Origin: Spironucleus salmonicida
Lineage: Eukaryota
Length of the DNA stretch: 64,000 nucleotides
Direction of reading: 5' to 3'
NCBI RefSeq assembly: GCF_000497125.1
Contig: NC_090599.1
Span: forward strand, 1,054,001 to 1,118,000
The notes beneath the pieces were generated by a model that worked only from the letters and a program-made list of their open reading frames with translations, had not been told where the DNA came from and did no database searches. Positions 1 through 64,000 of this stretch are shown here, piece by piece (within the stretch, counting starts at the first letter, position 1; the number at the start of each line of letters is the position of its first letter). Position numbers and translations under genes: made by a program.

Positions 1-207
1 GGCGATGTTATGCTGCAGGATGGACCGGGTGGCCTTCCCCTTCGGACCAGAGACCGCGGCAACCTTGGCCTTGAGGGCCCTCGCCACGATTTCCTGCACC
101 TCGACCTGGCGCAGGTCGTTCGTACAATGCTGGACACTCTCCCCAGCGCGCAGCAGGTGCTCGTGCACGGCCTGCTGGATGGCTGCCTGTGAGGCCTGGA
201 TTGACAT
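1..207 (-). CDS. 5' part of ~100-aa hypothetical protein (runs off window start); inverted copy of 16298-16600
   Basis: ATG at 207 (minus) preceded by CCACTCCTAA; MSIQASQAAIQQAVHEHLLR... nearly identical to 16298-16600. Confidence 0.7.
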   Translation of the reverse strand, partial: MSIQASQAAIQQAVHEHLLRAGESVQHCTNDLRQVEVQEIVARALKAKVAAVSGPKGKATRSILQHNIA

Positions 208-510
208 TTAGGAGTGGTAGGCTGGAAAGGGCAGGACGGGACCATGCCGGCAATAAGAATTGCCGCCGAATAGCACTCCTGGCGCCTCTACTGCAGATAA
301 ACTATTACACGGAGGGCGGAGAACCAATTCCACGGGTCCCGCTCCGCCTGTCCCCCCGCTCCGCAAGAACCCCCTTCAGTTCGGCCCAAAATTGGTTGTA
401 TCACCTCTTGCACGCTCCTTACACCGCTCCTTCCTGCAGAAATTTCGCCCGCCAAACCGAACGAGCAGGCGCCGCAGAAGCGGCTCTAACCGCCTTCAAG
501 CTCGCACAAA
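1..510. repeat. Inverted repeat IR0 left arm (partner ~15995-16504; continues beyond window)
   Basis: Reverse-complement identity with a few substitutions; paired coordinates sum to 16505. Confidence 0.9.
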
Positions 511-916
511 TCTAAGACGCACATAGGTTAGATTTGATACAAACTTCAACATTGTGAGAGCCTTTTGAGTGCCTCGAATCTAGCGGATAAATTTGGCAGT
601 TCGTTGATTGGAACTGCTGCCTTATATCATTAAATTCTGGAGTTCGAGGAATAAACGGCAGGAAACGGAGCGCACGGGCTAGAATTTCACGAATTTGGTG
701 TGAAATAAGTGCGATAACAAGAAAATATGTGTTTGCCAGAGCAGTTCATTCAGGGTTGCGAAAACTTGGCAAAACAATGCAGGACCAAATAATAGTCCAA
801 AAGTTGATATAGACAATAAAAGATATATAATAATACGGTTATAATTATATCCAATTTTTTACATATTTCTCTTTAAATTTATATAATAATAATATTAATC
901 ATCTACCTTTCATTAA

Positions 917-1615
917 ATGGACTTACCGCTTTAGGCCACAATTGAAAAACTCAGGGATACGGTTGCGTTAATGCCGCCAATACCAGCTCATTTTCTTGAT
1001 TAAAATTTACCTCTGACAGATTTTAAGCTTATTTCTGATCAGTGCGTAGTCTTTACATTTAAAAATTTCTAAATTGCATATCTTGAAGAAATGAAATAAT
1101 TTTACTTCAATAGAATAGGAGATGCTTTTGTAACAGTATTCAAGGATTTTTATGATGATGAAAAGCTCAAAAAACTAGTCGAAATTTCAAGGTAAAAATT
1201 CAACTTCTTTTTCGAAACGGAATTCAAAGCTATGACAGTTGGAATCAATAGTCAAAAGGACTATAAGGATCTGGAGCTCATGAAGTCATCTTAACATGCT
1301 AAAATACCCATGTTTCTCGAAAGTGAAGTTCTGATCACCAAAAATAACGTTGCAAAATAGTTCCAGTAAGTTGTCACAGTTACGTGTGAGAATTCTGAAG
1401 GGTTGTGCCAAGTTACGTTCGTCTAGCAAACTAAGAAATGCAATGCGATTCCGCTAAAATGCATCCCAGACGGTACGTATGTTGCGGTCTTGTACGGCCC
1501 GCAGGACCTCGGTAGCGTCTCGGAATCAGGTGAGGGCCTTGGAATCATTTTCTGTGAGGATGGCCTGGCAGGCTTCATTTTCGGCGAAAGCTCGGCGTTT
1601 AAAGTGATCCAATGA
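917..1615 (+). CDS. Hypothetical protein, 232 aa (code 6)
   Basis: ATG..TGA open when TAA/TAG=Gln: MDLPLQATIEKLRDTVALMPP...GFIFGESSAFKVIQ. Confidence 0.7.
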
Positions 1616-1619
1616 GTCA

Positions 1620-2099
1620 TCATTCGTCGCTGTGGCTAAAGCTGCGGCTGTGGAGTCCACTGAGCTCCCCAGCTAGCATCTATTTTTCGTGTATTTCACC
1701 CATAAGATGCTGTATTTCGGTCTGGTATGCTCCCTTCTTCTCATCGAGTGTCTGTTGCTTCCTGATGATCAACTCCTCGATCTTGGCAATTTGGCTTGCC
1801 TCGCGCTACTTCTGATCGGATAGTAGGAACTGGGCCTCGGAGATCTCCTGGATCAGCTTCTACTCGATCATCTGGGTGTCCTCTTGGTTATAGATCGAAA
1901 GTGAGAGGTCAGTCAGCTTCTTCTTTAGGAACGAAATTTCCGTTTTTGCAGTCTCATGAATTCTGTCGATTTCAGCCTGAATTTGAGACAGTTTCAATGT
2001 TTTTTGGGCCAACTACTATGTATGGGTATTGAGTGAGTCCTAGTACTGCGAGTATATAGTGTTCAGTTACGCTGCCAGCTCTGGGTAAAACTTGGACAT
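1620..2099 (-). CDS. Coiled-coil hypothetical protein, 159 aa
   Basis: MSKFYPELAAQLNTIYSQYQ...HSDE*; Q/E/K-rich heptads; convergent with 917-1615. Confidence 0.7.
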
Positions 2100-2681
2100 G
2101 ATTTAGGGGAGTGCAAAAAGCATAATAATATTATATATAATATTAAGAAAAACTAAAATTTTGTATAATAATAATTAAGAATAGGAAAGAGTAATTTAAG
2201 ATAAAACTGATAATAAATATTTATATTATTTTATGCATAATGGTTTTTGATGTATACGTTTATGGTATTAATGTAAGATTGTGATTAAATAATAGGCACC
2301 ATGTGTTGTTAAATTATAATAATCATAATCAGTAGATACATCAAAAATATCCGCTCCTAGGAATGAAATATACAAAATTCTTTCAAATTTGAATGTAATA
2401 TACTATTGTCAATAGAGTTCATATAATAAACTTCCAAATATTTTAGGGACTTTAATGCAAATTATTATATTTTAATTATAGAAAAACCAACCTACGTATC
2501 CTGTAAATCAATGATCCGAGCAATCAAGGTTTAGATATTCAGTCTATCTAGTTATAAGCCTATCAAATTCTCAAGTTATAGAAAGTTAAACCGCGTCTTG
2601 ACCTGTGCCGCAATTCTCTAATTGGGGAACTGCATATTATATATTATTCTGGACCGCAGGTATCATTCCGCAAAATTAGCA

Positions 2682-3455
2682 ATGTCGAAAGCAAAGAAGC
2701 CAGAGCAGACCCTGAAGGAGCGCGTGGGCAGCCTGTACCTAGCGTACCGCGCCAGTAGCCTCCCCACCTAGCTGAAGGACCTGCAGGACCACTTTGCGCT
2801 GGACTCGGAGACGAACTCCGCGCACCAGGCCCAGCTCGACTTCCACAACCTCACGCTATCGCGGGCCAAGGCGCTGGACCTGCCCTATCCGGTGTTCTTC
2901 ATCGTGCACCGGCTCGTGCTGATCTATTTCGCGACGCCGATCCCCACCGAGGACCTCCGCGCCCTCACGCTCACGGTGTTCAGCCTACTCACGCGCCAGC
3001 ACGACGCGGAGTACCCGGTGTTCGACGACTTCGAGGAGGCCGACGACCAGCACGCGCGGGTCTCGGCCAAGGAGGCGACGCTGGCCCCGGAAATTTTCAG
3101 CTCGGTCTCGCTGGTAGGAAAGCAGAGCGACGACCCCAAGAAGCCGCTGCGGCGGACGCTGGTCAGACTTGGCGACGCGCAGGCGAGCCAGTGCCTGCAG
3201 CTGTGTGGCCAGATGCTCGCCCAGCGCGCGCTGTTCCGGGCCAGCCTGGGCGCCAACCAGACGCGGATCTGCGGGGTGCAGACAGTGCGGGCGCCGTGCG
3301 TGCCCTTCTGCAAGGACCTGTCGCCCCTGTCCCAGGGGTTCAAGTGGAGGGCGGTGGACAGGCTGGAGCTGGTCGTGCGGGAGGCGGTCAAGGAGAAGGC
3401 GGCGAGGATGTGGGAGGAGCTGCAGGAAGCGGCCCGGCCGGCCAGCGTGAAGTGA
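2682..3455 (+). CDS. Putative flagellar central-pair C1a-32/CABCOCO1-like protein, 257 aa
   Basis: One in-frame TAG read as Gln; LDFHNLTL..AK, PLSQG and a C-terminal coiled coil resemble the C1a-32 family by eye only; ends AAGTGA. Confidence 0.5.
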
Positions 3456-3634
3456 GTCGGGTATCCCATTTTATCCATCCTTTGCTTTAGCGTATGCCAC
3501 GCCGCAGCGCTAGTTAGTAGCGCGTGCGCCGTCTGCGAAAACGCGCATACTTAGTATTAAATAGCATATACTGTAGAATTCGTAGAATTTTCGTCTATGG
3601 GCTGGGGTATATAATAATTAGTGCTGCATCAGAA

Positions 3635-5215
3635 ATGCTCGTGCTCCTGGCTGATGCCGTGCACTGCTTTCAGGACAACGCGGTCCTCCAGGGCAACTCG
3701 CAGTCCAAGGTGCTGACCCTGGTGCTCACCCCCGCCCCCGAAAACGACCCGCTGTGCGTGGCATCCAACAACCGCGAGTCCCTGTGCAAGCTGCAGTACC
3801 TCGACGCCGCCGGTGCGGTGCAGACGATCGACCAGTCGTTCATATACATCGACAGCGCCGCCGTCGCCATAAGATTCAACCTATCCTCCGCAGCAGCGAA
3901 ATACACCCTCATCTCGGCGCAGTCCCTCCTCTCCTACATCGCGCTCATCGTGGGCTCGCTGGAGTCCCCCGGGGCCGTCCAGACCATCCAGCACACGCAG
4001 ATGAACGCGACCAACTGCTGGGACGACCTGGTGCTCCGCTACAACCGGTCGGCGGGCCACGAGTTCCTCCAGATGGACGGCACGCCGCTCGACTGCCAGA
4101 TCACGGCACCCGTGGTCAAATTCGAGTACTTCGCCGAGGAGCGGTGGAGATCCTTCGGGGTCCAGGGCGTAAGCGGGGAGGCTGGCTACTACGACGCCAC
4201 CAAGACGTTCAACCACTCCGAGACGCTCCACTACAAGCAAACGCTGGCGGGACTGACGGATGCCGCCGCGATCGAGGTGTTCAAGTACTTCTTCGTGGCG
4301 TTTCAGAACAACCGGTCCATCGAGACGCGCATCCACATCGTGACCACCATTGGCTCCCTGGACCAGATCATCCTCGCGGCGCCGCTGCTCGTGCTCTCGA
4401 TGGGCAGTCCGTGCTACTCCGCCCTCTAGCCCCTGGGATACGCCTCTGTCCTCCAGGTCACCGCCTTCAGCCACAACGTCGAGTTCCTCGACCACACCGC
4501 GTGCAGCTCCAAGACGACCAGCTTCGGGAACCAGATGCGGATCATCACGGACACTTTCAACTTTTCGTCGAGCCGGGAAATCAACAGCCTGCCGCACTTT
4601 CGGAAACGTTCGGGGTTTAGCATCACCTTCGACGCGCCCATCGCCAACTACTCGCAGCTGACGTCCGGGGTCATGATAAGCTACCTAACGTACTATGACG
4701 AGAATGACGTCATTCTGGACGAGGAGTCCGTGCTCCTCGCCCTGGCCCTGAGTTGCTTCCAGAACATCCAGGCCTTCTTCCAGCGGGACCGGCTCTGCGT
4801 GCAGGTCCAAACCTTCCCCACGGCGCAGTGCATCGCTCGCGGCAGCTCCTAGCTGCAGTACGTGCTCGGAATACAGCCCGGCACCTTCCTGACGCGCCAG
4901 GTCGTCTTCGTCTTCAGCATAAACTACGTGTACAACGGCTCGTTGCAGTGCACCTCGACGTACGGTACCAACGACTATGCCGAGAACTTGGCGGGCACGG
5001 TCGCAGTTAAGACGGCCCTGTACTAGAAAATGGTAGCAAACCACACCACTTTATACAACTTTTTGCAGTCGACCCACGAGTATATTCGGCCTACCGTTCT
5101 GCTCCTTTCGGATATGTCCCCAATTTACACCTACTTCGGGATTATTATCTCTGGCGTTCTGCTCCTCACCGCGGTCGGCGTAGGCGTACTTGTCCATATG
5201 CAGCGCAGAGGCTGA
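3635..5215 (+). CDS. Single-pass transmembrane protein, 526 aa
   Basis: Standard-code ORFs 3524, 4535 and 5030 are one frame joined through TAG; hydrophobic N-terminus MLVLLADAVHC and C-terminal TM YFGIIISGVLLLTAVGVGVLV. Confidence 0.85.
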
Positions 5216-7254
5216 GCTTATTTTTATTATTTTACAAAATAAATAATATTATTATTATACATAATATATACGATTTCCTTCTAAACTAATTTCTCACGTA
5301 CACTCTGCCACTAGCTGCCCTTAACAAGCTAATTCCGCACCGCTACCTGTGCAAAAAGAAGCGGAAAACTGCAAAATTTGCCTCCAAACCGCACGTGTTG
5401 CCCCGCGAATGCTCAGCAGGCGGCCGGGACCTCAAACTAGCGCTTCACACTACCTTTGCAGCTTAGGATCAAAGTCAGCTTTTCGTATTCTTATTGGCCG
5501 TGGGAGCCCGGAATGCGCAAAATTCGTCCCAAACTGATATAACGATGGAGCGAAAACTTTGAAAATTTCATATGCAATATGGCCTCTACAAGCTCTCAAG
5601 AAAAAGTTAAGCGCCGCAATTAAAGGATTCGAGTAGTTTGGAACACTGCAAATGTAAGAATTTATCGTGACTCTAACCGGAAAAATACCACTAGAAATGC
5701 TAAACCTAGGAAGTGATATAATGTATGAATTTCGCGCGAGCCGTTTCTAGATAATTTTCAAAAATAGCTTTCTGCCGAAAAATGGATCCCTCATGCAGGA
5801 GCGTTCCGTTTTTGTATTATGCTCGTGAAAATGCTGTTCTTGCAGCTGCGGCTCGCCTCATAGCAATTTCACGTGCAGTAGGCACCAAAAACGCTCGCAA
5901 AAAGTAAAACTGACTGATTACAGACACATAAATACTGCATTCAGGGAACGAATAGATCGAAAATGATATAATAAGATTGAGGAATCGTGAAATTTTTGTA
6001 TAATTTAATTGGTAATGAGTCAGCTACAATAAATATACGGTACCTCCAAATAGGAAAAAGATAAATTGCTTCATTTCCTTTAACTATTTTGGCATAATGA
6101 TGTGTTTATGGTGGTTGATGTACTGGTTTAATTTACTTGAACATAAATTCTAAGATCTAATTAACCTGCCTTTAGCAGTTAAGTATTGTTTGCTCGGGCC
6201 TGGAACTCCGATTAAGTTATAATTACTAGATAAACATAAATAACATTATAAGGATGTGTGCACTGCTTAAATAGCGTTTTTCCTGTAAATGAAAAATATT
6301 TTTCAAATTTTCTGGTGCGTATAGAGACTCAATTACAAAATTGCAAGTAATTACAAGTATACACACTGGGAATGCTACAAGTTTGTAGTGAAAATATGAA
6401 ATTTTTAGCGTCAAAATCCATAATAATTAATTTATACTTCTATTTTAATTCCTAGAATAACGAAAATATATTTACTGAGGCAACTATAACATGAAAAAAA
6501 TTTAAACACTGCTCCTTTGCACGATAATGCAATTATTTGAAAATCTGTTTTATCAGTTCATTATATAAATATTTTTCGGTTATTATCAAATATCGATTTT
6601 GATATTTCATTAATTATTAGATAGTAATATGCATTTTTTAATAGATAGCAAGAACTCGGTATATGATTATTAAGCGTTATATCACTATAAAATTAAACTA
6701 CTAATACAAAGTTCCTGATACCGAAATCGATTTCTCACCAACCAGAGGAAACAAAGTTTTGAACCGTGCGGGAACTTACTAATTTGGATGCAGAAAGGTA
6801 TAATATTTACAATGTGATTCAAACTTTAACTTAATAAACTATAAGCTTAGCACATTTACTTCACCATCTACTATTAACTATTTTCTTAGTTCATGTAGAG
6901 ATGAAATACAAATGAATAACATAATAATTCCTTATAATTTAACATTAAAATAAGATTTTTGTCATATCAAGAATACTAGTATCACGTTATTCTAGCCTAA
7001 AATCAAGTGTTAGGTTATATTAAATGATTTAATTCGAAATTTTTAAATAGGATGGAAAATTTAGTAAAAATTCGAGGCAGCCGATTACAACTATTTTTTA
7101 ACTATATCAATCAAGTAATTAAACGCAGGATATCTGTAGTAGTTTCATCCATAAGCAGTGGAATCGCGTCTTGACCTGTGCCACAATTCTCTAATTGGGG
7201 AACTGCATATTATATATTATTCTGGACCGCAGGTATCATTCCGCAAAATTAGCA

Positions 7255-8028
7255 ATGTCGAAAGCAAAGAAGCCAGAGCAGACCCTGAAGGAGCGCGTGG
7301 GCAGCCTGTACCTAGCGTACCGCGCCAGTAGCCTCCCCACCTAGCTGAAGGACCTGCAGGACCACTTTGCGCTGGACTCGGAGACGAACTCCGCGCACCA
7401 GGCCCAGCTCGACTTCCACAACCTCACGCTATCGCGGGCCAAGGCGCTGGACCTGCCCTATCCGGTGTTCTTCATCGTGCACCGGCTCGTGCTGATCTAT
7501 TTCGCGACGCCGATCCCCACCGAGGACCTCCGCGCCCTCACGCTCACGGTGTTCAGCCTACTCACGCGCCAGCACGACGCGGAGTACCCGGTGTTCGACG
7601 ACTTCGAGGAGGCCGACGACCAGCACGCGCGGGTCTCGGCCAAGGAGGCGACGCTGGCCCCGGAAATTTTCAGCTCGGTCTCGCTGGTAGGAAAGCAGAG
7701 CGACGACCCCAAGAAGCCGCTGCGGCGGACGCTGGTCAGACTTGGCGACGCGCAGGCGAGCCAGTGCCTGCAGCTGTGTGGCCAGATGCTCGCCCAGCGC
7801 GCGCTGTTCCGGGCCAGCCTGGGCGCCAACCAGACGCGGATCTGCGGGGTGCAGACAGTGCGGGCGCCGTGCGTGCCCTTCTGCAAGGACCTGTCGCCCC
7901 TGTCCCAGGGGTTCAAGTGGAGGGCGGTGGACAGGCTGGAGCTGGTCGTGCGGGAGGCGGTCAAGGAGAAGGCGGCGAGGATGTGGGAGGAGCTGCAGGA
8001 AGCGGCCCGGCCGGCCAGCGTGAAGTGA
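7255..8028 (+). CDS. Second copy of C1a-32-like protein
   Basis: Matches 2682-3455. Confidence 0.5.
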
Positions 8029-8207
8029 GTCGGGTATCCCATTTTATCCATCCTTTGCTTTAGCGTATGCCACGCCGCAGCGCTAGTTAGTAGCGCGTGC
8101 GCCGTCTGCGAAAACGCGCATACTTAGTATTAAATAGCATATACTGTAGAATTCGTAGAATTTTCGTCTATGGGCTGGGGTATATAATAATTAGTGCTGC
8201 ATCAGAA

Positions 8208-9788
8208 ATGCTCGTGCTCCTGGCTGATGCCGTGCACTGCTTTCAGGACAACGCGGTCCTCCAGGGCAACTCGCAGTCCAAGGTGCTGACCCTGGTGCTC
8301 ACCCCCGCCCCCGAAAACGACCCGCTGTGCGTGGCATCCAACAACCGCGAGTCCCTGTGCAAGCTGCAGTACCTCGACGCCGCCGGTGCGGTGCAGACGA
8401 TCGACCAGTCGTTCATATACATCGACAGCGCCGCCGTCGCCATAAGATTCAACCTATCCTCCGCAGCAGCGAAATACACCCTCATCTCGGCGCAGTCCCT
8501 CCTCTCCTACATCGCGCTCATCGTGGGCTCGCTGGAGTCCCCCGGGGCCGTCCAGACCATCCAGCACACGCAGATGAACGCGACCAACTGCTGGGACGAC
8601 CTGGTGCTCCGCTACAACCGGTCGGCGGGCCACGAGTTCCTCCAGATGGACGGCACGCCGCTCGACTGCCAGATCACGGCACCCGTGGTCAAATTCGAGT
8701 ACTTCGCCGAGGAGCGGTGGAGATCCTTCGGGGTCCAGGGCGTAAGCGGGGAGGCTGGCTACTACGACGCCACCAAGACGTTCAACCACTCCGAGACGCT
8801 CCACTACAAGCAAACGCTGGCGGGACTGACGGATGCCGCCGCGATCGAGGTGTTCAAGTACTTCTTCGTGGCGTTTCAGAACAACCGGTCCATCGAGACG
8901 CGCATCCACATCGTGACCACCATTGGCTCCCTGGACCAGATCATCCTCGCGGCGCCGCTGCTCGTGCTCTCGATGGGCAGTCCGTGCTACTCCGCCCTCT
9001 AGCCCCTGGGATACGCCTCTGTCCTCCAGGTCACCGCCTTCAGCCACAACGTCGAGTTCCTCGACCACACCGCGTGCAGCTCCAAGACGACCAGCTTCGG
9101 GAACCAGATGCGGATCATCACGGACACTTTCAACTTTTCGTCGAGCCGGGAAATCAACAGCCTGCCGCACTTTCGGAAACGTTCGGGGTTTAGCATCACC
9201 TTCGACGCGCCCATCGCCAACTACTCGCAGCTGACGTCCGGGGTCATGATAAGCTACCTAACGTACTATGACGAGAATGACGTCATTCTGGACGAGGAGT
9301 CCGTGCTCCTCGCCCTGGCCCTGAGTTGCTTCCAGAACATCCAGGCCTTCTTCCAGCGGGACCGGCTCTGCGTGCAGGTCCAAACCTTCCCCACGGCGCA
9401 GTGCATCGCTCGCGGCAGCTCCTAGCTGCAGTACGTGCTCGGAATACAGCCCGGCACCTTCCTGACGCGCCAGGTCGTCTTCGTCTTCAGCATAAACTAC
9501 GTGTACAACGGCTCGTTGCAGTGCACCTCGACGTACGGTACCAACGACTATGCCGAGAACTTGGCGGGCACGGTCGCAGTTAAGACGGCCCTGTACTAGA
9601 AAATGGTAGCAAACCACACCACTTTATACAACTTTTTGCAGTCGACCCACGAGTATATTCGGCCTACCGTTCTGCTCCTTTCGGATATGTCCCCAATTTA
9701 CACCTACTTCGGGATTATTATCTCTGGCGTTCTGCTCCTCACCGCGGTCGGCGTAGGCGTACTTGTCCATATGCAGCGCAGAGGCTGA
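8208..9788 (+). CDS. Second copy of transmembrane protein
   Basis: Matches 3635-5215. Confidence 0.85.
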
Positions 9789-9823
9789 GCTTATTTTATT
9801 TCTTTAATTAATTTAATTTCACC

Positions 9824-10972
9824 TCACTCAACAACTCTGAACCAAAAATCTGAATGAATCTCGGCCTCCTCCTCAATATCTGTAATGAAAACAGCATTAT
9901 CAACGATATCTACGCCGAATTTAGCTCTAACGCTGTCAGGTTTCAAAACTCTGGCAATTTCTGGGTCAAATGGACCACAAATTTCTCTCATTTCTTTGAC
10001 AGCATTCGGACCTTCAAACTCAATTGCAATGCAAATTCCATCATCCATTCTGTCGCAATATTCTTTATAACAAGGAATTACACCATTATAGGAAATCATT
10101 AGCTCTTAAATATCTGCAGCAGTAGGAATTGCAGCATGAATACCAGAAACTGAAAGTTTTGTACGATCAAGAATGAAATCAATGATTTCTGCTGATTTTT
10201 ATGGAGTGAGAATAACAACTACAGTCTTTTCAGCTACTTAAGGGGCAGAGATTGGTCGTAGTTAAAATAGGTAGTTTATTGCTTACAAAGCTTAAGCTTC
10301 AGTATCAAACGAAACAAAAGCATTAGAAATTTAATCAATGCCATATTTTTTACGTAACTGGTTTTATGCGCATTGTGCCGGATCTCTTGGACCGATAATA
10401 TTTTTAAACTTCTCAATACAGCCAAATCCACGAATCTCAAAGAAAATTGCATTACCAACAAGAGAATCTACTAATTATGTAAAATATGATTGATTTTAAT
10501 GTTATGAATATACAAATTCGGCGTGTTTTCTTTCTAGATAACTTAATTGAATACGCTCAAAAGAAAGTTAATTTACCCTCAAAGCATCAACAACGTCCGA
10601 AAGTACTTTTAGATTTTTAACAGCGTGTGGCTTTATGATAGCGAAACATTTTTCATTATCTGCAGAAAGTTTATTAGAAGTGAAAATATTTGCATATTAG
10701 ATGATGTTATGTTGTCTACCATGGATTGTAACTGCATTTCCAGGAGCAAATCTAGTTAAATCTAGCTCTGGATAAGGAGATCTCTTAAGAAAAACTCTTT
10801 TATTTGTTACATCCATAATTTCGATTTCCTATGTTTCAACGAAGATTCTAATAATATAAGGACGATCTTTATCAGCCAACTTATCATACCACGATGAATT
10901 AAAGCACAATGGCGTGGCATCTTATGCAGTTGAATGACGAGGATCAATTTTCACTGTTTAGGTAAAAGACAT
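9824..10972 (-). CDS. NME7: NME7-like protein (DM10 + two NDP-kinase domains), 382 aa
   Basis: DM10-like WYD...IEIMD..NKRVFLKR; NDPK motifs CFAIIKPHA, IIGPRDP, ICGPFDPEIARVLKPDSVRAKFG. Confidence 0.85.
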
Positions 10973-11070
10973 TTTGCGGATTCTGGAGTGGCTTCTAAAT
11001 ACTTCACTTATTTTGTATAATAAGTTTAGCTTACCTGATTTTGAAAATTATAATTAATAAAATAAAAATT

Positions 11071-11142
11071 CTCCCAAACCGGGAATCGAACCCGGATCTC
11101 CTGGGTGAAAACCAGAAATGCTAACCGTTATACCATTTGGGA
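11071..11142 (-). tRNA. tRNA-Glu(TTC)
   Basis: Cloverleaf TCCCAAA..TTTGGGA, anticodon loop TTTTCAC, GGTTCGATTCC, downstream T-run. Confidence 0.95.
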
Positions 11143-11717
11143 ATATTGATAATATATTAATAATCATCTATACTACTAATACAAAAAAATAATTAACATA
11201 ATAGAATTTATCTTCCTAGTTGCCTAGATCATGCAATATCATACCACTCAAAGTTTTATGTTTTTTTATATATAATTAATTTTGTTATTATATATAAGAA
11301 ATTTTAAGATACTTCATTCTGTAGATCAATATTATTTCTTATTTCTATTTAGCATTAAACTAGTTTGTAAAAAGCAGCTATTAATGTATATAAGATATAG
11401 TTTATTTAATCTTAAGAACATTATAAAGTATAAATAGAATTTTAAATAATTTTTATTCATGAGAAAGTTAGTTTACAAATAGTATATGAAATAATAGCAC
11501 AAACAAGGCATATTTCTGACAAATATATGCATATTTTTATTCTTTTTTTGGGTTAACGATAATGCTATTTCCATGATTTAAATATCATACAAAATTAAAT
11601 TTTAGTTATAATAATATTAAAAAAATTATTTGCAAATATAAAATATTTTAATATTAATTAACAACTTAATTGTTATTATTATATATTGAAATATATTCAA
11701 TATCTTTTTAATTTTAA

Positions 11718-13982
11718 ATGACAACTTAACATTACAAATCTATCTAAGATCCGTATTTCGTATTTGGTATTTAAACTTTCACAGCTTTAGCATTATCTTA
11801 AAGTAATGAAATTATAGCTTATGCAGATGCAGAATATCACGTAAATTTGGTGGATAGCGAAGGTGAAAAATTGTTCACCTTTTTAGAAGATTTTGATTAT
11901 ATTAGCAACTTGTGCTTTGCATAAAATGATAAATTTATTATTTCAGCTACAAAAAAAGGTTTCTAAATTTTTGAACTTGAAACTAAAAGAGCCCTTTTCT
12001 AAATTGGCCACAAAGATACTGATGCACATGATTCAGCTGTAACAGCTGTATGCACTGTTGGTAATATCCTAGTCACAGGTGGATAAGATACTACTGTTAA
12101 ATAGTGGTATTTTGGGCCATTAGACGATGACCTCCATGAGTTGACATAAACACATGGATCATATACTTAGTAAAAAGGGAAATGGCAATTAACTTTTTCT
12201 TAGACGTTGTAGGGTCATAAATCTCCAATTTATAATATTATTACGGGGGCTGGTTTAGTTGTTTCTCTTGCATAAGATTCTTAGGTTAAAATTTATTCAA
12301 TTGAACAAAAATAGTTAAAATCATATGCGTTAATTAATGAGCATACGTCTGACGTTTTGTCAGCAGCGATTTCACCAAATGGCAAGCTTATTGTGACTGG
12401 ATCTAGAGATAATGGTGTTTGTGTTTCAACTACAAAAGGGGAACTAATCACTAACTTTTATGCACATGATGCTGATGTTATGTTTGTTGCTTTTACGGGA
12501 GATGGACAATTTTTACTAACTGCTGATTACGATGGAGTTTTTAGACTTTACGCAACCCCAGAAATTCCACAAGAAAAGAAATCGTAGGTTAGTAAGTCCT
12601 CTACTTTCGTTGAAGTTACTAAATAAGTCAATGAAATGAGCAATATTTCTATGTTAGCTCAACCAAAAGTTAATGAAGACAAAACTAAAGTTCCAGAAAA
12701 ACTTCTTCAATATACCCTACACGACGAGTCAATGTGCAGAGTTTTGATTGGTTCTTAATTGCCAATTCTTATCACTGCCTAAGTTACTAATTTTCTACGT
12801 ATTTGGGATATTTCTGATCTTGCAGAACCTGCCCTTATTAAGGAAATATTCTCACACACAGATGAAATTACCGATATTAAAGCAGCAGAAACAAATGTTA
12901 TTTTAACCTCTTCAAAAGATGGAAATTTCTCTATTTTGGACTATATCACAGGTGACAAATGCGCAGTTGTTAGTAACGGTGGTAGTGTTAATGCAGTGGA
13001 CTACCATCATAAAGAACAACAAATTTTTGCATCAAACTCTAAATACGAAGTTCTTGGTTATCAAGTGCTCCCAGATTAGCTCCCATAACAGTTTTGTACA
13101 ATGAAAGGCCACAAGGGAAAAGTTACTGAAATTATCGCGGCTGACCATATGCTTATAACATCAGGTGAAGATAGCTATATCATGCTCTGGAATATTCCAG
13201 TTTATGAAGAAGGTGAAATTTACGTTTTGACGCCTTTTGAAAAGCGCCGTTTTGCCCCTGCAAACGTCACTGCAATGTGCTTTTAAAACTCATTTTTGGT
13301 ACTAGCATTTGCTGATCATTCTGTGCGCGTTTTCAATGTTTTAAAACGCAGATTGGTCTAGAAACTCGTGATTGACAAGGCACATGCCGCACAGATTACG
13401 GGTGTACAAATAATCAATAATGCGATTATTTCATGTGCGGTTGATGGTACTATCAAGCAGTTTAAGTTATCGCCTAAAGTTAACAAAAGATACCTGAAAA
13501 ACGACGTTTTGACGTCAATTGTAGGCAGCGAAATTGAGTGCTTTAATCGATTTTTTAAATCAAGTTCTCATATTTGCGAGCTTTAAATGCTTCTTCCAGT
13601 TGAATTTGGGCTTCCTAACTGTATCAGTTGTGAAGATCAAAGTATCGTTATTGGAACAACATTTGGAACTGCGGTATTGGTGAATTTGGAGTTCGAAATA
13701 TAGTATGTAATGGCAACTGAAGGACATGAAACTGCAACTAAAATATTAATGAGGGAAGGCAAGGTGATTGTTGGTTTTAGAAAGGGAATGATCTAGATTT
13801 GGGACTTGGAATGTGAGGAAAATTATTAGAAAAAGGTTGTTGTTTTGGTTGGGCAGCAGCTTGAGGAGGACTTAGAGCAAGGAGAAGAAATTAGTGATTT
13901 GACCGGAGAGGTTGAGAAAGTAGAAGAAGTGAAACCTCATTTCATGGATGGCAGGAAACTAGATTTAAGCGAAAGTGACTGA
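11718..13982 (+). CDS. WD40-repeat protein, ~754 aa
   Basis: Repeated GH/AH..LVTGS.D..WD/WN units; standard-code fragments 12357, 13101 and 13368 share one frame. Confidence 0.85.
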
Positions 13983-14621
13983 TTTTTGGTTAATTTGTGT
14001 TCAACCTTTATTTGTAACTTATACAAATATGTTGCATAATTATTACTGGAAATTATGATAAATACGTTCAACTGTTTATTAGATTCATAATAAAATATTT
14101 TTACTGAAAACATGTTTATAACAAAAGAAATAAAATATAAATTTTATCAGATTTAGTTATACTATAGTTTTTTTACTGGATAGAATCTGATAATTTGTTT
14201 AATAAAAAATTCTATATGTAATCATTTCGAATATAATATATCAAAAAAGTAGGTAGTTAACAAATTACACAGATTAATACTAGAAAAGGTAATAAACGGC
14301 GATAATAACTCTAAATATAAGATTAATAATATTATTTAGTAGAAATTGGATTTTAAAAATTAGAAATTATTCTATATAATAAATTCCGAATGTAATCAGC
14401 TCTTAATTTCTTACATATTTTTAAGAAACTGTATTCCATTCGTTACTCTATGTAATACTATGGAATTATACTAAAGATTAAATACAATTTATTTCTGTAG
14501 TATTATTTTATTTATTAAGATAATATAAGAATTATTATTATTATTAAAACACAAATTAAGTTACTAATATATGAATAAAATTTAATATTATACATTGCCC
14601 TGATTAAATCATTCTTAATAA

Positions 14622-14813
14622 ATGAAAAGAAATTTATCAAAACTTGGAAATGCTAGTAATAGCTTTTCCAGATCATATCAAGGTGAAGATGAAAATTTCA
14701 TGGAAGTAACTACACCTCCATCAAAATCTAAGGGAATCAAGGGCTTTGGGAAACATAAAGAAAAACCTGCTGGATTCTCTTAATAGCGCAATGAAGATCT
14801 TTTGTTTGAATGA
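14622..14813 (+). CDS. Small hypothetical protein, 63 aa
   Basis: MKRNLSKLGNASNSFSRSY...DLLFE*; open frame standing out from very AT-rich flanks. Confidence 0.4.
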
Positions 14814-14952
14814 CATATATTGATATCACTTAATGTTATTTAAACATTAGTAATTGTTTCTAAAACTGGTAGCAATTTCATTCAATCTTATTTAAAATTT
14901 TCTAATTATTATATAGGTTTATATATATTCCCTTTCCTATACGCCATTCCAA

Positions 14953-15771
14953 ATGTTGAAAATAACCTCTGTATACGGTATCGGGTAAGCAGAAGATCAA
15001 AATCCTCGTTGGCGCAAAACAATGGAAGATGCAACAGTTATGGTTGATCGGTTTGGTAATGCCCCAACGACAGGATACTTTGCTGTCTATGATGGTCACG
15101 GTGGGCCCGAGGCAGCTAGAACTGCTGCTGAGTCTGTACATAAGATTTTAGCTGAAGAAGCTGCTAAATAATAACCCTAAGAGGTATTGGATTTTGATAC
15201 ACTTGATTTTGCACTAGCTGCAAATAATGCCATTCAACGTGCAGACTAACTATAGAAGCAGAGGGGTCATGTTTATGTTGGGTGCACGGCATGCTGCCTA
15301 GTAGTAAGTAAATTAAAATATCTGATCATGAACGTAGGGGATTCTAGAAGTGTGCTTAGCAGACGGGGATAGGCGATACGACTTAGTAAAGACCATAAAG
15401 CAACGGATGCTGAAGAACAAGAGAGAATCAAGAAAGCAGGAGGTGCGGTAGTAGGTGGTCGTGTTAACGGGTTCATCAGTGTGAGCAGGGCCCTTGGAGA
15501 TCACTGCATCAAGCAGCTTGTTATCAGCGACCCCCAAGTAGCAGATGTCGCAAGAGATCCTACTGATTAATTTGTTATCGTAGGGTGTGATGGTGTCTGG
15601 GACGTGCTGAGTGATCAGTAAGCAGTAGAAATCTGCCTCAAAGTACTGAAGGACACCCAGAGCCCATAAAGGGCAGCCGCGGAGCTAAAGAACGCAGCAT
15701 TGAGAGCGAACACGCAGGATAACGTAAGCGTACTGGTTTTAGTGCTGAAGGACCCACAGCAGTTTGAGTGA
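14953..15771 (+). CDS. Protein phosphatase 2C (PPM family), 272 aa
   Basis: MED, YDGHGG, NVGDSR, DHK, SRALGD, GCDGVWD, DN motifs; ends GAGTGA. Confidence 0.95.
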
Positions 15772-15994
15772 TCTTTATGATAGGAAGCGAGGATTTGAAG
15801 GAGAAGATCACTACCGTACCACCCCATTCAGCGCTTTAAGATTTAGTAAAAGCTAAGAACCGTGGCCTCTGGGACATACGCGATTTACGTTGATCTTCTA
15901 GCCTGAGGGGAAACAGGATTTAAGGCAACCCATGCGCAGTCCCAGTAGTGAATTTTCCGTACAGCTCACGTTCCAGTTCTAAATTTGCCTTAAT

Positions 15995-16504
15995 TTTGCG
16001 CGAGCTTGAAGGCGGTTAGAGCCGCTTCTGCGGCGCCTGCTCGTTCGGTTTGGCGGGCGAAATTTCTGCAGGAAGGAGCGGTGTAAGGAGCGTGCAAGAG
16101 GTGATATAACCAATTTTGGGCCGAACTGAAGGGGGTTCTTGCGGTGCGGGGGGACAGGCGGAGCGGGACCCGTGGAATTGGTTCTCCGCCCTCCGTGTAA
16201 TAGTTTATCTGCAGTAGAGGCGCCAGGAGTGCTATTCGGCGGCAATTCTTATTGCCGGCATGGTCCCGTCCTGCCCTTTCCAGCCTACCACTCCTAAATG
16301 TCAATCCAGGCCTCACAGGCAGCCATCCAGCAGGCCGTGCACGAGCACCTGCTGCGCGCTGGGGAGAGCGTCCAGCACGGCACGAACGACCTGCGCCAGG
16401 TCGAGGTGCAGGAAATCGTGGCGAGGGCCCTCAAGGCCAAGGTTGCCGCGGTCTCTGGTCCGAAGGGGAAGGCCACCCGGTCCATCCTGCAGCATAACAT
16501 CGCC
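15995..16504. repeat. Inverted repeat IR0 right arm
   Basis: Reverse complement of 1-510. Confidence 0.9.
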
Positions 16505-16600
16505 AGGAACGGCGGCGTGATCGTCCCGAGCGTGGACATGGCCCAGTACAGGGCGCGGGTGCGCGGCACCATCCAGGCCCTCGCGGCGCTGGGCCAGTGA
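16298..16600 (+). CDS. Hypothetical protein, 100 aa (GC-rich)
   Basis: CCACTCCTAA before ATG, high GC at third positions, ends CAGTGA. Confidence 0.7.
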   Translation: MSIQASQAAIQQAVHEHLLRAGESVQHGTNDLRQVEVQEIVARALKAKVAAVSGPKGKATRSILQHNIARNGGVIVPSVDMAQYRARVRGTIQALAALGQ

Positions 16601-17033
16601 GCGGTGCGCCTTCCCTCCACTCTTTTACTGCCTCTTCTTCCTTCACTGCACTCCTTATTGTATTCACTTCCTTCCTCCCTCCCTCCCTTCGCCGGTCAAC
16701 CCAGGCGCACCGCCCTAGTCGAACCGGAAACTGCTGTAAACTTCGTTTTCGGTTTCGGAGTGATTTCAATTCCGCGAATGGGGCCGGTGCCTTGCTAGTC
16801 CCCCAACATCTACAGTGCGGGCTCTGCCTCGACCAGGCCCATTCGCCGAAATATCCCACTACGGGAGCGGCCGATCTGAAACCTCCCTAATACACATAGA
16901 ATACCAGATTTTTGCGCGTACTTGAACGTCAGAAATTGGCGATATCCCTATTCTAGCCACTTAGTTTCCACATTACAATCACTGACTCTACCACCGTCCG
17001 GAAATAGCTTCCTGGGCCTCCGCCACTCCCCAA

Positions 17034-17309
17034 ATGCCGAAAGACGTATGGTCCTTCGACAAAATCCAGGAACTCGCCGACGCGGTAGCGGCCTACGGCG
17101 CCGACTTCGACCGGATTAGCAGCAAGGTCCTCCGCGGCATGACCAAGCGGCAGCTGCGCAACGCGTACTACAAGCTGCGCCGCGAGGACCCCCTGCTCTT
17201 CGCGGCGCCGCCCGCCCTGGCCAAGGCGCCGGTCCTGCTGTGGCCCATGAGCGAGGCCGACTCGGACCTCGCGCTGGAGCTGTTCGACGCCGACCTGTTT
17301 TGGGAGTGA
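17034..17309 (+). CDS. Myb/SANT-domain protein, 91 aa (copy 1)
   Basis: WSFDKIQELADAVAAYGADFDRIS...TKRQLRNAYY; CCACTCCCCAA upstream; ends GAGTGA. Confidence 0.85.
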   Translation: MPKDVWSFDKIQELADAVAAYGADFDRISSKVLRGMTKRQLRNAYYKLRREDPLLFAAPPALAKAPVLLWPMSEADSDLALELFDADLFWE

Positions 17310-17425
17310 GCTATTTCGTCAGACGCCCGCGCCCGGCTGGCACTACCGCCGCGGTCGCCTCCCGCATTCCGGCGCGCGGGGTGAACTATATATGCTGGGC
17401 ATAATATTCGCGGGAGCCCGCCGGA

Positions 17426-17758
17426 ATGGAACTCTCGCTCCACCAGTTCCGGCGCCTCGTGCGCGTGCAGGTGGGGGACCGCGTGTGGGTCTTCAGCGTG
17501 CAGAACTCCAACCCGCTGCGCGTCCAGCTCTTCGGGCTGCTGGTGCTCTCCCAGGCCGTGGCGTGCTAGGCCGCACAGGCGCTCGAGGTGAAGACGTCCT
17601 CCCACACCCTGTTCCGGCTCCGCGGCACGAGGCGGAACCAGGACATCATCACCCGCATGGGGGACTTCTACCACCGCGTCGTCTTCCGGTACCAGCCGCG
17701 GCCGGACTTCCAGCACGCGGCGGCGGCGACCATCCTGGACCTCCGGCAGGAGCTGTGA
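17426..17758 (+). CDS. Hypothetical protein, 110 aa (copy 1)
   Basis: MELSLHQFRRLVRVQ...LDLRQEL*, one TAG=Gln; high GC3; absent from the ORF track. Confidence 0.7.
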
Positions 17759-18754
17759 CAGAACGGTATCCGGGGTGGAGCTGCCTGGCCGGTCTGGATG
17801 CTGGGGCGGAGTCGTTGGACACGCGGCTGCCCAGAGTCCCCCATCCAGGGCCAGCGGAGAGGCCAGGCGTGTCCCCCACAATAGGGTAAATGAGGGCCAG
17901 GCCTGGGCGATTTGCAGAACTCAGCCAATGCAGGGCTGGTGGGAAGCCATATCGTCAAAGTGGGCAATAAATGTTAATTATGCGCAAGCATTAGTATTTA
18001 GTATATATTGCGATCCCAACTTGTGATAAACCTCTACAGCTTGTTAAGTGTCTAGCATCTAAAATATATAGACGATACAATATATTTATTGACTTTGCCA
18101 TCCAATACAATTACTTCGATAATTGTTGGCATCCAGTCATTCCATTCAGCTTAATCGAAGCGTGGCTAGAAAGCTGACTATCGTAAATTAAACTTTTGGT
18201 CTAAGGAAGGCGAACTCAGCAGAATAAATACGATATACCTAAAATAATTCTGAGTGTACACCTCTATAAAATTATAATAAAATGTATATTCTATAACATA
18301 TAATTCTAAATATTTTACATTAAGTTGGTAACTTGTCTCGAATGGTATTTTATGGCGGCTGAAAATTTATCTAAAAGCTTGCCCATTTCTCAATCCCTAA
18401 CCTGCGGATAGCAATCGAAACAAGTTTTTTCGAAGCTGGGATACATGCAAAATTACTTCTCTCACTTCAGATTATTAATTAGTGTTTCTGAAGAGTATCA
18501 GCTGATAGGAAGGCGTCTTCTATCTGTGTGCAAAACTATACCTGGCGATGTGGCAACCTAGCAGGACTGGCACGCTTGCTGCTAGTCGCAAAGCGTAATT
18601 GCTTCGGGATAACATGGCATGATCGTACTGTTTTGCGCTAGGGTGCCAGCCTCACCCTGGGCGGCCTTCTTGCCTCAATCTTGGAAAGCAGGTTGTCAGC
18701 TATGTGCCAGGTTACCTAGCTTTACAGCTTCCCGTAGATGCCTATCAGCAAAAT

Positions 18755-18837
18755 TACCAACTGTGGGGCTTGAACCCACGCGGACTGACGCCCATGAGAT
18801 CTTAAGTCACACGCCTTAACCACTCGGCCAAGTTGGT
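18755..18837 (-). tRNA. tRNA-Leu(TAA)
   Basis: Inverted copy of 21601-21683. Confidence 0.9.
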
Positions 18838-19204
18838 ATGGTAGCTGTATAGCAGTAGCCTGGCCCACTGGACTGTCTCTCCCCGGACTGAGCGGCAGGG
18901 CCCGCCACTAGGGTATATCGATTGGTAAATGCCACGGCAATAGTACTGTGCGCGAACTTCAGAGGCAGCTATTCAGCTGCAGTCCAGGATGCCTAGAATG
19001 GCATCCGGTGTTAGCAATGCGGTTAAACTCCTGCGTCTGTAGTGACACCTGTGAATTCCTAGTGCGCGCATCCTCGATAGCACGGGTAGGGGCATTAAGC
19101 ATATATGCGATAAGTGATTTAATCAGTCGGAATTTATGAGAGTGGTTGTCCAGGGTTGGACTCTGCCGTTGAACGGTCCCTGGCACCACTAGAAAATAAA
19201 AATT

Positions 19205-19276
19205 CTCCCAAACCGGGAATCGAACCCGGATCTCCTGGGTGAAAACCAGAAATGCTAACCGTTATACCATTTGGGA
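19205..19276 (-). tRNA. tRNA-Glu(TTC)
   Basis: Same sequence as 11071-11142. Confidence 0.95.
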
Positions 19277-19414
19277 ATAAATATGTTATATAGATATTTT
19301 AATACGATATATAATTAAATAATATGAAAAATAGTAGCAGGCTGTGTTATGGTGTAGACGAACTGATGAACTGTCAAATTTAAACTAAGACAAACGTATT
19401 CTCACTAACAGACC

Positions 19415-20917
<1,503 letters not shown>

Positions 20918-21161
20918 TTTTAAAATGTGGAATGGAATAAACACCAATTTATATATTATTAATGCTAAGTATTATTGAAAATTACTTCTAGTTAAATACT
21001 ATTCTTTTTCCCATAAAATGTGAGGTCTGTTAGTGAGAATACGTTTGTCTTAGTTTAAATTTGACAGTTCATCAGTTCGTCTACACCATAACACAGCCTG
21101 CTACTATTTTTCATATTATTTAATTATATATCGTATTAAAATATCTATATAACATATTTAT

Positions 21162-21233
21162 TCCCAAATGGTATAACGGTTAGCATTTCTGGTTTTCACC
21201 CAGGAGATCCGGGTTCGATTCCCGGTTTGGGAG
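21162..21233 (+). tRNA. tRNA-Glu(TTC)
   Basis: Cloverleaf, anticodon TTC, followed by TTTTT. Confidence 0.95.
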
Positions 21234-21600
21234 AATTTTTATTTTCTAGTGGTGCCAGGGACCGTTCAACGGCAGAGTCCAACCCTGGACAACCACTCTC
21301 ATAAATTCCGACTGATTAAATCACTTATCGCATATATGCTTAATGCCCCTACCCGTGCTATCGAGGATGCGCGCACTAGGAATTCACAGGTGTCACTACA
21401 GACGCAGGAGTTTAACCGCATTGCTAACACCGGATGCCATTCTAGGCATCCTGGACTGCAGCTGAATAGCTGCCTCTGAAGTTCGCGCACAGTACTATTG
21501 CCGTGGCATTTACCAATCGATATACCCTAGTGGCGGGCCCTGCCGCTCAGTCCGGGGAGAGACAGTCCAGTGGGCCAGGCTACTGCTATACAGCTACCAT

Positions 21601-21683
21601 ACCAACTTGGCCGAGTGGTTAAGGCGTGTGACTTAAGATCTCATGGGCGTCAGTCCGCGTGGGTTCAAGCCCCACAGTTGGTA
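21601..21683 (+). tRNA. tRNA-Leu(TAA)
   Basis: ACCAACT..AGTTGGT acceptor stem, TGGCCGAGTGG D-arm, CT-TAA-GA loop, long variable arm, GGTTCAAG. Confidence 0.9.
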
Positions 21684-22679
21684 ATTTTGCTGATAGGCAT
21701 CTACGGGAAGCTGTAAAGCTAGGTAACCTGGCACATAGCTGACAACCTGCTTTCCAAGATTGAGGCAAGAAGGCCGCCCAGGGTGAGGCTGGCACCCTAG
21801 CGCAAAACAGTACGATCATGCCATGTTATCCCGAAGCAATTACGCTTTGCGACTAGCAGCAAGCGTGCCAGTCCTGCTAGGTTGCCACATCGCCAGGTAT
21901 AGTTTTGCACACAGATAGAAGACGCCTTCCTATCAGCTGATACTCTTCAGAAACACTAATTAATAATCTGAAGTGAGAGAAGTAATTTTGCATGTATCCC
22001 AGCTTCGAAAAAACTTGTTTCGATTGCTATCCGCAGGTTAGGGATTGAGAAATGGGCAAGCTTTTAGATAAATTTTCAGCCGCCATAAAATACCATTCGA
22101 GACAAGTTAGCAACTTAATGTAAAATATTTAGAATTATATGTTATAGAATATACATTTTATTATAATTTTATAGAGGTGTACACTCAGAATTATTTTAGG
22201 TATATCGTATTTATTCTGCTGAGTTCGCCTTCCTTAGACCAAAAGTTTAATTTACGATAGTCAGCTTTCTAGCCACGCTTCGATTAAGCTGAATGGAATG
22301 ACTGGATGCCAACAATTATCGAAGTAATTGTATTGGATGGCAAAGTCAATAAATATATTGTATCGTCTATATATTTTAGATGCTAGACACTTAACAAGCT
22401 GTAGAGGTTTATCACAAGTTGGGATCGCAATATATACTAAATACTAATGCTTGCGCATAATTAACATTTATTGCCCACTTTGACGATATGGCTTCCCACC
22501 AGCCCTGCATTGGCTGAGTTCTGCAAATCGCCCAGGCCTGGCCCTCATTTACCCTATTGTGGGGGACACGCCTGGCCTCTCCGCTGGCCCTGGATGGGGG
22601 ACTCTGGGCAGCCGCGTGTCCAACGACTCCGCCCCAGCATCCAGACCGGCCAGGCAGCTCCACCCCGGATACCGTTCTG

Positions 22680-23012
22680 TCACAGCTCCTGCCGGAGGTC
22701 CAGGATGGTCGCCGCCGCCGCGTGCTGGAAGTCCGGCCGCGGCTGGTACCGGAAGACGACGCGGTGGTAGAAGTCCCCCATGCGGGTGATGATGTCCTGG
22801 TTCCGCCTCGTGCCGCGGAGCCGGAACAGGGTGTGGGAGGACGTCTTCACCTCGAGCGCCTGTGCGGCCTAGCACGCCACGGCCTGGGAGAGCACCAGCA
22901 GCCCGAAGAGCTGGACGCGCAGCGGGTTGGAGTTCTGCACGCTGAAGACCCACACGCGGTCCCCCACCTGCACGCGCACGAGGCGCCGGAACTGGTGGAG
23001 CGAGAGTTCCAT
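22680..23012 (-). CDS. Hypothetical protein, 110 aa (copy 2)
   Basis: Inverted copy of 17426-17758. Confidence 0.7.
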
Positions 23013-23128
23013 TCCGGCGGGCTCCCGCGAATATTATGCCCAGCATATATAGTTCACCCCGCGCGGCGGAATGCGGGAGGCGACCGCGGCGGTAGTGCCA
23101 GCCGGGCGCGGGCGTCTGACGAAATAGC

Positions 23129-23404
23129 TCACTCCCAAAACAGGTCGGCGTCGAACAGCTCCAGCGCGAGGTCCGAGTCGGCCTCGCTCATGGGCCACAG
23201 CAGGACCGGCGCCTTGGCCAGGGCGGGCGGCGCCGCGAAGAGCAGGGGGTCCTCGCGGCGCAGCTTGTAGTACGCGTTGCGCAGCTGCCGCTTGGTCATG
23301 CCGCGGAGGACCTTGCTGCTAATCCGGTCGAAGTCGGCGCCGTAGGCCGCTACCGCGTCGGCGAGTTCCTGGATTTTGTCGAAGGACCATACGTCTTTCG
23401 GCAT
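23129..23404 (-). CDS. Myb/SANT-domain protein (copy 2)
   Basis: Identical protein to 17034-17309. Confidence 0.85.
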   Translation of the reverse strand: MPKDVWSFDKIQELADAVAAYGADFDRISSKVLRGMTKRQLRNAYYKLRREDPLLFAAPPALAKAPVLLWPMSEADSDLALELFDADLFWE

Positions 23405-23837
23405 TTGGGGAGTGGCGGAGGCCCAGGAAGCTATTTCCGGACGGTGGTAGAGTCAGTGATTGTAATGTGGAAACTAAGTGGCTAGAATAGGGATATCGCC
23501 AATTTCTGACGTTCAAGTACGCGCAAAAATCTGGTATTCTATGTGTATTAGGGAGGTTTCAGATCGGCCGCTCCCGTAGTGGGATATTTCGGCGAATGGG
23601 CCTGGTCGAGGCAGAGCCCGCACTGTAGATGTTGGGGGACTAGCAAGGCACCGGCCCCATTCGCGGAATTGAAATCACTCCGAAACCGAAAACGAAGTTT
23701 ACAGCAGTTTCCGGTTCGACTAGGGCGGTGCGCCTGGGTTGACCGGCGAAGGGAGGGAGGGAGGAAGGAAGTGAATACAATAAGGAGTGCAGTGAAGGAA
23801 GAAGAGGCAGTAAAAGAGTGGAGGGAAGGCGCACCGC

Positions 23838-23909
23838 TCACTGGCCCAGCGCCGCGAGGGCCTGGATGGTGCCGCGCACCCGCGCCCTGTACTGGGTGGA
23901 CCGGGCGGC
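23838..23909 (-). pseudogene. 3' remnant of the 16298-16600 gene
   Basis: Last ~20 codons only, next to tRNA-Lys. Confidence 0.7.
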
Positions 23910-23938
23910 CCAGCGTGTCAACGGTGCCGCCGAAAAAG

Positions 23939-24010
23939 TACCGACGACGGGGATCGAACCCGCGACCATTGGATTAAAAGTCCAATGCTCTACCGCTGAG
24001 CTACGACGGC
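23939..24010 (-). tRNA. tRNA-Lys(TTT)
   Basis: Inverted copy of 29000-29071. Confidence 0.95.
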
Positions 24011-24055
24011 CTGTTTAAACACCACCGAGGGGGCCTCCGAGCGCATCCGCTCCAA

Positions 24056-24703
24056 ATGTCTTATCTCAGTGACATGTACGAGCCGCTGTACTACTCGATC
24101 CGCAAGATGCTCCAGCAGAGCGCTGCCCAGGTAGCCCTGCTGCAGCAGACCTTCCTGAAGGTCCAGGCCCTGGAGATCCACAGCAAGCCACTCGACGACC
24201 TCAACGTCACCGCCACCAACGCGCTCTACGTTGCCCTCGAGGCCCTCAAGGCGCCCGCAGACGAGCTGGAGCGCGAGATGCTTACTCACGTCGCGGTGTT
24301 TAAGCGCCTCGTGGGGGACTACGACCGGGCCGCGAAGCTGCAGAGCAAGGGCAAGGGCGGCAGCGCCCCCACGCAGCAGATGGATGGCATCAAGACCACG
24401 CTATAGGCAGAGCTCAGCCGCTTCATCGGGCTCGAGGGCCGCGTGCGGAAGCACTGCCAGCGGCTGTACCTCATCTTCGACCTCCGCGTGCTGAGCACCC
24501 CGGTAGCGTTCCACCCTAGCTGCCAGAAGACTGGCAGGACGCCACCCGCTGTGGTCCCGAGCTTCCTGGCCCCTGAGCAGCTCGCGGAGCACGCCCACTA
24601 TGTGAGCCCCGGCTGCGTCGAGAGCAGCCAGCCGTGCGCGCCCGAGCCGGATGTAACCTCGCTCGCGTCGGAGACGCGATCCGGGGACTACTACGACTGG
24701 TGA
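24056..24703 (+). CDS. Hypothetical protein, 215 aa
   Basis: ORFs 24056 and 24443 joined through TAG=Gln; CCGCTCCAA upstream. Confidence 0.8.
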
Positions 24704-24718
24704 TTCTTGAAATCTCAC

Positions 24719-25987
24719 TCACTGCCGGTCCTCGCAGTTCTCGCTCAGCAGCTCGAGCCCCTCCATCTTATGCGTCCCGCTCTCGCTCTTATCCACCACG
24801 TCGCCCCAGAACTCGTCCGAGTGCAGTGGCTTCTCGCTCATGGCCCGCACGATGTCGCTCACCGCCAGGTTGTAGCCGATCTCGAGCCCGAAGTCAAAGT
24901 TGGCCGCCACCAGCCCCTGGAGGCGCACCCGGAGGTCCTACTGCTCCACCGCCAGCTTGCCGTTACGCTTCTTCAACACTTCGCTATGGCCGTGGATCTC
25001 ATCGAGCTTCTCCTCGTTTTCGGCCAGGAACTCCGCTAAGAACTGGTTCCCCTGCTTGATCTGCGTGTACACGCCCTCCAGCTTCGCCAGCTAGGCTTCG
25101 TTCTCCACCGCCGCGGTTATGGCCGTCTTGGCGACCTGGACGCTCTGCGAGAGCTTCCTCAGCTCCTCGAACTCGATGCTGCCCGTGAGCCCCTAGATGC
25201 TCTTCACGTACGCCGTGATCTTGTCAGTTACCGACAGAATCTGGTCAGAAATCTGACCGCAGCTCGCCTTCGTCAGGTTCTGAATTTAGTCGAAATTTAC
25301 GCTTGGCGGCGTCACCAACTGGCTGTGGAGGCTCTCAAAGCCCTGCTACGTGGATTTGGCCAGCTCGGTTAGCTATTTTTTGAGGTTCGTCGCCTGCTGC
25401 CTGCTCACGATGAAGCTGAGCCCCGGGTCGTTGTCCTGCAGCTCCTACAGCAGGTAGTTGATAGCCATCTGTTGCTTCGAGGCTGATTCCAGCTCCTATT
25501 CACCCAACTGGTTCTCCTGAATTGGCAGCAGAATCGAAGTGGGGGACGACTTCGAAGTCGCCAAATTGTGCTGTTTCGGGGGTAGCGGGTTGCTCTGGTC
25601 CCAGAACTGGTTATCGGTCTGCTGCGTCTGTAGGTTCATCAGCGACGCGGAAGGGATGGTCGACATTGTCTTCAGGCGCACGAGCGGGAAGGTTTGGAGG
25701 GAAAAAACCTGCACGCTTATCTGTTCTTCGGTCAGATTGAGAATTGGAAAATTTTGCTGGGCTGCGAGAAGACGCAACATTTTGGCAAAGTCTAAGATCG
25801 TAAACTGCGCTTGAGCCTTGAAAAATTTCGTGAAAACGCTTTTCATTGTATCCATTGATAAGTCGACTGTCAGCATGAACTATTTAGCCTGCTATGGTGT
25901 AAGATGAAGCTGTAGTGAGTTTTTTGTTAGTATTTGAAACTATTGTTGAGCTAGATTTATCTCTTCTGCCGTGAAATGAATTTCCAT
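24719..25987 (-). CDS. Coiled-coil protein with possible divergent N-terminal EH domain, 422 aa
   Basis: Open in code 6; FTAEE..QQQF..L..LTPQQAKQFML...DFAKMLRLLA resembles the EH pattern by eye; DDF motif; ends CAGTGA. Confidence 0.7.
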
Positions 25988-26098
25988 TATTAAGAAGAGG
26001 ATGTGGAGCGGTATTATTTGAATAATTAAATGAACTTTAATGTGATAATAGCTAATTTAAAATGAGTACCATTTGTTTAGTAAAAATTCAATATTAGA

Positions 26099-26614
26099 TC
26101 ACTTAGCGGCAAGCTTCTTCTGGTAAAAAGCGAGTTCAGCACCTTCGAGGATATAACCATCAGCTCTACCCTATTGGCCAGGTCTGGAAGTGATTTTGGC
26201 GAGAACCTTACCAGTTTTAACCTAGGTAGCAGTCTCGCTTTCGATACCAGTAACAGCGGCAAAAGGAGCAGCATCAATATAAACAATGCAAGACTTGACG
26301 AGAGTGTTAGTACGGACAAGTTCGTTAGAGGTAGAGTTGTAGCAAACAGAAAGGATACGTGTTACTGAACCCTTCTTAGCAGAGTGCCAGATGAAGTTAC
26401 CGGTTTCTAATCTAAGAGCTCTTCTCTTGATGCTTCCACCACGGACACGGACAGAGGTGACTTTCTTACCTTGCTGCTTGGTCTTGGAAGAACGAACAAC
26501 GAGCTTAGTCATAGAAGGCTAACGACCACCCATATATAATCTCTTCTTGTGATAGATAGAAGGGGCTGCGCCAGTTGCTTTACGCTTATGCATAGTGTCA
26601 CGAGAAATACCCAT
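26099..26614 (-). CDS. RPS8: 40S ribosomal protein S8 (eS8)
   Basis: [44 protein letters not shown]. Confidence 0.97.
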
Positions 26615-26618
26615 CGCG

Positions 26619-26629
26619 GTGGAGTGGAA
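26619..26629 (-). promoter_or_regulatory. TTCCACTCCAC motif upstream of RPS8
   Basis: 4 nt before ATG; identical 11-mer at RPL27A and RPL26. Confidence 0.7.
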
Positions 26630-26775
26630 AAGGTAAATAAATGTGGAAAGAAATACATTATAATATATATAAATAATATGTTATGTTAACTTTCAGAACA
26701 ATCCAGTGTGGATGAATCGTAAAATTGTTTATATAGAACTAACGAAGATAATAACCAAAACAAACCATAAAATCC

Positions 26776-27039
26776 TCACTCATCATCCAAATCATCAGAA
26801 ACCTAATCAGAGCTACTAAGTCTTACTTCATTATCAAATTCAGAACTTTCATTAGATACAACCTCTGCTTAAATAGTATCTGACATATACTCGTTATTTT
26901 AAGAATTGTTTTCATTTATTATTTTGTCCTCCACTAGCTCACCTTTTTTGAATTACATTTATTAAAATTCTCCCCATACTTTTTTGTAATTTATTGCGTG
27001 TAGTTATTAAATATTAATAAATTTCGTATATGCTTCCAT
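26776..27039 (-). CDS. Small acidic hypothetical protein, 87 aa
   Basis: MEAYTKFINI...SDDLDDE*; ends GAGTGA. Confidence 0.5.
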
Positions 27040-27158
27040 TAATTAAGGGGTATGGTATTAGGCTGCGTTTGGTATCTATAATTCCCTAGGGGGGAATAAA
27101 TTACTCTTCATTATTTAAAGAAAAGAAATATTAAAATATTATATATCAATATTAAACA

Positions 27159-27608
27159 TCACTGAACGAGGACGGCAACACCACCACATTCTTTAATCTT
27201 CTTCTCGGCTTTTTCGGTGAAAGAACGAGCTTTGATGATGACGGGACAGTTAGGGAGAGCACCACAACCACGAACACCGAAATAACCGAACTAAGTGACG
27301 TCGATAACGGGGGCTTTGTTGGCATCCTTAGACTTCAAGAAGGAGTCCTACTGCGCTTCAGGAATAAGAGCCCAGAGGCAACCTGTATTAACGAATTCAA
27401 GATTCTCCATAGCTTGGTTTCTATGATAGTTACGCATACCAAGCTTACCAAAGTGGGCTGGGTGATACTTAGTATAATTTATACGTCTGTGGTGTTCACC
27501 ACCAGCATTACCACGGCCACCAGCATGCTTCAGATGGTTACCACGGCGACCATAACCTTATTTAGCATGACCACGGTGTTTACGAGAGGAATAGTTACGG
27601 GTAGGCAT
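27159..27608 (-). CDS. RPL27A: 60S ribosomal protein L27a (uL15)
   Basis: [41 protein letters not shown]. Confidence 0.97.
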
Positions 27609-27615
27609 TCCAAAC

Positions 27616-27626
27616 GTGGAGTGGAA
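27616..27626 (-). promoter_or_regulatory. TTCCACTCCAC motif upstream of RPL27A
   Basis: 7 nt before ATG. Confidence 0.7.
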
Positions 27627-27781
27627 ATGCTATTTTAAAACGATAAAAATAATGATTATTATTTTATATATAGCTTATTTTTATGGTGAGACAAAATGAA
27701 AAAAATAATGGCCACGATACTATAGGATGTTAAAGTAAACTACTGATCAAGTTTAAAATTAAATTTATATTTTTAGATATT

Positions 27782-28291
27782 ATGGACAAAATCACGGCGT
27801 ACGTGAAGAGCATCTAGGGGCTCACGGGCAGCATCGAGTTCGAGGAGCTGAGGAAGCTCTCGCAGAGCGTCCAGGTCGCCAAGACGGCCATAACCGCGGC
27901 GGTGGAGAACGAAGCCTAGCTGGCGAAGCTGGAGGGCGTGTACACGCAGATCAAGCAGGGGAACCAGTTCTTAGCGGAGTTCCTGGCCGAAAACGAGGAG
28001 AAGCTCGATGAGATCCACGGCCATAGCGAAGTGTTGAAGAAGCGTAACGGCAAGCTGGCGGTGGAGCAGTAGGACCTCCGGGTGCGCCTCCAGGGGCTGG
28101 TGGCGGCCAACTTTGACTTCGGGCTCGAGATCGGCTACAACCTGGCGGTGAGCGACATCGTGCGGGCCATGAGCGAGAAGCCACTGCACTCGGACGAGTT
28201 CTGGGGCGACGTGGTGGATAAGAGCGAGAGCGGGACGCATAAGATGGAGGGGCTCGAGCTGCTGAGCGAGAACTGCGAGGACCGGCAGTGA
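27782..28291 (+). CDS. 5'-truncated copy of 24719-25987 with in-frame ATG at the junction (169 aa)
   Basis: ATG GAC AAA ATC ACG GCG TAC... in frame to TGA at 28291. Confidence 0.5.
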
Positions 28292-28306
28292 GTGAGATTT
28301 CAAGAA

Positions 28307-28954
28307 TCACCAGTCGTAGTAGTCCCCGGATCGCGTCTCCGACGCGAGCGAGGTTACATCCGGCTCGGGCGCGCACGGCTGGCTGCTCTCGACGCAGCCG
28401 GGGCTCACATAGTGGGCGTGCTCCGCGAGCTGCTCAGGGGCCAGGAAGCTCGGGACCACAGCGGGTGGCGTCCTGCCAGTCTTCTGGCAGCTAGGGTGGA
28501 ACGCTACCGGGGTGCTCAGCACGCGGAGGTCGAAGATGAGGTACAGCCGCTGGCAGTGCTTCCGCACGCGGCCCTCGAGCCCGATGAAGCGGCTGAGCTC
28601 TGCCTATAGCGTGGTCTTGATGCCATCCATCTGCTGCGTGGGGGCGCTGCCGCCCTTGCCCTTGCTCTGCAGCTTCGCGGCCCGGTCGTAGTCCCCCACG
28701 AGGCGCTTAAACACCGCGACGTGAGTAAGCATCTCGCGCTCCAGCTCGTCTGCGGGCGCCTTGAGGGCCTCGAGGGCAACGTAGAGCGCGTTGGTGGCGG
28801 TGACGTTGAGGTCGTCGAGTGGCTTGCTGTGGATCTCCAGGGCCTGGACCTTCAGGAAGGTCTGCTGCAGCAGGGCTACCTGGGCAGCGCTCTGCTGGAG
28901 CATCTTGCGGATCGAGTAGTACAGCGGCTCGTACATGTCACTGAGATAAGACAT
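28307..28954 (-). CDS. Second copy of 24056-24703
   Basis: Same protein, inverted. Confidence 0.8.
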
Positions 28955-28999
28955 TTGGAGCGGATGCGCTCGGAGGCCCCCTCGGTGGTGTTTAAACAG

Positions 29000-29071
29000 G
29001 CCGTCGTAGCTCAGCGGTAGAGCATTGGACTTTTAATCCAATGGTCGCGGGTTCGATCCCCGTCGTCGGTA
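29000..29071 (+). tRNA. tRNA-Lys(TTT)
   Basis: TAGCTCAGCGGTAGAGC D-arm, CT-TTT-AA loop, GGTTCGATCCC, T-run. Confidence 0.95.
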
Positions 29072-29100
29072 CTTTTTCGGCGGCACCGTTGACACGCTGG

Positions 29101-29172
29101 GCCGCCCGGTCCACCCAGTACAGGGCGCGGGTGCGCGGCACCATCCAGGCCCTCGCGGCGCTGGGCCAGTGA
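29101..29172 (+). pseudogene. 3' remnant of the 16298-16600 gene
   Basis: Inverted copy of 23838-23909. Confidence 0.7.
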
Positions 29173-29605
29173 GCGGTGCGCCTTCCCTCCACTCTTTTAC
29201 TGCCTCTTCTTCCTTCACTGCACTCCTTATTGTATTCACTTCCTTCCTCCCTCCCTCCCTTCGCCGGTCAACCCAGGCGCACCGCCCTAGTCGAACCGGA
29301 AACTGCTGTAAACTTCGTTTTCGGTTTCGGAGTGATTTCAATTCCGCGAATGGGGCCGGTGCCTTGCTAGTCCCCCAACATCTACAGTGCGGGCTCTGCC
29401 TCGACCAGGCCCATTCGCCGAAATATCCCACTACGGGAGCGGCCGATCTGAAACCTCCCTAATACACATAGAATACCAGATTTTTGCGCGTACTTGAACG
29501 TCAGAAATTGGCGATATCCCTATTCTAGCCACTTAGTTTCCACATTACAATCACTGACTCTACCACCGTCCGGAAATAGCTTCCTGGGCCTCCGCCACTC
29601 CCCAA

Positions 29606-29881
29606 ATGCCGAAAGACGTATGGTCCTTCGACAAAATCCAGGAACTCGCCGACGCGGTAGCGGCCTACGGCGCCGACTTCGACCGGATTAGCAGCAAGGT
29701 CCTCCGCGGCATGACCAAGCGGCAGCTGCGCAACGCGTACTACAAGCTGCGCCGCGAGGACCCCCTGCTCTTCGCGGCGCCGCCCGCCCTGGCCAAGGCG
29801 CCGGTCCTGCTGTGGCCCATGAGCGAGGCCGACTCGGACCTCGCGCTGGAGCTGTTCGACGCCGACCTGTTTTGGGAGTGA
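29606..29881 (+). CDS. Myb/SANT-domain protein (copy 3)
   Basis: Identical protein to 17034-17309. Confidence 0.85.
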   Translation: MPKDVWSFDKIQELADAVAAYGADFDRISSKVLRGMTKRQLRNAYYKLRREDPLLFAAPPALAKAPVLLWPMSEADSDLALELFDADLFWE

Positions 29882-29997
29882 GCTATTTCGTCAGACGCCC
29901 GCGCCCGGCTGGCACTACCGCCGCGGTCGCCTCCCGCATTCCGGCGCGCGGGGTGAACTATATATGCTGGGCATAATATTCGCGGGAGCCCGCCGGA

Positions 29998-30330
29998 ATG
30001 GAACTCTCGCTCCACCAGTTCCGGCGCCTCGTGCGCGTGCAGGTGGGGGACCGCGTGTGGGTCTTCAGCGTGCAGAACTCCAACCCGCTGCGCGTCCAGC
30101 TCTTCGGGCTGCTGGTGCTCTCCCAGGCCGTGGCGTGCTAGGCCGCACAGGCGCTCGAGGTGAAGACGTCCTCCCACACCCTGTTCCGGCTCCGCGGCAC
30201 GAGGCGGAACCAGGACATCATCACCCGCATGGGGGACTTCTACCACCGCGTCGTCTTCCGGTACCAGCCGCGGCCGGACTTCCAGCACGCGGCGGCGGCG
30301 ACGATCCTGGACCTCCGGCAGGAGCTGTGA
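29998..30330 (+). CDS. Hypothetical protein, 110 aa (copy 3)
   Basis: Copy of 17426-17758 with a synonymous ACC/ACG change. Confidence 0.7.
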
Positions 30331-30750
30331 CAGAACGGTATCCGGGGTGGAGCTGCCTGGCCGGTCTGGATGCTGGGGCGGAGACTTCCTCGCACCCGGT
30401 ACGCGCCTTGGGGGCGGAGTCGTTGGACACGCGGCTGCCCAGAGTCCCCCATCCAGGGCCAGCGGAGAGGCCAGGCGTGTCCCCCACAATAGGGTAAATG
30501 AGGGGCATGTGTGATGGTAATTGCATAACTTAAAACAGTCATGATTTCAATTATATTTATACTATAATAATATTTTGGATGGTTTTAAAATAACAATAAT
30601 CAATAAATTTCTCCTTAAACCCCATATTCGCTTTATCAGAATATATCTAATACTATAATTTAAACTGGTAATTTAATTCTTATTTACTTGCTTTAAAAAC
30701 AAAGTATAATTTTTATATATTATACTTTATAATAATATTTTCCATTCTCA

Positions 30751-31107
30751 ATGTAATCTAAGATTATTAATATTAAGCCTTCCACAACAGGTGCACTTTC
30801 AATAAAACTGAATGTAATTAATGATGTATTATTATGCAAAAATAAAATATTGCAGATTGAAGGCATATTTCAGGCTGCATTTTAGCCATTATTTTTTACA
30901 GATGATTTTCAGTTTACTATAGAGATTGAAATAATACTATTTACAATTCAAGACAATCTTATCGCAGAAATATTTTAATAAATTTGTAATTGTTTGCTTT
31001 ACAGTAATATAAAAATACGTGATGTTCCATAAATTTAGATACATGAAAATCTATATATATTTACGGGAATTCACACACAATAAGTATTAGGTATATTTTC
31101 TATTTGA
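30751..31107 (+). CDS. Hypothetical protein, 118 aa; possible highly reduced RNase PH-like exosome subunit
   Basis: Open in code 6; TCCATTCTCA before ATG; IEIEIILFTIQDN...ICNCLLYSNIKIRD loosely matches the RNase PH domain-1 C-terminus. Confidence 0.45.
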
Positions 31108-31240
31108 GTTGAGTCTTTTATTAACTATTACCTTACATTCTCTGTATTTACTAAAAAATTACAAAATTTTAATTAAAAGTTCATTATTTTGGTTAATTAA
31201 TATATATTATCTCTAATATTATTCGAATTAAAATTATTCA

Positions 31241-31251
31241 TTCCACTCCAC
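31241..31251 (+). promoter_or_regulatory. TTCCACTCCAC motif upstream of RPL26
   Basis: 5 nt before ATG. Confidence 0.7.
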
Positions 31252-31256
31252 TTGCG

Positions 31257-31643
31257 ATGAAGTTCAATACTGCCGTATCTTCCTCTCGTTCTGTTAACAG
31301 AAAAGCTCACTTCAATGCCGACCGTCACGTACGTGCTTATAAGATGGCTGCCCCTCTTTCTAAGGAGCTTAAAACTGAACATAAAATCCGTGCTATGCCC
31401 GTTCGTGTTGGCGATATGGTCAAGGTTGTCAAAGGTTCTGAAAAAGTTCGTGTCGAAGGAAAGATCATCAGAGTAGACAGACTTACATATAAAGTTCATG
31501 TTGAAGGTGCAAATCATAAGCAGCGTTCTAACGAAGATAAAGCAAAGACCATCCCAGTCTCTCCTTCCAACTGCGTAATCACCAAGCTCCACATGAATGG
31601 TTCCAGAACTAAGAAGATTGCTTCCAAATCTAAGAAGGAATGA
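31257..31643 (+). CDS. RPL26: 60S ribosomal protein L26 (uL24)
   Basis: VSSSR..NRKAHFNA, APLSKEL, MPVR.GD.V.V, PSNCVITKL. Confidence 0.97.
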   Translation: MKFNTAVSSSRSVNRKAHFNADRHVRAYKMAAPLSKELKTEHKIRAMPVRVGDMVKVVKGSEKVRVEGKIIRVDRLTYKVHVEGANHKQRSNEDKAKTIPVSPSNCVITKLHMNGSRTKKIASKSKKE

Positions 31644-31746
31644 TTAATTATGTACTTATTTATAAATAAACAACTATTTCTAAAGCTAATTAATCTTATT
31701 TTATTTAAATATTATTGTCTAATTGTATACATATTATATATAATAT

Positions 31747-31818
31747 GCCGTCGTAGCTCAGCGGTAGAGCATTGGACTTTTAATCCAATGGTCGCGGGTT
31801 CGATCCCCGTCGTCGGTA
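31747..31818 (+). tRNA. tRNA-Lys(TTT)
   Basis: Same sequence as 29000-29071, in AT-rich flanks. Confidence 0.95.
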
Positions 31819-31960
31819 CTTTTTAAAATAAAAAGTTTATAAATTAATCGAAAAATTTTATTAATAAAAGACATAATATAATATTTCAGTTATAATAAGG
31901 TTAATTTGTCTGGATATAAGAAGGATTAAAACATATACAGAATTCGAAATTTCATCCACG

Positions 31961-32320
31961 TCGCAGCTGCAGTTCGAGTACGTGTACCGCCTGGAGCGCG
32001 GCTGCCAGGCGGGCGCCTACGTCCAGAAGACCCCGCCGCCACCGCGCCAGGAGGGCCGCGCGGACTTCTCCACCTACAAGCGGCGCTACGTGTTCGAGGT
32101 GCCGCCGGAGGTCCCGAAGCAACAGCTCCCGCGGTACGTGAACCTCTTCGCGCCCCGGCCCGAGACCGCTCCCGTCCCGCTGCGCCCTGCCTCGCCCCTC
32201 CGATCCCCGCTCTCGCCCGCACAGCGGCACCCCGCGGCCGTGTGCAAGAGCCGGCAGTTCCTGGCGTCCCGGCGCGCGGGCCTGAGCTCCCCGGTGCGGC
32301 TGCCCCCCGGTGCAGTCTGA
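31961..32320 (+). pseudogene. 3' half of the 52275-52931 gene
   Basis: No in-frame ATG between tRNA-Lys and the repeat start. Confidence 0.65.
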
Positions 32321-32528
32321 GCGGGCGGCTTCGCACGGCCCAGCCCGCCGCACGCCGCCACCTTCCACACTCCATGCGCGGAAGGGAGGAATGTGTCGGG
32401 CGGGGGCCCGTTGGCAGAGTACCAACTTTCCGAAAGAGGTCCGCTGCGCGAATACCCCCCGATATCGGCAGGCCCTTTCTACGGCTGGGGGACATCCCGC
32501 ATTCGGCCGAATACCCGCCGCGCCAGGA

Positions 32529-32918
32529 ATGAGCTAGTGGACCCCCGACGAGAAGACGGAGCTGGTGCGCCTCGTGTGCGATGCGCGCCTGGAGAGCGGC
32601 AGCGTGGACTGGGCGCGCCTCCAGGCCCGCTACCCGGGGCGGACCGTGCTGCAGGTCCAGCAGACCTACCAGAACATGACGCGGAAGGACAGCCTGGGCC
32701 GCACGTGCCGCGTGTGGAAGGCCAAGCACCTGCTGGCGGTGCAGGGGGCGTGCGTGGGCGGCCCCATCGACTGGCTGCGCCTGCGGCAGAGCCTGCCCGC
32801 CTTCGCCATGCAGGACATCATCGCCAAGGTGCGGCAGGTGCGGCGGGAGGGCTCCGACCCGGGGGAGCTGGGCCCGCCCCAGGAGCTGCTGCGGCTGCTG
32901 CGGCACGTGCTCGAGTGA
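32529..32918 (+). CDS. Two-repeat Myb-like protein, 129 aa
   Basis: MSQWTPDEKTELVRLV...VDWARLQARYPGRTVLQVQQTY, second repeat VWKAKH...IDWLRL; TAG=Gln at codon 3; ends GAGTGA. Confidence 0.8.
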
Positions 32919-32927
32919 ACGCCTCCC

Positions 32928-33740
32928 TCACTGGTCCACCTCCCCGAAGCGCCGCCACTGCACCACCAGGCTCGCGGCCTCCGTGCCGAACACGCCCCCG
33001 TGCGCGGCCACCAGCGCCTCCACGATGCGCTCCGCCCCCGACACGCCCAGCTGGTGCATGCCCCGGACCACCGCGGCCATGGGGATGCGGCGCTGGCCGA
33101 AGTAGGAGCGCCGGAGCAGCTGCAGGAAGCGCGCCCGCTGCTCCTCGCCGATGGAGCGCTCCGCGGCGCGCACGCCCTCCCGCGCCAGCTCCGCCCGCTC
33201 GAGGCGCTGCCGGTGCATGGACTGGGAGTGCTCGAGCCCGCTGTAGGTGTGCGTGTCCTGCTCGGCCTCCGCGGGCGCGATGAAGGGGTCGACGGCGTTG
33301 CGGAACACGGACCGCGCGTCGTGGAACGCCGCCAGGAAGGCCTCGAGCGCCGGCACGAAGCCCCCGGTGTCGTAGCGCCCGGGGTCCAGGCCGCGCTCCG
33401 CCAGCTGGGACCGCACGAAGTCCTGGATCGCGCGCTCGGTCTGGGCGACGAGCCCCTCGCGCTGCACGCCGAAGAAGACCTCGCGGAAGTACTTCAGGTG
33501 CTCCGGGGCGAGGTTGGAGCTGACGTTGAGGTTCCGGGCCGCGTTGCCGGCGTCCTCGCGGTAGGATCCCAGCCGCTCCAGCTCGGCGAGCGGCACCAGG
33601 TGGCGGCGGTAGTCGAAGGCGCGGGCGCGGGGGAACTTCTGCGCCACGACGTGGATCTGCTCCGCGCGCGTGAGGAACGCTGCGGCGTAGGCAGGGACGC
33701 GGGTCGCCCGGAACTGGATGCGGTCCAGAGTCTGGGCCAT
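32928..33740 (-). CDS. Hypothetical protein, 270 aa (GC-rich)
   Basis: MAQTLDRIQFRATRV...FGEVDQ*; near-saturated GC3; ends CAGTGA. Confidence 0.8.
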   Translation of the reverse strand: MAQTLDRIQFRATRVPAYAAAFLTRAEQIHVVAQKFPRARAFDYRRHLVPLAELERLGSYREDAGNAARNLNVSSNLAPEHLKYFREVFFGVQREGLVAQTERAIQDFVRSQLAERGLDPGRYDTGGFVPALEAFLAAFHDARSVFRNAVDPFIAPAEAEQDTHTYSGLEHSQSMHRQRLERAELAREGVRAAERSIGEEQRARFLQLLRRSYFGQRRIPMAAVVRGMHQLGVSGAERIVEALVAAHGGVFGTEAASLVVQWRRFGEVDQ

Positions 33741-33770
33741 TCGGAAGGGAGCAGAATGCAATGCGAAGGG

Positions 33771-34184
33771 TCACTCCACGCCGAACTCGGCCATGTCCAG
33801 CTCCTCGCCCTCGGCCAGGCTCACGCAGTACTCGCCCACCGCGTTGAAGCTGTCCAGCAGCTCCTCGTTCGCGCTGTGCTCCGCCCACCACAGGTGGCTC
33901 TCGCGCACGACGCCGTAGTAGGCCTGCACGCTCGCCTTGTCGGCCTTCGCCGCGAGCACGAGGCAGTCCAGCGCCGCGTTGGCGACCTCCTCGGACTTCG
34001 CGTCGCCCACGAACAGCCGCTCCAGCGCGGCCTCGTCCGGCTTCAGGGCCCGCGGCATGTCGCGGAACGCCAGGAAGGTGCACACCACCGGCAGGATCTC
34101 GCGGAAGGCGAAGCCGGCCTCGATCTGCAGGAAGCAGTTCTTCAGCCCCAGCACCGCCACCTCTGGCTCCGTGAACTGCAAAAC
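33771..34184 (-). pseudogene. 3' half of the 37643-38458 gene
   Basis: Homology stops at the IR3 edge; upstream sequence is unrelated AT-rich DNA. Confidence 0.7.
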
Positions 34185-34519
34185 GTAATTTTTCTCAGAA
34201 ATTCCTTTTATCTAACATCTAATTTCAACGCCATTATAATACGTAGCAAATAATATGTTAAATTTATTTTATAATTTTTATTTACAGTTATTAAAATATC
34301 ATTATATTCAAATGAATGCTAGCTATTTAATCAATTTATAGTGACATTATATTTGAGTTTTTCCGTAATATAATTTTTTCTTACTGATAACAATAAAAAT
34401 AATAGCCCTAATTAAATATAAATCGATAATACTACGTTAAAGCATTCCTATAGTATATACTGTACCTAAATTATTATTTATTTCTGCCTTTTATAATTAA
34501 TCTTCTTATATAGAATTCA

Positions 34520-35420
34520 ATTTCCACAATTAACAAATTTTCTCCACATACAGAAATTACTATTGGTATCTAAAGTATACCCATCTTTATATTCCATATT
34601 TATATGGTGAGGTTTAATTACAAGTAAGGCACCCTTTATAAATGTAAGTATCATACTTAACCTATAATAATTAACTTTCAGAAATTTAAAATATTTTAAG
34701 CATAATCTATGACCAAATAGTGGCATTTAACAAAATAATATGTTGTACTGTTCTGTGTTGCATAATATACGAATCTTTTGGAACAGATACTCGATATAAT
34801 ATTGCCCATAAGTATCCAATTTATAGACTGCCACATAATTTGGAATAGATTAATAAACTTTTCTTATGAGTTTAGCTTACAACTAATAGAACAGCTAGAA
34901 CACTATCTAAGATCTTCATGGTTGGATTAAACACCATGAGTCACTCCAGTACATCCATTGCTTGTCACATATTTTCCAATAGTTTGATTCATGAAATACA
35001 ATCCTTGCAGAAAGTGCACATCTCTAGACCCTATAAAGAGTGATATGCACATTTACTATCCGTTTTACATGTACTATTGACTATGCATTCTCTCCATCTA
35101 GGAGAACCATCAAAATTTGTTTTGCTGTCTATTTTTGACGAATGCTTACACTGTATCCATAAAATTTTAAGAAATAAATAACCTCAAAACTACTTCCCGT
35201 ATTACATTACATTTTATTTATTACAAGTAGAACATTTATTAATATTTTGTAGGGCTTTAAAGTACTGGAACTTATCTAATCACAAGAAGCATAATATTTT
35301 TCAGCATATCTGTTACATTTGCTATGATCTATTCCATCACAATCTGTCCATTACTTAATAACACAACATGTATTACCAGTAGTACAGCCTCTAATGTTGG
35401 CAGCAGCTTTAATTCTTTAG
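34520..35420 (-). pseudogene. Degraded cysteine-rich (CXXC) protein gene
   Basis: CTFCKDC, CSTC and CSSC fragments in different frames with in-frame TGA; boundaries approximate. Confidence 0.4.
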
Positions 35421-35963
35421 ATATCCTCCATCACCTCCGCTTACAAACTCAAATTTTTACTAACATGATTATAGTTTAAATGCACATCACAGTATGCTCA
35501 CCCATTTACTGTATCAACCGACCACTAGCGATAGGTAACAATTTATGTGCGAGTCATTTGAGGAAAGGTTGTCCAAATCCACGTTTACTAATTATATTTA
35601 AGCTAATTTTTAATATTATATGGGTTTCCCAATTAAATTATTTAAGAAGCAAAAATTCCATAATATACAAAACTCATTTTTCGATAACCTAAAACCATAC
35701 TTATCCAGAAATTATCGATTTCGTCGAATCCCTGGTGTTATTACCGCAACTAGCTACCAAAACTGCCTGAAACCCATTCCAATCCCCATTATTTCAGCTA
35801 AAATTTCTATTTTTCAGCCTCCCAAACCTTCTCCCAAGAATCCGCATTCTCCCAATAATTATTAGAAGTTCCATTTTGCTCAAAAGTCATTATATCACTA
35901 CTCCAAATTTCCCAAAAGCTCACTTTCCGCTCCCCTGCACACAAATAAATTCCAATTCAATTT

Positions 35964-37568
35964 TCATTTTTCATTCCCTTACACAAATCCCCTTCCTTCT
36001 TCCGCTTCCTTAATTTCCATTCTCCACTATTCGCTAACCCCTTCCTCATCAACTTTCCCTTCCTTTATTCGCTTTTTTACTTCCAATCCGCATGGCAAAA
36101 ACCGAATAATTTTTCCCAGGAAGTCTTTCAAGTTTCTGAGTGCCATGAAGCTGCAGACGCCGCGTGCGATTTCTTCGCCAATTTAACACATTTCGTGCAC
36201 GTGCCAGAAGCACTTTTTGCCCATCGTCTCGTAGCAGAAATAGTGCGTTTCCAGCGTGAACGAGAACGGAATTTTGCAAACTCGATGTGATATAACGCGC
36301 AGCGTACCGTCGAATCCCTCTCCTTTTTGATCGGTTTTTTCCATACTGCCATAAGAGAAATCGCATTTTGAGGTGTTGAAAAACGCGGAAGTTGTGATAG
36401 TTTTGCAGAAAAATAAGTTTAGAATCTGCTGGTTTGTGGGCGTTTGAAGTTCCAAATTTTGCTGTTTCGCGTCCGTCAGAATGTCATTTCCGAACAAAAC
36501 AGCGTTCAAAATGGACGCATGATTGTGGAAATCGATCAAAATGAGCGGTTTCTCGACGCTCAGCGTTCGGACGAGCGCCGTGTTCACAGGGAAGCGTTTT
36601 TCGTCGAATTGGTCGTACGAGCGGTTCAAATTCTGCGAAAGCGAGTCGCTGCGGTAGTTTCCGAGGTATACGCCGTCAGGATTCAGGCATGGAAAGAGCA
36701 GAATTTGGAAGTTGTCAAGAACCGGAATTTTAAAATTTACGGCCGAAATGACGATCGAATCGACTAAAAATGAAGACAAGGTCTCACCGGGGTGAACACG
36801 GCAGGAAAGCGCCAATTTGGGCGTATTTGGCTTAGAAATTATAGAGAATTTGAGGATTGGAAAGTTCAAAACTGTGCGGCCGATCTCTTGCTGAATTACG
36901 CGCAATTTGGCAGGAAATGAGCTTGAAAGGTACTTAATTCCGATGTATTTATAGTAAATGTGTGAAAGTGGATAAGGAGCGGAATATGAAATTTGAATCA
37001 GATTCTAGCTTGAAATCGCAAAAATTACCACTTTCTCATCATCATCGTCAACCGCTTAAATTGCTGAAGAGGCAATGCAAAATGGCACTTATTGATAGTC
37101 TGGGATTAGTTCATTTACTTCTATTAAGCGCTCATCCAAAATTTACAATTCTTCTATTATTTTATCGTGAATAGTCGGATACTTGTAAAAATCTCTACGG
37201 GTTTTTGTGGGGTTTAGATGTCTGAAAGTTGGTCTAAACAGGTTTTGAATAAGTCTGGTGGTTTTTGGCGGAGTTTTCCAGATGAAAATAAGGTTTTTGG
37301 TTGGTTGGTTTTCAGGAGTTTTTAAGCTGAGAAAGTCCACCAGATTTAAATCATTATCGTGTTGAATTTCCGATGGTCGCAAAAGAACGTTAAAATATGA
37401 CCTAAATGTTGATGTTCCATTATCTACATCGTTATAAAGGTTGAAATACACGTTCTCGTTGCTAGGGAGCTACTACAAAGCTTTTTCGGTAACAAATTTA
37501 GGTTTCTTTATTTACTCGATAGTTGCACAATTTCCAGAGTCGAACTTTGAAGTCCATGCCCAGTTCAT
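35964..37568 (-). CDS. Cytosolic carboxypeptidase (M14, CCP/AGBL tubulin deglutamylase family), 534 aa
   Basis: FDSGN, RVHPGE, LNPDGV..GNYR, NLNR, IDFHNH, FTLE. Confidence 0.9.
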
Positions 37569-37642
37569 TTTTAGCAAATTATATATATTTTCGTATTATT
37601 ATGTGTTAATTAAGAAATATATCCTCAACCCACTCCCCAAAA

Positions 37643-38458
37643 ATGTACGACTATAAAACGCTTTAAAACCTTATGGAAATTGCGCAAACTTCCCAAAATT
37701 TACTACCAGACCTTGACTATAAATCACTTATACACCTTTCCATAACAATTCCAAAAACAGATGACTAATTATTGTGTGCTGCCGAAGCAGTGAAACTCTT
37801 GGCAGTCCTTTCCCAGTACACGTCGCACTGCAATAGTTTAGCCAAGTAGTCGAATTTTGCCAAGTTTTTACCCTTCCTAATCAGCAGGTTTAAGGCCGCA
37901 AAGAACGAGTTTCGCGGAATCTTCAGAGCACTGTTGGTGAACTTTTCAGTCCACGACAACACGTGCAAGAAGCTATGCAAGCTGGAGTGGGTCACACCAG
38001 AAATGGCAATGAATTGCTCCAGGTTTGAGCCAGATGCGCGTAAGGTTTTGCAGTTCACGGAGCCAGAGGTGGCGGTGCTGGGGCTGAAGAACTGCTTCCT
38101 GCAGATCGAGGCCGGCTTCGCCTTCCGCGAGATCCTGCCGGTGGTGTGCACCTTCCTGGCGTTCCGCGACATGCCGCGGGCCCTGAAGCCGGACGAGGCC
38201 GCGCTGGAGCGGCTGTTCGTGGGCGACGCGAAGTCCGAGGAGGTCGCCAACGCGGCGCTGGACTGCCTCGTGCTCGCGGCGAAGGCCGACAAGGCGAGCG
38301 TGCAGGCCTACTACGGCGTCGTGCGCGAGAGCCACCTGTGGTGGGCGGAGCACAGCGCGAACGAGGAGCTGCTGGACAGCTTCAACGCGGTGGGCGAGTA
38401 CTGCGTGAGCCTGGCCGAGGGCGAGGAGCTGGACATGGCCGAGTTCGGCGTGGAGTGA
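37643..38458 (+). CDS. Hypothetical helical protein, 271 aa
   Basis: CCACTCCCCAAAA before ATG; open in code 6; ends GAGTGA. Confidence 0.8.
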
Positions 38459-38488
38459 CCCTTCGCATTGCATTCTGCTCCCTTCCGA

Positions 38489-39301
38489 ATGGCCCAGACT
38501 CTGGACCGCATCCAGTTCCGGGCGACCCGCGTCCCTGCCTACGCCGCAGCGTTCCTCACGCGCGCGGAGCAGATCCACGTCGTGGCGCAGAAGTTCCCCC
38601 GCGCCCGCGCCTTCGACTACCGCCGCCACCTGGTGCCGCTCGCCGAGCTGGAGCGGCTGGGATCCTACCGCGAGGACGCCGGCAACGCGGCCCGGAACCT
38701 CAACGTCAGCTCCAACCTCGCCCCGGAGCACCTGAAGTACTTCCGCGAGGTCTTCTTCGGCGTGCAGCGCGAGGGGCTCGTCGCCCAGACCGAGCGCGCG
38801 ATCCAGGACTTCGTGCGGTCCCAGCTGGCGGAGCGCGGCCTGGACCCCGGGCGCTACGACACCGGGGGCTTCGTGCCGGCGCTCGAGGCCTTCCTGGCGG
38901 CGTTCCACGACGCGCGGTCCGTGTTCCGCAACGCCGTCGACCCCTTCATCGCGCCCGCGGAGGCCGAGCAGGACACGCACACCTACAGCGGGCTCGAGCA
39001 CTCCCAGTCCATGCACCGGCAGCGCCTCGAGCGGGCGGAGCTGGCGCGGGAGGGCGTGCGCGCCGCGGAGCGCTCCATCGGCGAGGAGCAGCGGGCGCGC
39101 TTCCTGCAGCTGCTCCGGCGCTCCTACTTCGGCCAGCGCCGCATCCCCATGGCCGCGGTGGTCCGGGGCATGCACCAGCTGGGCGTGTCGGGGGCGGAGC
39201 GCATCGTGGAGGCGCTGGTGGCCGCGCACGGGGGCGTGTTCGGCACGGAGGCCGCGAGCCTGGTGGTGCAGTGGCGGCGCTTCGGGGAGGTGGACCAGTG
39301 A
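38489..39301 (+). CDS. Second copy of 270-aa hypothetical protein
   Basis: Same protein as 32928-33740. Confidence 0.8.
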   Translation: MAQTLDRIQFRATRVPAYAAAFLTRAEQIHVVAQKFPRARAFDYRRHLVPLAELERLGSYREDAGNAARNLNVSSNLAPEHLKYFREVFFGVQREGLVAQTERAIQDFVRSQLAERGLDPGRYDTGGFVPALEAFLAAFHDARSVFRNAVDPFIAPAEAEQDTHTYSGLEHSQSMHRQRLERAELAREGVRAAERSIGEEQRARFLQLLRRSYFGQRRIPMAAVVRGMHQLGVSGAERIVEALVAAHGGVFGTEAASLVVQWRRFGEVDQ

Positions 39302-39310
39302 GGGAGGCGT

Positions 39311-39517
39311 TCACTCGAGCACGTGCCGCAGCAGCCGCAGCAGCTCCTGGGGCGGGCCCAGCTCCCCCGGGTCGGAGCCCTCCCGCCGCACCTGCCGCAC
39401 CTTGGCGATGATGTCCTGCATGGCGAAGGCGGGCAGGCTCTGCCGCAGGCGCAGCCAGTCGATGGGGCCGCCCACGCACGCCCCCTGCACCGCTAGCAGG
39501 TGCTTGGCCTACCACAC
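39311..39517 (-). pseudogene. 3' fragment of two-repeat Myb gene
   Basis: Second repeat only; in-frame TGA immediately upstream. Confidence 0.7.
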
Positions 39518-39798
39518 TCAGGCATAGCGCTAGAAGCTAGAGCCTATTTCGAAGTATCGCAGCGATTGCCGGCTCCCGTTCGTTAAATAAGCTTGCTGAA
39601 TGTGAAATTATCAGCCCAGCCAATTTTGAATTTTGCATACCTTGCGCTCCAGACCTGCCCCTGCACATTCAGCGCCTACCACCCATCCACAATTTTTCAT
39701 TCTCACTCTGCCGCCACTTCCCCACCCAGTTCATCCTGCATCTTAAACCTCCTAGCTCATCACACACCAATAAACTTTACCAGATATACCATATATTA

Positions 39799-41520
39799 TC
39801 ACTTCGAGATTTTGCTCCAAATGCTGTCGTCGTCTACCTAAGGCTAGATATTCTCCTTTTTCACCTCCAAATCGCCCTAGATCGAACTCTACGCCTTCCG
39901 CTTCCTCGCGACCGCAAATGCTATAGCGCCACCAATGAGCCCTACAAGCAGAACCAACCCAGCAACGATCCCGGCTACTGACCCACCGCTCATTCTCTAT
40001 ACCTGCTGCGCGCAGAGACCGTCGACCATTTCGGCCCCGTCTTGGCATATCTAGCAAACGCTTTAATCTTAGCAGCTTTTGCAGTTCTGCCCGCAGCTTT
40101 CGCACATCCCTTTGCTACTGAAATATCCTTCAGCGCACTAAAGACATGTGCTGGAGTCTGTGCAAGTAGCGCAGCCTTTTTGGCAGCTTGTGCAGGTATT
40201 TCCTGTAGACTTAATTTCGCAAAATAACCCGGCACCGCACTACTTCGACTCTGTGCAAATTTGCTTAGTGCACGTTTACTCATGCAACCTGTACCCATCT
40301 ATGCAGGCGGTGCAGGACTTGATATCGGAGCAGGCGGAGCAGCCCTCAGCGCAGGTCTCGCACGTGCTTATCCAGGGGTAATACAAGCAGAATTTACCAC
40401 TTGGGCAGGGCTTGGCGCTGGAGCACTCGCGTGGCCCCTATTTTTGACAAATATCTTAATCCAGCGTATATCCAACGTCGCACCTCGTGCACTTTGTCGC
40501 ACTTTCGCAGGCCCAACACCCGTCGGAGCAGCTGGTGCATACGCCGTTTTTGTTGAAGTAGAAACCATAGCACTCGGTGCATTGCTTAGACGAAGCGCAG
40601 GTTTAGCAGTGTTCCGCGCAGGACGCGCACTTCCCGTCTTCTGCCACATAGGGTGCAGTGCATTTTATACAATTTCCGGAAATGTCAGCTTCGACGCAGT
40701 TTTTGGATAAGCTGACGCATTTGTTACCAGTAGGATCAATACCGCAGAATTTATTGTCAGTGCATTTATTCACGTTGTTGCATTCGTTCAATATGCATTT
40801 ACCGCTTTGAATGTCGTACCTCTCCTTGCAGAGGCGGCACATACTGTCGGTTTTGCAGTCCATGCAGTTATCACCGCACGAAACGCACATGCCGTTCTTC
40901 AAGAAGTTTCCGTCCTGGCAAGAGATGCAGGAGCCTTCGGCTGTGCATTTGCCGCAGTTACTAGGGCACGACGTGCAATTGCCGTCCTTTAATACAAATG
41001 AATATCTGCATGACGTACAAACTCCCTTATTGCAGGTCTTACAATTTGCTGGACAAGTATTACAAATCTTTCCGTCCAGTTCGAAGCCATCGGAGCAAGC
41101 AGAACAATTATTTGAGTTCGTACATTTAACGCAGCCGGTGCCGCATTTATAGCAGTTAGGGCCACCTTCAGTAAAAAATCCTGTGCGGCAAATATCGCAT
41201 TCATAGTGTTTGCTGCAGGAAATACAGTTATCTATGCACTTATAACAGTAACGTTCTGTAAGTTAATATCCTGAAAGGCAACTAGTGCATTCATAATTGT
41301 TATTACATGTTCGGCATCCGGCTTGGCAAAGCTTGCAAATCCTATCTTAAAGGAAATAGCCCTAATTGCAGGTAGTGCATTGAGATAGTGAATTTGGAAG
41401 ACAGTTGGCACAGTTATAAGTCTTGCAACGAATACACATTTTCTATTGACCACTTGGTGCATAATCTGGGCATACAGTACCGTTGGGGCATCTGTTGTCA
41501 TTGCAGATGTATGATGACAT
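39799..41520 (-). CDS. Cysteine-rich membrane protein (VSP/CRMP-like), 573 aa
   Basis: Dozens of CXXC motifs; TM SGGSVAGIVAGLVLLVGLIGGAIAFAV followed by RKRK; ends AAGTGA. Confidence 0.9.
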
Positions 41521-44514
41521 TTTATGAAGAAGTGGCAACGTGATATTATTATAACTTCAATATAACATAAGTATTTAGTTTCTAGCTGTTTCTTAGTTTC
41601 TGGAAAATGTAGTGTGACTTTATAAATACTAATAATCGATCCATTTAAATATTCTATAACGATAATTAGATAATTAGAAAACAAAATGCTCATTTATTAC
41701 TATAGAGTAGCAATATTTTAGTTTATAATGGGAAACTAATTTATTAGTTTAGACGCAGTGTAGAAGTATTTTTGTTGTCAGTTATAGAACTCAAAATATT
41801 TGCAAAATACAATATAAATATGTTATTTTTTCTAAGATATAAAAATTATATGTGATGAGGTTATTCAATTATATAACAAGATTATCATAAAGAGAATATA
41901 TAGTATGAATTATATATAAATACTAAACAAAATGGAATCTTTAAAATACATCAGCAATTCTAGGATCTACAAGGCCCTCGTGATAATTCAGGATATTATT
42001 TTGCTGCTACCAATACAAAGCATTTACCATATTCCCATAAGCCTAACATCACATCTCATGGTTATTCCTATAAAACAATTAATCGTCAACAATGAGGTTA
42101 TTTGCACTATTTTGTATCCTAATCATTAAGTTGAACTTACCAAAGTAATTTTCAGCTAATATATATTTAGTTATAGACCAAGAAATCATGTAGCTCTCTA
42201 GATTAAATATGTCATAACCGGCATGAAGGTTTCATATTATATTCTTATTGGCATTGTTTGACCAAAATATTAAACCTTGTTATTATATCTTCGCAGTTGC
42301 ATGACTAAACCGAGAAGCATTATTTTAGTATAATCGACACTTTATAAGTTTTAACAAGCAGCAGCTCTTATTTTAAGTACCTTTTACGAAATAATGTCAT
42401 TCATGATATTTTAAATCAGTAGTAGTTTTTCATTAGGATTAGTAGCCTAGCATCATCTATACTATCTAAAAATAAGGTATTATCGGTCTATGCTACCAAC
42501 CTGCCATACTCATACGATTTCCAGATAAGTTTTAACAATTTACATTTACTTGTGTAAAATGCACAAGTATGTATAACAAATTAATAACTTCGATATTCAT
42601 ATTGAACTTTTACCAACAGTCTCATCCCACATGAAGGCACTCTCATAGCGTCTTACTTAGCTCCGGACGACTCCAGGGCTTTCCAATTGTGCGAGCAGCT
42701 TTCCGGCCGACTAGCCAGAGCCCAGGTAGAGCTTGGGCAAAAATGGGTTAAAAAATGAAGTTTGTTAAGATCACCAATTTGTATTGATTTCAATGATCTG
42801 AATTCGGGGGAAAAATTATCTAAATATATATATATTAATATCACTCCATAAGTTTTCCCAAAATTAATGGATCGTTGTTGCAAAAAGGTCAAAACAAGAA
42901 AGTGCGCTTTTCATAACTCGTTTGTATAAATACCTAGATTTTTTTTCGATTCGTCCGGGTTCTATATTAACATATATCTATTTATATAGGAAAAAAACAG
43001 GGTCCCTTCCACAAATACTAAACAGCCAAATTCAAATCTTTTTTGGACCCAAATGCATCCTTCTATTTAATATATAATAGAGGTACTGTGGAAGGGAAAC
43101 CCGTTTTTCACTTTTTATTCAATAATACAAACACAACCTATTCAATATATATATATTATCATAGTAAAATTAAAAAAATCACTTTTTTGTGTAACACTTT
43201 TGGGCCCAGATAATATATTATAACAATGCAGAATCACTATAAGAAAAAAACTCCAAAAGGTTATGTTTAGGAAAGGAAAAACCTATACATCTACAGTTGG
43301 CTAAAAATCCGGAAGTTACCAAACCTATTATAATAGTAAATTATCTATAATCATAAAAATTAAGCGTTTTTTCTGGGCAAACTACATATTATTATATATT
43401 TATATACACTTATTCTAAAACGTTGATTCTAAAAATAGATCAGTTTTGTAGATTTCTAAATAGTTTTTAGCATCACCAAACACTATATTATTCATATATA
43501 ATGCTATTATTACGATTTTAAAAAAGGAATTGAAACTATCATTTAATATTGTAAATATATATTACTTCCTTTTTCTACGAAATTAGTTTTTGTATATAAT
43601 ATATATTTTGAGTGTTTTTATAACTTATTTAAATCATATAATATTTATATATTAAAATGCTGTTTAAAAACAGTTACCTAATATTTATTAATAATATTGT
43701 GATAAATTTACATTATTATTAAGCATATAATAGTATAAGTCTATTTTTATGACAAGAGACAAGAAACCAGCTACTGGTTTAAATTATTTATTATTATAAA
43801 TAGATAATATTTAATTGCCTTGATTTTACTTTTTATACACCACTCTAAATTGTATAGAATTTTTAGAAAGATAATATTGATATAAAATATATAATATTCA
43901 ATATAATATTAAATCAAAGAAATCATATATATAGTTTTTAAATATAATATATACATATATTAAAATATATAAAATCATTATAACAAATAAAATAATTTTC
44001 ATAAAATATATATTATATATATGTTAATAAATATATCTATAGATTTTTATATTTTAAAAAATATCGTAAGGGGGGTACTCATTGATTTTTTAATAAAAAT
44101 ATTTTTTGAAAAAATATTATCAAATTTTCTCAAGAACTGTAAGGTAAAATTAGAATAATTAAATTTATACTAAATATATGTTGATATATTATTATATTCA
44201 TTTTTATCCAAAAAACTGAATTCTATAAAAACGATATTTTTCATGAGTACTATATATGTTAATATACATAGTTTCTCAAATAATGAAAAGGAATTGTAAC
44301 AGAATTATATTAAATATATATTCATAAAATACTAAAAATTGAATAAAAATTGAGTATATTTAAAAAATAATGTTAATATATTCCTAGTATATTAACTTAT
44401 TTTGACGAAAAATCATAGAAAAAATAATATGATTTAAATAATCTATTTCAAATATTGATTTCTTTCCATTTGTGTATCTCACCATACAACTATTTAGCAT
44501 ATAAATAGTAGTAT

Positions 44515-45594
44515 ATGAAGTTTTCTCTTCCAAATTTGATGTTTTCACAATATTTCAGATTTTGCCGGACCCCCGACGAGAAGACGGAGCTGGTGCGCCT
44601 CGTGTGCGACGCGCGCCTGGAGAGCGGCAGCGTGGACTGGGCGCGCCTCCAGGCCCGCTACCAGGGGCGGACCGTGCTGCAGGTCCAGCAGACCTACCAG
44701 AACATGACGCGGAAGGACAGCCTGGGCCGCAGCGTTCCTCACGCGCGCGGAGCAGATCCACGTCGTGGCGCAGAAGTTCCCCCGCGCCCGCGCCTTCGAC
44801 TACCGCCGCCACCTGGTGCCGCTCGCCGAGCTGGAGCGGCTGGGATCCTACCGCGAGGACGCCGGCAACGCGGCCCGGAACCTCAACGTCAGCTCCAACC
44901 TCGCCCCGGAGCACCTGAAGTACTTCCGCGAGGTCTTCTTCGGCGTGCAGCGCGAGGGGCTCGTCGCCCAGACCGAGCGCGCGATCCAGGACTTCGTGCG
45001 GTCCCAGCTGGCGGAGCGCGGCCTGGACCCCGGGCGCTACGACACCGGGGGCTTCGTGCCGGCGCTCGAGGCCTTCCTGGCGGCGTTCCACGACGCGCGG
45101 TCCGTGTTCCGCAACGCCGTCGACCCCTTCATCGCGCCCGCGGAGGCCGAGCAGGACACGCACACCTACAGCGGGCTCGAGCACTCCCAGTCCATGCACC
45201 GGCAGCGCCTCGAGCGGGCGGAGCTGGCGCGGGAGGGCGTGCGCGCCGCGGAGCGCTCCATCGGCGAGGAGCAGCGGGCGCGCTTCCTGCAGCTGCTCCG
45301 GCGCTCCTACTTCGGCCAGCGCCGCATCCCCATGGCCGCGGTGGTCCGGGGCATGCACCAGCTGGGCGTGTCGGGGGCGGAGCGCATCGTGGAGGCGCTG
45401 GTGGCCGCGCACGGGGGCGTGTTCGGCACGGAGGCCGCGAGCCTGGTGGTGCAGTGGCGGCGCTTCGGGGAGGTGGACCAGTGAGGGAGGCGTTCACTCG
45501 AGCACGTGCCGCAGCAGCCGCAGCAGCTCCTGGGGCGGGCCCAGCTCCCCCGGGTCGGAGCCCTCCCGCCGCACCTGCCGCACCTTGGCGATGA
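44515..45594 (+). other. Chimeric ORF (AT-rich start + Myb repeat 1 + out-of-frame body of the 270-aa gene)
   Basis: 44567-44731 matches 32539-32703; junction microhomology GCCGCA. Confidence 0.6.
44726..45484 (+). pseudogene. 5'-truncated copy of the 270-aa gene
   Basis: Lacks the first 18 codons including ATG. Confidence 0.7.
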
Positions 45595-45700
45595 TGTCCT
45601 GCATGGCGAAGGCGGGCAGGCTCTGCCGCAGGCGCAGCCAGTCGATGGGGCCGCCCACGCACGCCCCCTGCACCGCTAGCAGGTGCTTGGCCTACCACAC
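45494..45700 (-). pseudogene. 3' fragment of two-repeat Myb gene
   Basis: Copy of 39311-39517. Confidence 0.7.
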
Positions 45701-45981
45701 TCAGGCATAGCGCTAGAAGCTAGAGCCTATTTCGAAGTATCGCAGCGATTGCCGGCTCCCGTTCGTTAAATAAGCTTGCTGAATGTGAAATTATCAGCCC
45801 AGCCAATTTTGAATTTTGCATACCTTGCGCTCCAGACCTGCCCCTGCACATTCAGCGCCTACCACCCATCCACAATTTTTCATTCTCACTCTGCCGCCAC
45901 TTCCCCACCCAGTTCATCCTGCATCTTAAACCTCCTAGCTCATCACACACCAATAAACTTTACCAGATATACCATATATTA

Positions 45982-47703
45982 TCACTTCGAGATTTTGCTC
46001 CAAATGCTGTCGTCGTCTACCTAAGGCTAGATATTCTCCTTTTTCACCTCCAAATCGCCCTAGATCGAACTCTACGCCTTCCGCTTCCTCGCGACCGCAA
46101 ATGCTATAGCGCCACCAATGAGCCCTACAAGCAGAACCAACCCAGCAACGATCCCGGCTACTGACCCACCGCTCATTCTCTATACCTGCTGCGCGCAGAG
46201 ACCGTCGACCATTTCGGCCCCGTCTTGGCATATCTAGCAAACGCTTTAATCTTAGCAGCTTTTGCAGTTCTGCCCGCAGCTTTCGCACATCCCTTTGCTA
46301 CTGAAATATCCTTCAGCGCACTAAAGACATGTGCTGGAGTCTGTGCAAGTAGCGCAGCCTTTTTGGCAGCTTGTGCAGGTATTTCCTGTAGACTTAATTT
46401 CGCAAAATAACCCGGCACCGCACTACTTCGACTCTGTGCAAATTTGCTTAGTGCACGTTTACTCATGCAACCTGTACCCATCTATGCAGGCGGTGCAGGA
46501 CTTGATATCGGAGCAGGCGGAGCAGCCCTCAGCGCAGGTCTCGCACGTGCTTATCCAGGGGTAATACAAGCAGAATTTACCACTTGGGCAGGGCTTGGCG
46601 CTGGAGCACTCGCGTGGCCCCTATTTTTGACAAATATCTTAATCCAGCGTATATCCAACGTCGCACCTCGTGCACTTTGTCGCACTTTCGCAGGCCCAAC
46701 ACCCGTCGGAGCAGCTGGTGCATACGCCGTTTTTGTTGAAGTAGAAACCATAGCACTCGGTGCATTGCTTAGACGAAGCGCAGGTTTAGCAGTGTTCCGC
46801 GCAGGACGCGCACTTCCCGTCTTCTGCCACATAGGGTGCAGTGCATTTTATACAATTTCCGGAAATGTCAGCTTCGACGCAGTTTTTGGATAAGCTGACG
46901 CATTTGTTACCAGTAGGATCAATACCGCAGAATTTATTGTCAGTGCATTTATTCACGTTGTTGCATTCGTTCAATATGCATTTACCGCTTTGAATGTCGT
47001 ACCTCTCCTTGCAGAGGCGGCACATACTGTCGGTTTTGCAGTCCATGCAGTTATCACCGCACGAAACGCACATGCCGTTCTTCAAGAAGTTTCCGTCCTG
47101 GCAAGAGATGCAGGAGCCTTCGGCTGTGCATTTGCCGCAGTTACTAGGGCACGACGTGCAATTGCCGTCCTTTAATACAAATGAATATCTGCATGACGTA
47201 CAAACTCCCTTATTGCAGGTCTTACAATTTGCTGGACAAGTATTACAAATCTTTCCGTCCAGTTCGAAGCCATCGGAGCAAGCAGAACAATTATTTGAGT
47301 TCGTACATTTAACGCAGCCGGTGCCGCATTTATAGCAGTTAGGGCCACCTTCAGTAAAAAATCCTGTGCGGCAAATATCGCATTCATAGTGTTTGCTGCA
47401 GGAAATACAGTTATCTATGCACTTATAACAGTAACGTTCTGTAAGTTAATATCCTGAAAGGCAACTAGTGCATTCATAATTGTTATTACATGTTCGGCAT
47501 CCGGCTTGGCAAAGCTTGCAAATCCTATCTTAAAGGAAATAGCCCTAATTGCAGGTAGTGCATTGAGATAGTGAATTTGGAAGACAGTTGGCACAGTTAT
47601 AAGTCTTGCAACGAATACACATTTTCTATTGACCACTTGGTGCATAATCTGGGCATACAGTACCGTTGGGGCATCTGTTGTCATTGCAGATGTATGATGA
47701 CAT
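45982..47703 (-). CDS. Second copy of cysteine-rich membrane protein
   Basis: Copy of 39799-41520 at offset 6183. Confidence 0.9.
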
Positions 47704-50697
47704 TTTATGAAGAAGTGGCAACGTGATATTATTATAACTTCAATATAACATAAGTATTTAGTTTCTAGCTGTTTCTTAGTTTCTGGAAAATGTAGTGTGA
47801 CTTTATAAATACTAATAATCGATCCATTTAAATATTCTATAACGATAATTAGATAATTAGAAAACAAAATGCTCATTTATTACTATAGAGTAGCAATATT
47901 TTAGTTTATAATGGGAAACTAATTTATTAGTTTAGACGCAGTGTAGAAGTATTTTTGTTGTCAGTTATAGAACTCAAAATATTTGCAAAATACAATATAA
48001 ATATGTTATTTTTTCTAAGATATAAAAATTATATGTGATGAGGTTATTCAATTATATAACAAGATTATCATAAAGAGAATATATAGTATGAATTATATAT
48101 AAATACTAAACAAAATGGAATCTTTAAAATACATCAGCAATTCTAGGATCTACAAGGCCCTCGTGATAATTCAGGATATTATTTTGCTGCTACCAATACA
48201 AAGCATTTACCATATTCCCATAAGCCTAACATCACATCTCATGGTTATTCCTATAAAACAATTAATCGTCAACAATGAGGTTATTTGCACTATTTTGTAT
48301 CCTAATCATTAAGTTGAACTTACCAAAGTAATTTTCAGCTAATATATATTTAGTTATAGACCAAGAAATCATGTAGCTCTCTAGATTAAATATGTCATAA
48401 CCGGCATGAAGGTTTCATATTATATTCTTATTGGCATTGTTTGACCAAAATATTAAACCTTGTTATTATATCTTCGCAGTTGCATGACTAAACCGAGAAG
48501 CATTATTTTAGTATAATCGACACTTTATAAGTTTTAACAAGCAGCAGCTCTTATTTTAAGTACCTTTTACGAAATAATGTCATTCATGATATTTTAAATC
48601 AGTAGTAGTTTTTCATTAGGATTAGTAGCCTAGCATCATCTATACTATCTAAAAATAAGGTATTATCGGTCTATGCTACCAACCTGCCATACTCATACGA
48701 TTTCCAGATAAGTTTTAACAATTTACATTTACTTGTGTAAAATGCACAAGTATGTATAACAAATTAATAACTTCGATATTCATATTGAACTTTTACCAAC
48801 AGTCTCATCCCACATGAAGGCACTCTCATAGCGTCTTACTTAGCTCCGGACGACTCCAGGGCTTTCCAATTGTGCGAGCAGCTTTCCGGCCGACTAGCCA
48901 GAGCCCAGGTAGAGCTTGGGCAAAAATGGGTTAAAAAATGAAGTTTGTTAAGATCACCAATTTGTATTGATTTCAATGATCTGAATTCGGGGGAAAAATT
49001 ATCTAAATATATATATATTAATATCACTCCATAAGTTTTCCCAAAATTAATGGATCGTTGTTGCAAAAAGGTCAAAACAAGAAAGTGCGCTTTTCATAAC
49101 TCGTTTGTATAAATACCTAGATTTTTTTTCGATTCGTCCGGGTTCTATATTAACATATATCTATTTATATAGGAAAAAAACAGGGTCCCTTCCACAAATA
49201 CTAAACAGCCAAATTCAAATCTTTTTTGGACCCAAATGCATCCTTCTATTTAATATATAATAGAGGTACTGTGGAAGGGAAACCCGTTTTTCACTTTTTA
49301 TTCAATAATACAAACACAACCTATTCAATATATATATATTATCATAGTAAAATTAAAAAAATCACTTTTTTGTGTAACACTTTTGGGCCCAGATAATATA
49401 TTATAACAATGCAGAATCACTATAAGAAAAAAACTCCAAAAGGTTATGTTTAGGAAAGGAAAAACCTATACATCTACAGTTGGCTAAAAATCCGGAAGTT
49501 ACCAAACCTATTATAATAGTAAATTATCTATAATCATAAAAATTAAGCGTTTTTTCTGGGCAAACTACATATTATTATATATTTATATACACTTATTCTA
49601 AAACGTTGATTCTAAAAATAGATCAGTTTTGTAGATTTCTAAATAGTTTTTAGCATCACCAAACACTATATTATTCATATATAATGCTATTATTACGATT
49701 TTAAAAAAGGAATTGAAACTATCATTTAATATTGTAAATATATATTACTTCCTTTTTCTACGAAATTAGTTTTTGTATATAATATATATTTTGAGTGTTT
49801 TTATAACTTATTTAAATCATATAATATTTATATATTAAAATGCTGTTTAAAAACAGTTACCTAATATTTATTAATAATATTGTGATAAATTTACATTATT
49901 ATTAAGCATATAATAGTATAAGTCTATTTTTATGACAAGAGACAAGAAACCAGCTACTGGTTTAAATTATTTATTATTATAAATAGATAATATTTAATTG
50001 CCTTGATTTTACTTTTTATACACCACTCTAAATTGTATAGAATTTTTAGAAAGATAATATTGATATAAAATATATAATATTCAATATAATATTAAATCAA
50101 AGAAATCATATATATAGTTTTTAAATATAATATATACATATATTAAAATATATAAAATCATTATAACAAATAAAATAATTTTCATAAAATATATATTATA
50201 TATATGTTAATAAATATATCTATAGATTTTTATATTTTAAAAAATATCGTAAGGGGGGTACTCATTGATTTTTTAATAAAAATATTTTTTGAAAAAATAT
50301 TATCAAATTTTCTCAAGAACTGTAAGGTAAAATTAGAATAATTAAATTTATACTAAATATATGTTGATATATTATTATATTCATTTTTATCCAAAAAACT
50401 GAATTCTATAAAAACGATATTTTTCATGAGTACTATATATGTTAATATACATAGTTTCTCAAATAATGAAAAGGAATTGTAACAGAATTATATTAAATAT
50501 ATATTCATAAAATACTAAAAATTGAATAAAAATTGAGTATATTTAAAAAATAATGTTAATATATTCCTAGTATATTAACTTATTTTGACGAAAAATCATA
50601 GAAAAAATAATATGATTTAAATAATCTATTTCAAATATTGATTTCTTTCCATTTGTGTATCTCACCATACAACTATTTAGCATATAAATAGTAGTAT

Positions 50698-51777
50698 ATG
50701 AAGTTTTCTCTTCCAAATTTGATGTTTTCACAATATTTCAGATTTTGCCGGACCCCCGACGAGAAGACGGAGCTGGTGCGCCTCGTGTGCGACGCGCGCC
50801 TGGAGAGCGGCAGCGTGGACTGGGCGCGCCTCCAGGCCCGCTACCAGGGGCGGACCGTGCTGCAGGTCCAGCAGACCTACCAGAACATGACGCGGAAGGA
50901 CAGCCTGGGCCGCAGCGTTCCTCACGCGCGCGGAGCAGATCCACGTCGTGGCGCAGAAGTTCCCCCGCGCCCGCGCCTTCGACTACCGCCGCCACCTGGT
51001 GCCGCTCGCCGAGCTGGAGCGGCTGGGATCCTACCGCGAGGACGCCGGCAACGCGGCCCGGAACCTCAACGTCAGCTCCAACCTCGCCCCGGAGCACCTG
51101 AAGTACTTCCGCGAGGTCTTCTTCGGCGTGCAGCGCGAGGGGCTCGTCGCCCAGACCGAGCGCGCGATCCAGGACTTCGTGCGGTCCCAGCTGGCGGAGC
51201 GCGGCCTGGACCCCGGGCGCTACGACACCGGGGGCTTCGTGCCGGCGCTCGAGGCCTTCCTGGCGGCGTTCCACGACGCGCGGTCCGTGTTCCGCAACGC
51301 CGTCGACCCCTTCATCGCGCCCGCGGAGGCCGAGCAGGACACGCACACCTACAGCGGGCTCGAGCACTCCCAGTCCATGCACCGGCAGCGCCTCGAGCGG
51401 GCGGAGCTGGCGCGGGAGGGCGTGCGCGCCGCGGAGCGCTCCATCGGCGAGGAGCAGCGGGCGCGCTTCCTGCAGCTGCTCCGGCGCTCCTACTTCGGCC
51501 AGCGCCGCATCCCCATGGCCGCGGTGGTCCGGGGCATGCACCAGCTGGGCGTGTCGGGGGCGGAGCGCATCGTGGAGGCGCTGGTGGCCGCGCACGGGGG
51601 CGTGTTCGGCACGGAGGCCGCGAGCCTGGTGGTGCAGTGGCGGCGCTTCGGGGAGGTGGACCAGTGAGGGAGGCGTTCACTCGAGCACGTGCCGCAGCAG
51701 CCGCAGCAGCTCCTGGGGCGGGCCCAGCTCCCCCGGGTCGGAGCCCTCCCGCCGCACCTGCCGCACCTTGGCGATGA
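50698..51777 (+). other. Second copy of chimeric ORF
   Basis: Same translation as 44515-45594. Confidence 0.6.
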
Positions 51778-52634
51778 TGTCCTGCATGGCGAAGGCGGGC
51801 AGGCTCTGCCGCAGGCGCAGCCAGTCGATGGGGCCGCCCACGCACGCCCCCTGCACCGCCAGCAGGTGCTTGGCCTTCCACACGCGGCACGTGCGGCCCA
51901 GGCTGTCCTTCCGCGTCATGTTCTGGTAGGTCTGCTGGACCTGCAGCACGGTCCGCCCCGGGTAGCGGGCCTGGAGGCGCGCCCAGTCCACGCTGCCGCT
52001 CTCCAGGCGCGCATCGCACACGAGGCGCACCAGCTCCGTCTTCTCGTCGGGGGTCCACTAGCTCATTCCTGGCGCGGCGGGTATTCGGCCGAATGCGGGA
52101 TGTCCCCCAGCCGTAGAAAGGGCCTGCCGATATCGGGGGGTATTCGCGCAGCGGACCTCTTTCGGAAAGTTGGTACTCTGCCAACGGGCCCCCGCCCGAC
52201 ACATTCCTCCCTTCCGCGCATGGAGTGTGGAAGGTGGCGGCGTGCGGCGGGCTGGGCCGTGCGAAGCCGCCCGCTCAGACTGCACCGGGGGGCAGCCGCA
52301 CCGGGGAGCTCAGGCCCGCGCGCCGGGACGCCAGGAACTGCCGGCTCTTGCACACGGCCGCGGGGTGCCGCCGTGGGGGCGAGAGCGGGGATCGGAGGGG
52401 CGAGGCAGGGCGCAGCGGGACGGGAGCGGTCTCGGGCCGGGACGCGAAGAGGTTCACGTACCGCGGGAGCTGCTGCTTCGGGACCTCCGGCGGCACCTCG
52501 AACACGTAGCGCCGCTTGTAGGTGGAGAAGTCCGCGCGGCCCTCCTGGCGCGGTGGCGGCGGGGTCTTCTGGACGTAGGCGCCCGCCTGGCAGCCGCGCT
52601 CCAGCCGGTACACGTACTCGAACTGCAGCTGCGA
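50909..52634. repeat. Inverted repeat IR4 right arm
   Basis: Reverse complement of 31961-33686. Confidence 0.9.
51677..52066 (-). CDS. Two-repeat Myb-like protein (copy 2)
   Basis: Inverted copy of 32529-32918. Confidence 0.8.
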
Positions 52635-52931
52635 TGTTGGTTATGTCTTTTATTCTTTAGGCTAAACATTTTATTGCTTCTATTTGTTAATGCAACATAA
52701 CACTACATCATGCGCTAACTCGTATATAAGAGGTCTAACTACTGTTATAGCATGGTTGTAATTATTTGTAGCTTATTGTGATTATAATTTTATTTCATTA
52801 TCAATAACCTACAACAACATAATTAATTCTGATCTAGAAGTTATCATCATACTATTATTGGTTTTGTTGAAGCATTTTTATTATGTCGAGATCAATGATG
52901 CAAACTTGGGTTAAGAAAAAAATCTATTCAT
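52275..52931 (-). CDS. Hypothetical protein, 218 aa (AT-rich 5' half, GC-rich 3' half)
   Basis: Continuous code-6 frame MNRFFSQPKF...QKTQPTSQLQFEYVYRLERG...LPPGAV*. Confidence 0.7.
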
Positions 52932-53456
52932 TTTTATTTTTAATATATTAGTGTATAATAATTTTATTACGTTATTGGAAAATATATATTGCTGTTGAAT
53001 AAAACGAATCTACTGTAAATAAGGGTTAAAATATTATAACTCCATATAATGACTAAATATGTATTCTCTGATTTTAAATTTTTAGTAAATTAACAGTATA
53101 AAATGTAACTTATCAAATATTATATAAGCTACTATTACTAATAATATAAAAAATACAAATAAAAACTAATTAAATACCATAACTACTTTAGTTTATCCAA
53201 TATTTAGTAGTAGAGGAAATATAGCATTATTATATACATAAATTAATATGAGCAACCTATTCTCGTAATTTGGTTTTAAAATAAATTATCCCTCCATATT
53301 ACTAACCAAAAAATTACAAATAGATATACTATACACTAGCACCATATTGTACAAACGAGCAATTATAACAGTAACCGACCCTCCACCCACTTAAAATGAA
53401 ATTATTTGCAATATATTATTATAAATATTTTTCTCGCTCCACCACCCGCTTCTAAA

Positions 53457-54788
53457 ATGAAGCAGAACAAAAACTATCGTTTTACGAAAATTAACAGGAA
53501 ATCGGTAACAAAAACGACCGCCCCCGATGCGCGTTTTGCTTATGAAGAACCTGCAGCGATCCAAGAATCCCCAGAACCATCGCAGCTTGAACCATTGCCA
53601 GAAGAGCAGGCACCGCCGGAATAGGCCTACACAGACTCCAGCTCTTGTTTTTTAGCCATATTAAACGCCAATTGGGATGCGTTTACCGCGAGTGACGCTC
53701 TTGTGCTGGCAAACTCGTTTGTCCCCCAGAATGCGAAGGTCGAGAACGCTACGGTATACTATAGCGCCTACGGCACTCGCCAAATGGAGCTAGAACGCGA
53801 ACGCGGCCCATAGTTGGACGTCGAGGGCGCGCTTCTACGGCTCGCAAAAAGCGATCCAATCCTGCACGCGAGATTATCGAAGGCCGGCCTAGAAAACTGC
53901 AAAGCGCTGCTAGAATCCGACGCACAGCTGTAGCAGAAGGCTGCGGAGGCCGCCGTGCACCGCTACGAGCTCTAAAAGCTCAGATACTGCTTCTGCGTGC
54001 TCGAGTTCAGCACTCCAAATGCGTGCAGTGCGTGCTTCGCAGCACTACACAACGCAGAAATCGGTGCGGACGGATGTGTGCTCGAGTGCCAAATCGTACA
54101 CGAGGAGGATATGACCACCGTGCGCGCCATGACGGTGCGCGACTCAAGCGCAGCAGTCCCTACGAGCTACCGGTTTGCAGGTGGAGCCGAAGCCGGCTTC
54201 GGGAAGGCCCGTCCGGTGCTCACTTGGGAGGTCGATGCGCGGCGCGAAAAAGTGCTTAGGAAAAAGGTCAGTTCGAAGGAGCTAGATGAAATGGAGGAAC
54301 GAGGTGTTTTCGACGATTTTTTGAATTGCGATGGCGCCGAGGAAATTTGGGAAGGGGAGGAACAAGAAGAAGTGGAAAGTGAAAATGAAAGTGAAAAAAA
54401 TCAGTCTGCACAAAACGAAATTGAGCAGAAAATGAAAGTGCTGATGCAAAATAAGACGACAGAGCAGACACCGTTTTAGAAATTTTTGCAGGAGAAAGGA
54501 AGGGCCACAAAGCAGGAGCGCGGTGACGTGAATTTGTAGTTCCGGCGCCAGGGGGCGGAAGTGTTGATTCAGGACGTTAAAATTGACACCAGGAAGCAGA
54601 AGCAGTTCAGGAGGCTGAAGCGGGCCGTCGAGGACGCGCAAGACGTGAAGGCGAGAGATTTCGCGGTTAAGCAGTTTTAAAAGTTTTCTAGGGATAATCC
54701 TGACGTCGACGGGGCCGAGAAACCGGCTATTCAGGCCGATTTGGATGACGACAGATTTGATTTTCAGGGCAAAGATGACGAGAAGTGA
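53457..54788 (+). CDS. ESF1: Pre-rRNA processing protein ESF1, 443 aa
   Basis: DARF, AILNANWD..TASD..VLANSFVP, RYELQKLRYCFCVLEF, LTWE, acidic tail. Confidence 0.85.
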
Positions 54789-54903
54789 AGGTATTTTTTG
54801 GTTATTAGAGTATAATAATGTGCTGTACGGTAAATTTGCTTAAATAAATCAACAAAAAATAACATATTATTATATAGTATAAGGAAGATTGAGTAATTAA
54901 TAA

Positions 54904-56286
54904 ATGCTTGCTGTTTTAGCATTACCTGTTTATTCATAGTTTATCGCAAACATCACTTATAGTATCCCATATGCAAATAATACATAGTATGCTACTGTTT
55001 ACTAGGGCAGCTAATCTTAGCGTTATTAGTGGTATAATGATGACAAAATTATTGATATCAATGTTATTTACTCTGATTCTTACAAGTATTTAAGAACAGA
55101 GAATGACAAGTAGTCCTGCTATTATTATAAAGGAGGTGAAAAGGTTGATTTCGTACCTATGCCTAGTAGTAACTGGAAAGATCTAGGTAAGATTAGTCTT
55201 ATGGGAATGTAGGTAAACCATTTCCAGCTTGTAGGATTCGACAATGAAAGACGGTTCGAATAAAATTTTTACACAAAAACTGATGAAATGAAAACACCTA
55301 TTCGCTGGGAAATGTATTCTATTTCAAATTTCCATTCTCATTATGATATTTATATAATCGAATATAATACTTTTGATTTAGTTGCTCCACTTGATAACAT
55401 CTTCGATATCCCTGAAGTAATTAACGGTGTATAAATTTCACGTGCATGCGATCTTAAGCCATAAGATGAAAGTACACCTGCTGGGCCTACTTATTTCAAT
55501 AACTTTAAAATTTAACCAAAGATTGCATCCAGAAAATCAGCTAATCATAGAAATGATTTTTACGAAGTTTCTGAAAATTTGCCTAAAACTCTTGATTGGA
55601 GAGTTTCTGGTGTAGTTGGGTCTATTTAAGATTAAGTTTTCTGCGGATCATGCTGGGCATTTTCAGCTACTGCTACTTTAGAGTCCAGAATAAATGTATA
55701 ATTATTGAAAACTAAATAGGCCGACAAACCTTTTATTACAGTTTCCCCTTAGTAAGTAGTTGACTGCTATTGGAACTTTACTGGTGATATCCTAACATAA
55801 TCTACTGGTTGTGAAGGTGGTGATGAAAATGCAGTACTAGCTTTTTGGGCTTAAAAGAAATAAATGTTCATTACAGAAGAGAAAAACTACCCATACATAG
55901 GATAAAACGATTTTTGCAAAGAAAACGAGAGTAATATGTCTGTTAATATAATTGAATATAAGACTGTACCAGCTAATGATGTTTAAGCATTAAAAACTGC
56001 TTTATTAAACGGGCCAGTTTCAGTAGGTATCAGTGTTACCAAATCCCTTTTGTCATACTAAGGTGGTGTATATAGAGACGAAAATTGTTCCTCTAATCCA
56101 GAAGATATCTCTCATGCTGTTAATGTAGTTGGATGGGGAGTTTCTGAAATTTTCGAAGAATATTGGATTGTGAGAAATAGCTGGAGTCCTAGATGGGGAG
56201 ATAATGGCTACATTTATATCGCAATTGCTGGTAATATCTGTAGTGTTATGAGCATTGCGGCATACGTTGATATCTCATTGAATTGA
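54904..56286 (+). CDS. Papain-family (C1A) cysteine protease with 26/29-kDa-proteinase-like N-terminal domain, 460 aa
   Basis: LPKTLDWR, QDQVFCGSCWAF, GCEGG, SHAV.VVGWG, WIVRNSW; N-terminal PIRWEM....HSHYDIY. Confidence 0.93.
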
Positions 56287-56510
56287 TTCACCTTTGTGTA
56301 ATAGTTTTATATGTATATGTTAGTTTTATTAGTAACAATTATATGTACTTTTATATTCAATATTTTATATATTAAAAGTATAATATAATTACAGTAAAAT
56401 TAGCACCGAATTTAATCTATTTTATATAGTATTAATACTATTTATTATTGCAACAGGTATTAATTTATACATATGAATTACTATAATATAACTTATATAT
56501 ATTGGTAAAA

Positions 56511-56726
56511 ATGACATAAAAAGACAGATAGGGTTAGATTAAATAGATAGAGCAATTTCGTGCGATGACTTTGATTACATAAATACGAGATTTATAAGAG
56601 GAATTATATAAGCTGAAATAAATTAAATAGAGAATATAGCCAGTTAATTAACAAAAATTATTCAATGAGACATCACTCATAAAGCGATCACGATCGTCAC
56701 CATATAGATAGAAAACTAGAAAATGA
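56511..56726 (+). CDS. Small basic coiled-coil hypothetical protein, 71 aa
   Basis: ATG..TGA open in code 6. Confidence 0.4.
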
Positions 56727-56761
56727 ATTAAAACTATTGCTTATATTATTAAATTTTCACT

Positions 56762-57478
56762 TCAGAATGTACTACCTATTGAATGTCTACCACTAAGTGT
56801 ATAAGATGGTGCTTACTTTTAATTTATTTTTGTTTCAATATTATATTAACCAACACCAGGACTTTTGACCTTCTTTTACCTTTTATTTAATCCATCTTTC
56901 GCAAATGGTCCAGTACCACGTTTGTGCAATGTGTCTAGTTGATATGTAAAAGCACCAGGACCAGGCACAATATTTTACATTTTTGTGGTTTAAAACACTT
57001 ACTTCTATGAAAATTTCATAGAATATCCAGGAGCTCTATTACTGATTGATCGAACCGCTTCTTATGTTGAGTATTAGCTTGGTCCTGGTGAAGGTTATTT
57101 TTTAGGTTCTATATACCTTCCAGAAATTGTTGATCCGGTACGTGATAATGATGAATACTCAGTATTATAACTACCAGGACCAACTTTAATTGAATTTTTA
57201 GCTATCTCGTCAAAAATAGATCCAGATGTTTTAGGTCGCACAGAATATGCAGCTGCTGATTTAGTGATCAAAGAAGATGCTGATTATGTGTTATAACTAG
57301 ATGGTCCAGGTCCAATTGCTGATTTTAGCTCTCTCGCTCTGAATGACATTACCGAACCACTTGATGATAAGGATGATCTATTAGTCTCATATGCACCTGG
57401 GCCAGGTGCTCTGAATTACACATTATCAAACATAGTTCCGGTTTTTGATAGTGACGATGGTGTTAAGCGTGCTGACAT
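56762..57478 (-). CDS. SHIPPO-repeat (ODF3/STPG-like) axonemal protein, 238 aa
   Basis: Repeated PGPGAY, GPGPSSY, GPGSY, PGPSQY, PGPGAF, PGVGQY. Confidence 0.85.
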
Positions 57479-57614
57479 TAAAACCATTACTATATTCTAA
57501 TACATATTACTTACAATTAATATATTGAATATTAAGCAAAGTGAAAATATAGGATATTAATCCGATTATTTATCTGTAAACATAGAACCAGTAAAAAATA
57601 TTATAATTTATAAA

Positions 57615-60600
57615 TCACTTTCTATCTATACCTTTTAGTATTTTTACAGGTACTTTTTTGACCAGAGGGTCTTTCAGGAACGCATGCATGCCATGACTCG
57701 TTTTCTGGCTCATACTAACATCGCACCTGTAGTTGTCACGCTCTCCGGCATTCTTTATTGCGTTGCTCAAAATACGTCTCTTTTCAATCTCAATCTACTT
57801 TTTAGTCTCGTCATACCAGACATACTCATTCTGCACCACCTCATTAAGCGTTTACTACTAAATCCGCAAGCTATTCACCAAATCATCTTACGCCGCATGC
57901 TATCTCATTTTCAAATGCCTTATATCACTTTCCGCTCCATCTTATCCGATCCTAGAGCCCCCAATTTTTTTCAGCTGCTCCAATTAGGCCAGTTTCCCGC
58001 CAAATTTACCACAGCGCTTCTCCAGCTGAATCGCAGCGCCATCGTCCAGCGAAAACTCCTCATCCAGCGAATTGTCGCTCTAGACCTCAAAAATTTCGCC
58101 ATTTTCGACGCACGCCAAATGCCGCAAAGCGTCCGTTTTGAGCTGCGCAACGTCCCCGACGATGAGCTGCTGCGATCCGACCTGGTTGTAGGTCCTCAAA
58201 ATCAGCTTCTGGAGCCGCAGCGCCTTCTAGACGTCCAAATTCGCCAGTTTCTGGTACTCGGAAACGGCGTCTCTGAGCACGTTTTTAGGCCGCGCGGACT
58301 CCTGGAAATCGAGGAAAAACTGCTCTTTCGGGTCCAGGAAAACGCGGCCGCAGAACACGTTTCCGCGCTCGAATTTCTGCTTCAAAAACGCGATGTCCTC
58401 GAAGTCCAGAAACGCCGGAAAACGCAATTTCTGGTACCGAATTTTCATCTCAAAAACAGACAACTGATATAACGATTTTGCGATTTTTTCCGCTTCAATT
58501 TCGAAAATTTTGGGCAAAAATTCGTAAAAATTCGACGTTTTTCCGCTGTTTTGGTGGTATTTCAAGAGGTGAATTAGCGGGATAAACGCCGAGGTTTCGG
58601 CGTCGCGCGCGTGCAGAACCAGCGCCGCGCAGAGCGAATACGGCACGATTTTTGACGTTTTTGCGTGCTCCAAAATGCGCAAATTGTACACCTCGGCGTC
58701 CAGCAGCGCCGCCGCCGCCCCGGGGCCCTCCAGGTCGAATTCGCGCTCGCAATCGACGAAAATCGAGCTCGATTTGCAGTAGAAAATGCTGTTTTGGTGG
58801 CTGCTTTCGAGCAAAAAATTTTCGGTCTGAATTGAAATTGAAAGCGATTTTTCGATCCCTCCCTTCTGATATGACGTAATAATGAGTTTTTCGTATGTTT
58901 TCATGGCGTTTTCCTCGTCAAATGAGGCGTTTGGGGGTTTTTCCACCTTCTGGCGCAGGATTTCGGTCGATTTCGTGCTTGCGAATTTCTCGACTTTTTG
59001 CCAGAACTACCGCGATTTGAATAAGATGAAATTGCACGTTTCGATCAATTTCTTGGAGTGTAAATTCGATTTTGAAGATAAAATATGGCCCATTGGAATT
59101 TAAACCTAGTCGTTCTGAAAATGAAATTTCTGGGTCGAGTAGAAATCATAAATTCCTTTCGCATTAAACTGGAGTAAGTAGGACCAAATGAATGAAATTG
59201 GGTAAATGTGCATTTCTTTGATGTCAACTTTTACGCCCTTATCTTCGAGTCTATGGTATAAGTCGTAAACATGTTTTGGGATATTTTTACTGTAAAAATC
59301 AGTGAAAATCTTTTTGAAATAGTGCATAAGGGCTGGCATAAGGAACTATCTATCATAAATATCAACCGTGCAGAAGGTTTTGCTAAATTCATCTTTTGGA
59401 AAGAATTTTGGATCAAAGATTAGGAATACAGAATCTGTAAAAACACCTTGCATTGCTGGCTATATTTATCGTAAAAATGTATAACCAAAATCTGTTACCT
59501 TATCATCCTCTGGTACTATTTATGGAGTTTGACATAGTCTAAAATTTCCACCTAAAATAGTGCCAATTTCGTTTGATAAGTCTTCAAAGTTAATTTCAGA
59601 TTAGTACTATTTCTACAGTTCTTGCAGTTACTATATTTAGCTTTGTATAAAACTAGAGTCTTTAAGTTACTGTTGTGTTAAAACTGTTGTCAGGACATTG
59701 GGTTAATATGCAAAATTAGTTTAATATTGTTTATATACTTGTGGTTTAAATATCGCAGTCTATTTTGCAGTAATAATTTGACTATTATTTGTAAGATTGT
59801 TACTACCAATATTATCCTTAATATCTTCATTTATTAATAAAGAGTTTTTAAATTGTTTCGCTTTTTCTTCTTTTTTCATATCAATAATTTTATCTGTTGA
59901 AGTTGATTTTTTAACTTTAACTGCTACAAATTATCCAGAAATTGGTCTCTTTTTCTTCTATTTTCTAGTTGCAAGCTTAAATGTTGGTATAGACTATTTT
60001 AATTTTTTCACTTTAATATATTTTTTAGGTGCCTGTTTATGTTTTTTAATTTCTTTTTCCAATTATGATTAAATTTACTCTTCAATTTAATTTGCGGCTG
60101 ATGTTATAGCTTGAACTTTTTAAGCATTTTTAATAATGAATGTTGCGCCACCAAGTTACTCTGACGATTCAGACTGTTCTTCATAAGTATATTGAGTAGA
60201 TTCATCATCAATATGTGTAATAGTACATGTTGTATTTTGCGTCGCCTTGGAAGTCTTTGATGTCTAACTTATGGAATCGTCATCTGCATAACTTGCCATT
60301 TTTTTATATTCGTTAGAAACTGATAGATCTTACTGAGTGTTTCTGACTTTAGTTTTAAACAAATTTTTAATGTTTTTAATTTAATCTCCTGCATAATCAT
60401 GCCCAAATGCAACTCCTTACAGATAATTTGATAGAACTAAATAGTCTTGTTCAAAACCAAATTTATTTGCATCAACTTTTTTCAAAGTATCATCATTTAT
60501 TTTTGTTTCTTTATCCGCAAATTTAAACAAATCAGGAAGTTACTCAATAGCTGCTTTTTCTTCTGTTGTTAACACTATAGGAACAAATGGTACTAGTGGG

Positions 60601-62990
60601 ATAAATTTTTCTGGCTTTTAATCTTCATATGAACTTGATTCTGAATTAAGGCTTGAAAATGAATCAACCAAATGTGGGTTAAACGATGAACTTTCTTTTT
60701 AATCTATAATAACCCCTTTGTCATCTATTTCAGATTTATCATCTCTAGAAGAAAGTAAAGGCTACTCATTATCATCTAATAATTTTTTCTAATCTTCAAT
60801 AGGCTCCACTTCATTTGCATCTTAATTTTCAATCTCTTTATTATCTGCATCAGGACTAACTTAAAGTAGTGAGTCTTTGCTTTTATTAATTACGCTATCT
60901 GCTTATTCTATTATATTTTCTTCTATTTATACAAACTGTTTTTCTTTAACAACTTACTAACCACTATCTATCATATTGTTGTTAATTAGTATATTTTCCT
61001 ATTCATCATCATTTGACTAATTGGTTTCAATATGAATATCAGATAATTCAGCATTTTTACTACTTATTTTTGCTTTTTCTTATATCGTAGTCTCTATAGA
61101 TGCTTCTGATTGAAACAAGTTATCAATTTTTTAATTTTCAACCTATTCCCCATAACTTTCTCTCCTAATAATATCATCTTTATTCTCTAAAGTTTCATTT
61201 TAAATCTGTTTAAGACCACGAATTACTTCCCCTGAAATTTCATCGGATTCATCTTATAACTACATTGCTGATTTTTCATCCATCTCATGCAAGTTTTACG
61301 TTGTTTCCTAGCTAATAAGACCTGTGCAAAAATTTTCCTCCTCGATAAACCTTTTCTAGCTAAAAACTGCTTGAGAATGATGTGTTGTATTCAAAAAATC
61401 GAAAAATGGATACTTTTTCTCACGAAAAAACATAGCTGTTTGTTTCAAAATTTTCTAGGTTTTTGCTAACTTCTCCATTCTGAGGCCAATCTTTCTTTCT
61501 TAGCGATCTCTAGCACGTTGCCTGCTATATTCCAGTTGTTATTCTTACAAGTCCGAGTTGGAAATGTAAACTAGTCCTGTGCACAGAAAAAATAATTTCC
61601 CGTCTAGGATTTCCTCTTCTTACAAAACAAGTTTTAAGAATTAAAAATTTTAGAACAACGCCTCAGCCTGCAGGTTTGAGGCTTTTAGTTAAACTGCACG
61701 CTTCTGGTACAATTTTGCTTCTACTAGTAGGAGTGAATTTAGTTAAATTTGATTGAAAATTATCGCAGACTCAACAGGGTCCAATGAAGGTTTTTCTAAT
61801 AATTCTACAACGCTGAATTCGTATTATTATATATATTGGTAAGAATTTTCCAAATTGATACTGACTAAATTATTCCCACTATTATGAATTATAAGTGATG
61901 ATTCTAGGTTAATTGAAATTGGAAGCAATTCTTTGATAAACCCAGACCTCACTCCCTGAATTTCAGTCCTAGTTTAGAGATTTGGATCTGGATGTATCTG
62001 TTGAAAAATAACATGTTTTGAGGATTTGCCAGCAATAAATGCGAATAATTAGTCATTAGATTTTACTGGTAAAATTGACAATATTTAACCTATGTTGAGA
62101 TTAAGTGAAAATAATGGCTGGCGGTTAGTTCCATTATACCCACTACCAATCAAATAAACCTCGAAAAATGAATTTGTATACCCTACTAATAAAAATGGAA
62201 ATAATATCTATACTGCTTAAACTCTGCTCTATGATTATATAATGTATTTTTAAAGGTTCTTATTATAAAAATGTGGATATAGAAAATGATAGTCAATAAC
62301 TTTATCTTCAAACATATGTATAAGAATATTACCGAATACTAGGAATATTTACTGTTCAAATGTTAATATTACAGGTAATTTTCTCTAAAATTGGATAAGT
62401 CTGGTAAGTGTATTATAAATAAATCCTCTTGGCATAAAGCTTCTTGTAAAATAAGCAAACTATTTAAAGGACTTGAACTATAATTAATTAATAAATATTT
62501 ATTAATTACTTGTTAAAAGTATTAAGCTATCTTAATCCCCAAAAACTTGAATTAATTTATTACAGTCTGCAATTTTTTACCCTACTTCAAACTCTTTTGT
62601 AAGTTTAAACAGCTAGTTATTCATATATATAAATTATTAACTTTTAGTTAAAAATGGTTAACCATTAAGTTAAACTTCAATTGTATCCATTGACATAATA
62701 GAATTTTAAAGTCCTATCTAAACCTAATTTACACAATTCCATGATGAAACTTCATACTATTTGCCTGTAAATTTTATTTATTTCTATTCAATAGGTTTTA
62801 ACTATAGTAAATAATCATTATTTTTTACCAATTAAGTTTTTGGCATAATTTTAACTTATTTTCCATAAATAACAAATGGTGTTTCAAACTATTCAACTAC
62901 TTATTATACTTTAAAGATGACATTTTTATGATTATTTCTTAGATATCCTCCTTTAAAGATAGGGAATTAAATTCGATTTTTAGCAAACAT
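57615..62990 (-). CDS. Large hypothetical protein, ~1791 aa, acidic low-complexity middle
   Basis: ATG at 62990 is in frame with ORFs 59339 and 58946 and with the terminal AAGTGA; frame spot-checked, not read codon by codon. Confidence 0.7.
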
Positions 62991-63143
62991 TTTAATTATC
63001 ATCCTTAATAATATATAATATTTTATTTTATTAATAAGATGTTAATATTCAATATAGTTATAATTATGTATAGTAATCAAATAACTTTTACTATAAATAA
63101 TTTTATATGATGCTCTGTAAATAAAGTAAAAATATATTTCACA

Positions 63144-63410
63144 TCAAATTTGTATATTAGTCATAAAATCTATATCAAAAGATACATCCGCTTCAGAATA
63201 GTTAAACTATAGTCTGTGGACTTTCTTAAATGGCTAAAAATCAAATAAACCAGGATCTTCTCTTTTTAGCTTGTAGTATGCATTTCTTATTTATGTCTCT
63301 GACAAATTTTTGAATACATTAATTTTAATATCTTTGAAATTTGTTTAATATATTTTAACTGCATTTGCAAGTTCTTCAATTTTATCGAAACTCCAAATTT
63401 CTTTTGGCAT
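63144..63410 (-). CDS. Myb/SANT-domain protein, 88 aa; AT-rich paralog of 17034-17309
   Basis: MPKEIWSFDKIEELANAV...QIRNAYYKLKREDPGLF...SEAD. Confidence 0.85.
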
Positions 63411-63770
63411 TATTGATGAGAAAGATTTTTAAAACATCTATGATATTATGTTATAAATAAATAAATATTTTGTGGTTTTAACATCTATAGATCTTTACTC
63501 TAACAGTTTATATTATTATAAATATAATGGTTTATTCTTGTCAGAAACTGAAAAGTAGAAACCACAAACAATAACATATTTATATTATTAATATTATTCT
63601 GAGTTTCAACGATATCTTCAAAATTTGCTTGTAATAGAATTGGTTTAATTACTATTAATAGATTTTATTAATATATTAACTTTATTTTTGTAATATACAA
63701 TGAATAAATTAACTATAAATATATAAAGCTGTCTTTATCTACTGCGAAATATATATTTCAGCGAAAAAAA

Positions 63771-63940
63771 TCACATGAATACCATGCGGTGGCTCGGGGC
63801 GAAGACGTGACCCGAAAGTGGCAGGAGTGTCTGGGCTAGGTACCCACTGCCGATGGCCAAGTACCCCAATAGTGTCGCCGCACGTTGGAGTGGACCACGC
63901 AGTGTACACTCCGCGGCTCACATTGGTATGCCCACCATTT
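63771..63940. ncRNA. Candidate structured non-coding RNA
   Basis: GC island with nested stems next to tRNA-Gly; T7 run at the minus-strand 3' end. Confidence 0.4.
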
Positions 63941-63958
63941 CGCAGAAAAGACAAAAGT

Positions 63959-64000
63959 TGCACCGTCCGGGAATCGAACCCAGACCACGTGCATGGCAAG
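63959..64000 (-). tRNA. tRNA-Gly(GCC), 3' half (cut by window end)
   Basis: Minus strand TT-GCC-AT...GGTTCGATTCC..GGTGCA. Confidence 0.9.

What the first reader, a model, noticed from the sequence alone, without database searches (positions are those of the whole stretch)
1..52634. Chain of overlapping inverted repeats enclosing single-copy genes: a potential flip-flop chromosome segment
Seen: five inverted-repeat pairs (IR0 1-510/15995-16504, IR1 16542-19420/21018-23896, IR2 22542-25225/27785-30504, IR3 32712-34184/38045-39517, IR4 31961-33686/50909-52634). Arms are shared or adjacent between pairs, and the spacers hold genes such as DYRK, RPS8/RPL27A and the carboxypeptidase. I recognised no transposase, RT or recombinase gene. 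Inference: the cassettes arise by template switching, and recombination between arms would invert spacers without losing DNA, giving structural isoforms.
Basis: partly seen in the sequence, partly recalled or inferred. Interest (0 to 1): 0.75.

Follow-up and report, generated by a model that had tools for sequence, protein, structure and literature searches.

The report
GC-rich palindrome chain in a diplomonad
A fish-parasite chromosome carries a chain of real mirror-image gene duplications that keep copying each other and have become extremely GC-rich as a result, which likely explains this genome's long-puzzling GC islands, whereas the proposed flipping of the DNA between the copies remains unproven.

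Summary
The five inverted repeats are real (98.3-99.9% identical), the three spacers searched are single-copy, and most junctions tested recur in short-read contigs. The organism is a hexamitine diplomonad, very likely Spironucleus salmonicida (inferred). Three single genes cross an arm edge, and synonymous GC jumps from 0.25/0.51/0.63 outside to 0.94/0.98/0.93 inside. An arm Myb-like gene (GC3s 0.92) has a solo paralogue at 0.18. Two markers in four arm copies show all four combinations, which requires copying between arms or a repeated deletion. In 800 kb sampled blind, 18 such pairs occur; 17 are GC-richer than their flanks. Best reading: serial inverted duplications kept identical by GC-biased arm-to-arm gene conversion, as in primate palindromes but far stronger; this would answer a puzzle left open in 2007. 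Flip-flop was not testable, would be coding-silent, and 3 of 3 testable cassettes keep the parental orientation; direct-oriented copies mean recombination can also delete DNA. This scan reached the conversion reading before on other DNA of this genome.

The parts
1..516 (-). IR0 left arm (window part; extends to -2792; inverted copy of A0-A1-A2)
   Evidence: 98.8% over 3,310 bp; inner and outer junctions seen as loose ends in contigs
2589..9800 (+). Direct duplication, two 2.64-kb copies (2589-5228, 7162-9800), two genes each, GC3s 0.92 and 0.86
9824..15771 (.). IR0 spacer genes: NDK7 (9824-10972 -, GC3s 0.20), tRNA-Glu, WD40 protein (11718-13982 +, 0.26), PP2C (14953-15771 +, 0.38)
15989..19420 (+). 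Parental segment A0-A1-A2-A3: IR0 right arm (to 19291) and IR1 left arm (from 16542); carries a 100-aa gene (16298-16600, GC3s 0.91), Myb-like gene (17034-17309, 0.92), 110-aa gene (17426-17758, 0.98), tRNA-Leu, tRNA-Glu and the stop codon of the spacer kinase
19415..20917 (-). IR1 spacer: single-copy CMGC/DYRK-type kinase, GC3s 0.14
21018..23896 (-). IR1 right arm (derived copy; truncates the 100-aa gene at 23896); its 22542-23896 part is also the outer IR2 left arm
23897..25225 (+). Segment B, inner part of IR2 left arm: tRNA-Lys, 215-aa gene (GC3s 0.89), 3' part of gene A
24719..25987 (-). Gene A (422 aa) crossing the IR2 inner edge at 25225: GC3s 153/165 in arm, 155/245 outside, falling to 0.24 at its 5' end
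26099..27608 (-). IR2 spacer ribosomal protein genes RPS8 and RPL27A (GC3s 0.39 each), single-copy
27785..30504 (-). IR2 right arm (derived copy of A1'-B); holds the 27-bp element Q (30384-30410) shared only with IR0 left arm
31961..34184 (+). Left arm a-b-c-d of the IR3/IR4 palindrome (derived copy; truncates genes B and C), GC 0.72-0.73
34185..38044 (.). IR3 spacer: M14 carboxypeptidase (35964-37568 -) and 5' part of gene B; single-copy
37643..38458 (+). Gene B (271 aa) crossing the IR3 inner edge at 38045: GC3s 131/133 in arm, 66/129 outside
38045..39524 (-). Right arm part d'-c' (IR3 right arm)
39525..51889 (.). Two tandem 6,183-bp units [U-b-c'] inserted in the right arm; U is a dispersed repeat with a VSP-domain cysteine-rich membrane protein gene (39799-41520 -), 86-95% like loci on C8, C10 and elsewhere on C4
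44720..44735 (.). Strand-switch junction forward b to reverse c with 6-bp microhomology (repeated at 50903-50918)
   Evidence: not among the joints listed
50903..52634 (-). Right arm part c'-b'-a' (IR4 right arm)
   Evidence: outer junction seen as loose end in X1, X2, X4
52275..52931 (-). Gene C (218 aa) crossing the IR4 outer edge at 52634: GC3s 112/119 in arm, 24/95 outside
63144..63410 (-). Solo paralogue of the arm Myb-like gene, GC3s 0.18; internal control

Best explanation
The segment is a chain of palindrome-like inverted duplications in a hexamitine diplomonad. Each new arm is an inverted copy of 1.5-3.3 kb of neighbouring DNA placed 1.6-17 kb away, probably by template switching during homology-based repair (inferred; one junction shows 6-bp microhomology), and later copies re-copy parts of earlier arms, which makes the overlaps (IR1 left is parental; IR1 right, then IR2 right derive from it; order inferred from junctions). 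The arms then repair each other by mostly non-crossover gene conversion (supported by marker mosaicism, end-clustered mismatches and identity falling with distance). Mismatch resolution favours G/C, so over long times arm DNA climbs from about 20% to 90-98% GC at synonymous sites and 55-69% between genes, with edges that cut through genes (pattern shown; cause inferred). The same architecture is genome-wide and, with tandem arrays, accounts for most GC islands. Spacer inversion is a possible, coding-silent by-product, not a switch.
For: Within-gene GC3s steps at arm edges in 3 of 3 straddling genes: 0.94 vs 0.25 (p 2e-27), 0.98 vs 0.51 (p 2e-21), 0.93 vs 0.63 (p 2e-12); the gene models are exact entries of the public protein collection. 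Arm vs solo Myb paralogue, 56 aligned codons: arm G/C where solo A/T at 67 sites, the reverse at 2 (57% aa identity). Non-coding DNA follows: 7 of 9 arm intergenic stretches 0.54-0.69, 10 of 10 single-copy ones 0.12-0.27, so not codon selection. Four-gamete pattern in the four A1 copies: junction type groups IR0L+IR1L vs IR1R+IR2R, element Q groups IR0L+IR2R vs IR1L+IR1R. Arm mismatches cluster within 200 bp of ends: 19 of 41 in 16 pairs of at least 99.5% identity vs 14.4% expected; identity falls with spacer length, rho -0.72 over 32 pairs. Blind 800 kb: 18 inverted pairs, arms 10.9% of DNA, GC 0.449 vs 0.276-0.305 unique; arm above own flank in 17 of 18; 19 of 30 windows with GC of at least 0.60 lie in arms. 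Metamonads lack NHEJ and parasitic diplomonads lack a-EJ, leaving homologous recombination for break repair (PMC8516963, passages). Same signature in primate X palindromes (PMC8981503, abstract).
Against: No outgroup genome, so substitutions are not polarised directly; the orphan-copy test gave only 83 vs 54 (p 0.016, sites not independent). In one C1 comparison the inverted-arm copy was the AT-richer paralogue (63 vs 11 sites) against a direct-pair copy. 6 of 18 blind pairs have arm GC of 0.40 or less, and the inner part of IR1 is only 0.27-0.39; I read these as young, which is untested. 19 of 125 blind windows with GC of at least 0.55 had no local duplicate, and 65 of 125 were tandem or direct repeats, so orientation is not what matters. 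GC3s stays at 0.64-0.88 for 250-500 bp outside the edge in genes A and B, so edges are steps on a slope. Pairs share arms and are not independent. The Q pattern could be two identical deletions over a 9-bp repeat. With only two copies exchanging, a 70% bias gives GC of about 0.37, not 0.97 (toy model).
Confidence: 0.72

Rival explanations
1. Active flip-flop: crossovers between arms invert spacers often enough that a culture holds both orientations. Compatible with the best explanation as an add-on.
For: Arms of 1.5-3.3 kb at over 99% identity are in the range that mediates recurrent inversion in humans (1.6-24 kb repeats; PMC3961182, abstract). On C1 a paralogous locus (545284-552609) joins the left flank of a palindrome to the right end of its spacer, the arrangement of the opposite orientation. 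An earlier, unchecked scan note reports a flipped unit elsewhere in this genome (e1-7274280).
Against: 3 of 3 testable cassettes keep both parental junctions on one arm (chance 1 in 8). No tyrosine recombinase match in G000 (PF00589, 0 candidates, control 14 of 14). A flip changes no coding sequence. The C1 case can also be two separate conversion tracts. Direct-oriented copies make crossover hazardous here.
Confidence: 0.3
2. Reverse causation: the DNA was GC-rich first (local mutation or replication environment) and GC-rich DNA is simply prone to recent inverted duplication; high identity reflects youth.
For: Arms differ by only 0.07-1.2%; most edges show no decayed homology beyond them; intermediate GC3s extends outside two arms; some GC-rich windows lack a local partner.
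Against: GC3s steps coincide with the arm edge inside single genes; blind metaplot drops from 0.497 to 0.272 across the edge; near-background-GC arms exist, so AT-rich DNA duplicates too; marker mosaicism; it leaves the GC islands unexplained.
Confidence: 0.12
3. The cassettes are scars of inversions with staggered breaks, which leave inverted duplications at both breakpoints (model recalled from Drosophila; lead from e1-7142109).
For: Geometry arm-spacer-arm; the C1 locus has one ancestral junction on each arm.
Against: That model puts one parental junction on each arm; 3 of 3 testable cassettes in the window have both on one arm, which would need a further flip each.
Confidence: 0.1
4. Assembly or fold-back artefact.
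For: All four runs are one sample and two may be the source of the assembly; the b|c' junction was not listed; depth over the GC-richest arm was about single-copy in X1 and X2. The second [U-b-c'] unit is identical to the first in U and is unverified.
Against: IR2 spacer contig bridges both arms by 36 letters in 4 of 4 runs; five other junctions appear as loose ends; arm-specific alleles appear in contigs; arm contigs are about 2-3.5 times deeper in X3 and X4. An artefact cannot create GC3s steps at arm edges.
Confidence: 0.03
5. Arms are terminal inverted repeats of a fold-back or other mobile element.
For: Long inverted repeats around cargo genes; a dispersed repeat (U) sits in one arm.
Against: Arm sequences occur only locally, differ between cassettes, consist of ordinary host genes and tRNAs, and cut genes at arbitrary points; no transposase domain in 27 of 27 proteins.
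Confidence: 0.02

Closest known systems
Primate X/Y palindromes with GC-biased arm-to-arm gene conversion (Jackson et al. 2021, PMC8981503; abstract read)
   Same: Inverted arms above 99% identity around a unique spacer; arm GC above flanks; conversion as the homogenising force.
   Different: Here arms are 0.5-12 kb, occur about once per 45 kb on ordinary chromosomes of a protist, overlap in chains, cut through genes, and the GC shift is extreme (GC3s about 0.2 to 0.9-0.98). Cross-species age and polarised bias are not shown here.
Identical inverted vsp gene pairs of Giardia intestinalis (Adam et al. 2010, PMC2996952; passages) and G. muris (PMC7641422; passages)
   Same: Same protist group; head-to-head or tail-to-tail identical copies 2-4 kb apart with abrupt divergence points; IR1-IR3 spacers are 1.6-3.9 kb.
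   Different: Those were described for vsp genes and read as recent duplications; here arms carry non-surface genes and tRNAs, spacers hold single-copy housekeeping genes, and a GC step marks the arms.
GC-rich regions of Spironucleus salmonicida (Andersson 2007 PMC1805757 and Roxstrom-Lindquist 2010 PMC2874811, passages; Xu 2022 PMC9509377, parts 1-2 of 3)
   Same: Sharp 30%-to-70% GC shifts, genes with GC3s near 1, duplicated regions at 44.7% vs 30.7% GC (19.2% of the genome).
   Different: The 2007 paper says neither mutation nor selection easily explains them; the 2022 paper links GC to duplicated regions and invokes conversion only for surface-protein expansion. In the text seen, neither describes inverted orientation, arm-edge steps or biased conversion.
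Recurrent inversions at inverted repeats in humans (Aguado 2014, PMC3961182; abstract) and chloroplast single-copy flip-flop (recalled)
   Same: Geometry that permits loss-free inversion of the spacer.
   Different: Both orientations are demonstrated there; here only one is seen and it could not be tested.
DUP-TRP/INV-DUP and FoSTeS/MMBIR template-switch rearrangements (recalled, no paper read)
   Same: Inverted-repeat-guided strand switch with short microhomology and local copy gain (b|c' junction).
   Different: One informative junction only; the other new junctions lack a known ancestral allele.

Membership tests
Palindromes homogenised by GC-biased arm-to-arm conversion | Inverted arms above 99% identical around a unique spacer | tested here: met
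   (4 of 5 pairs above 99%; IR0 98.8%)
Palindromes homogenised by GC-biased arm-to-arm conversion | Arm GC above flanking single-copy DNA | tested here: met
   17 of 18 blind pairs; 3 of 3 within-gene steps
Palindromes homogenised by GC-biased arm-to-arm conversion | Non-reciprocal transfer between copies | tested here: met
   four-gamete pattern of junction type and element Q; a repeated identical deletion is the only alternative; end-clustered mismatches
Palindromes homogenised by GC-biased arm-to-arm conversion | Polarised excess of AT-to-GC replacements in arms | tested here: inconclusive
   Myb paralogues 67:2, orphan copies 83:54, but one C1 pair 11:63 the other way; no outgroup species
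Palindromes homogenised by GC-biased arm-to-arm conversion | Arms older than their divergence suggests (shared between species) | not testable with these tools
   no related genome held; no homologues found for genes B and C
Flip-flop / recurrent inversion at inverted repeats | Both spacer orientations present in a population | not testable with these tools
   only assembled short contigs available; none spans flank-arm-spacer
Flip-flop / recurrent inversion at inverted repeats | Trace of past net inversion (parental junctions on opposite arms) | tested here: inconclusive
   0 of 3 testable window cassettes; one compatible case on C1
Site-specific invertase switches (Hin, Fim, FLP; recalled) | Dedicated recombinase and short recombination sites | tested here: not met
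   no PF00589 match in G000; none in 27 window proteins; serine recombinases not searched genome-wide; arms are kilobases of host genes
Site-specific invertase switches (Hin, Fim, FLP; recalled) | Inversion changes a promoter or coding fusion | tested here: not met
   edge-crossing genes are rebuilt identically on either arm, apart from a few SNPs; expression not measured
Giardia-type identical inverted vsp pairs | Identical inverted copies 2-4 kb apart with abrupt edges | tested here: met
   IR1-IR3 spacers 1,597, 2,559 and 3,860 bp
Giardia-type identical inverted vsp pairs | Arms carry VSP genes | tested here: not met
   the only VSP-domain gene is in the inserted unit U, not in the arms
Fold-back / TIR transposons | Same termini at unlinked loci, transposase, target-site duplication | tested here: not met
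   arm copies local only; no transposase; no flanking duplication seen by eye in junction contexts

The most novel reading that the evidence does not exclude
This diplomonad genome is built around some 300 self-renewing palindromic cassettes that exist as mixed orientations within a clonal culture, and whose near-complete GC fixation needs either an almost absolute G/C repair preference (about 99% per event if two arms exchange) or an ordinary bias of about 67% pooled over all eight arm copies in both nuclei (toy model). In the second case the GC islands are a standing record of recombination between the two diplomonad nuclei.
Probability: 0.22. Interest if true: 0.82.

Novelty: new variant of a known kind. 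Interest (0 to 1): 0.55.

Why it matters
It offers a testable mechanism for the GC islands and GC3s-near-1 genes of S. salmonicida that a 2007 paper left unexplained, and shows concerted evolution rewriting half of a gene while the other half stays AT-rich. The size of the shift makes these arms a compact natural assay for repair bias in a lineage without NHEJ, and possibly for exchange between the two nuclei. Practically, GC-rich genes here need not be foreign or highly expressed, and short-read assemblies collapse about a tenth of the genome. If flipping is also real, synteny in this genome is locally fluid but with little expected effect on proteins.

Tried and rejected
Flip detection with contigs: impossible, no record spans flank-arm-spacer; one extra joint (30995 to 34263, X3 only, 21-letter side in AT-rich DNA) treated as noise. 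tRNA genes as breakpoint seeds: 7 of 17 within 200 bp of an edge on C4 (9% expected) but 0 of 9 in the blind blocks, and the C4 ones are copies of the same few genes; rejected as general. Decayed homology beyond arm edges: absent at most of the 64 edges (5 not scored); the strong scores mostly reflect indels or neighbouring repeats. The Q/P indel alone looked like conversion but fits a simple tree; it became informative only with the junction marker. A 207-aa ORF across the IR0 inner edge has no coding-like GC pattern and is not in the protein collection, so IR0 was dropped from the orientation test. Five rows of the gene table (110-aa gene, kinase, RPS8, RPL27A, RPL26) were out of frame and were replaced. 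Paired-vs-paired polarity (152:150) is symmetric by construction and uninformative. Homologue searches for genes B and C found no relatives. Rfam: only 8 tRNAs. Literature searches for a prior description: 'Spironucleus' plus 'biased gene conversion' gave 0 papers; the 2014 genome paper PMC3916229 has 0 hits for inverted, palindrom or gene conversion. Subscription papers and all supplements were not seen and could mention the pattern.

Full report
Observation. Self-BLAST and the repeat finder recover all five inverted pairs at the reported places, 98.3-99.9% identical. With flanking DNA, IR0 is a 3.3-kb pair (window -2792..516 against 15989..19291, 98.8%). IR3 and IR4 are parts of one 2.2-kb palindrome, a-b-c-d / spacer / d'-c'-b'-a', whose right arm is interrupted by two 6,183-bp units [U-b-c']. 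U carries a VSP-domain membrane protein gene and matches dispersed loci on C8, C10 and C4 at 86-95%. About 52% of the window is duplicated.

Organism. Genes read through TAA/TAG as Gln (table 6); the best named match of RPL27A is Trepomonas sp. PC1 at 57%; the genome is 14.5 Mb. This is a hexamitine diplomonad, very likely Spironucleus salmonicida (inference; earlier scan notes use the same name).

Is it real? Four DNA runs, all one sample and two flagged as a possible source, were laid on 15501-35500. A contig bridges both IR2 inner junctions by 36 letters in 4 of 4 runs. The IR1 spacer contig overlaps both arms by 30 letters in X1-X3, one short of the tool's bridging rule. The IR3 left junction is bridged in X3. 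Loose ends reproduce the IR0-left inner and outer junctions, the IR4 right junction, U|b and c|U, each in 2-3 of 4 runs. Arm-specific alleles appear. Arm contigs are about 2-3.5 times deeper than spacer contigs in X3 and X4, but only about 1-1.3 times over the GC-richest arm in X1 and X2; the tool warns that depth is no copy number. The b|c' junction was not listed and the second tandem unit is unverified. Spacers of IR1-IR3 are single-copy in G000.

The main signal. Arms are GC islands (0.53-0.74). Three annotated genes (5 of 10 queried sequences found, including these three) cross an arm edge. Synonymous GC is 112/119 inside vs 24/95 outside for gene C, 131/133 vs 66/129 for gene B and 153/165 vs 155/245 for gene A. 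In A and B it declines in steps to 0.24-0.32 further out, as if the arms were once longer (inference). Spacer genes have GC3s of 0.14-0.46, arm genes 0.89-0.99. The arm Myb-like gene has a solo paralogue 46 kb away, 57% identical over 56 aa; over those codons the arm copy has G/C against A/T at 67 sites and the reverse at 2. Intergenic DNA follows: 7 of 9 arm stretches are 0.54-0.69, the inner IR1 stretches 0.39 and 0.27, and 10 of 10 single-copy stretches 0.12-0.27. Translational selection cannot act on half a gene and on its spacers alike.

Evidence for copying between arms. Segment A1 exists four times. The junction that truncates the 100-aa gene groups IR1R with IR2R; the intact junction groups IR0L with IR1L; a 27-bp element between 9-bp repeats groups IR0L with IR2R. 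All four combinations exist, which needs non-reciprocal transfer or the same deletion twice. Over 25 pairs of at least 1 kb, 92 of 327 arm mismatches lie within 200 bp of an end (13.4% expected; one pair gives 27); in the 16 pairs of at least 99.5% identity, 19 of 41 (14.4% expected). Identity falls with spacer length (rho -0.72, 32 pairs). These pairs are not fully independent.

Genome-wide. In four 200-kb blocks taken at fixed coordinates (C1, C3, C5, C7), 18 local inverted pairs of at least 500 bp and 97% occur, against 3 separated direct pairs and 3 tandem arrays; extrapolated, about 330 (Poisson 190-520, clustering ignored). Arms make up 10.9% of the DNA at GC 0.449, direct and tandem repeats 5.6% at 0.545, unique DNA 0.276-0.305. 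GC drops from 0.497 to 0.272 across arm edges; 17 of 18 arms exceed their flanks. Of 125 windows at GC of at least 0.55, 36 are arms, 65 direct or tandem, 5 other repeats and 19 have no local partner; of 30 at 0.60 or more, 19 are arms. So GC tracks near-identical local duplication in general, with the extremes in inverted arms. The 264 kb around the window is denser (14 pairs, 23% of DNA, GC 0.577).

Results against. Six of 18 blind arms are at GC 0.40 or below and a 40-kb direct duplication on C4 is at 0.33-0.35. The orphan-copy polarity test is weak (83:54). On C1 an inverted-arm copy is AT-richer than its paralogue in a direct pair (63:11). No outgroup was available. A toy fixation model gives only about 0.37 GC for two copies with a 70% bias; 0.97 needs about 99% bias with two copies or 67% with eight, so the strength is unexplained.

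Origin and flipping. Using intact genes as markers of parental junctions: IR1 has both on the left arm (100-aa gene; kinase stop codon at 19415-19417), IR2 both on the left (gene A; A1-A2 continuity), IR3/IR4 both on the right (genes B and C); IR0 cannot be scored. Each cassette therefore looks like an inverted copy inserted near its parent with no net inversion (3 of 3; 1 in 8 by chance), which also disfavours staggered-break inversion. IR2 right contains the junction made by IR1 right, so the chain grew serially. The one junction with both donors known has a 6-bp microhomology, fitting template switching; metamonads lack NHEJ and rely on homologous recombination (PMC8516963, passages). No tyrosine recombinase was found. 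A flip would rebuild the same genes, so it would not be a switch. Crossover between direct copies (16542-17811 with 29114-30383; -2792..-37 with 21147-23896) would delete single-copy kinase and ribosomal protein genes, so the chain is not loss-free and non-crossover repair should dominate (inference). One C1 paralogue has the arrangement of the opposite orientation, which keeps occasional flips plausible. Both orientations in living cells could not be tested.

Comparison with the known. It works like primate palindromes under GC-biased conversion (PMC8981503, abstract) and has the geometry of Giardia's identical inverted vsp pairs (PMC2996952 and PMC7641422, passages). It is not a member of invertase switches or fold-back transposons. 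For this species, Andersson 2007 described 30-to-70% GC shifts and wrote that neither mutational nor selection scenarios easily explain them (PMC1805757, passages); S. barkhanus orthologues of the high-GC3s genes are lower (PMC2874811, passages); Xu 2022 reports 19.2% duplicated DNA at 44.7% vs 30.7% GC (PMC9509377, parts 1-2 of 3). I found no paper linking the islands to inverted arms or biased conversion (searches; find in PMC3916229); supplements and subscription papers were not seen. I stated this reading before opening the scan's notes; several earlier, unchecked notes on other pieces of this genome reach it too, which is not independent support.

Verdict. Observation confirmed; interpretation partly supported. 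New variant of a known kind, interest 0.55: a known process at unusual strength and density that makes a published open question testable. Flip-flop remains a possible silent side effect (about 0.3).

Noticed in passing
window 63144-63410 (-): AT-rich solo paralogue of the four-copy arm Myb-like gene; further Myb-like paralogues on C6 (1013987-1025926, 424865-430750) also sit in inverted pairs.
   Followed up: partly
window 39525-50749: A dispersed repeat with a VSP-domain cysteine-rich membrane protein gene is inserted in a palindrome arm and tandemly doubled; a possible route for surface-gene spread.
   Followed up: partly
window 27782-28291 (+): The truncated copy of gene A begins with an ATG three bases outside the arm, giving a 169-aa ORF; not in the protein collection.
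   Followed up: partly
window 53457-54788 and about 57600-59000: Genes or gene parts with no duplicate in the DNA held and intermediate GC (ESF1-like gene GC3s 0.59; 3' part of the 1,795-aa ORF near GC 0.50); candidates for former arms that lost their partner.
   Followed up: no
L035-L036 (C1:545284-552609) against L030-L031 (C1:495256-507933): Old paralogue with 99% patches alternating with 67-85% patches, joined as in the opposite orientation of the neighbouring palindrome.
   Followed up: partly
L061-L063 (C5:400141-429236): Duplicated block with two parts in direct and one in inverted orientation.
   Followed up: no
L071-L076 (C5:509899-552924): Three near-perfect tandem arrays (660, 582 and 618-bp units, GC 0.56-0.58), at least two inside long coiled-coil-like reading frames.
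   Followed up: no
window 63775 onward into L011-L012: 1,852-bp tandem array with six tRNA-Gly copies.
   Followed up: no
blind blocks C1, C3, C5, C7: Unique DNA inside spacers is AT-richer (0.276) than unique DNA outside cassettes (0.305); unexplained.
   Followed up: no
L001-L004 (C4:954001-984147): Palindrome with arms of at least 12 kb (99.3%) and a neighbouring 4.3-kb inverted pair at 90.6%, perhaps a cassette that has stopped converting.
   Followed up: no

Follow-up and report, generated by a model that had tools for sequence, protein, structure and literature searches.

A composition step at a repeat edge within one reading frame

How does a single reading frame come to pass from AT-rich to GC-rich codons at the edge of a repeat? 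The question is raised by an orphan ORF, here called gene X, in a 64,000-nucleotide stretch of Spironucleus salmonicida DNA (contig C4, 1054001-1118000; the window, to which bare coordinates refer).

52275..52931 (-), gene X, orphan ORF of 218 aa, code 6 (table 6)
52638..52931 (-), 5' half of X, codons 1-98, AT-rich, single-copy, GC 0.27, GC4 0.19
52275..52637 (-), 3' half of X, codons 99-218, GC-rich, duplicated, GC 0.74, GC3 0.93, without Met

The earlier note on this DNA had described a GC switch at a repeat boundary inside this ORF, and the counts bear it out: third positions are G or C in 28 of the 98 codons upstream of the repeat edge and in 112 of the 120 past it (Fisher p = 7e-25). GC at the three codon positions is 0.26/0.28/0.29 in codons 1-98 and 0.73/0.57/0.93 in codons 99-218. 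The repeat edge lies at 52637 (blastn) or 52634 (megablast), and the best GC3 change point makes 52634 the first GC-rich codon, as had been proposed; the step thus matches the edge to within one codon. Glutamine usage changes with it, from 8 TAA and 3 TAG (vs 2 CAA) in the AT-rich half, where many such codons had been noted, to 8 CAG in the GC-rich half. Searched against the genome, the GC half matches at 2 places and the AT half at 1. A shift toward Pro, Arg and Ala, which the note had also placed at the junction, is present but falls mainly in the last 55 codons (P+R+A fraction 0.11 in codons 1-98, 0.29 in 99-163 and 0.51 in 164-218). By count, the stop context of X, TCTGA, is uninformative (4/42 GC-rich genes); the commonest context is AGTGA (22/42 GC-rich genes, 25/64 AT-rich genes). 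Thus, the GC step within X is real and coincides with the edge of an inverted duplication.

The repeat is an inverted duplication that cuts two genes

The duplicated DNA and the genes that it holds are listed here.

31958..34184, left arm, 2227 bp, cut inside X (31958) and inside Z (34184)
51890..52637, no strand, right arm, outer piece (blastn/megablast)
38045..39524, no strand, right arm, inner piece (megablast)
39525..51889, no strand, insertion in the right arm, two tandem 6183-bp units, 12.4 kb
31958..32320 (+), second X copy, 5'-truncated, with 6 differences to the right-arm copy
51677..52066 (-), arm gene of 129 aa with GC3 0.99, Myb-like (PF00249 at E 1.7e-4, short of the curated Pfam threshold)
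38489..39301 (+), gene Y, also within the arm, 270 aa, GC3 0.99, without a Pfam match
37556..38458 (+), gene Z, full-length copy, crosses the inner edge 38045

The partner of the repeat is 31958-33692, inverted and 99.5% identical. Rejoined, the two right-arm pieces measure 2228 bp and align end to end with the 2227-bp left arm; the arms differ at 6 places in the outer 266 bp and at 4 more near the rejoined point. The left arm, flanked by AT-rich DNA (GC 0.21 and 0.19), contains the 3' half of X, the Myb-like gene, gene Y (mirror copy 32928-33740(-)) and the 3' half of Z. Its truncated X copy is separated by 138 bp of AT-rich DNA from an upstream tRNA-Lys gene (31747-31819), and the frame of this copy also stays open for 152 codons upstream.

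Gene Z indicates which arm came first. In the right copy, the 163-codon 5' part outside the arm belongs to a frame that is open for 200 codons (LLR +24.6), and GC3 is graded (0.42, 0.65, then 0.99), while the left copy meets a stop 38 codons outside the arm (LLR -1.7); none of 2278 candidates is a Z homolog. Since the right locus keeps the 5' part of this cut gene and the left one stops, the right arm is likely the donor and the left arm the copy, which would hold two 5'-truncated stumps. The simplest history is a single inverted duplication from the right locus, with one breakpoint inside Z and the other inside X; 52638-52931 would then be the native 5' part of X.

Each 6183-bp unit of the insertion, with an interior GC of 0.34, carries AT-rich DNA, a VSP-like gene rich in cysteine and another duplicate of part of the arm. 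The two copies of the cysteine-rich membrane protein gene (39799-41520 and 45982-47703 (-); 573 aa) match PF03302, the VSP family of Giardia (E 1e-10), which together with genes that read in table 6 marks the DNA as that of a hexamitid diplomonad; the genetic code and the base composition agree with S. salmonicida as published. At 44515-44731 and 50698-50914, an AT-rich ATG is followed in frame by 165 bp from the 5' part of the Myb-like gene, lying in opposite orientation, and this piece then runs into gene Y out of frame; these in-frame AT-to-GC junctions are plainly products of rearrangement. We also considered a gene switch by inversion between the arms and set it aside by reasoning, as the spacer would flip and leave the 5' junction of X unchanged.

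The same layout recurs at other inverted repeats

We examined 864 kb of the genome, made up of the 64-kb window and 80 further stretches. GC is 0.33-0.35 in unique DNA, 0.52-0.56 in inverted repeats and 0.39-0.54 in other duplicates. Several near-identical repeats are still AT-rich (GC 0.23-0.39; one, of 3444 bp and 99.97% identity, has GC 0.35), which indicates that time is needed and that duplication alone is insufficient.

Seven other inverted pairs could be counted, namely those whose two arms yielded the same GC-coded frame, edges with no frame or with differing frames being left out. In six of the seven, a coding frame continues outside the arm in exactly one copy (LLR +18.6 to +35.5 vs -1.3 to -24.2); the seventh has a Met just inside the arm. 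Over the first 30 codons outside the arm, GC3 is graded in four donors (0.63-0.90) and abrupt in two (0.30, 0.33), the value for X being 0.33. An initial impression of graded inner and abrupt outer arm edges (3 and 2 cases) is contradicted by independent stretches, by the abrupt inner donor edge at C1 753784 and by the graded outer edges at C1 711392 and C3 607244.

One of the two abrupt donors serves as a control. A tubulin-tyrosine-ligase-like (TTL) gene at that C1 edge 753784 (sample stretch L061:3214-4845 (-)) encodes a PF03133 domain at aa 118-410 (E 5e-53) that spans the inverted-repeat edge at aa 355, where GC3 passes from 0.30 to 0.90. The domain is intact across this sharp step, and thus such a step needs no fusion. 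GC3 is also raised in the 5' third of the TTL gene, with no partner among the sampled stretches. The TTL gene is a better test case than X, as X has no homolog. We conclude that the pattern is recurrent and genome-wide, partly in print already, and that X is one of its weaker examples compared with genes that carry conserved domains.

Two more loci have a similar appearance. A second palindrome with the same donor-and-stump layout lies at 24719-25987 (-) (edge 25225, stump from 27785), and its GC3 rises gradually from 0.2 to 0.8 before the arm and is at least 0.9 inside. At L016:6023-8179 (-), a 719-aa protein kinase with a weak EF-hand match has its last 83 codons in an inverted arm, and its GC3 goes from about 0.3 to 0.95 at the edge.

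RNA-like contigs bridge the junction

The earlier note had proposed a search for transcripts across 52634. Contigs were available from four runs of one study; 'RNA' is a guess at their kind, no run being recorded as RNA, and they carry no strand. In all four runs a contig bridges 52637 (52373-52788, 52318-52741, 52555-52819 and 52421-52732), at depth 5-9 and with at least 95 bases on the AT side. These contigs have no joint or loose end at 52637 and an identity of 99% or 95-99%, and the contigs of the four runs have no joint at the X junction that skips sequence in the way a spliceosomal intron would. The unbroken bridging argues against both an assembly artefact and an intron. A divergently oriented neighbour served as RNA control.

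53457..54788 (+), divergent neighbour with ESF1 RRM domain, PF25121, E 6e-20

Contigs on this gene reach no more than 12 bases beyond its ORF and in one run end in poly(A); intergenic stretches lack contig coverage in the same runs, as expected of RNA. Thus, on the RNA-like contigs of this one study, X is transcribed across the junction, the opposite of the outcome that the earlier note had named as refuting. No contig of the four runs covers 52820-53467, a gap that at depth 5-9 cannot place the start of X.

At 52372-52635 the contigs differ by run: left-copy alleles at 52442 and 52473 are present in runs X2 and X3 and absent from X1 and X4. In run X2 the left-copy alleles stand on a contig that also holds the right-copy junction. 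Either the stump is transcribed and some contigs are mosaic, or a converted allele is segregating.

Is the AT-rich half a native 5' end?

Since the GC half contains no Met, any X protein must start in the AT half, where in-frame ATGs lie at 52931, 52850, 52847 and 52820; the start is probably 52931 (the best A-rich context) or within 52820-52850. The absence of a frame break, as the earlier note had it, holds insofar as the ORF is open under table 6, but this is weak evidence: code 6 has one stop codon and 706 of 2910 non-coding 98-codon windows (24%) are open as well, and so an open frame means little.

We scored coding potential with a periodic Markov model trained on AT-rich genes, after 7 of 43 long ORFs were dropped as spurious by eye. 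Codons 1-98 score ambiguously, with an LLR of -1.5 or -2.3 (density ratio 0.7-0.9); 7% of 313 coding windows do no better, and 11% of 672 open non-coding windows do at least as well. Their GC1 of 0.26 is below that of 97% of the 313 coding windows and of all 16 N-terminal controls, the usual GC1>GC3 asymmetry is missing, and the half ranks at the bottom among the 16 motif-defined N-termini from other contigs. Over 90 codons it reaches +0.9, far below the six other donors. Codons 38-98 (52638-52820, from ATG 52820) are coding-like, with a density ratio of 5-6 and a score that 3.5% of 2052 open non-coding windows reach, in a window picked after the data had been seen; codons 1-37 (52821-52931) are not clearly coding. 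The X frame is the best of six over the AT half, and none of the 7 minus-strand TGAs in 52638-52931 falls in frame (chance about 0.06).

Two other frames were rejected. The plus-strand frame 52093-52998 shares the same GC3 positions, but has an antisense pattern and a lower score over the AT half. In a longer ORF from 53345 the codons upstream of 52931 score as non-coding, and since 52932-53456 contains only 1 minus-strand TGA in any frame, the openness of that ORF is compositional.

Homolog searches returned X itself or nothing: 1 of 172 candidates in a near-length search (X itself), 0 of 928 in a longer-length search, itself only by phmmer against 1.84 billion representatives, no Pfam family, and no usable feature match in the Atlas (all TM under 0.5), where the model of X has a pLDDT of 0.45 and no alignment. 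The genome holds no X paralog beyond the arm partner.

These results leave room for a chance fusion, in which the true 5' end of X would have been lost from both copies by later rearrangement and the AT half would be captured intergenic or unrelated DNA, open by chance and supplying an ATG; conversion would still account for the high GC of the arm, but the step would be a breakpoint. The frequency of open non-coding windows of this size and the missing GC1>GC3 asymmetry suit such a history, as does the fact that truncated partners typically show abrupt edges. The region has, moreover, been rearranged again, as seen from the 12.4-kb insertion and from the broken Myb pieces, which carry in-frame AT-to-GC junctions at 44567 and 50750. 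A fusion would, however, be an extra event that the donor geometry does not require, and the coding-like codons 38-98, the best score of six frames and the 0/7 in-frame TGAs speak against it; two of the six other donors are equally abrupt, and the junction is present in the RNA-like contigs. We therefore regard a fusion as rather unlikely, though to be taken seriously, and of the two origins of the AT half, a native 5' end is clearly the better supported by these observations and captured DNA the weaker.

Probable GC-biased conversion between the arms

We thus favour, with some reserve, the reading that X is a native orphan gene whose GC half was recoded by long GC-biased conversion between the arms. 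The earlier note had offered conversion confined to the duplicated part as its first option, and this fits best with the donor geometry, the RNA-like contigs and the TTL control; the bias itself we infer. Judging by the geometry, a 2.23-kb segment running from mid-Z through Y and the Myb-like gene to mid-X would have been duplicated in inverted orientation 3.9 kb away, so that the donor locus kept both cut genes whole and the new arm received two 5'-truncated stumps. Recurrent non-allelic gene conversion would then have kept the arms about 99.6% identical, while heteroduplex repair favouring G/C may have driven third positions to 0.9-1.0 up to the last paired base and, by the same bias, shifted residues toward those with GC-rich codons. 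The unpaired 5' part of X would have stayed at the AT-rich background. The step would be the fossil edge of a conversion domain in one native, weakly expressed gene, rather than a designed switch.

Arms that are near-identical and yet differ in composition from the unpaired part of the same gene point to long homogenisation. GC of non-coding DNA is 0.69 in the arm vs 0.23 outside, and the density of arm differences is higher less than 300 bp from an arm end (87/16716 vs 210/73983, OR 1.8), as expected if conversion tracts need flanking homology. Variants were scored in repeats of at least three copies and called isolated if there was none other within 25 bp. Among isolated single-copy variants in GC-rich repeats, 40 are A/T among G/C and 14 the reverse (p 0.0005); in AT-rich repeats the counts are 8:3, the same ratio (not significant), and thus the A/T skew does not single out conversion bias. 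Before clustered variants were dropped, the counts were 76:36 in GC-rich, 34:21 in mid and 16:10 in AT-rich repeats. Local GC-ward mutation at equilibrium predicts symmetry and biased fixation predicts an A/T skew, but decay of an old GC-rich state would give the same skew.

The arms might also owe their GC to another cause, be it local GC-ward mutation or repair at paired or hairpin DNA, codon selection, or GC-richness before the duplication. GC4 is 0.87-1.00 in arm genes and far above in-arm non-coding GC (0.69 in one spacer of 208 bp), a gap that conversion bias alone would produce only if the spacer were under constraint. GC3 is graded outside several arms and in single-copy genes, low Nc' accompanies high GC3 in genes for which neither mutation nor selection is an easy explanation in the available text of PMC1805757, and, in that of PMC8981503, less than 20% of the GC excess in primate palindromes is due to conversion. 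Neither gene-level selection nor prior composition predicts a step inside single genes at the repeat edge, though, the variant skew to A/T (40:14) departs from the symmetry expected of local GC-ward mutation at equilibrium, and near-identical repeats that are still AT-rich mean that duplication by itself is not enough. Such causes seem to us distinctly unlikely.

Replacement of the 3' end of X in frame by a GC-rich paralog, the second option of the earlier note, suits a switch that is sharp and in frame, and finds no support: only two copies exist, the other being the truncated arm partner, with neither the 5' half nor a Met in the shared part, and the shared tract runs on for 1.9 kb through three other genes, which means a segmental duplication and not a gene-end swap. 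We hold this very improbable. An assembly artefact at the repeat edge, conceivable in a repeat-rich region with a recent tandem duplication, is hardly credible given the independent contigs of all four runs that cross the junction.

Against the conversion reading, raised GC3 is also seen in genes without a duplicate in the sampled stretches. The ESF1 neighbour (53457-54788) has a GC3 of 0.60, and in a 1795-aa gene at 57615-63002 GC3 climbs from about 0.2 to 0.7, its 3' part being at 0.6-0.8. Possibly these genes are former repeat arms or have partners elsewhere.

A bolder proposal is that in this diplomonad homology itself triggers a nearly complete correction in favour of G/C that rewrites any long-lived duplicate to its last paired base and changes protein composition. 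We consider this a long shot. If true, it would account for the high-GC3 genes of Spironucleus that still lack an explanation, and stump copies could remodel half of a working gene. Such a correction would be roughly the mirror image of fungal repeat-induced point mutation.

Relation to published systems

Sharp GC shifts in Spironucleus, from about 30% to about 70%, have been described, with the statement that neither mutation nor selection explains them easily (PMC1805757). Fourteen genes have GC3s over 75%, with lower values in their S. barkhanus orthologs (PMC2874811), and duplicated regions have 44.7% GC vs 30.7% (PMC9509377). The last study invokes gene conversion for surface-protein expansion, in its available text without a G/C bias, and A-rich starts and 107 Myb-domain proteins are on record (PMC3916229). 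The GC-rich islands and duplicated regions of S. salmonicida are like our case in their sharp shifts and in a GC3 near 1 in a minority of genes; unlike it, no intragenic step at a repeat edge is described in the available parts of the three papers (PMC1805757, PMC2874811, PMC9509377), and the 2007 paper leaves the cause open. A literature search by terms, titles and abstract starts found no publication joining biased gene conversion to Spironucleus.

In the parts of PMC8981503 available, primate palindromes are the closest mechanism, with a far smaller effect. They too have inverted arms over 99% identical, GC above that of the flanks and spacers of mixed history, and their GC excess is about 5 points, polarised by outgroups. 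In the X arms the unpolarised excess amounts to about 45 points, or 65 if third positions are taken alone, and the arms are 2 kb long with an edge that cuts genes. In rDNA, histone clusters and segmental duplications, homogenised copies become GC-rich. The X locus differs from these in that one copy is a truncated stump, which restricts the change to a portion of a working gene. PMC8981503 cites those three settings for concerted evolution with GC enrichment.

The very high GC3 of some Spironucleus genes is left unexplained by PMC1805757 and PMC2874811, as far as their available text goes. Genes cut by a repeat edge provide a within-gene control, from which expression, function and gene origin are removed as explanations, and thus make the question testable. 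It would be a mistake to take GC steps of this kind for lateral transfer, fusion or misassembly.

Other features of the window and genome

Three further genes with Pfam matches lie in the window.

54745-56286 (+), papain-family cysteine protease
56762-57583 (-), SHIPPO-repeat protein
31257-31643 (+), ribosomal protein L26

The window also contains eight tRNA genes, three for Glu (11070-11143, 19204-19277, 21161-21234), two for Leu (18754-18838, 21600-21684) and three for Lys (23938-24010, 29000-29072, 31747-31819). Several of the eight lie inside or adjoin repeat arms, one tRNA-Lys being 138 bp from the left-arm breakpoint. On contig C4, about 948200-949850 (L035), a short tandem repeat composed almost wholly of A/T extends for about 1.6 kb between gene-poor stretches, and an 850-bp AT-rich piece near it recurs in the window at 43224-44072 and 49407-50255.
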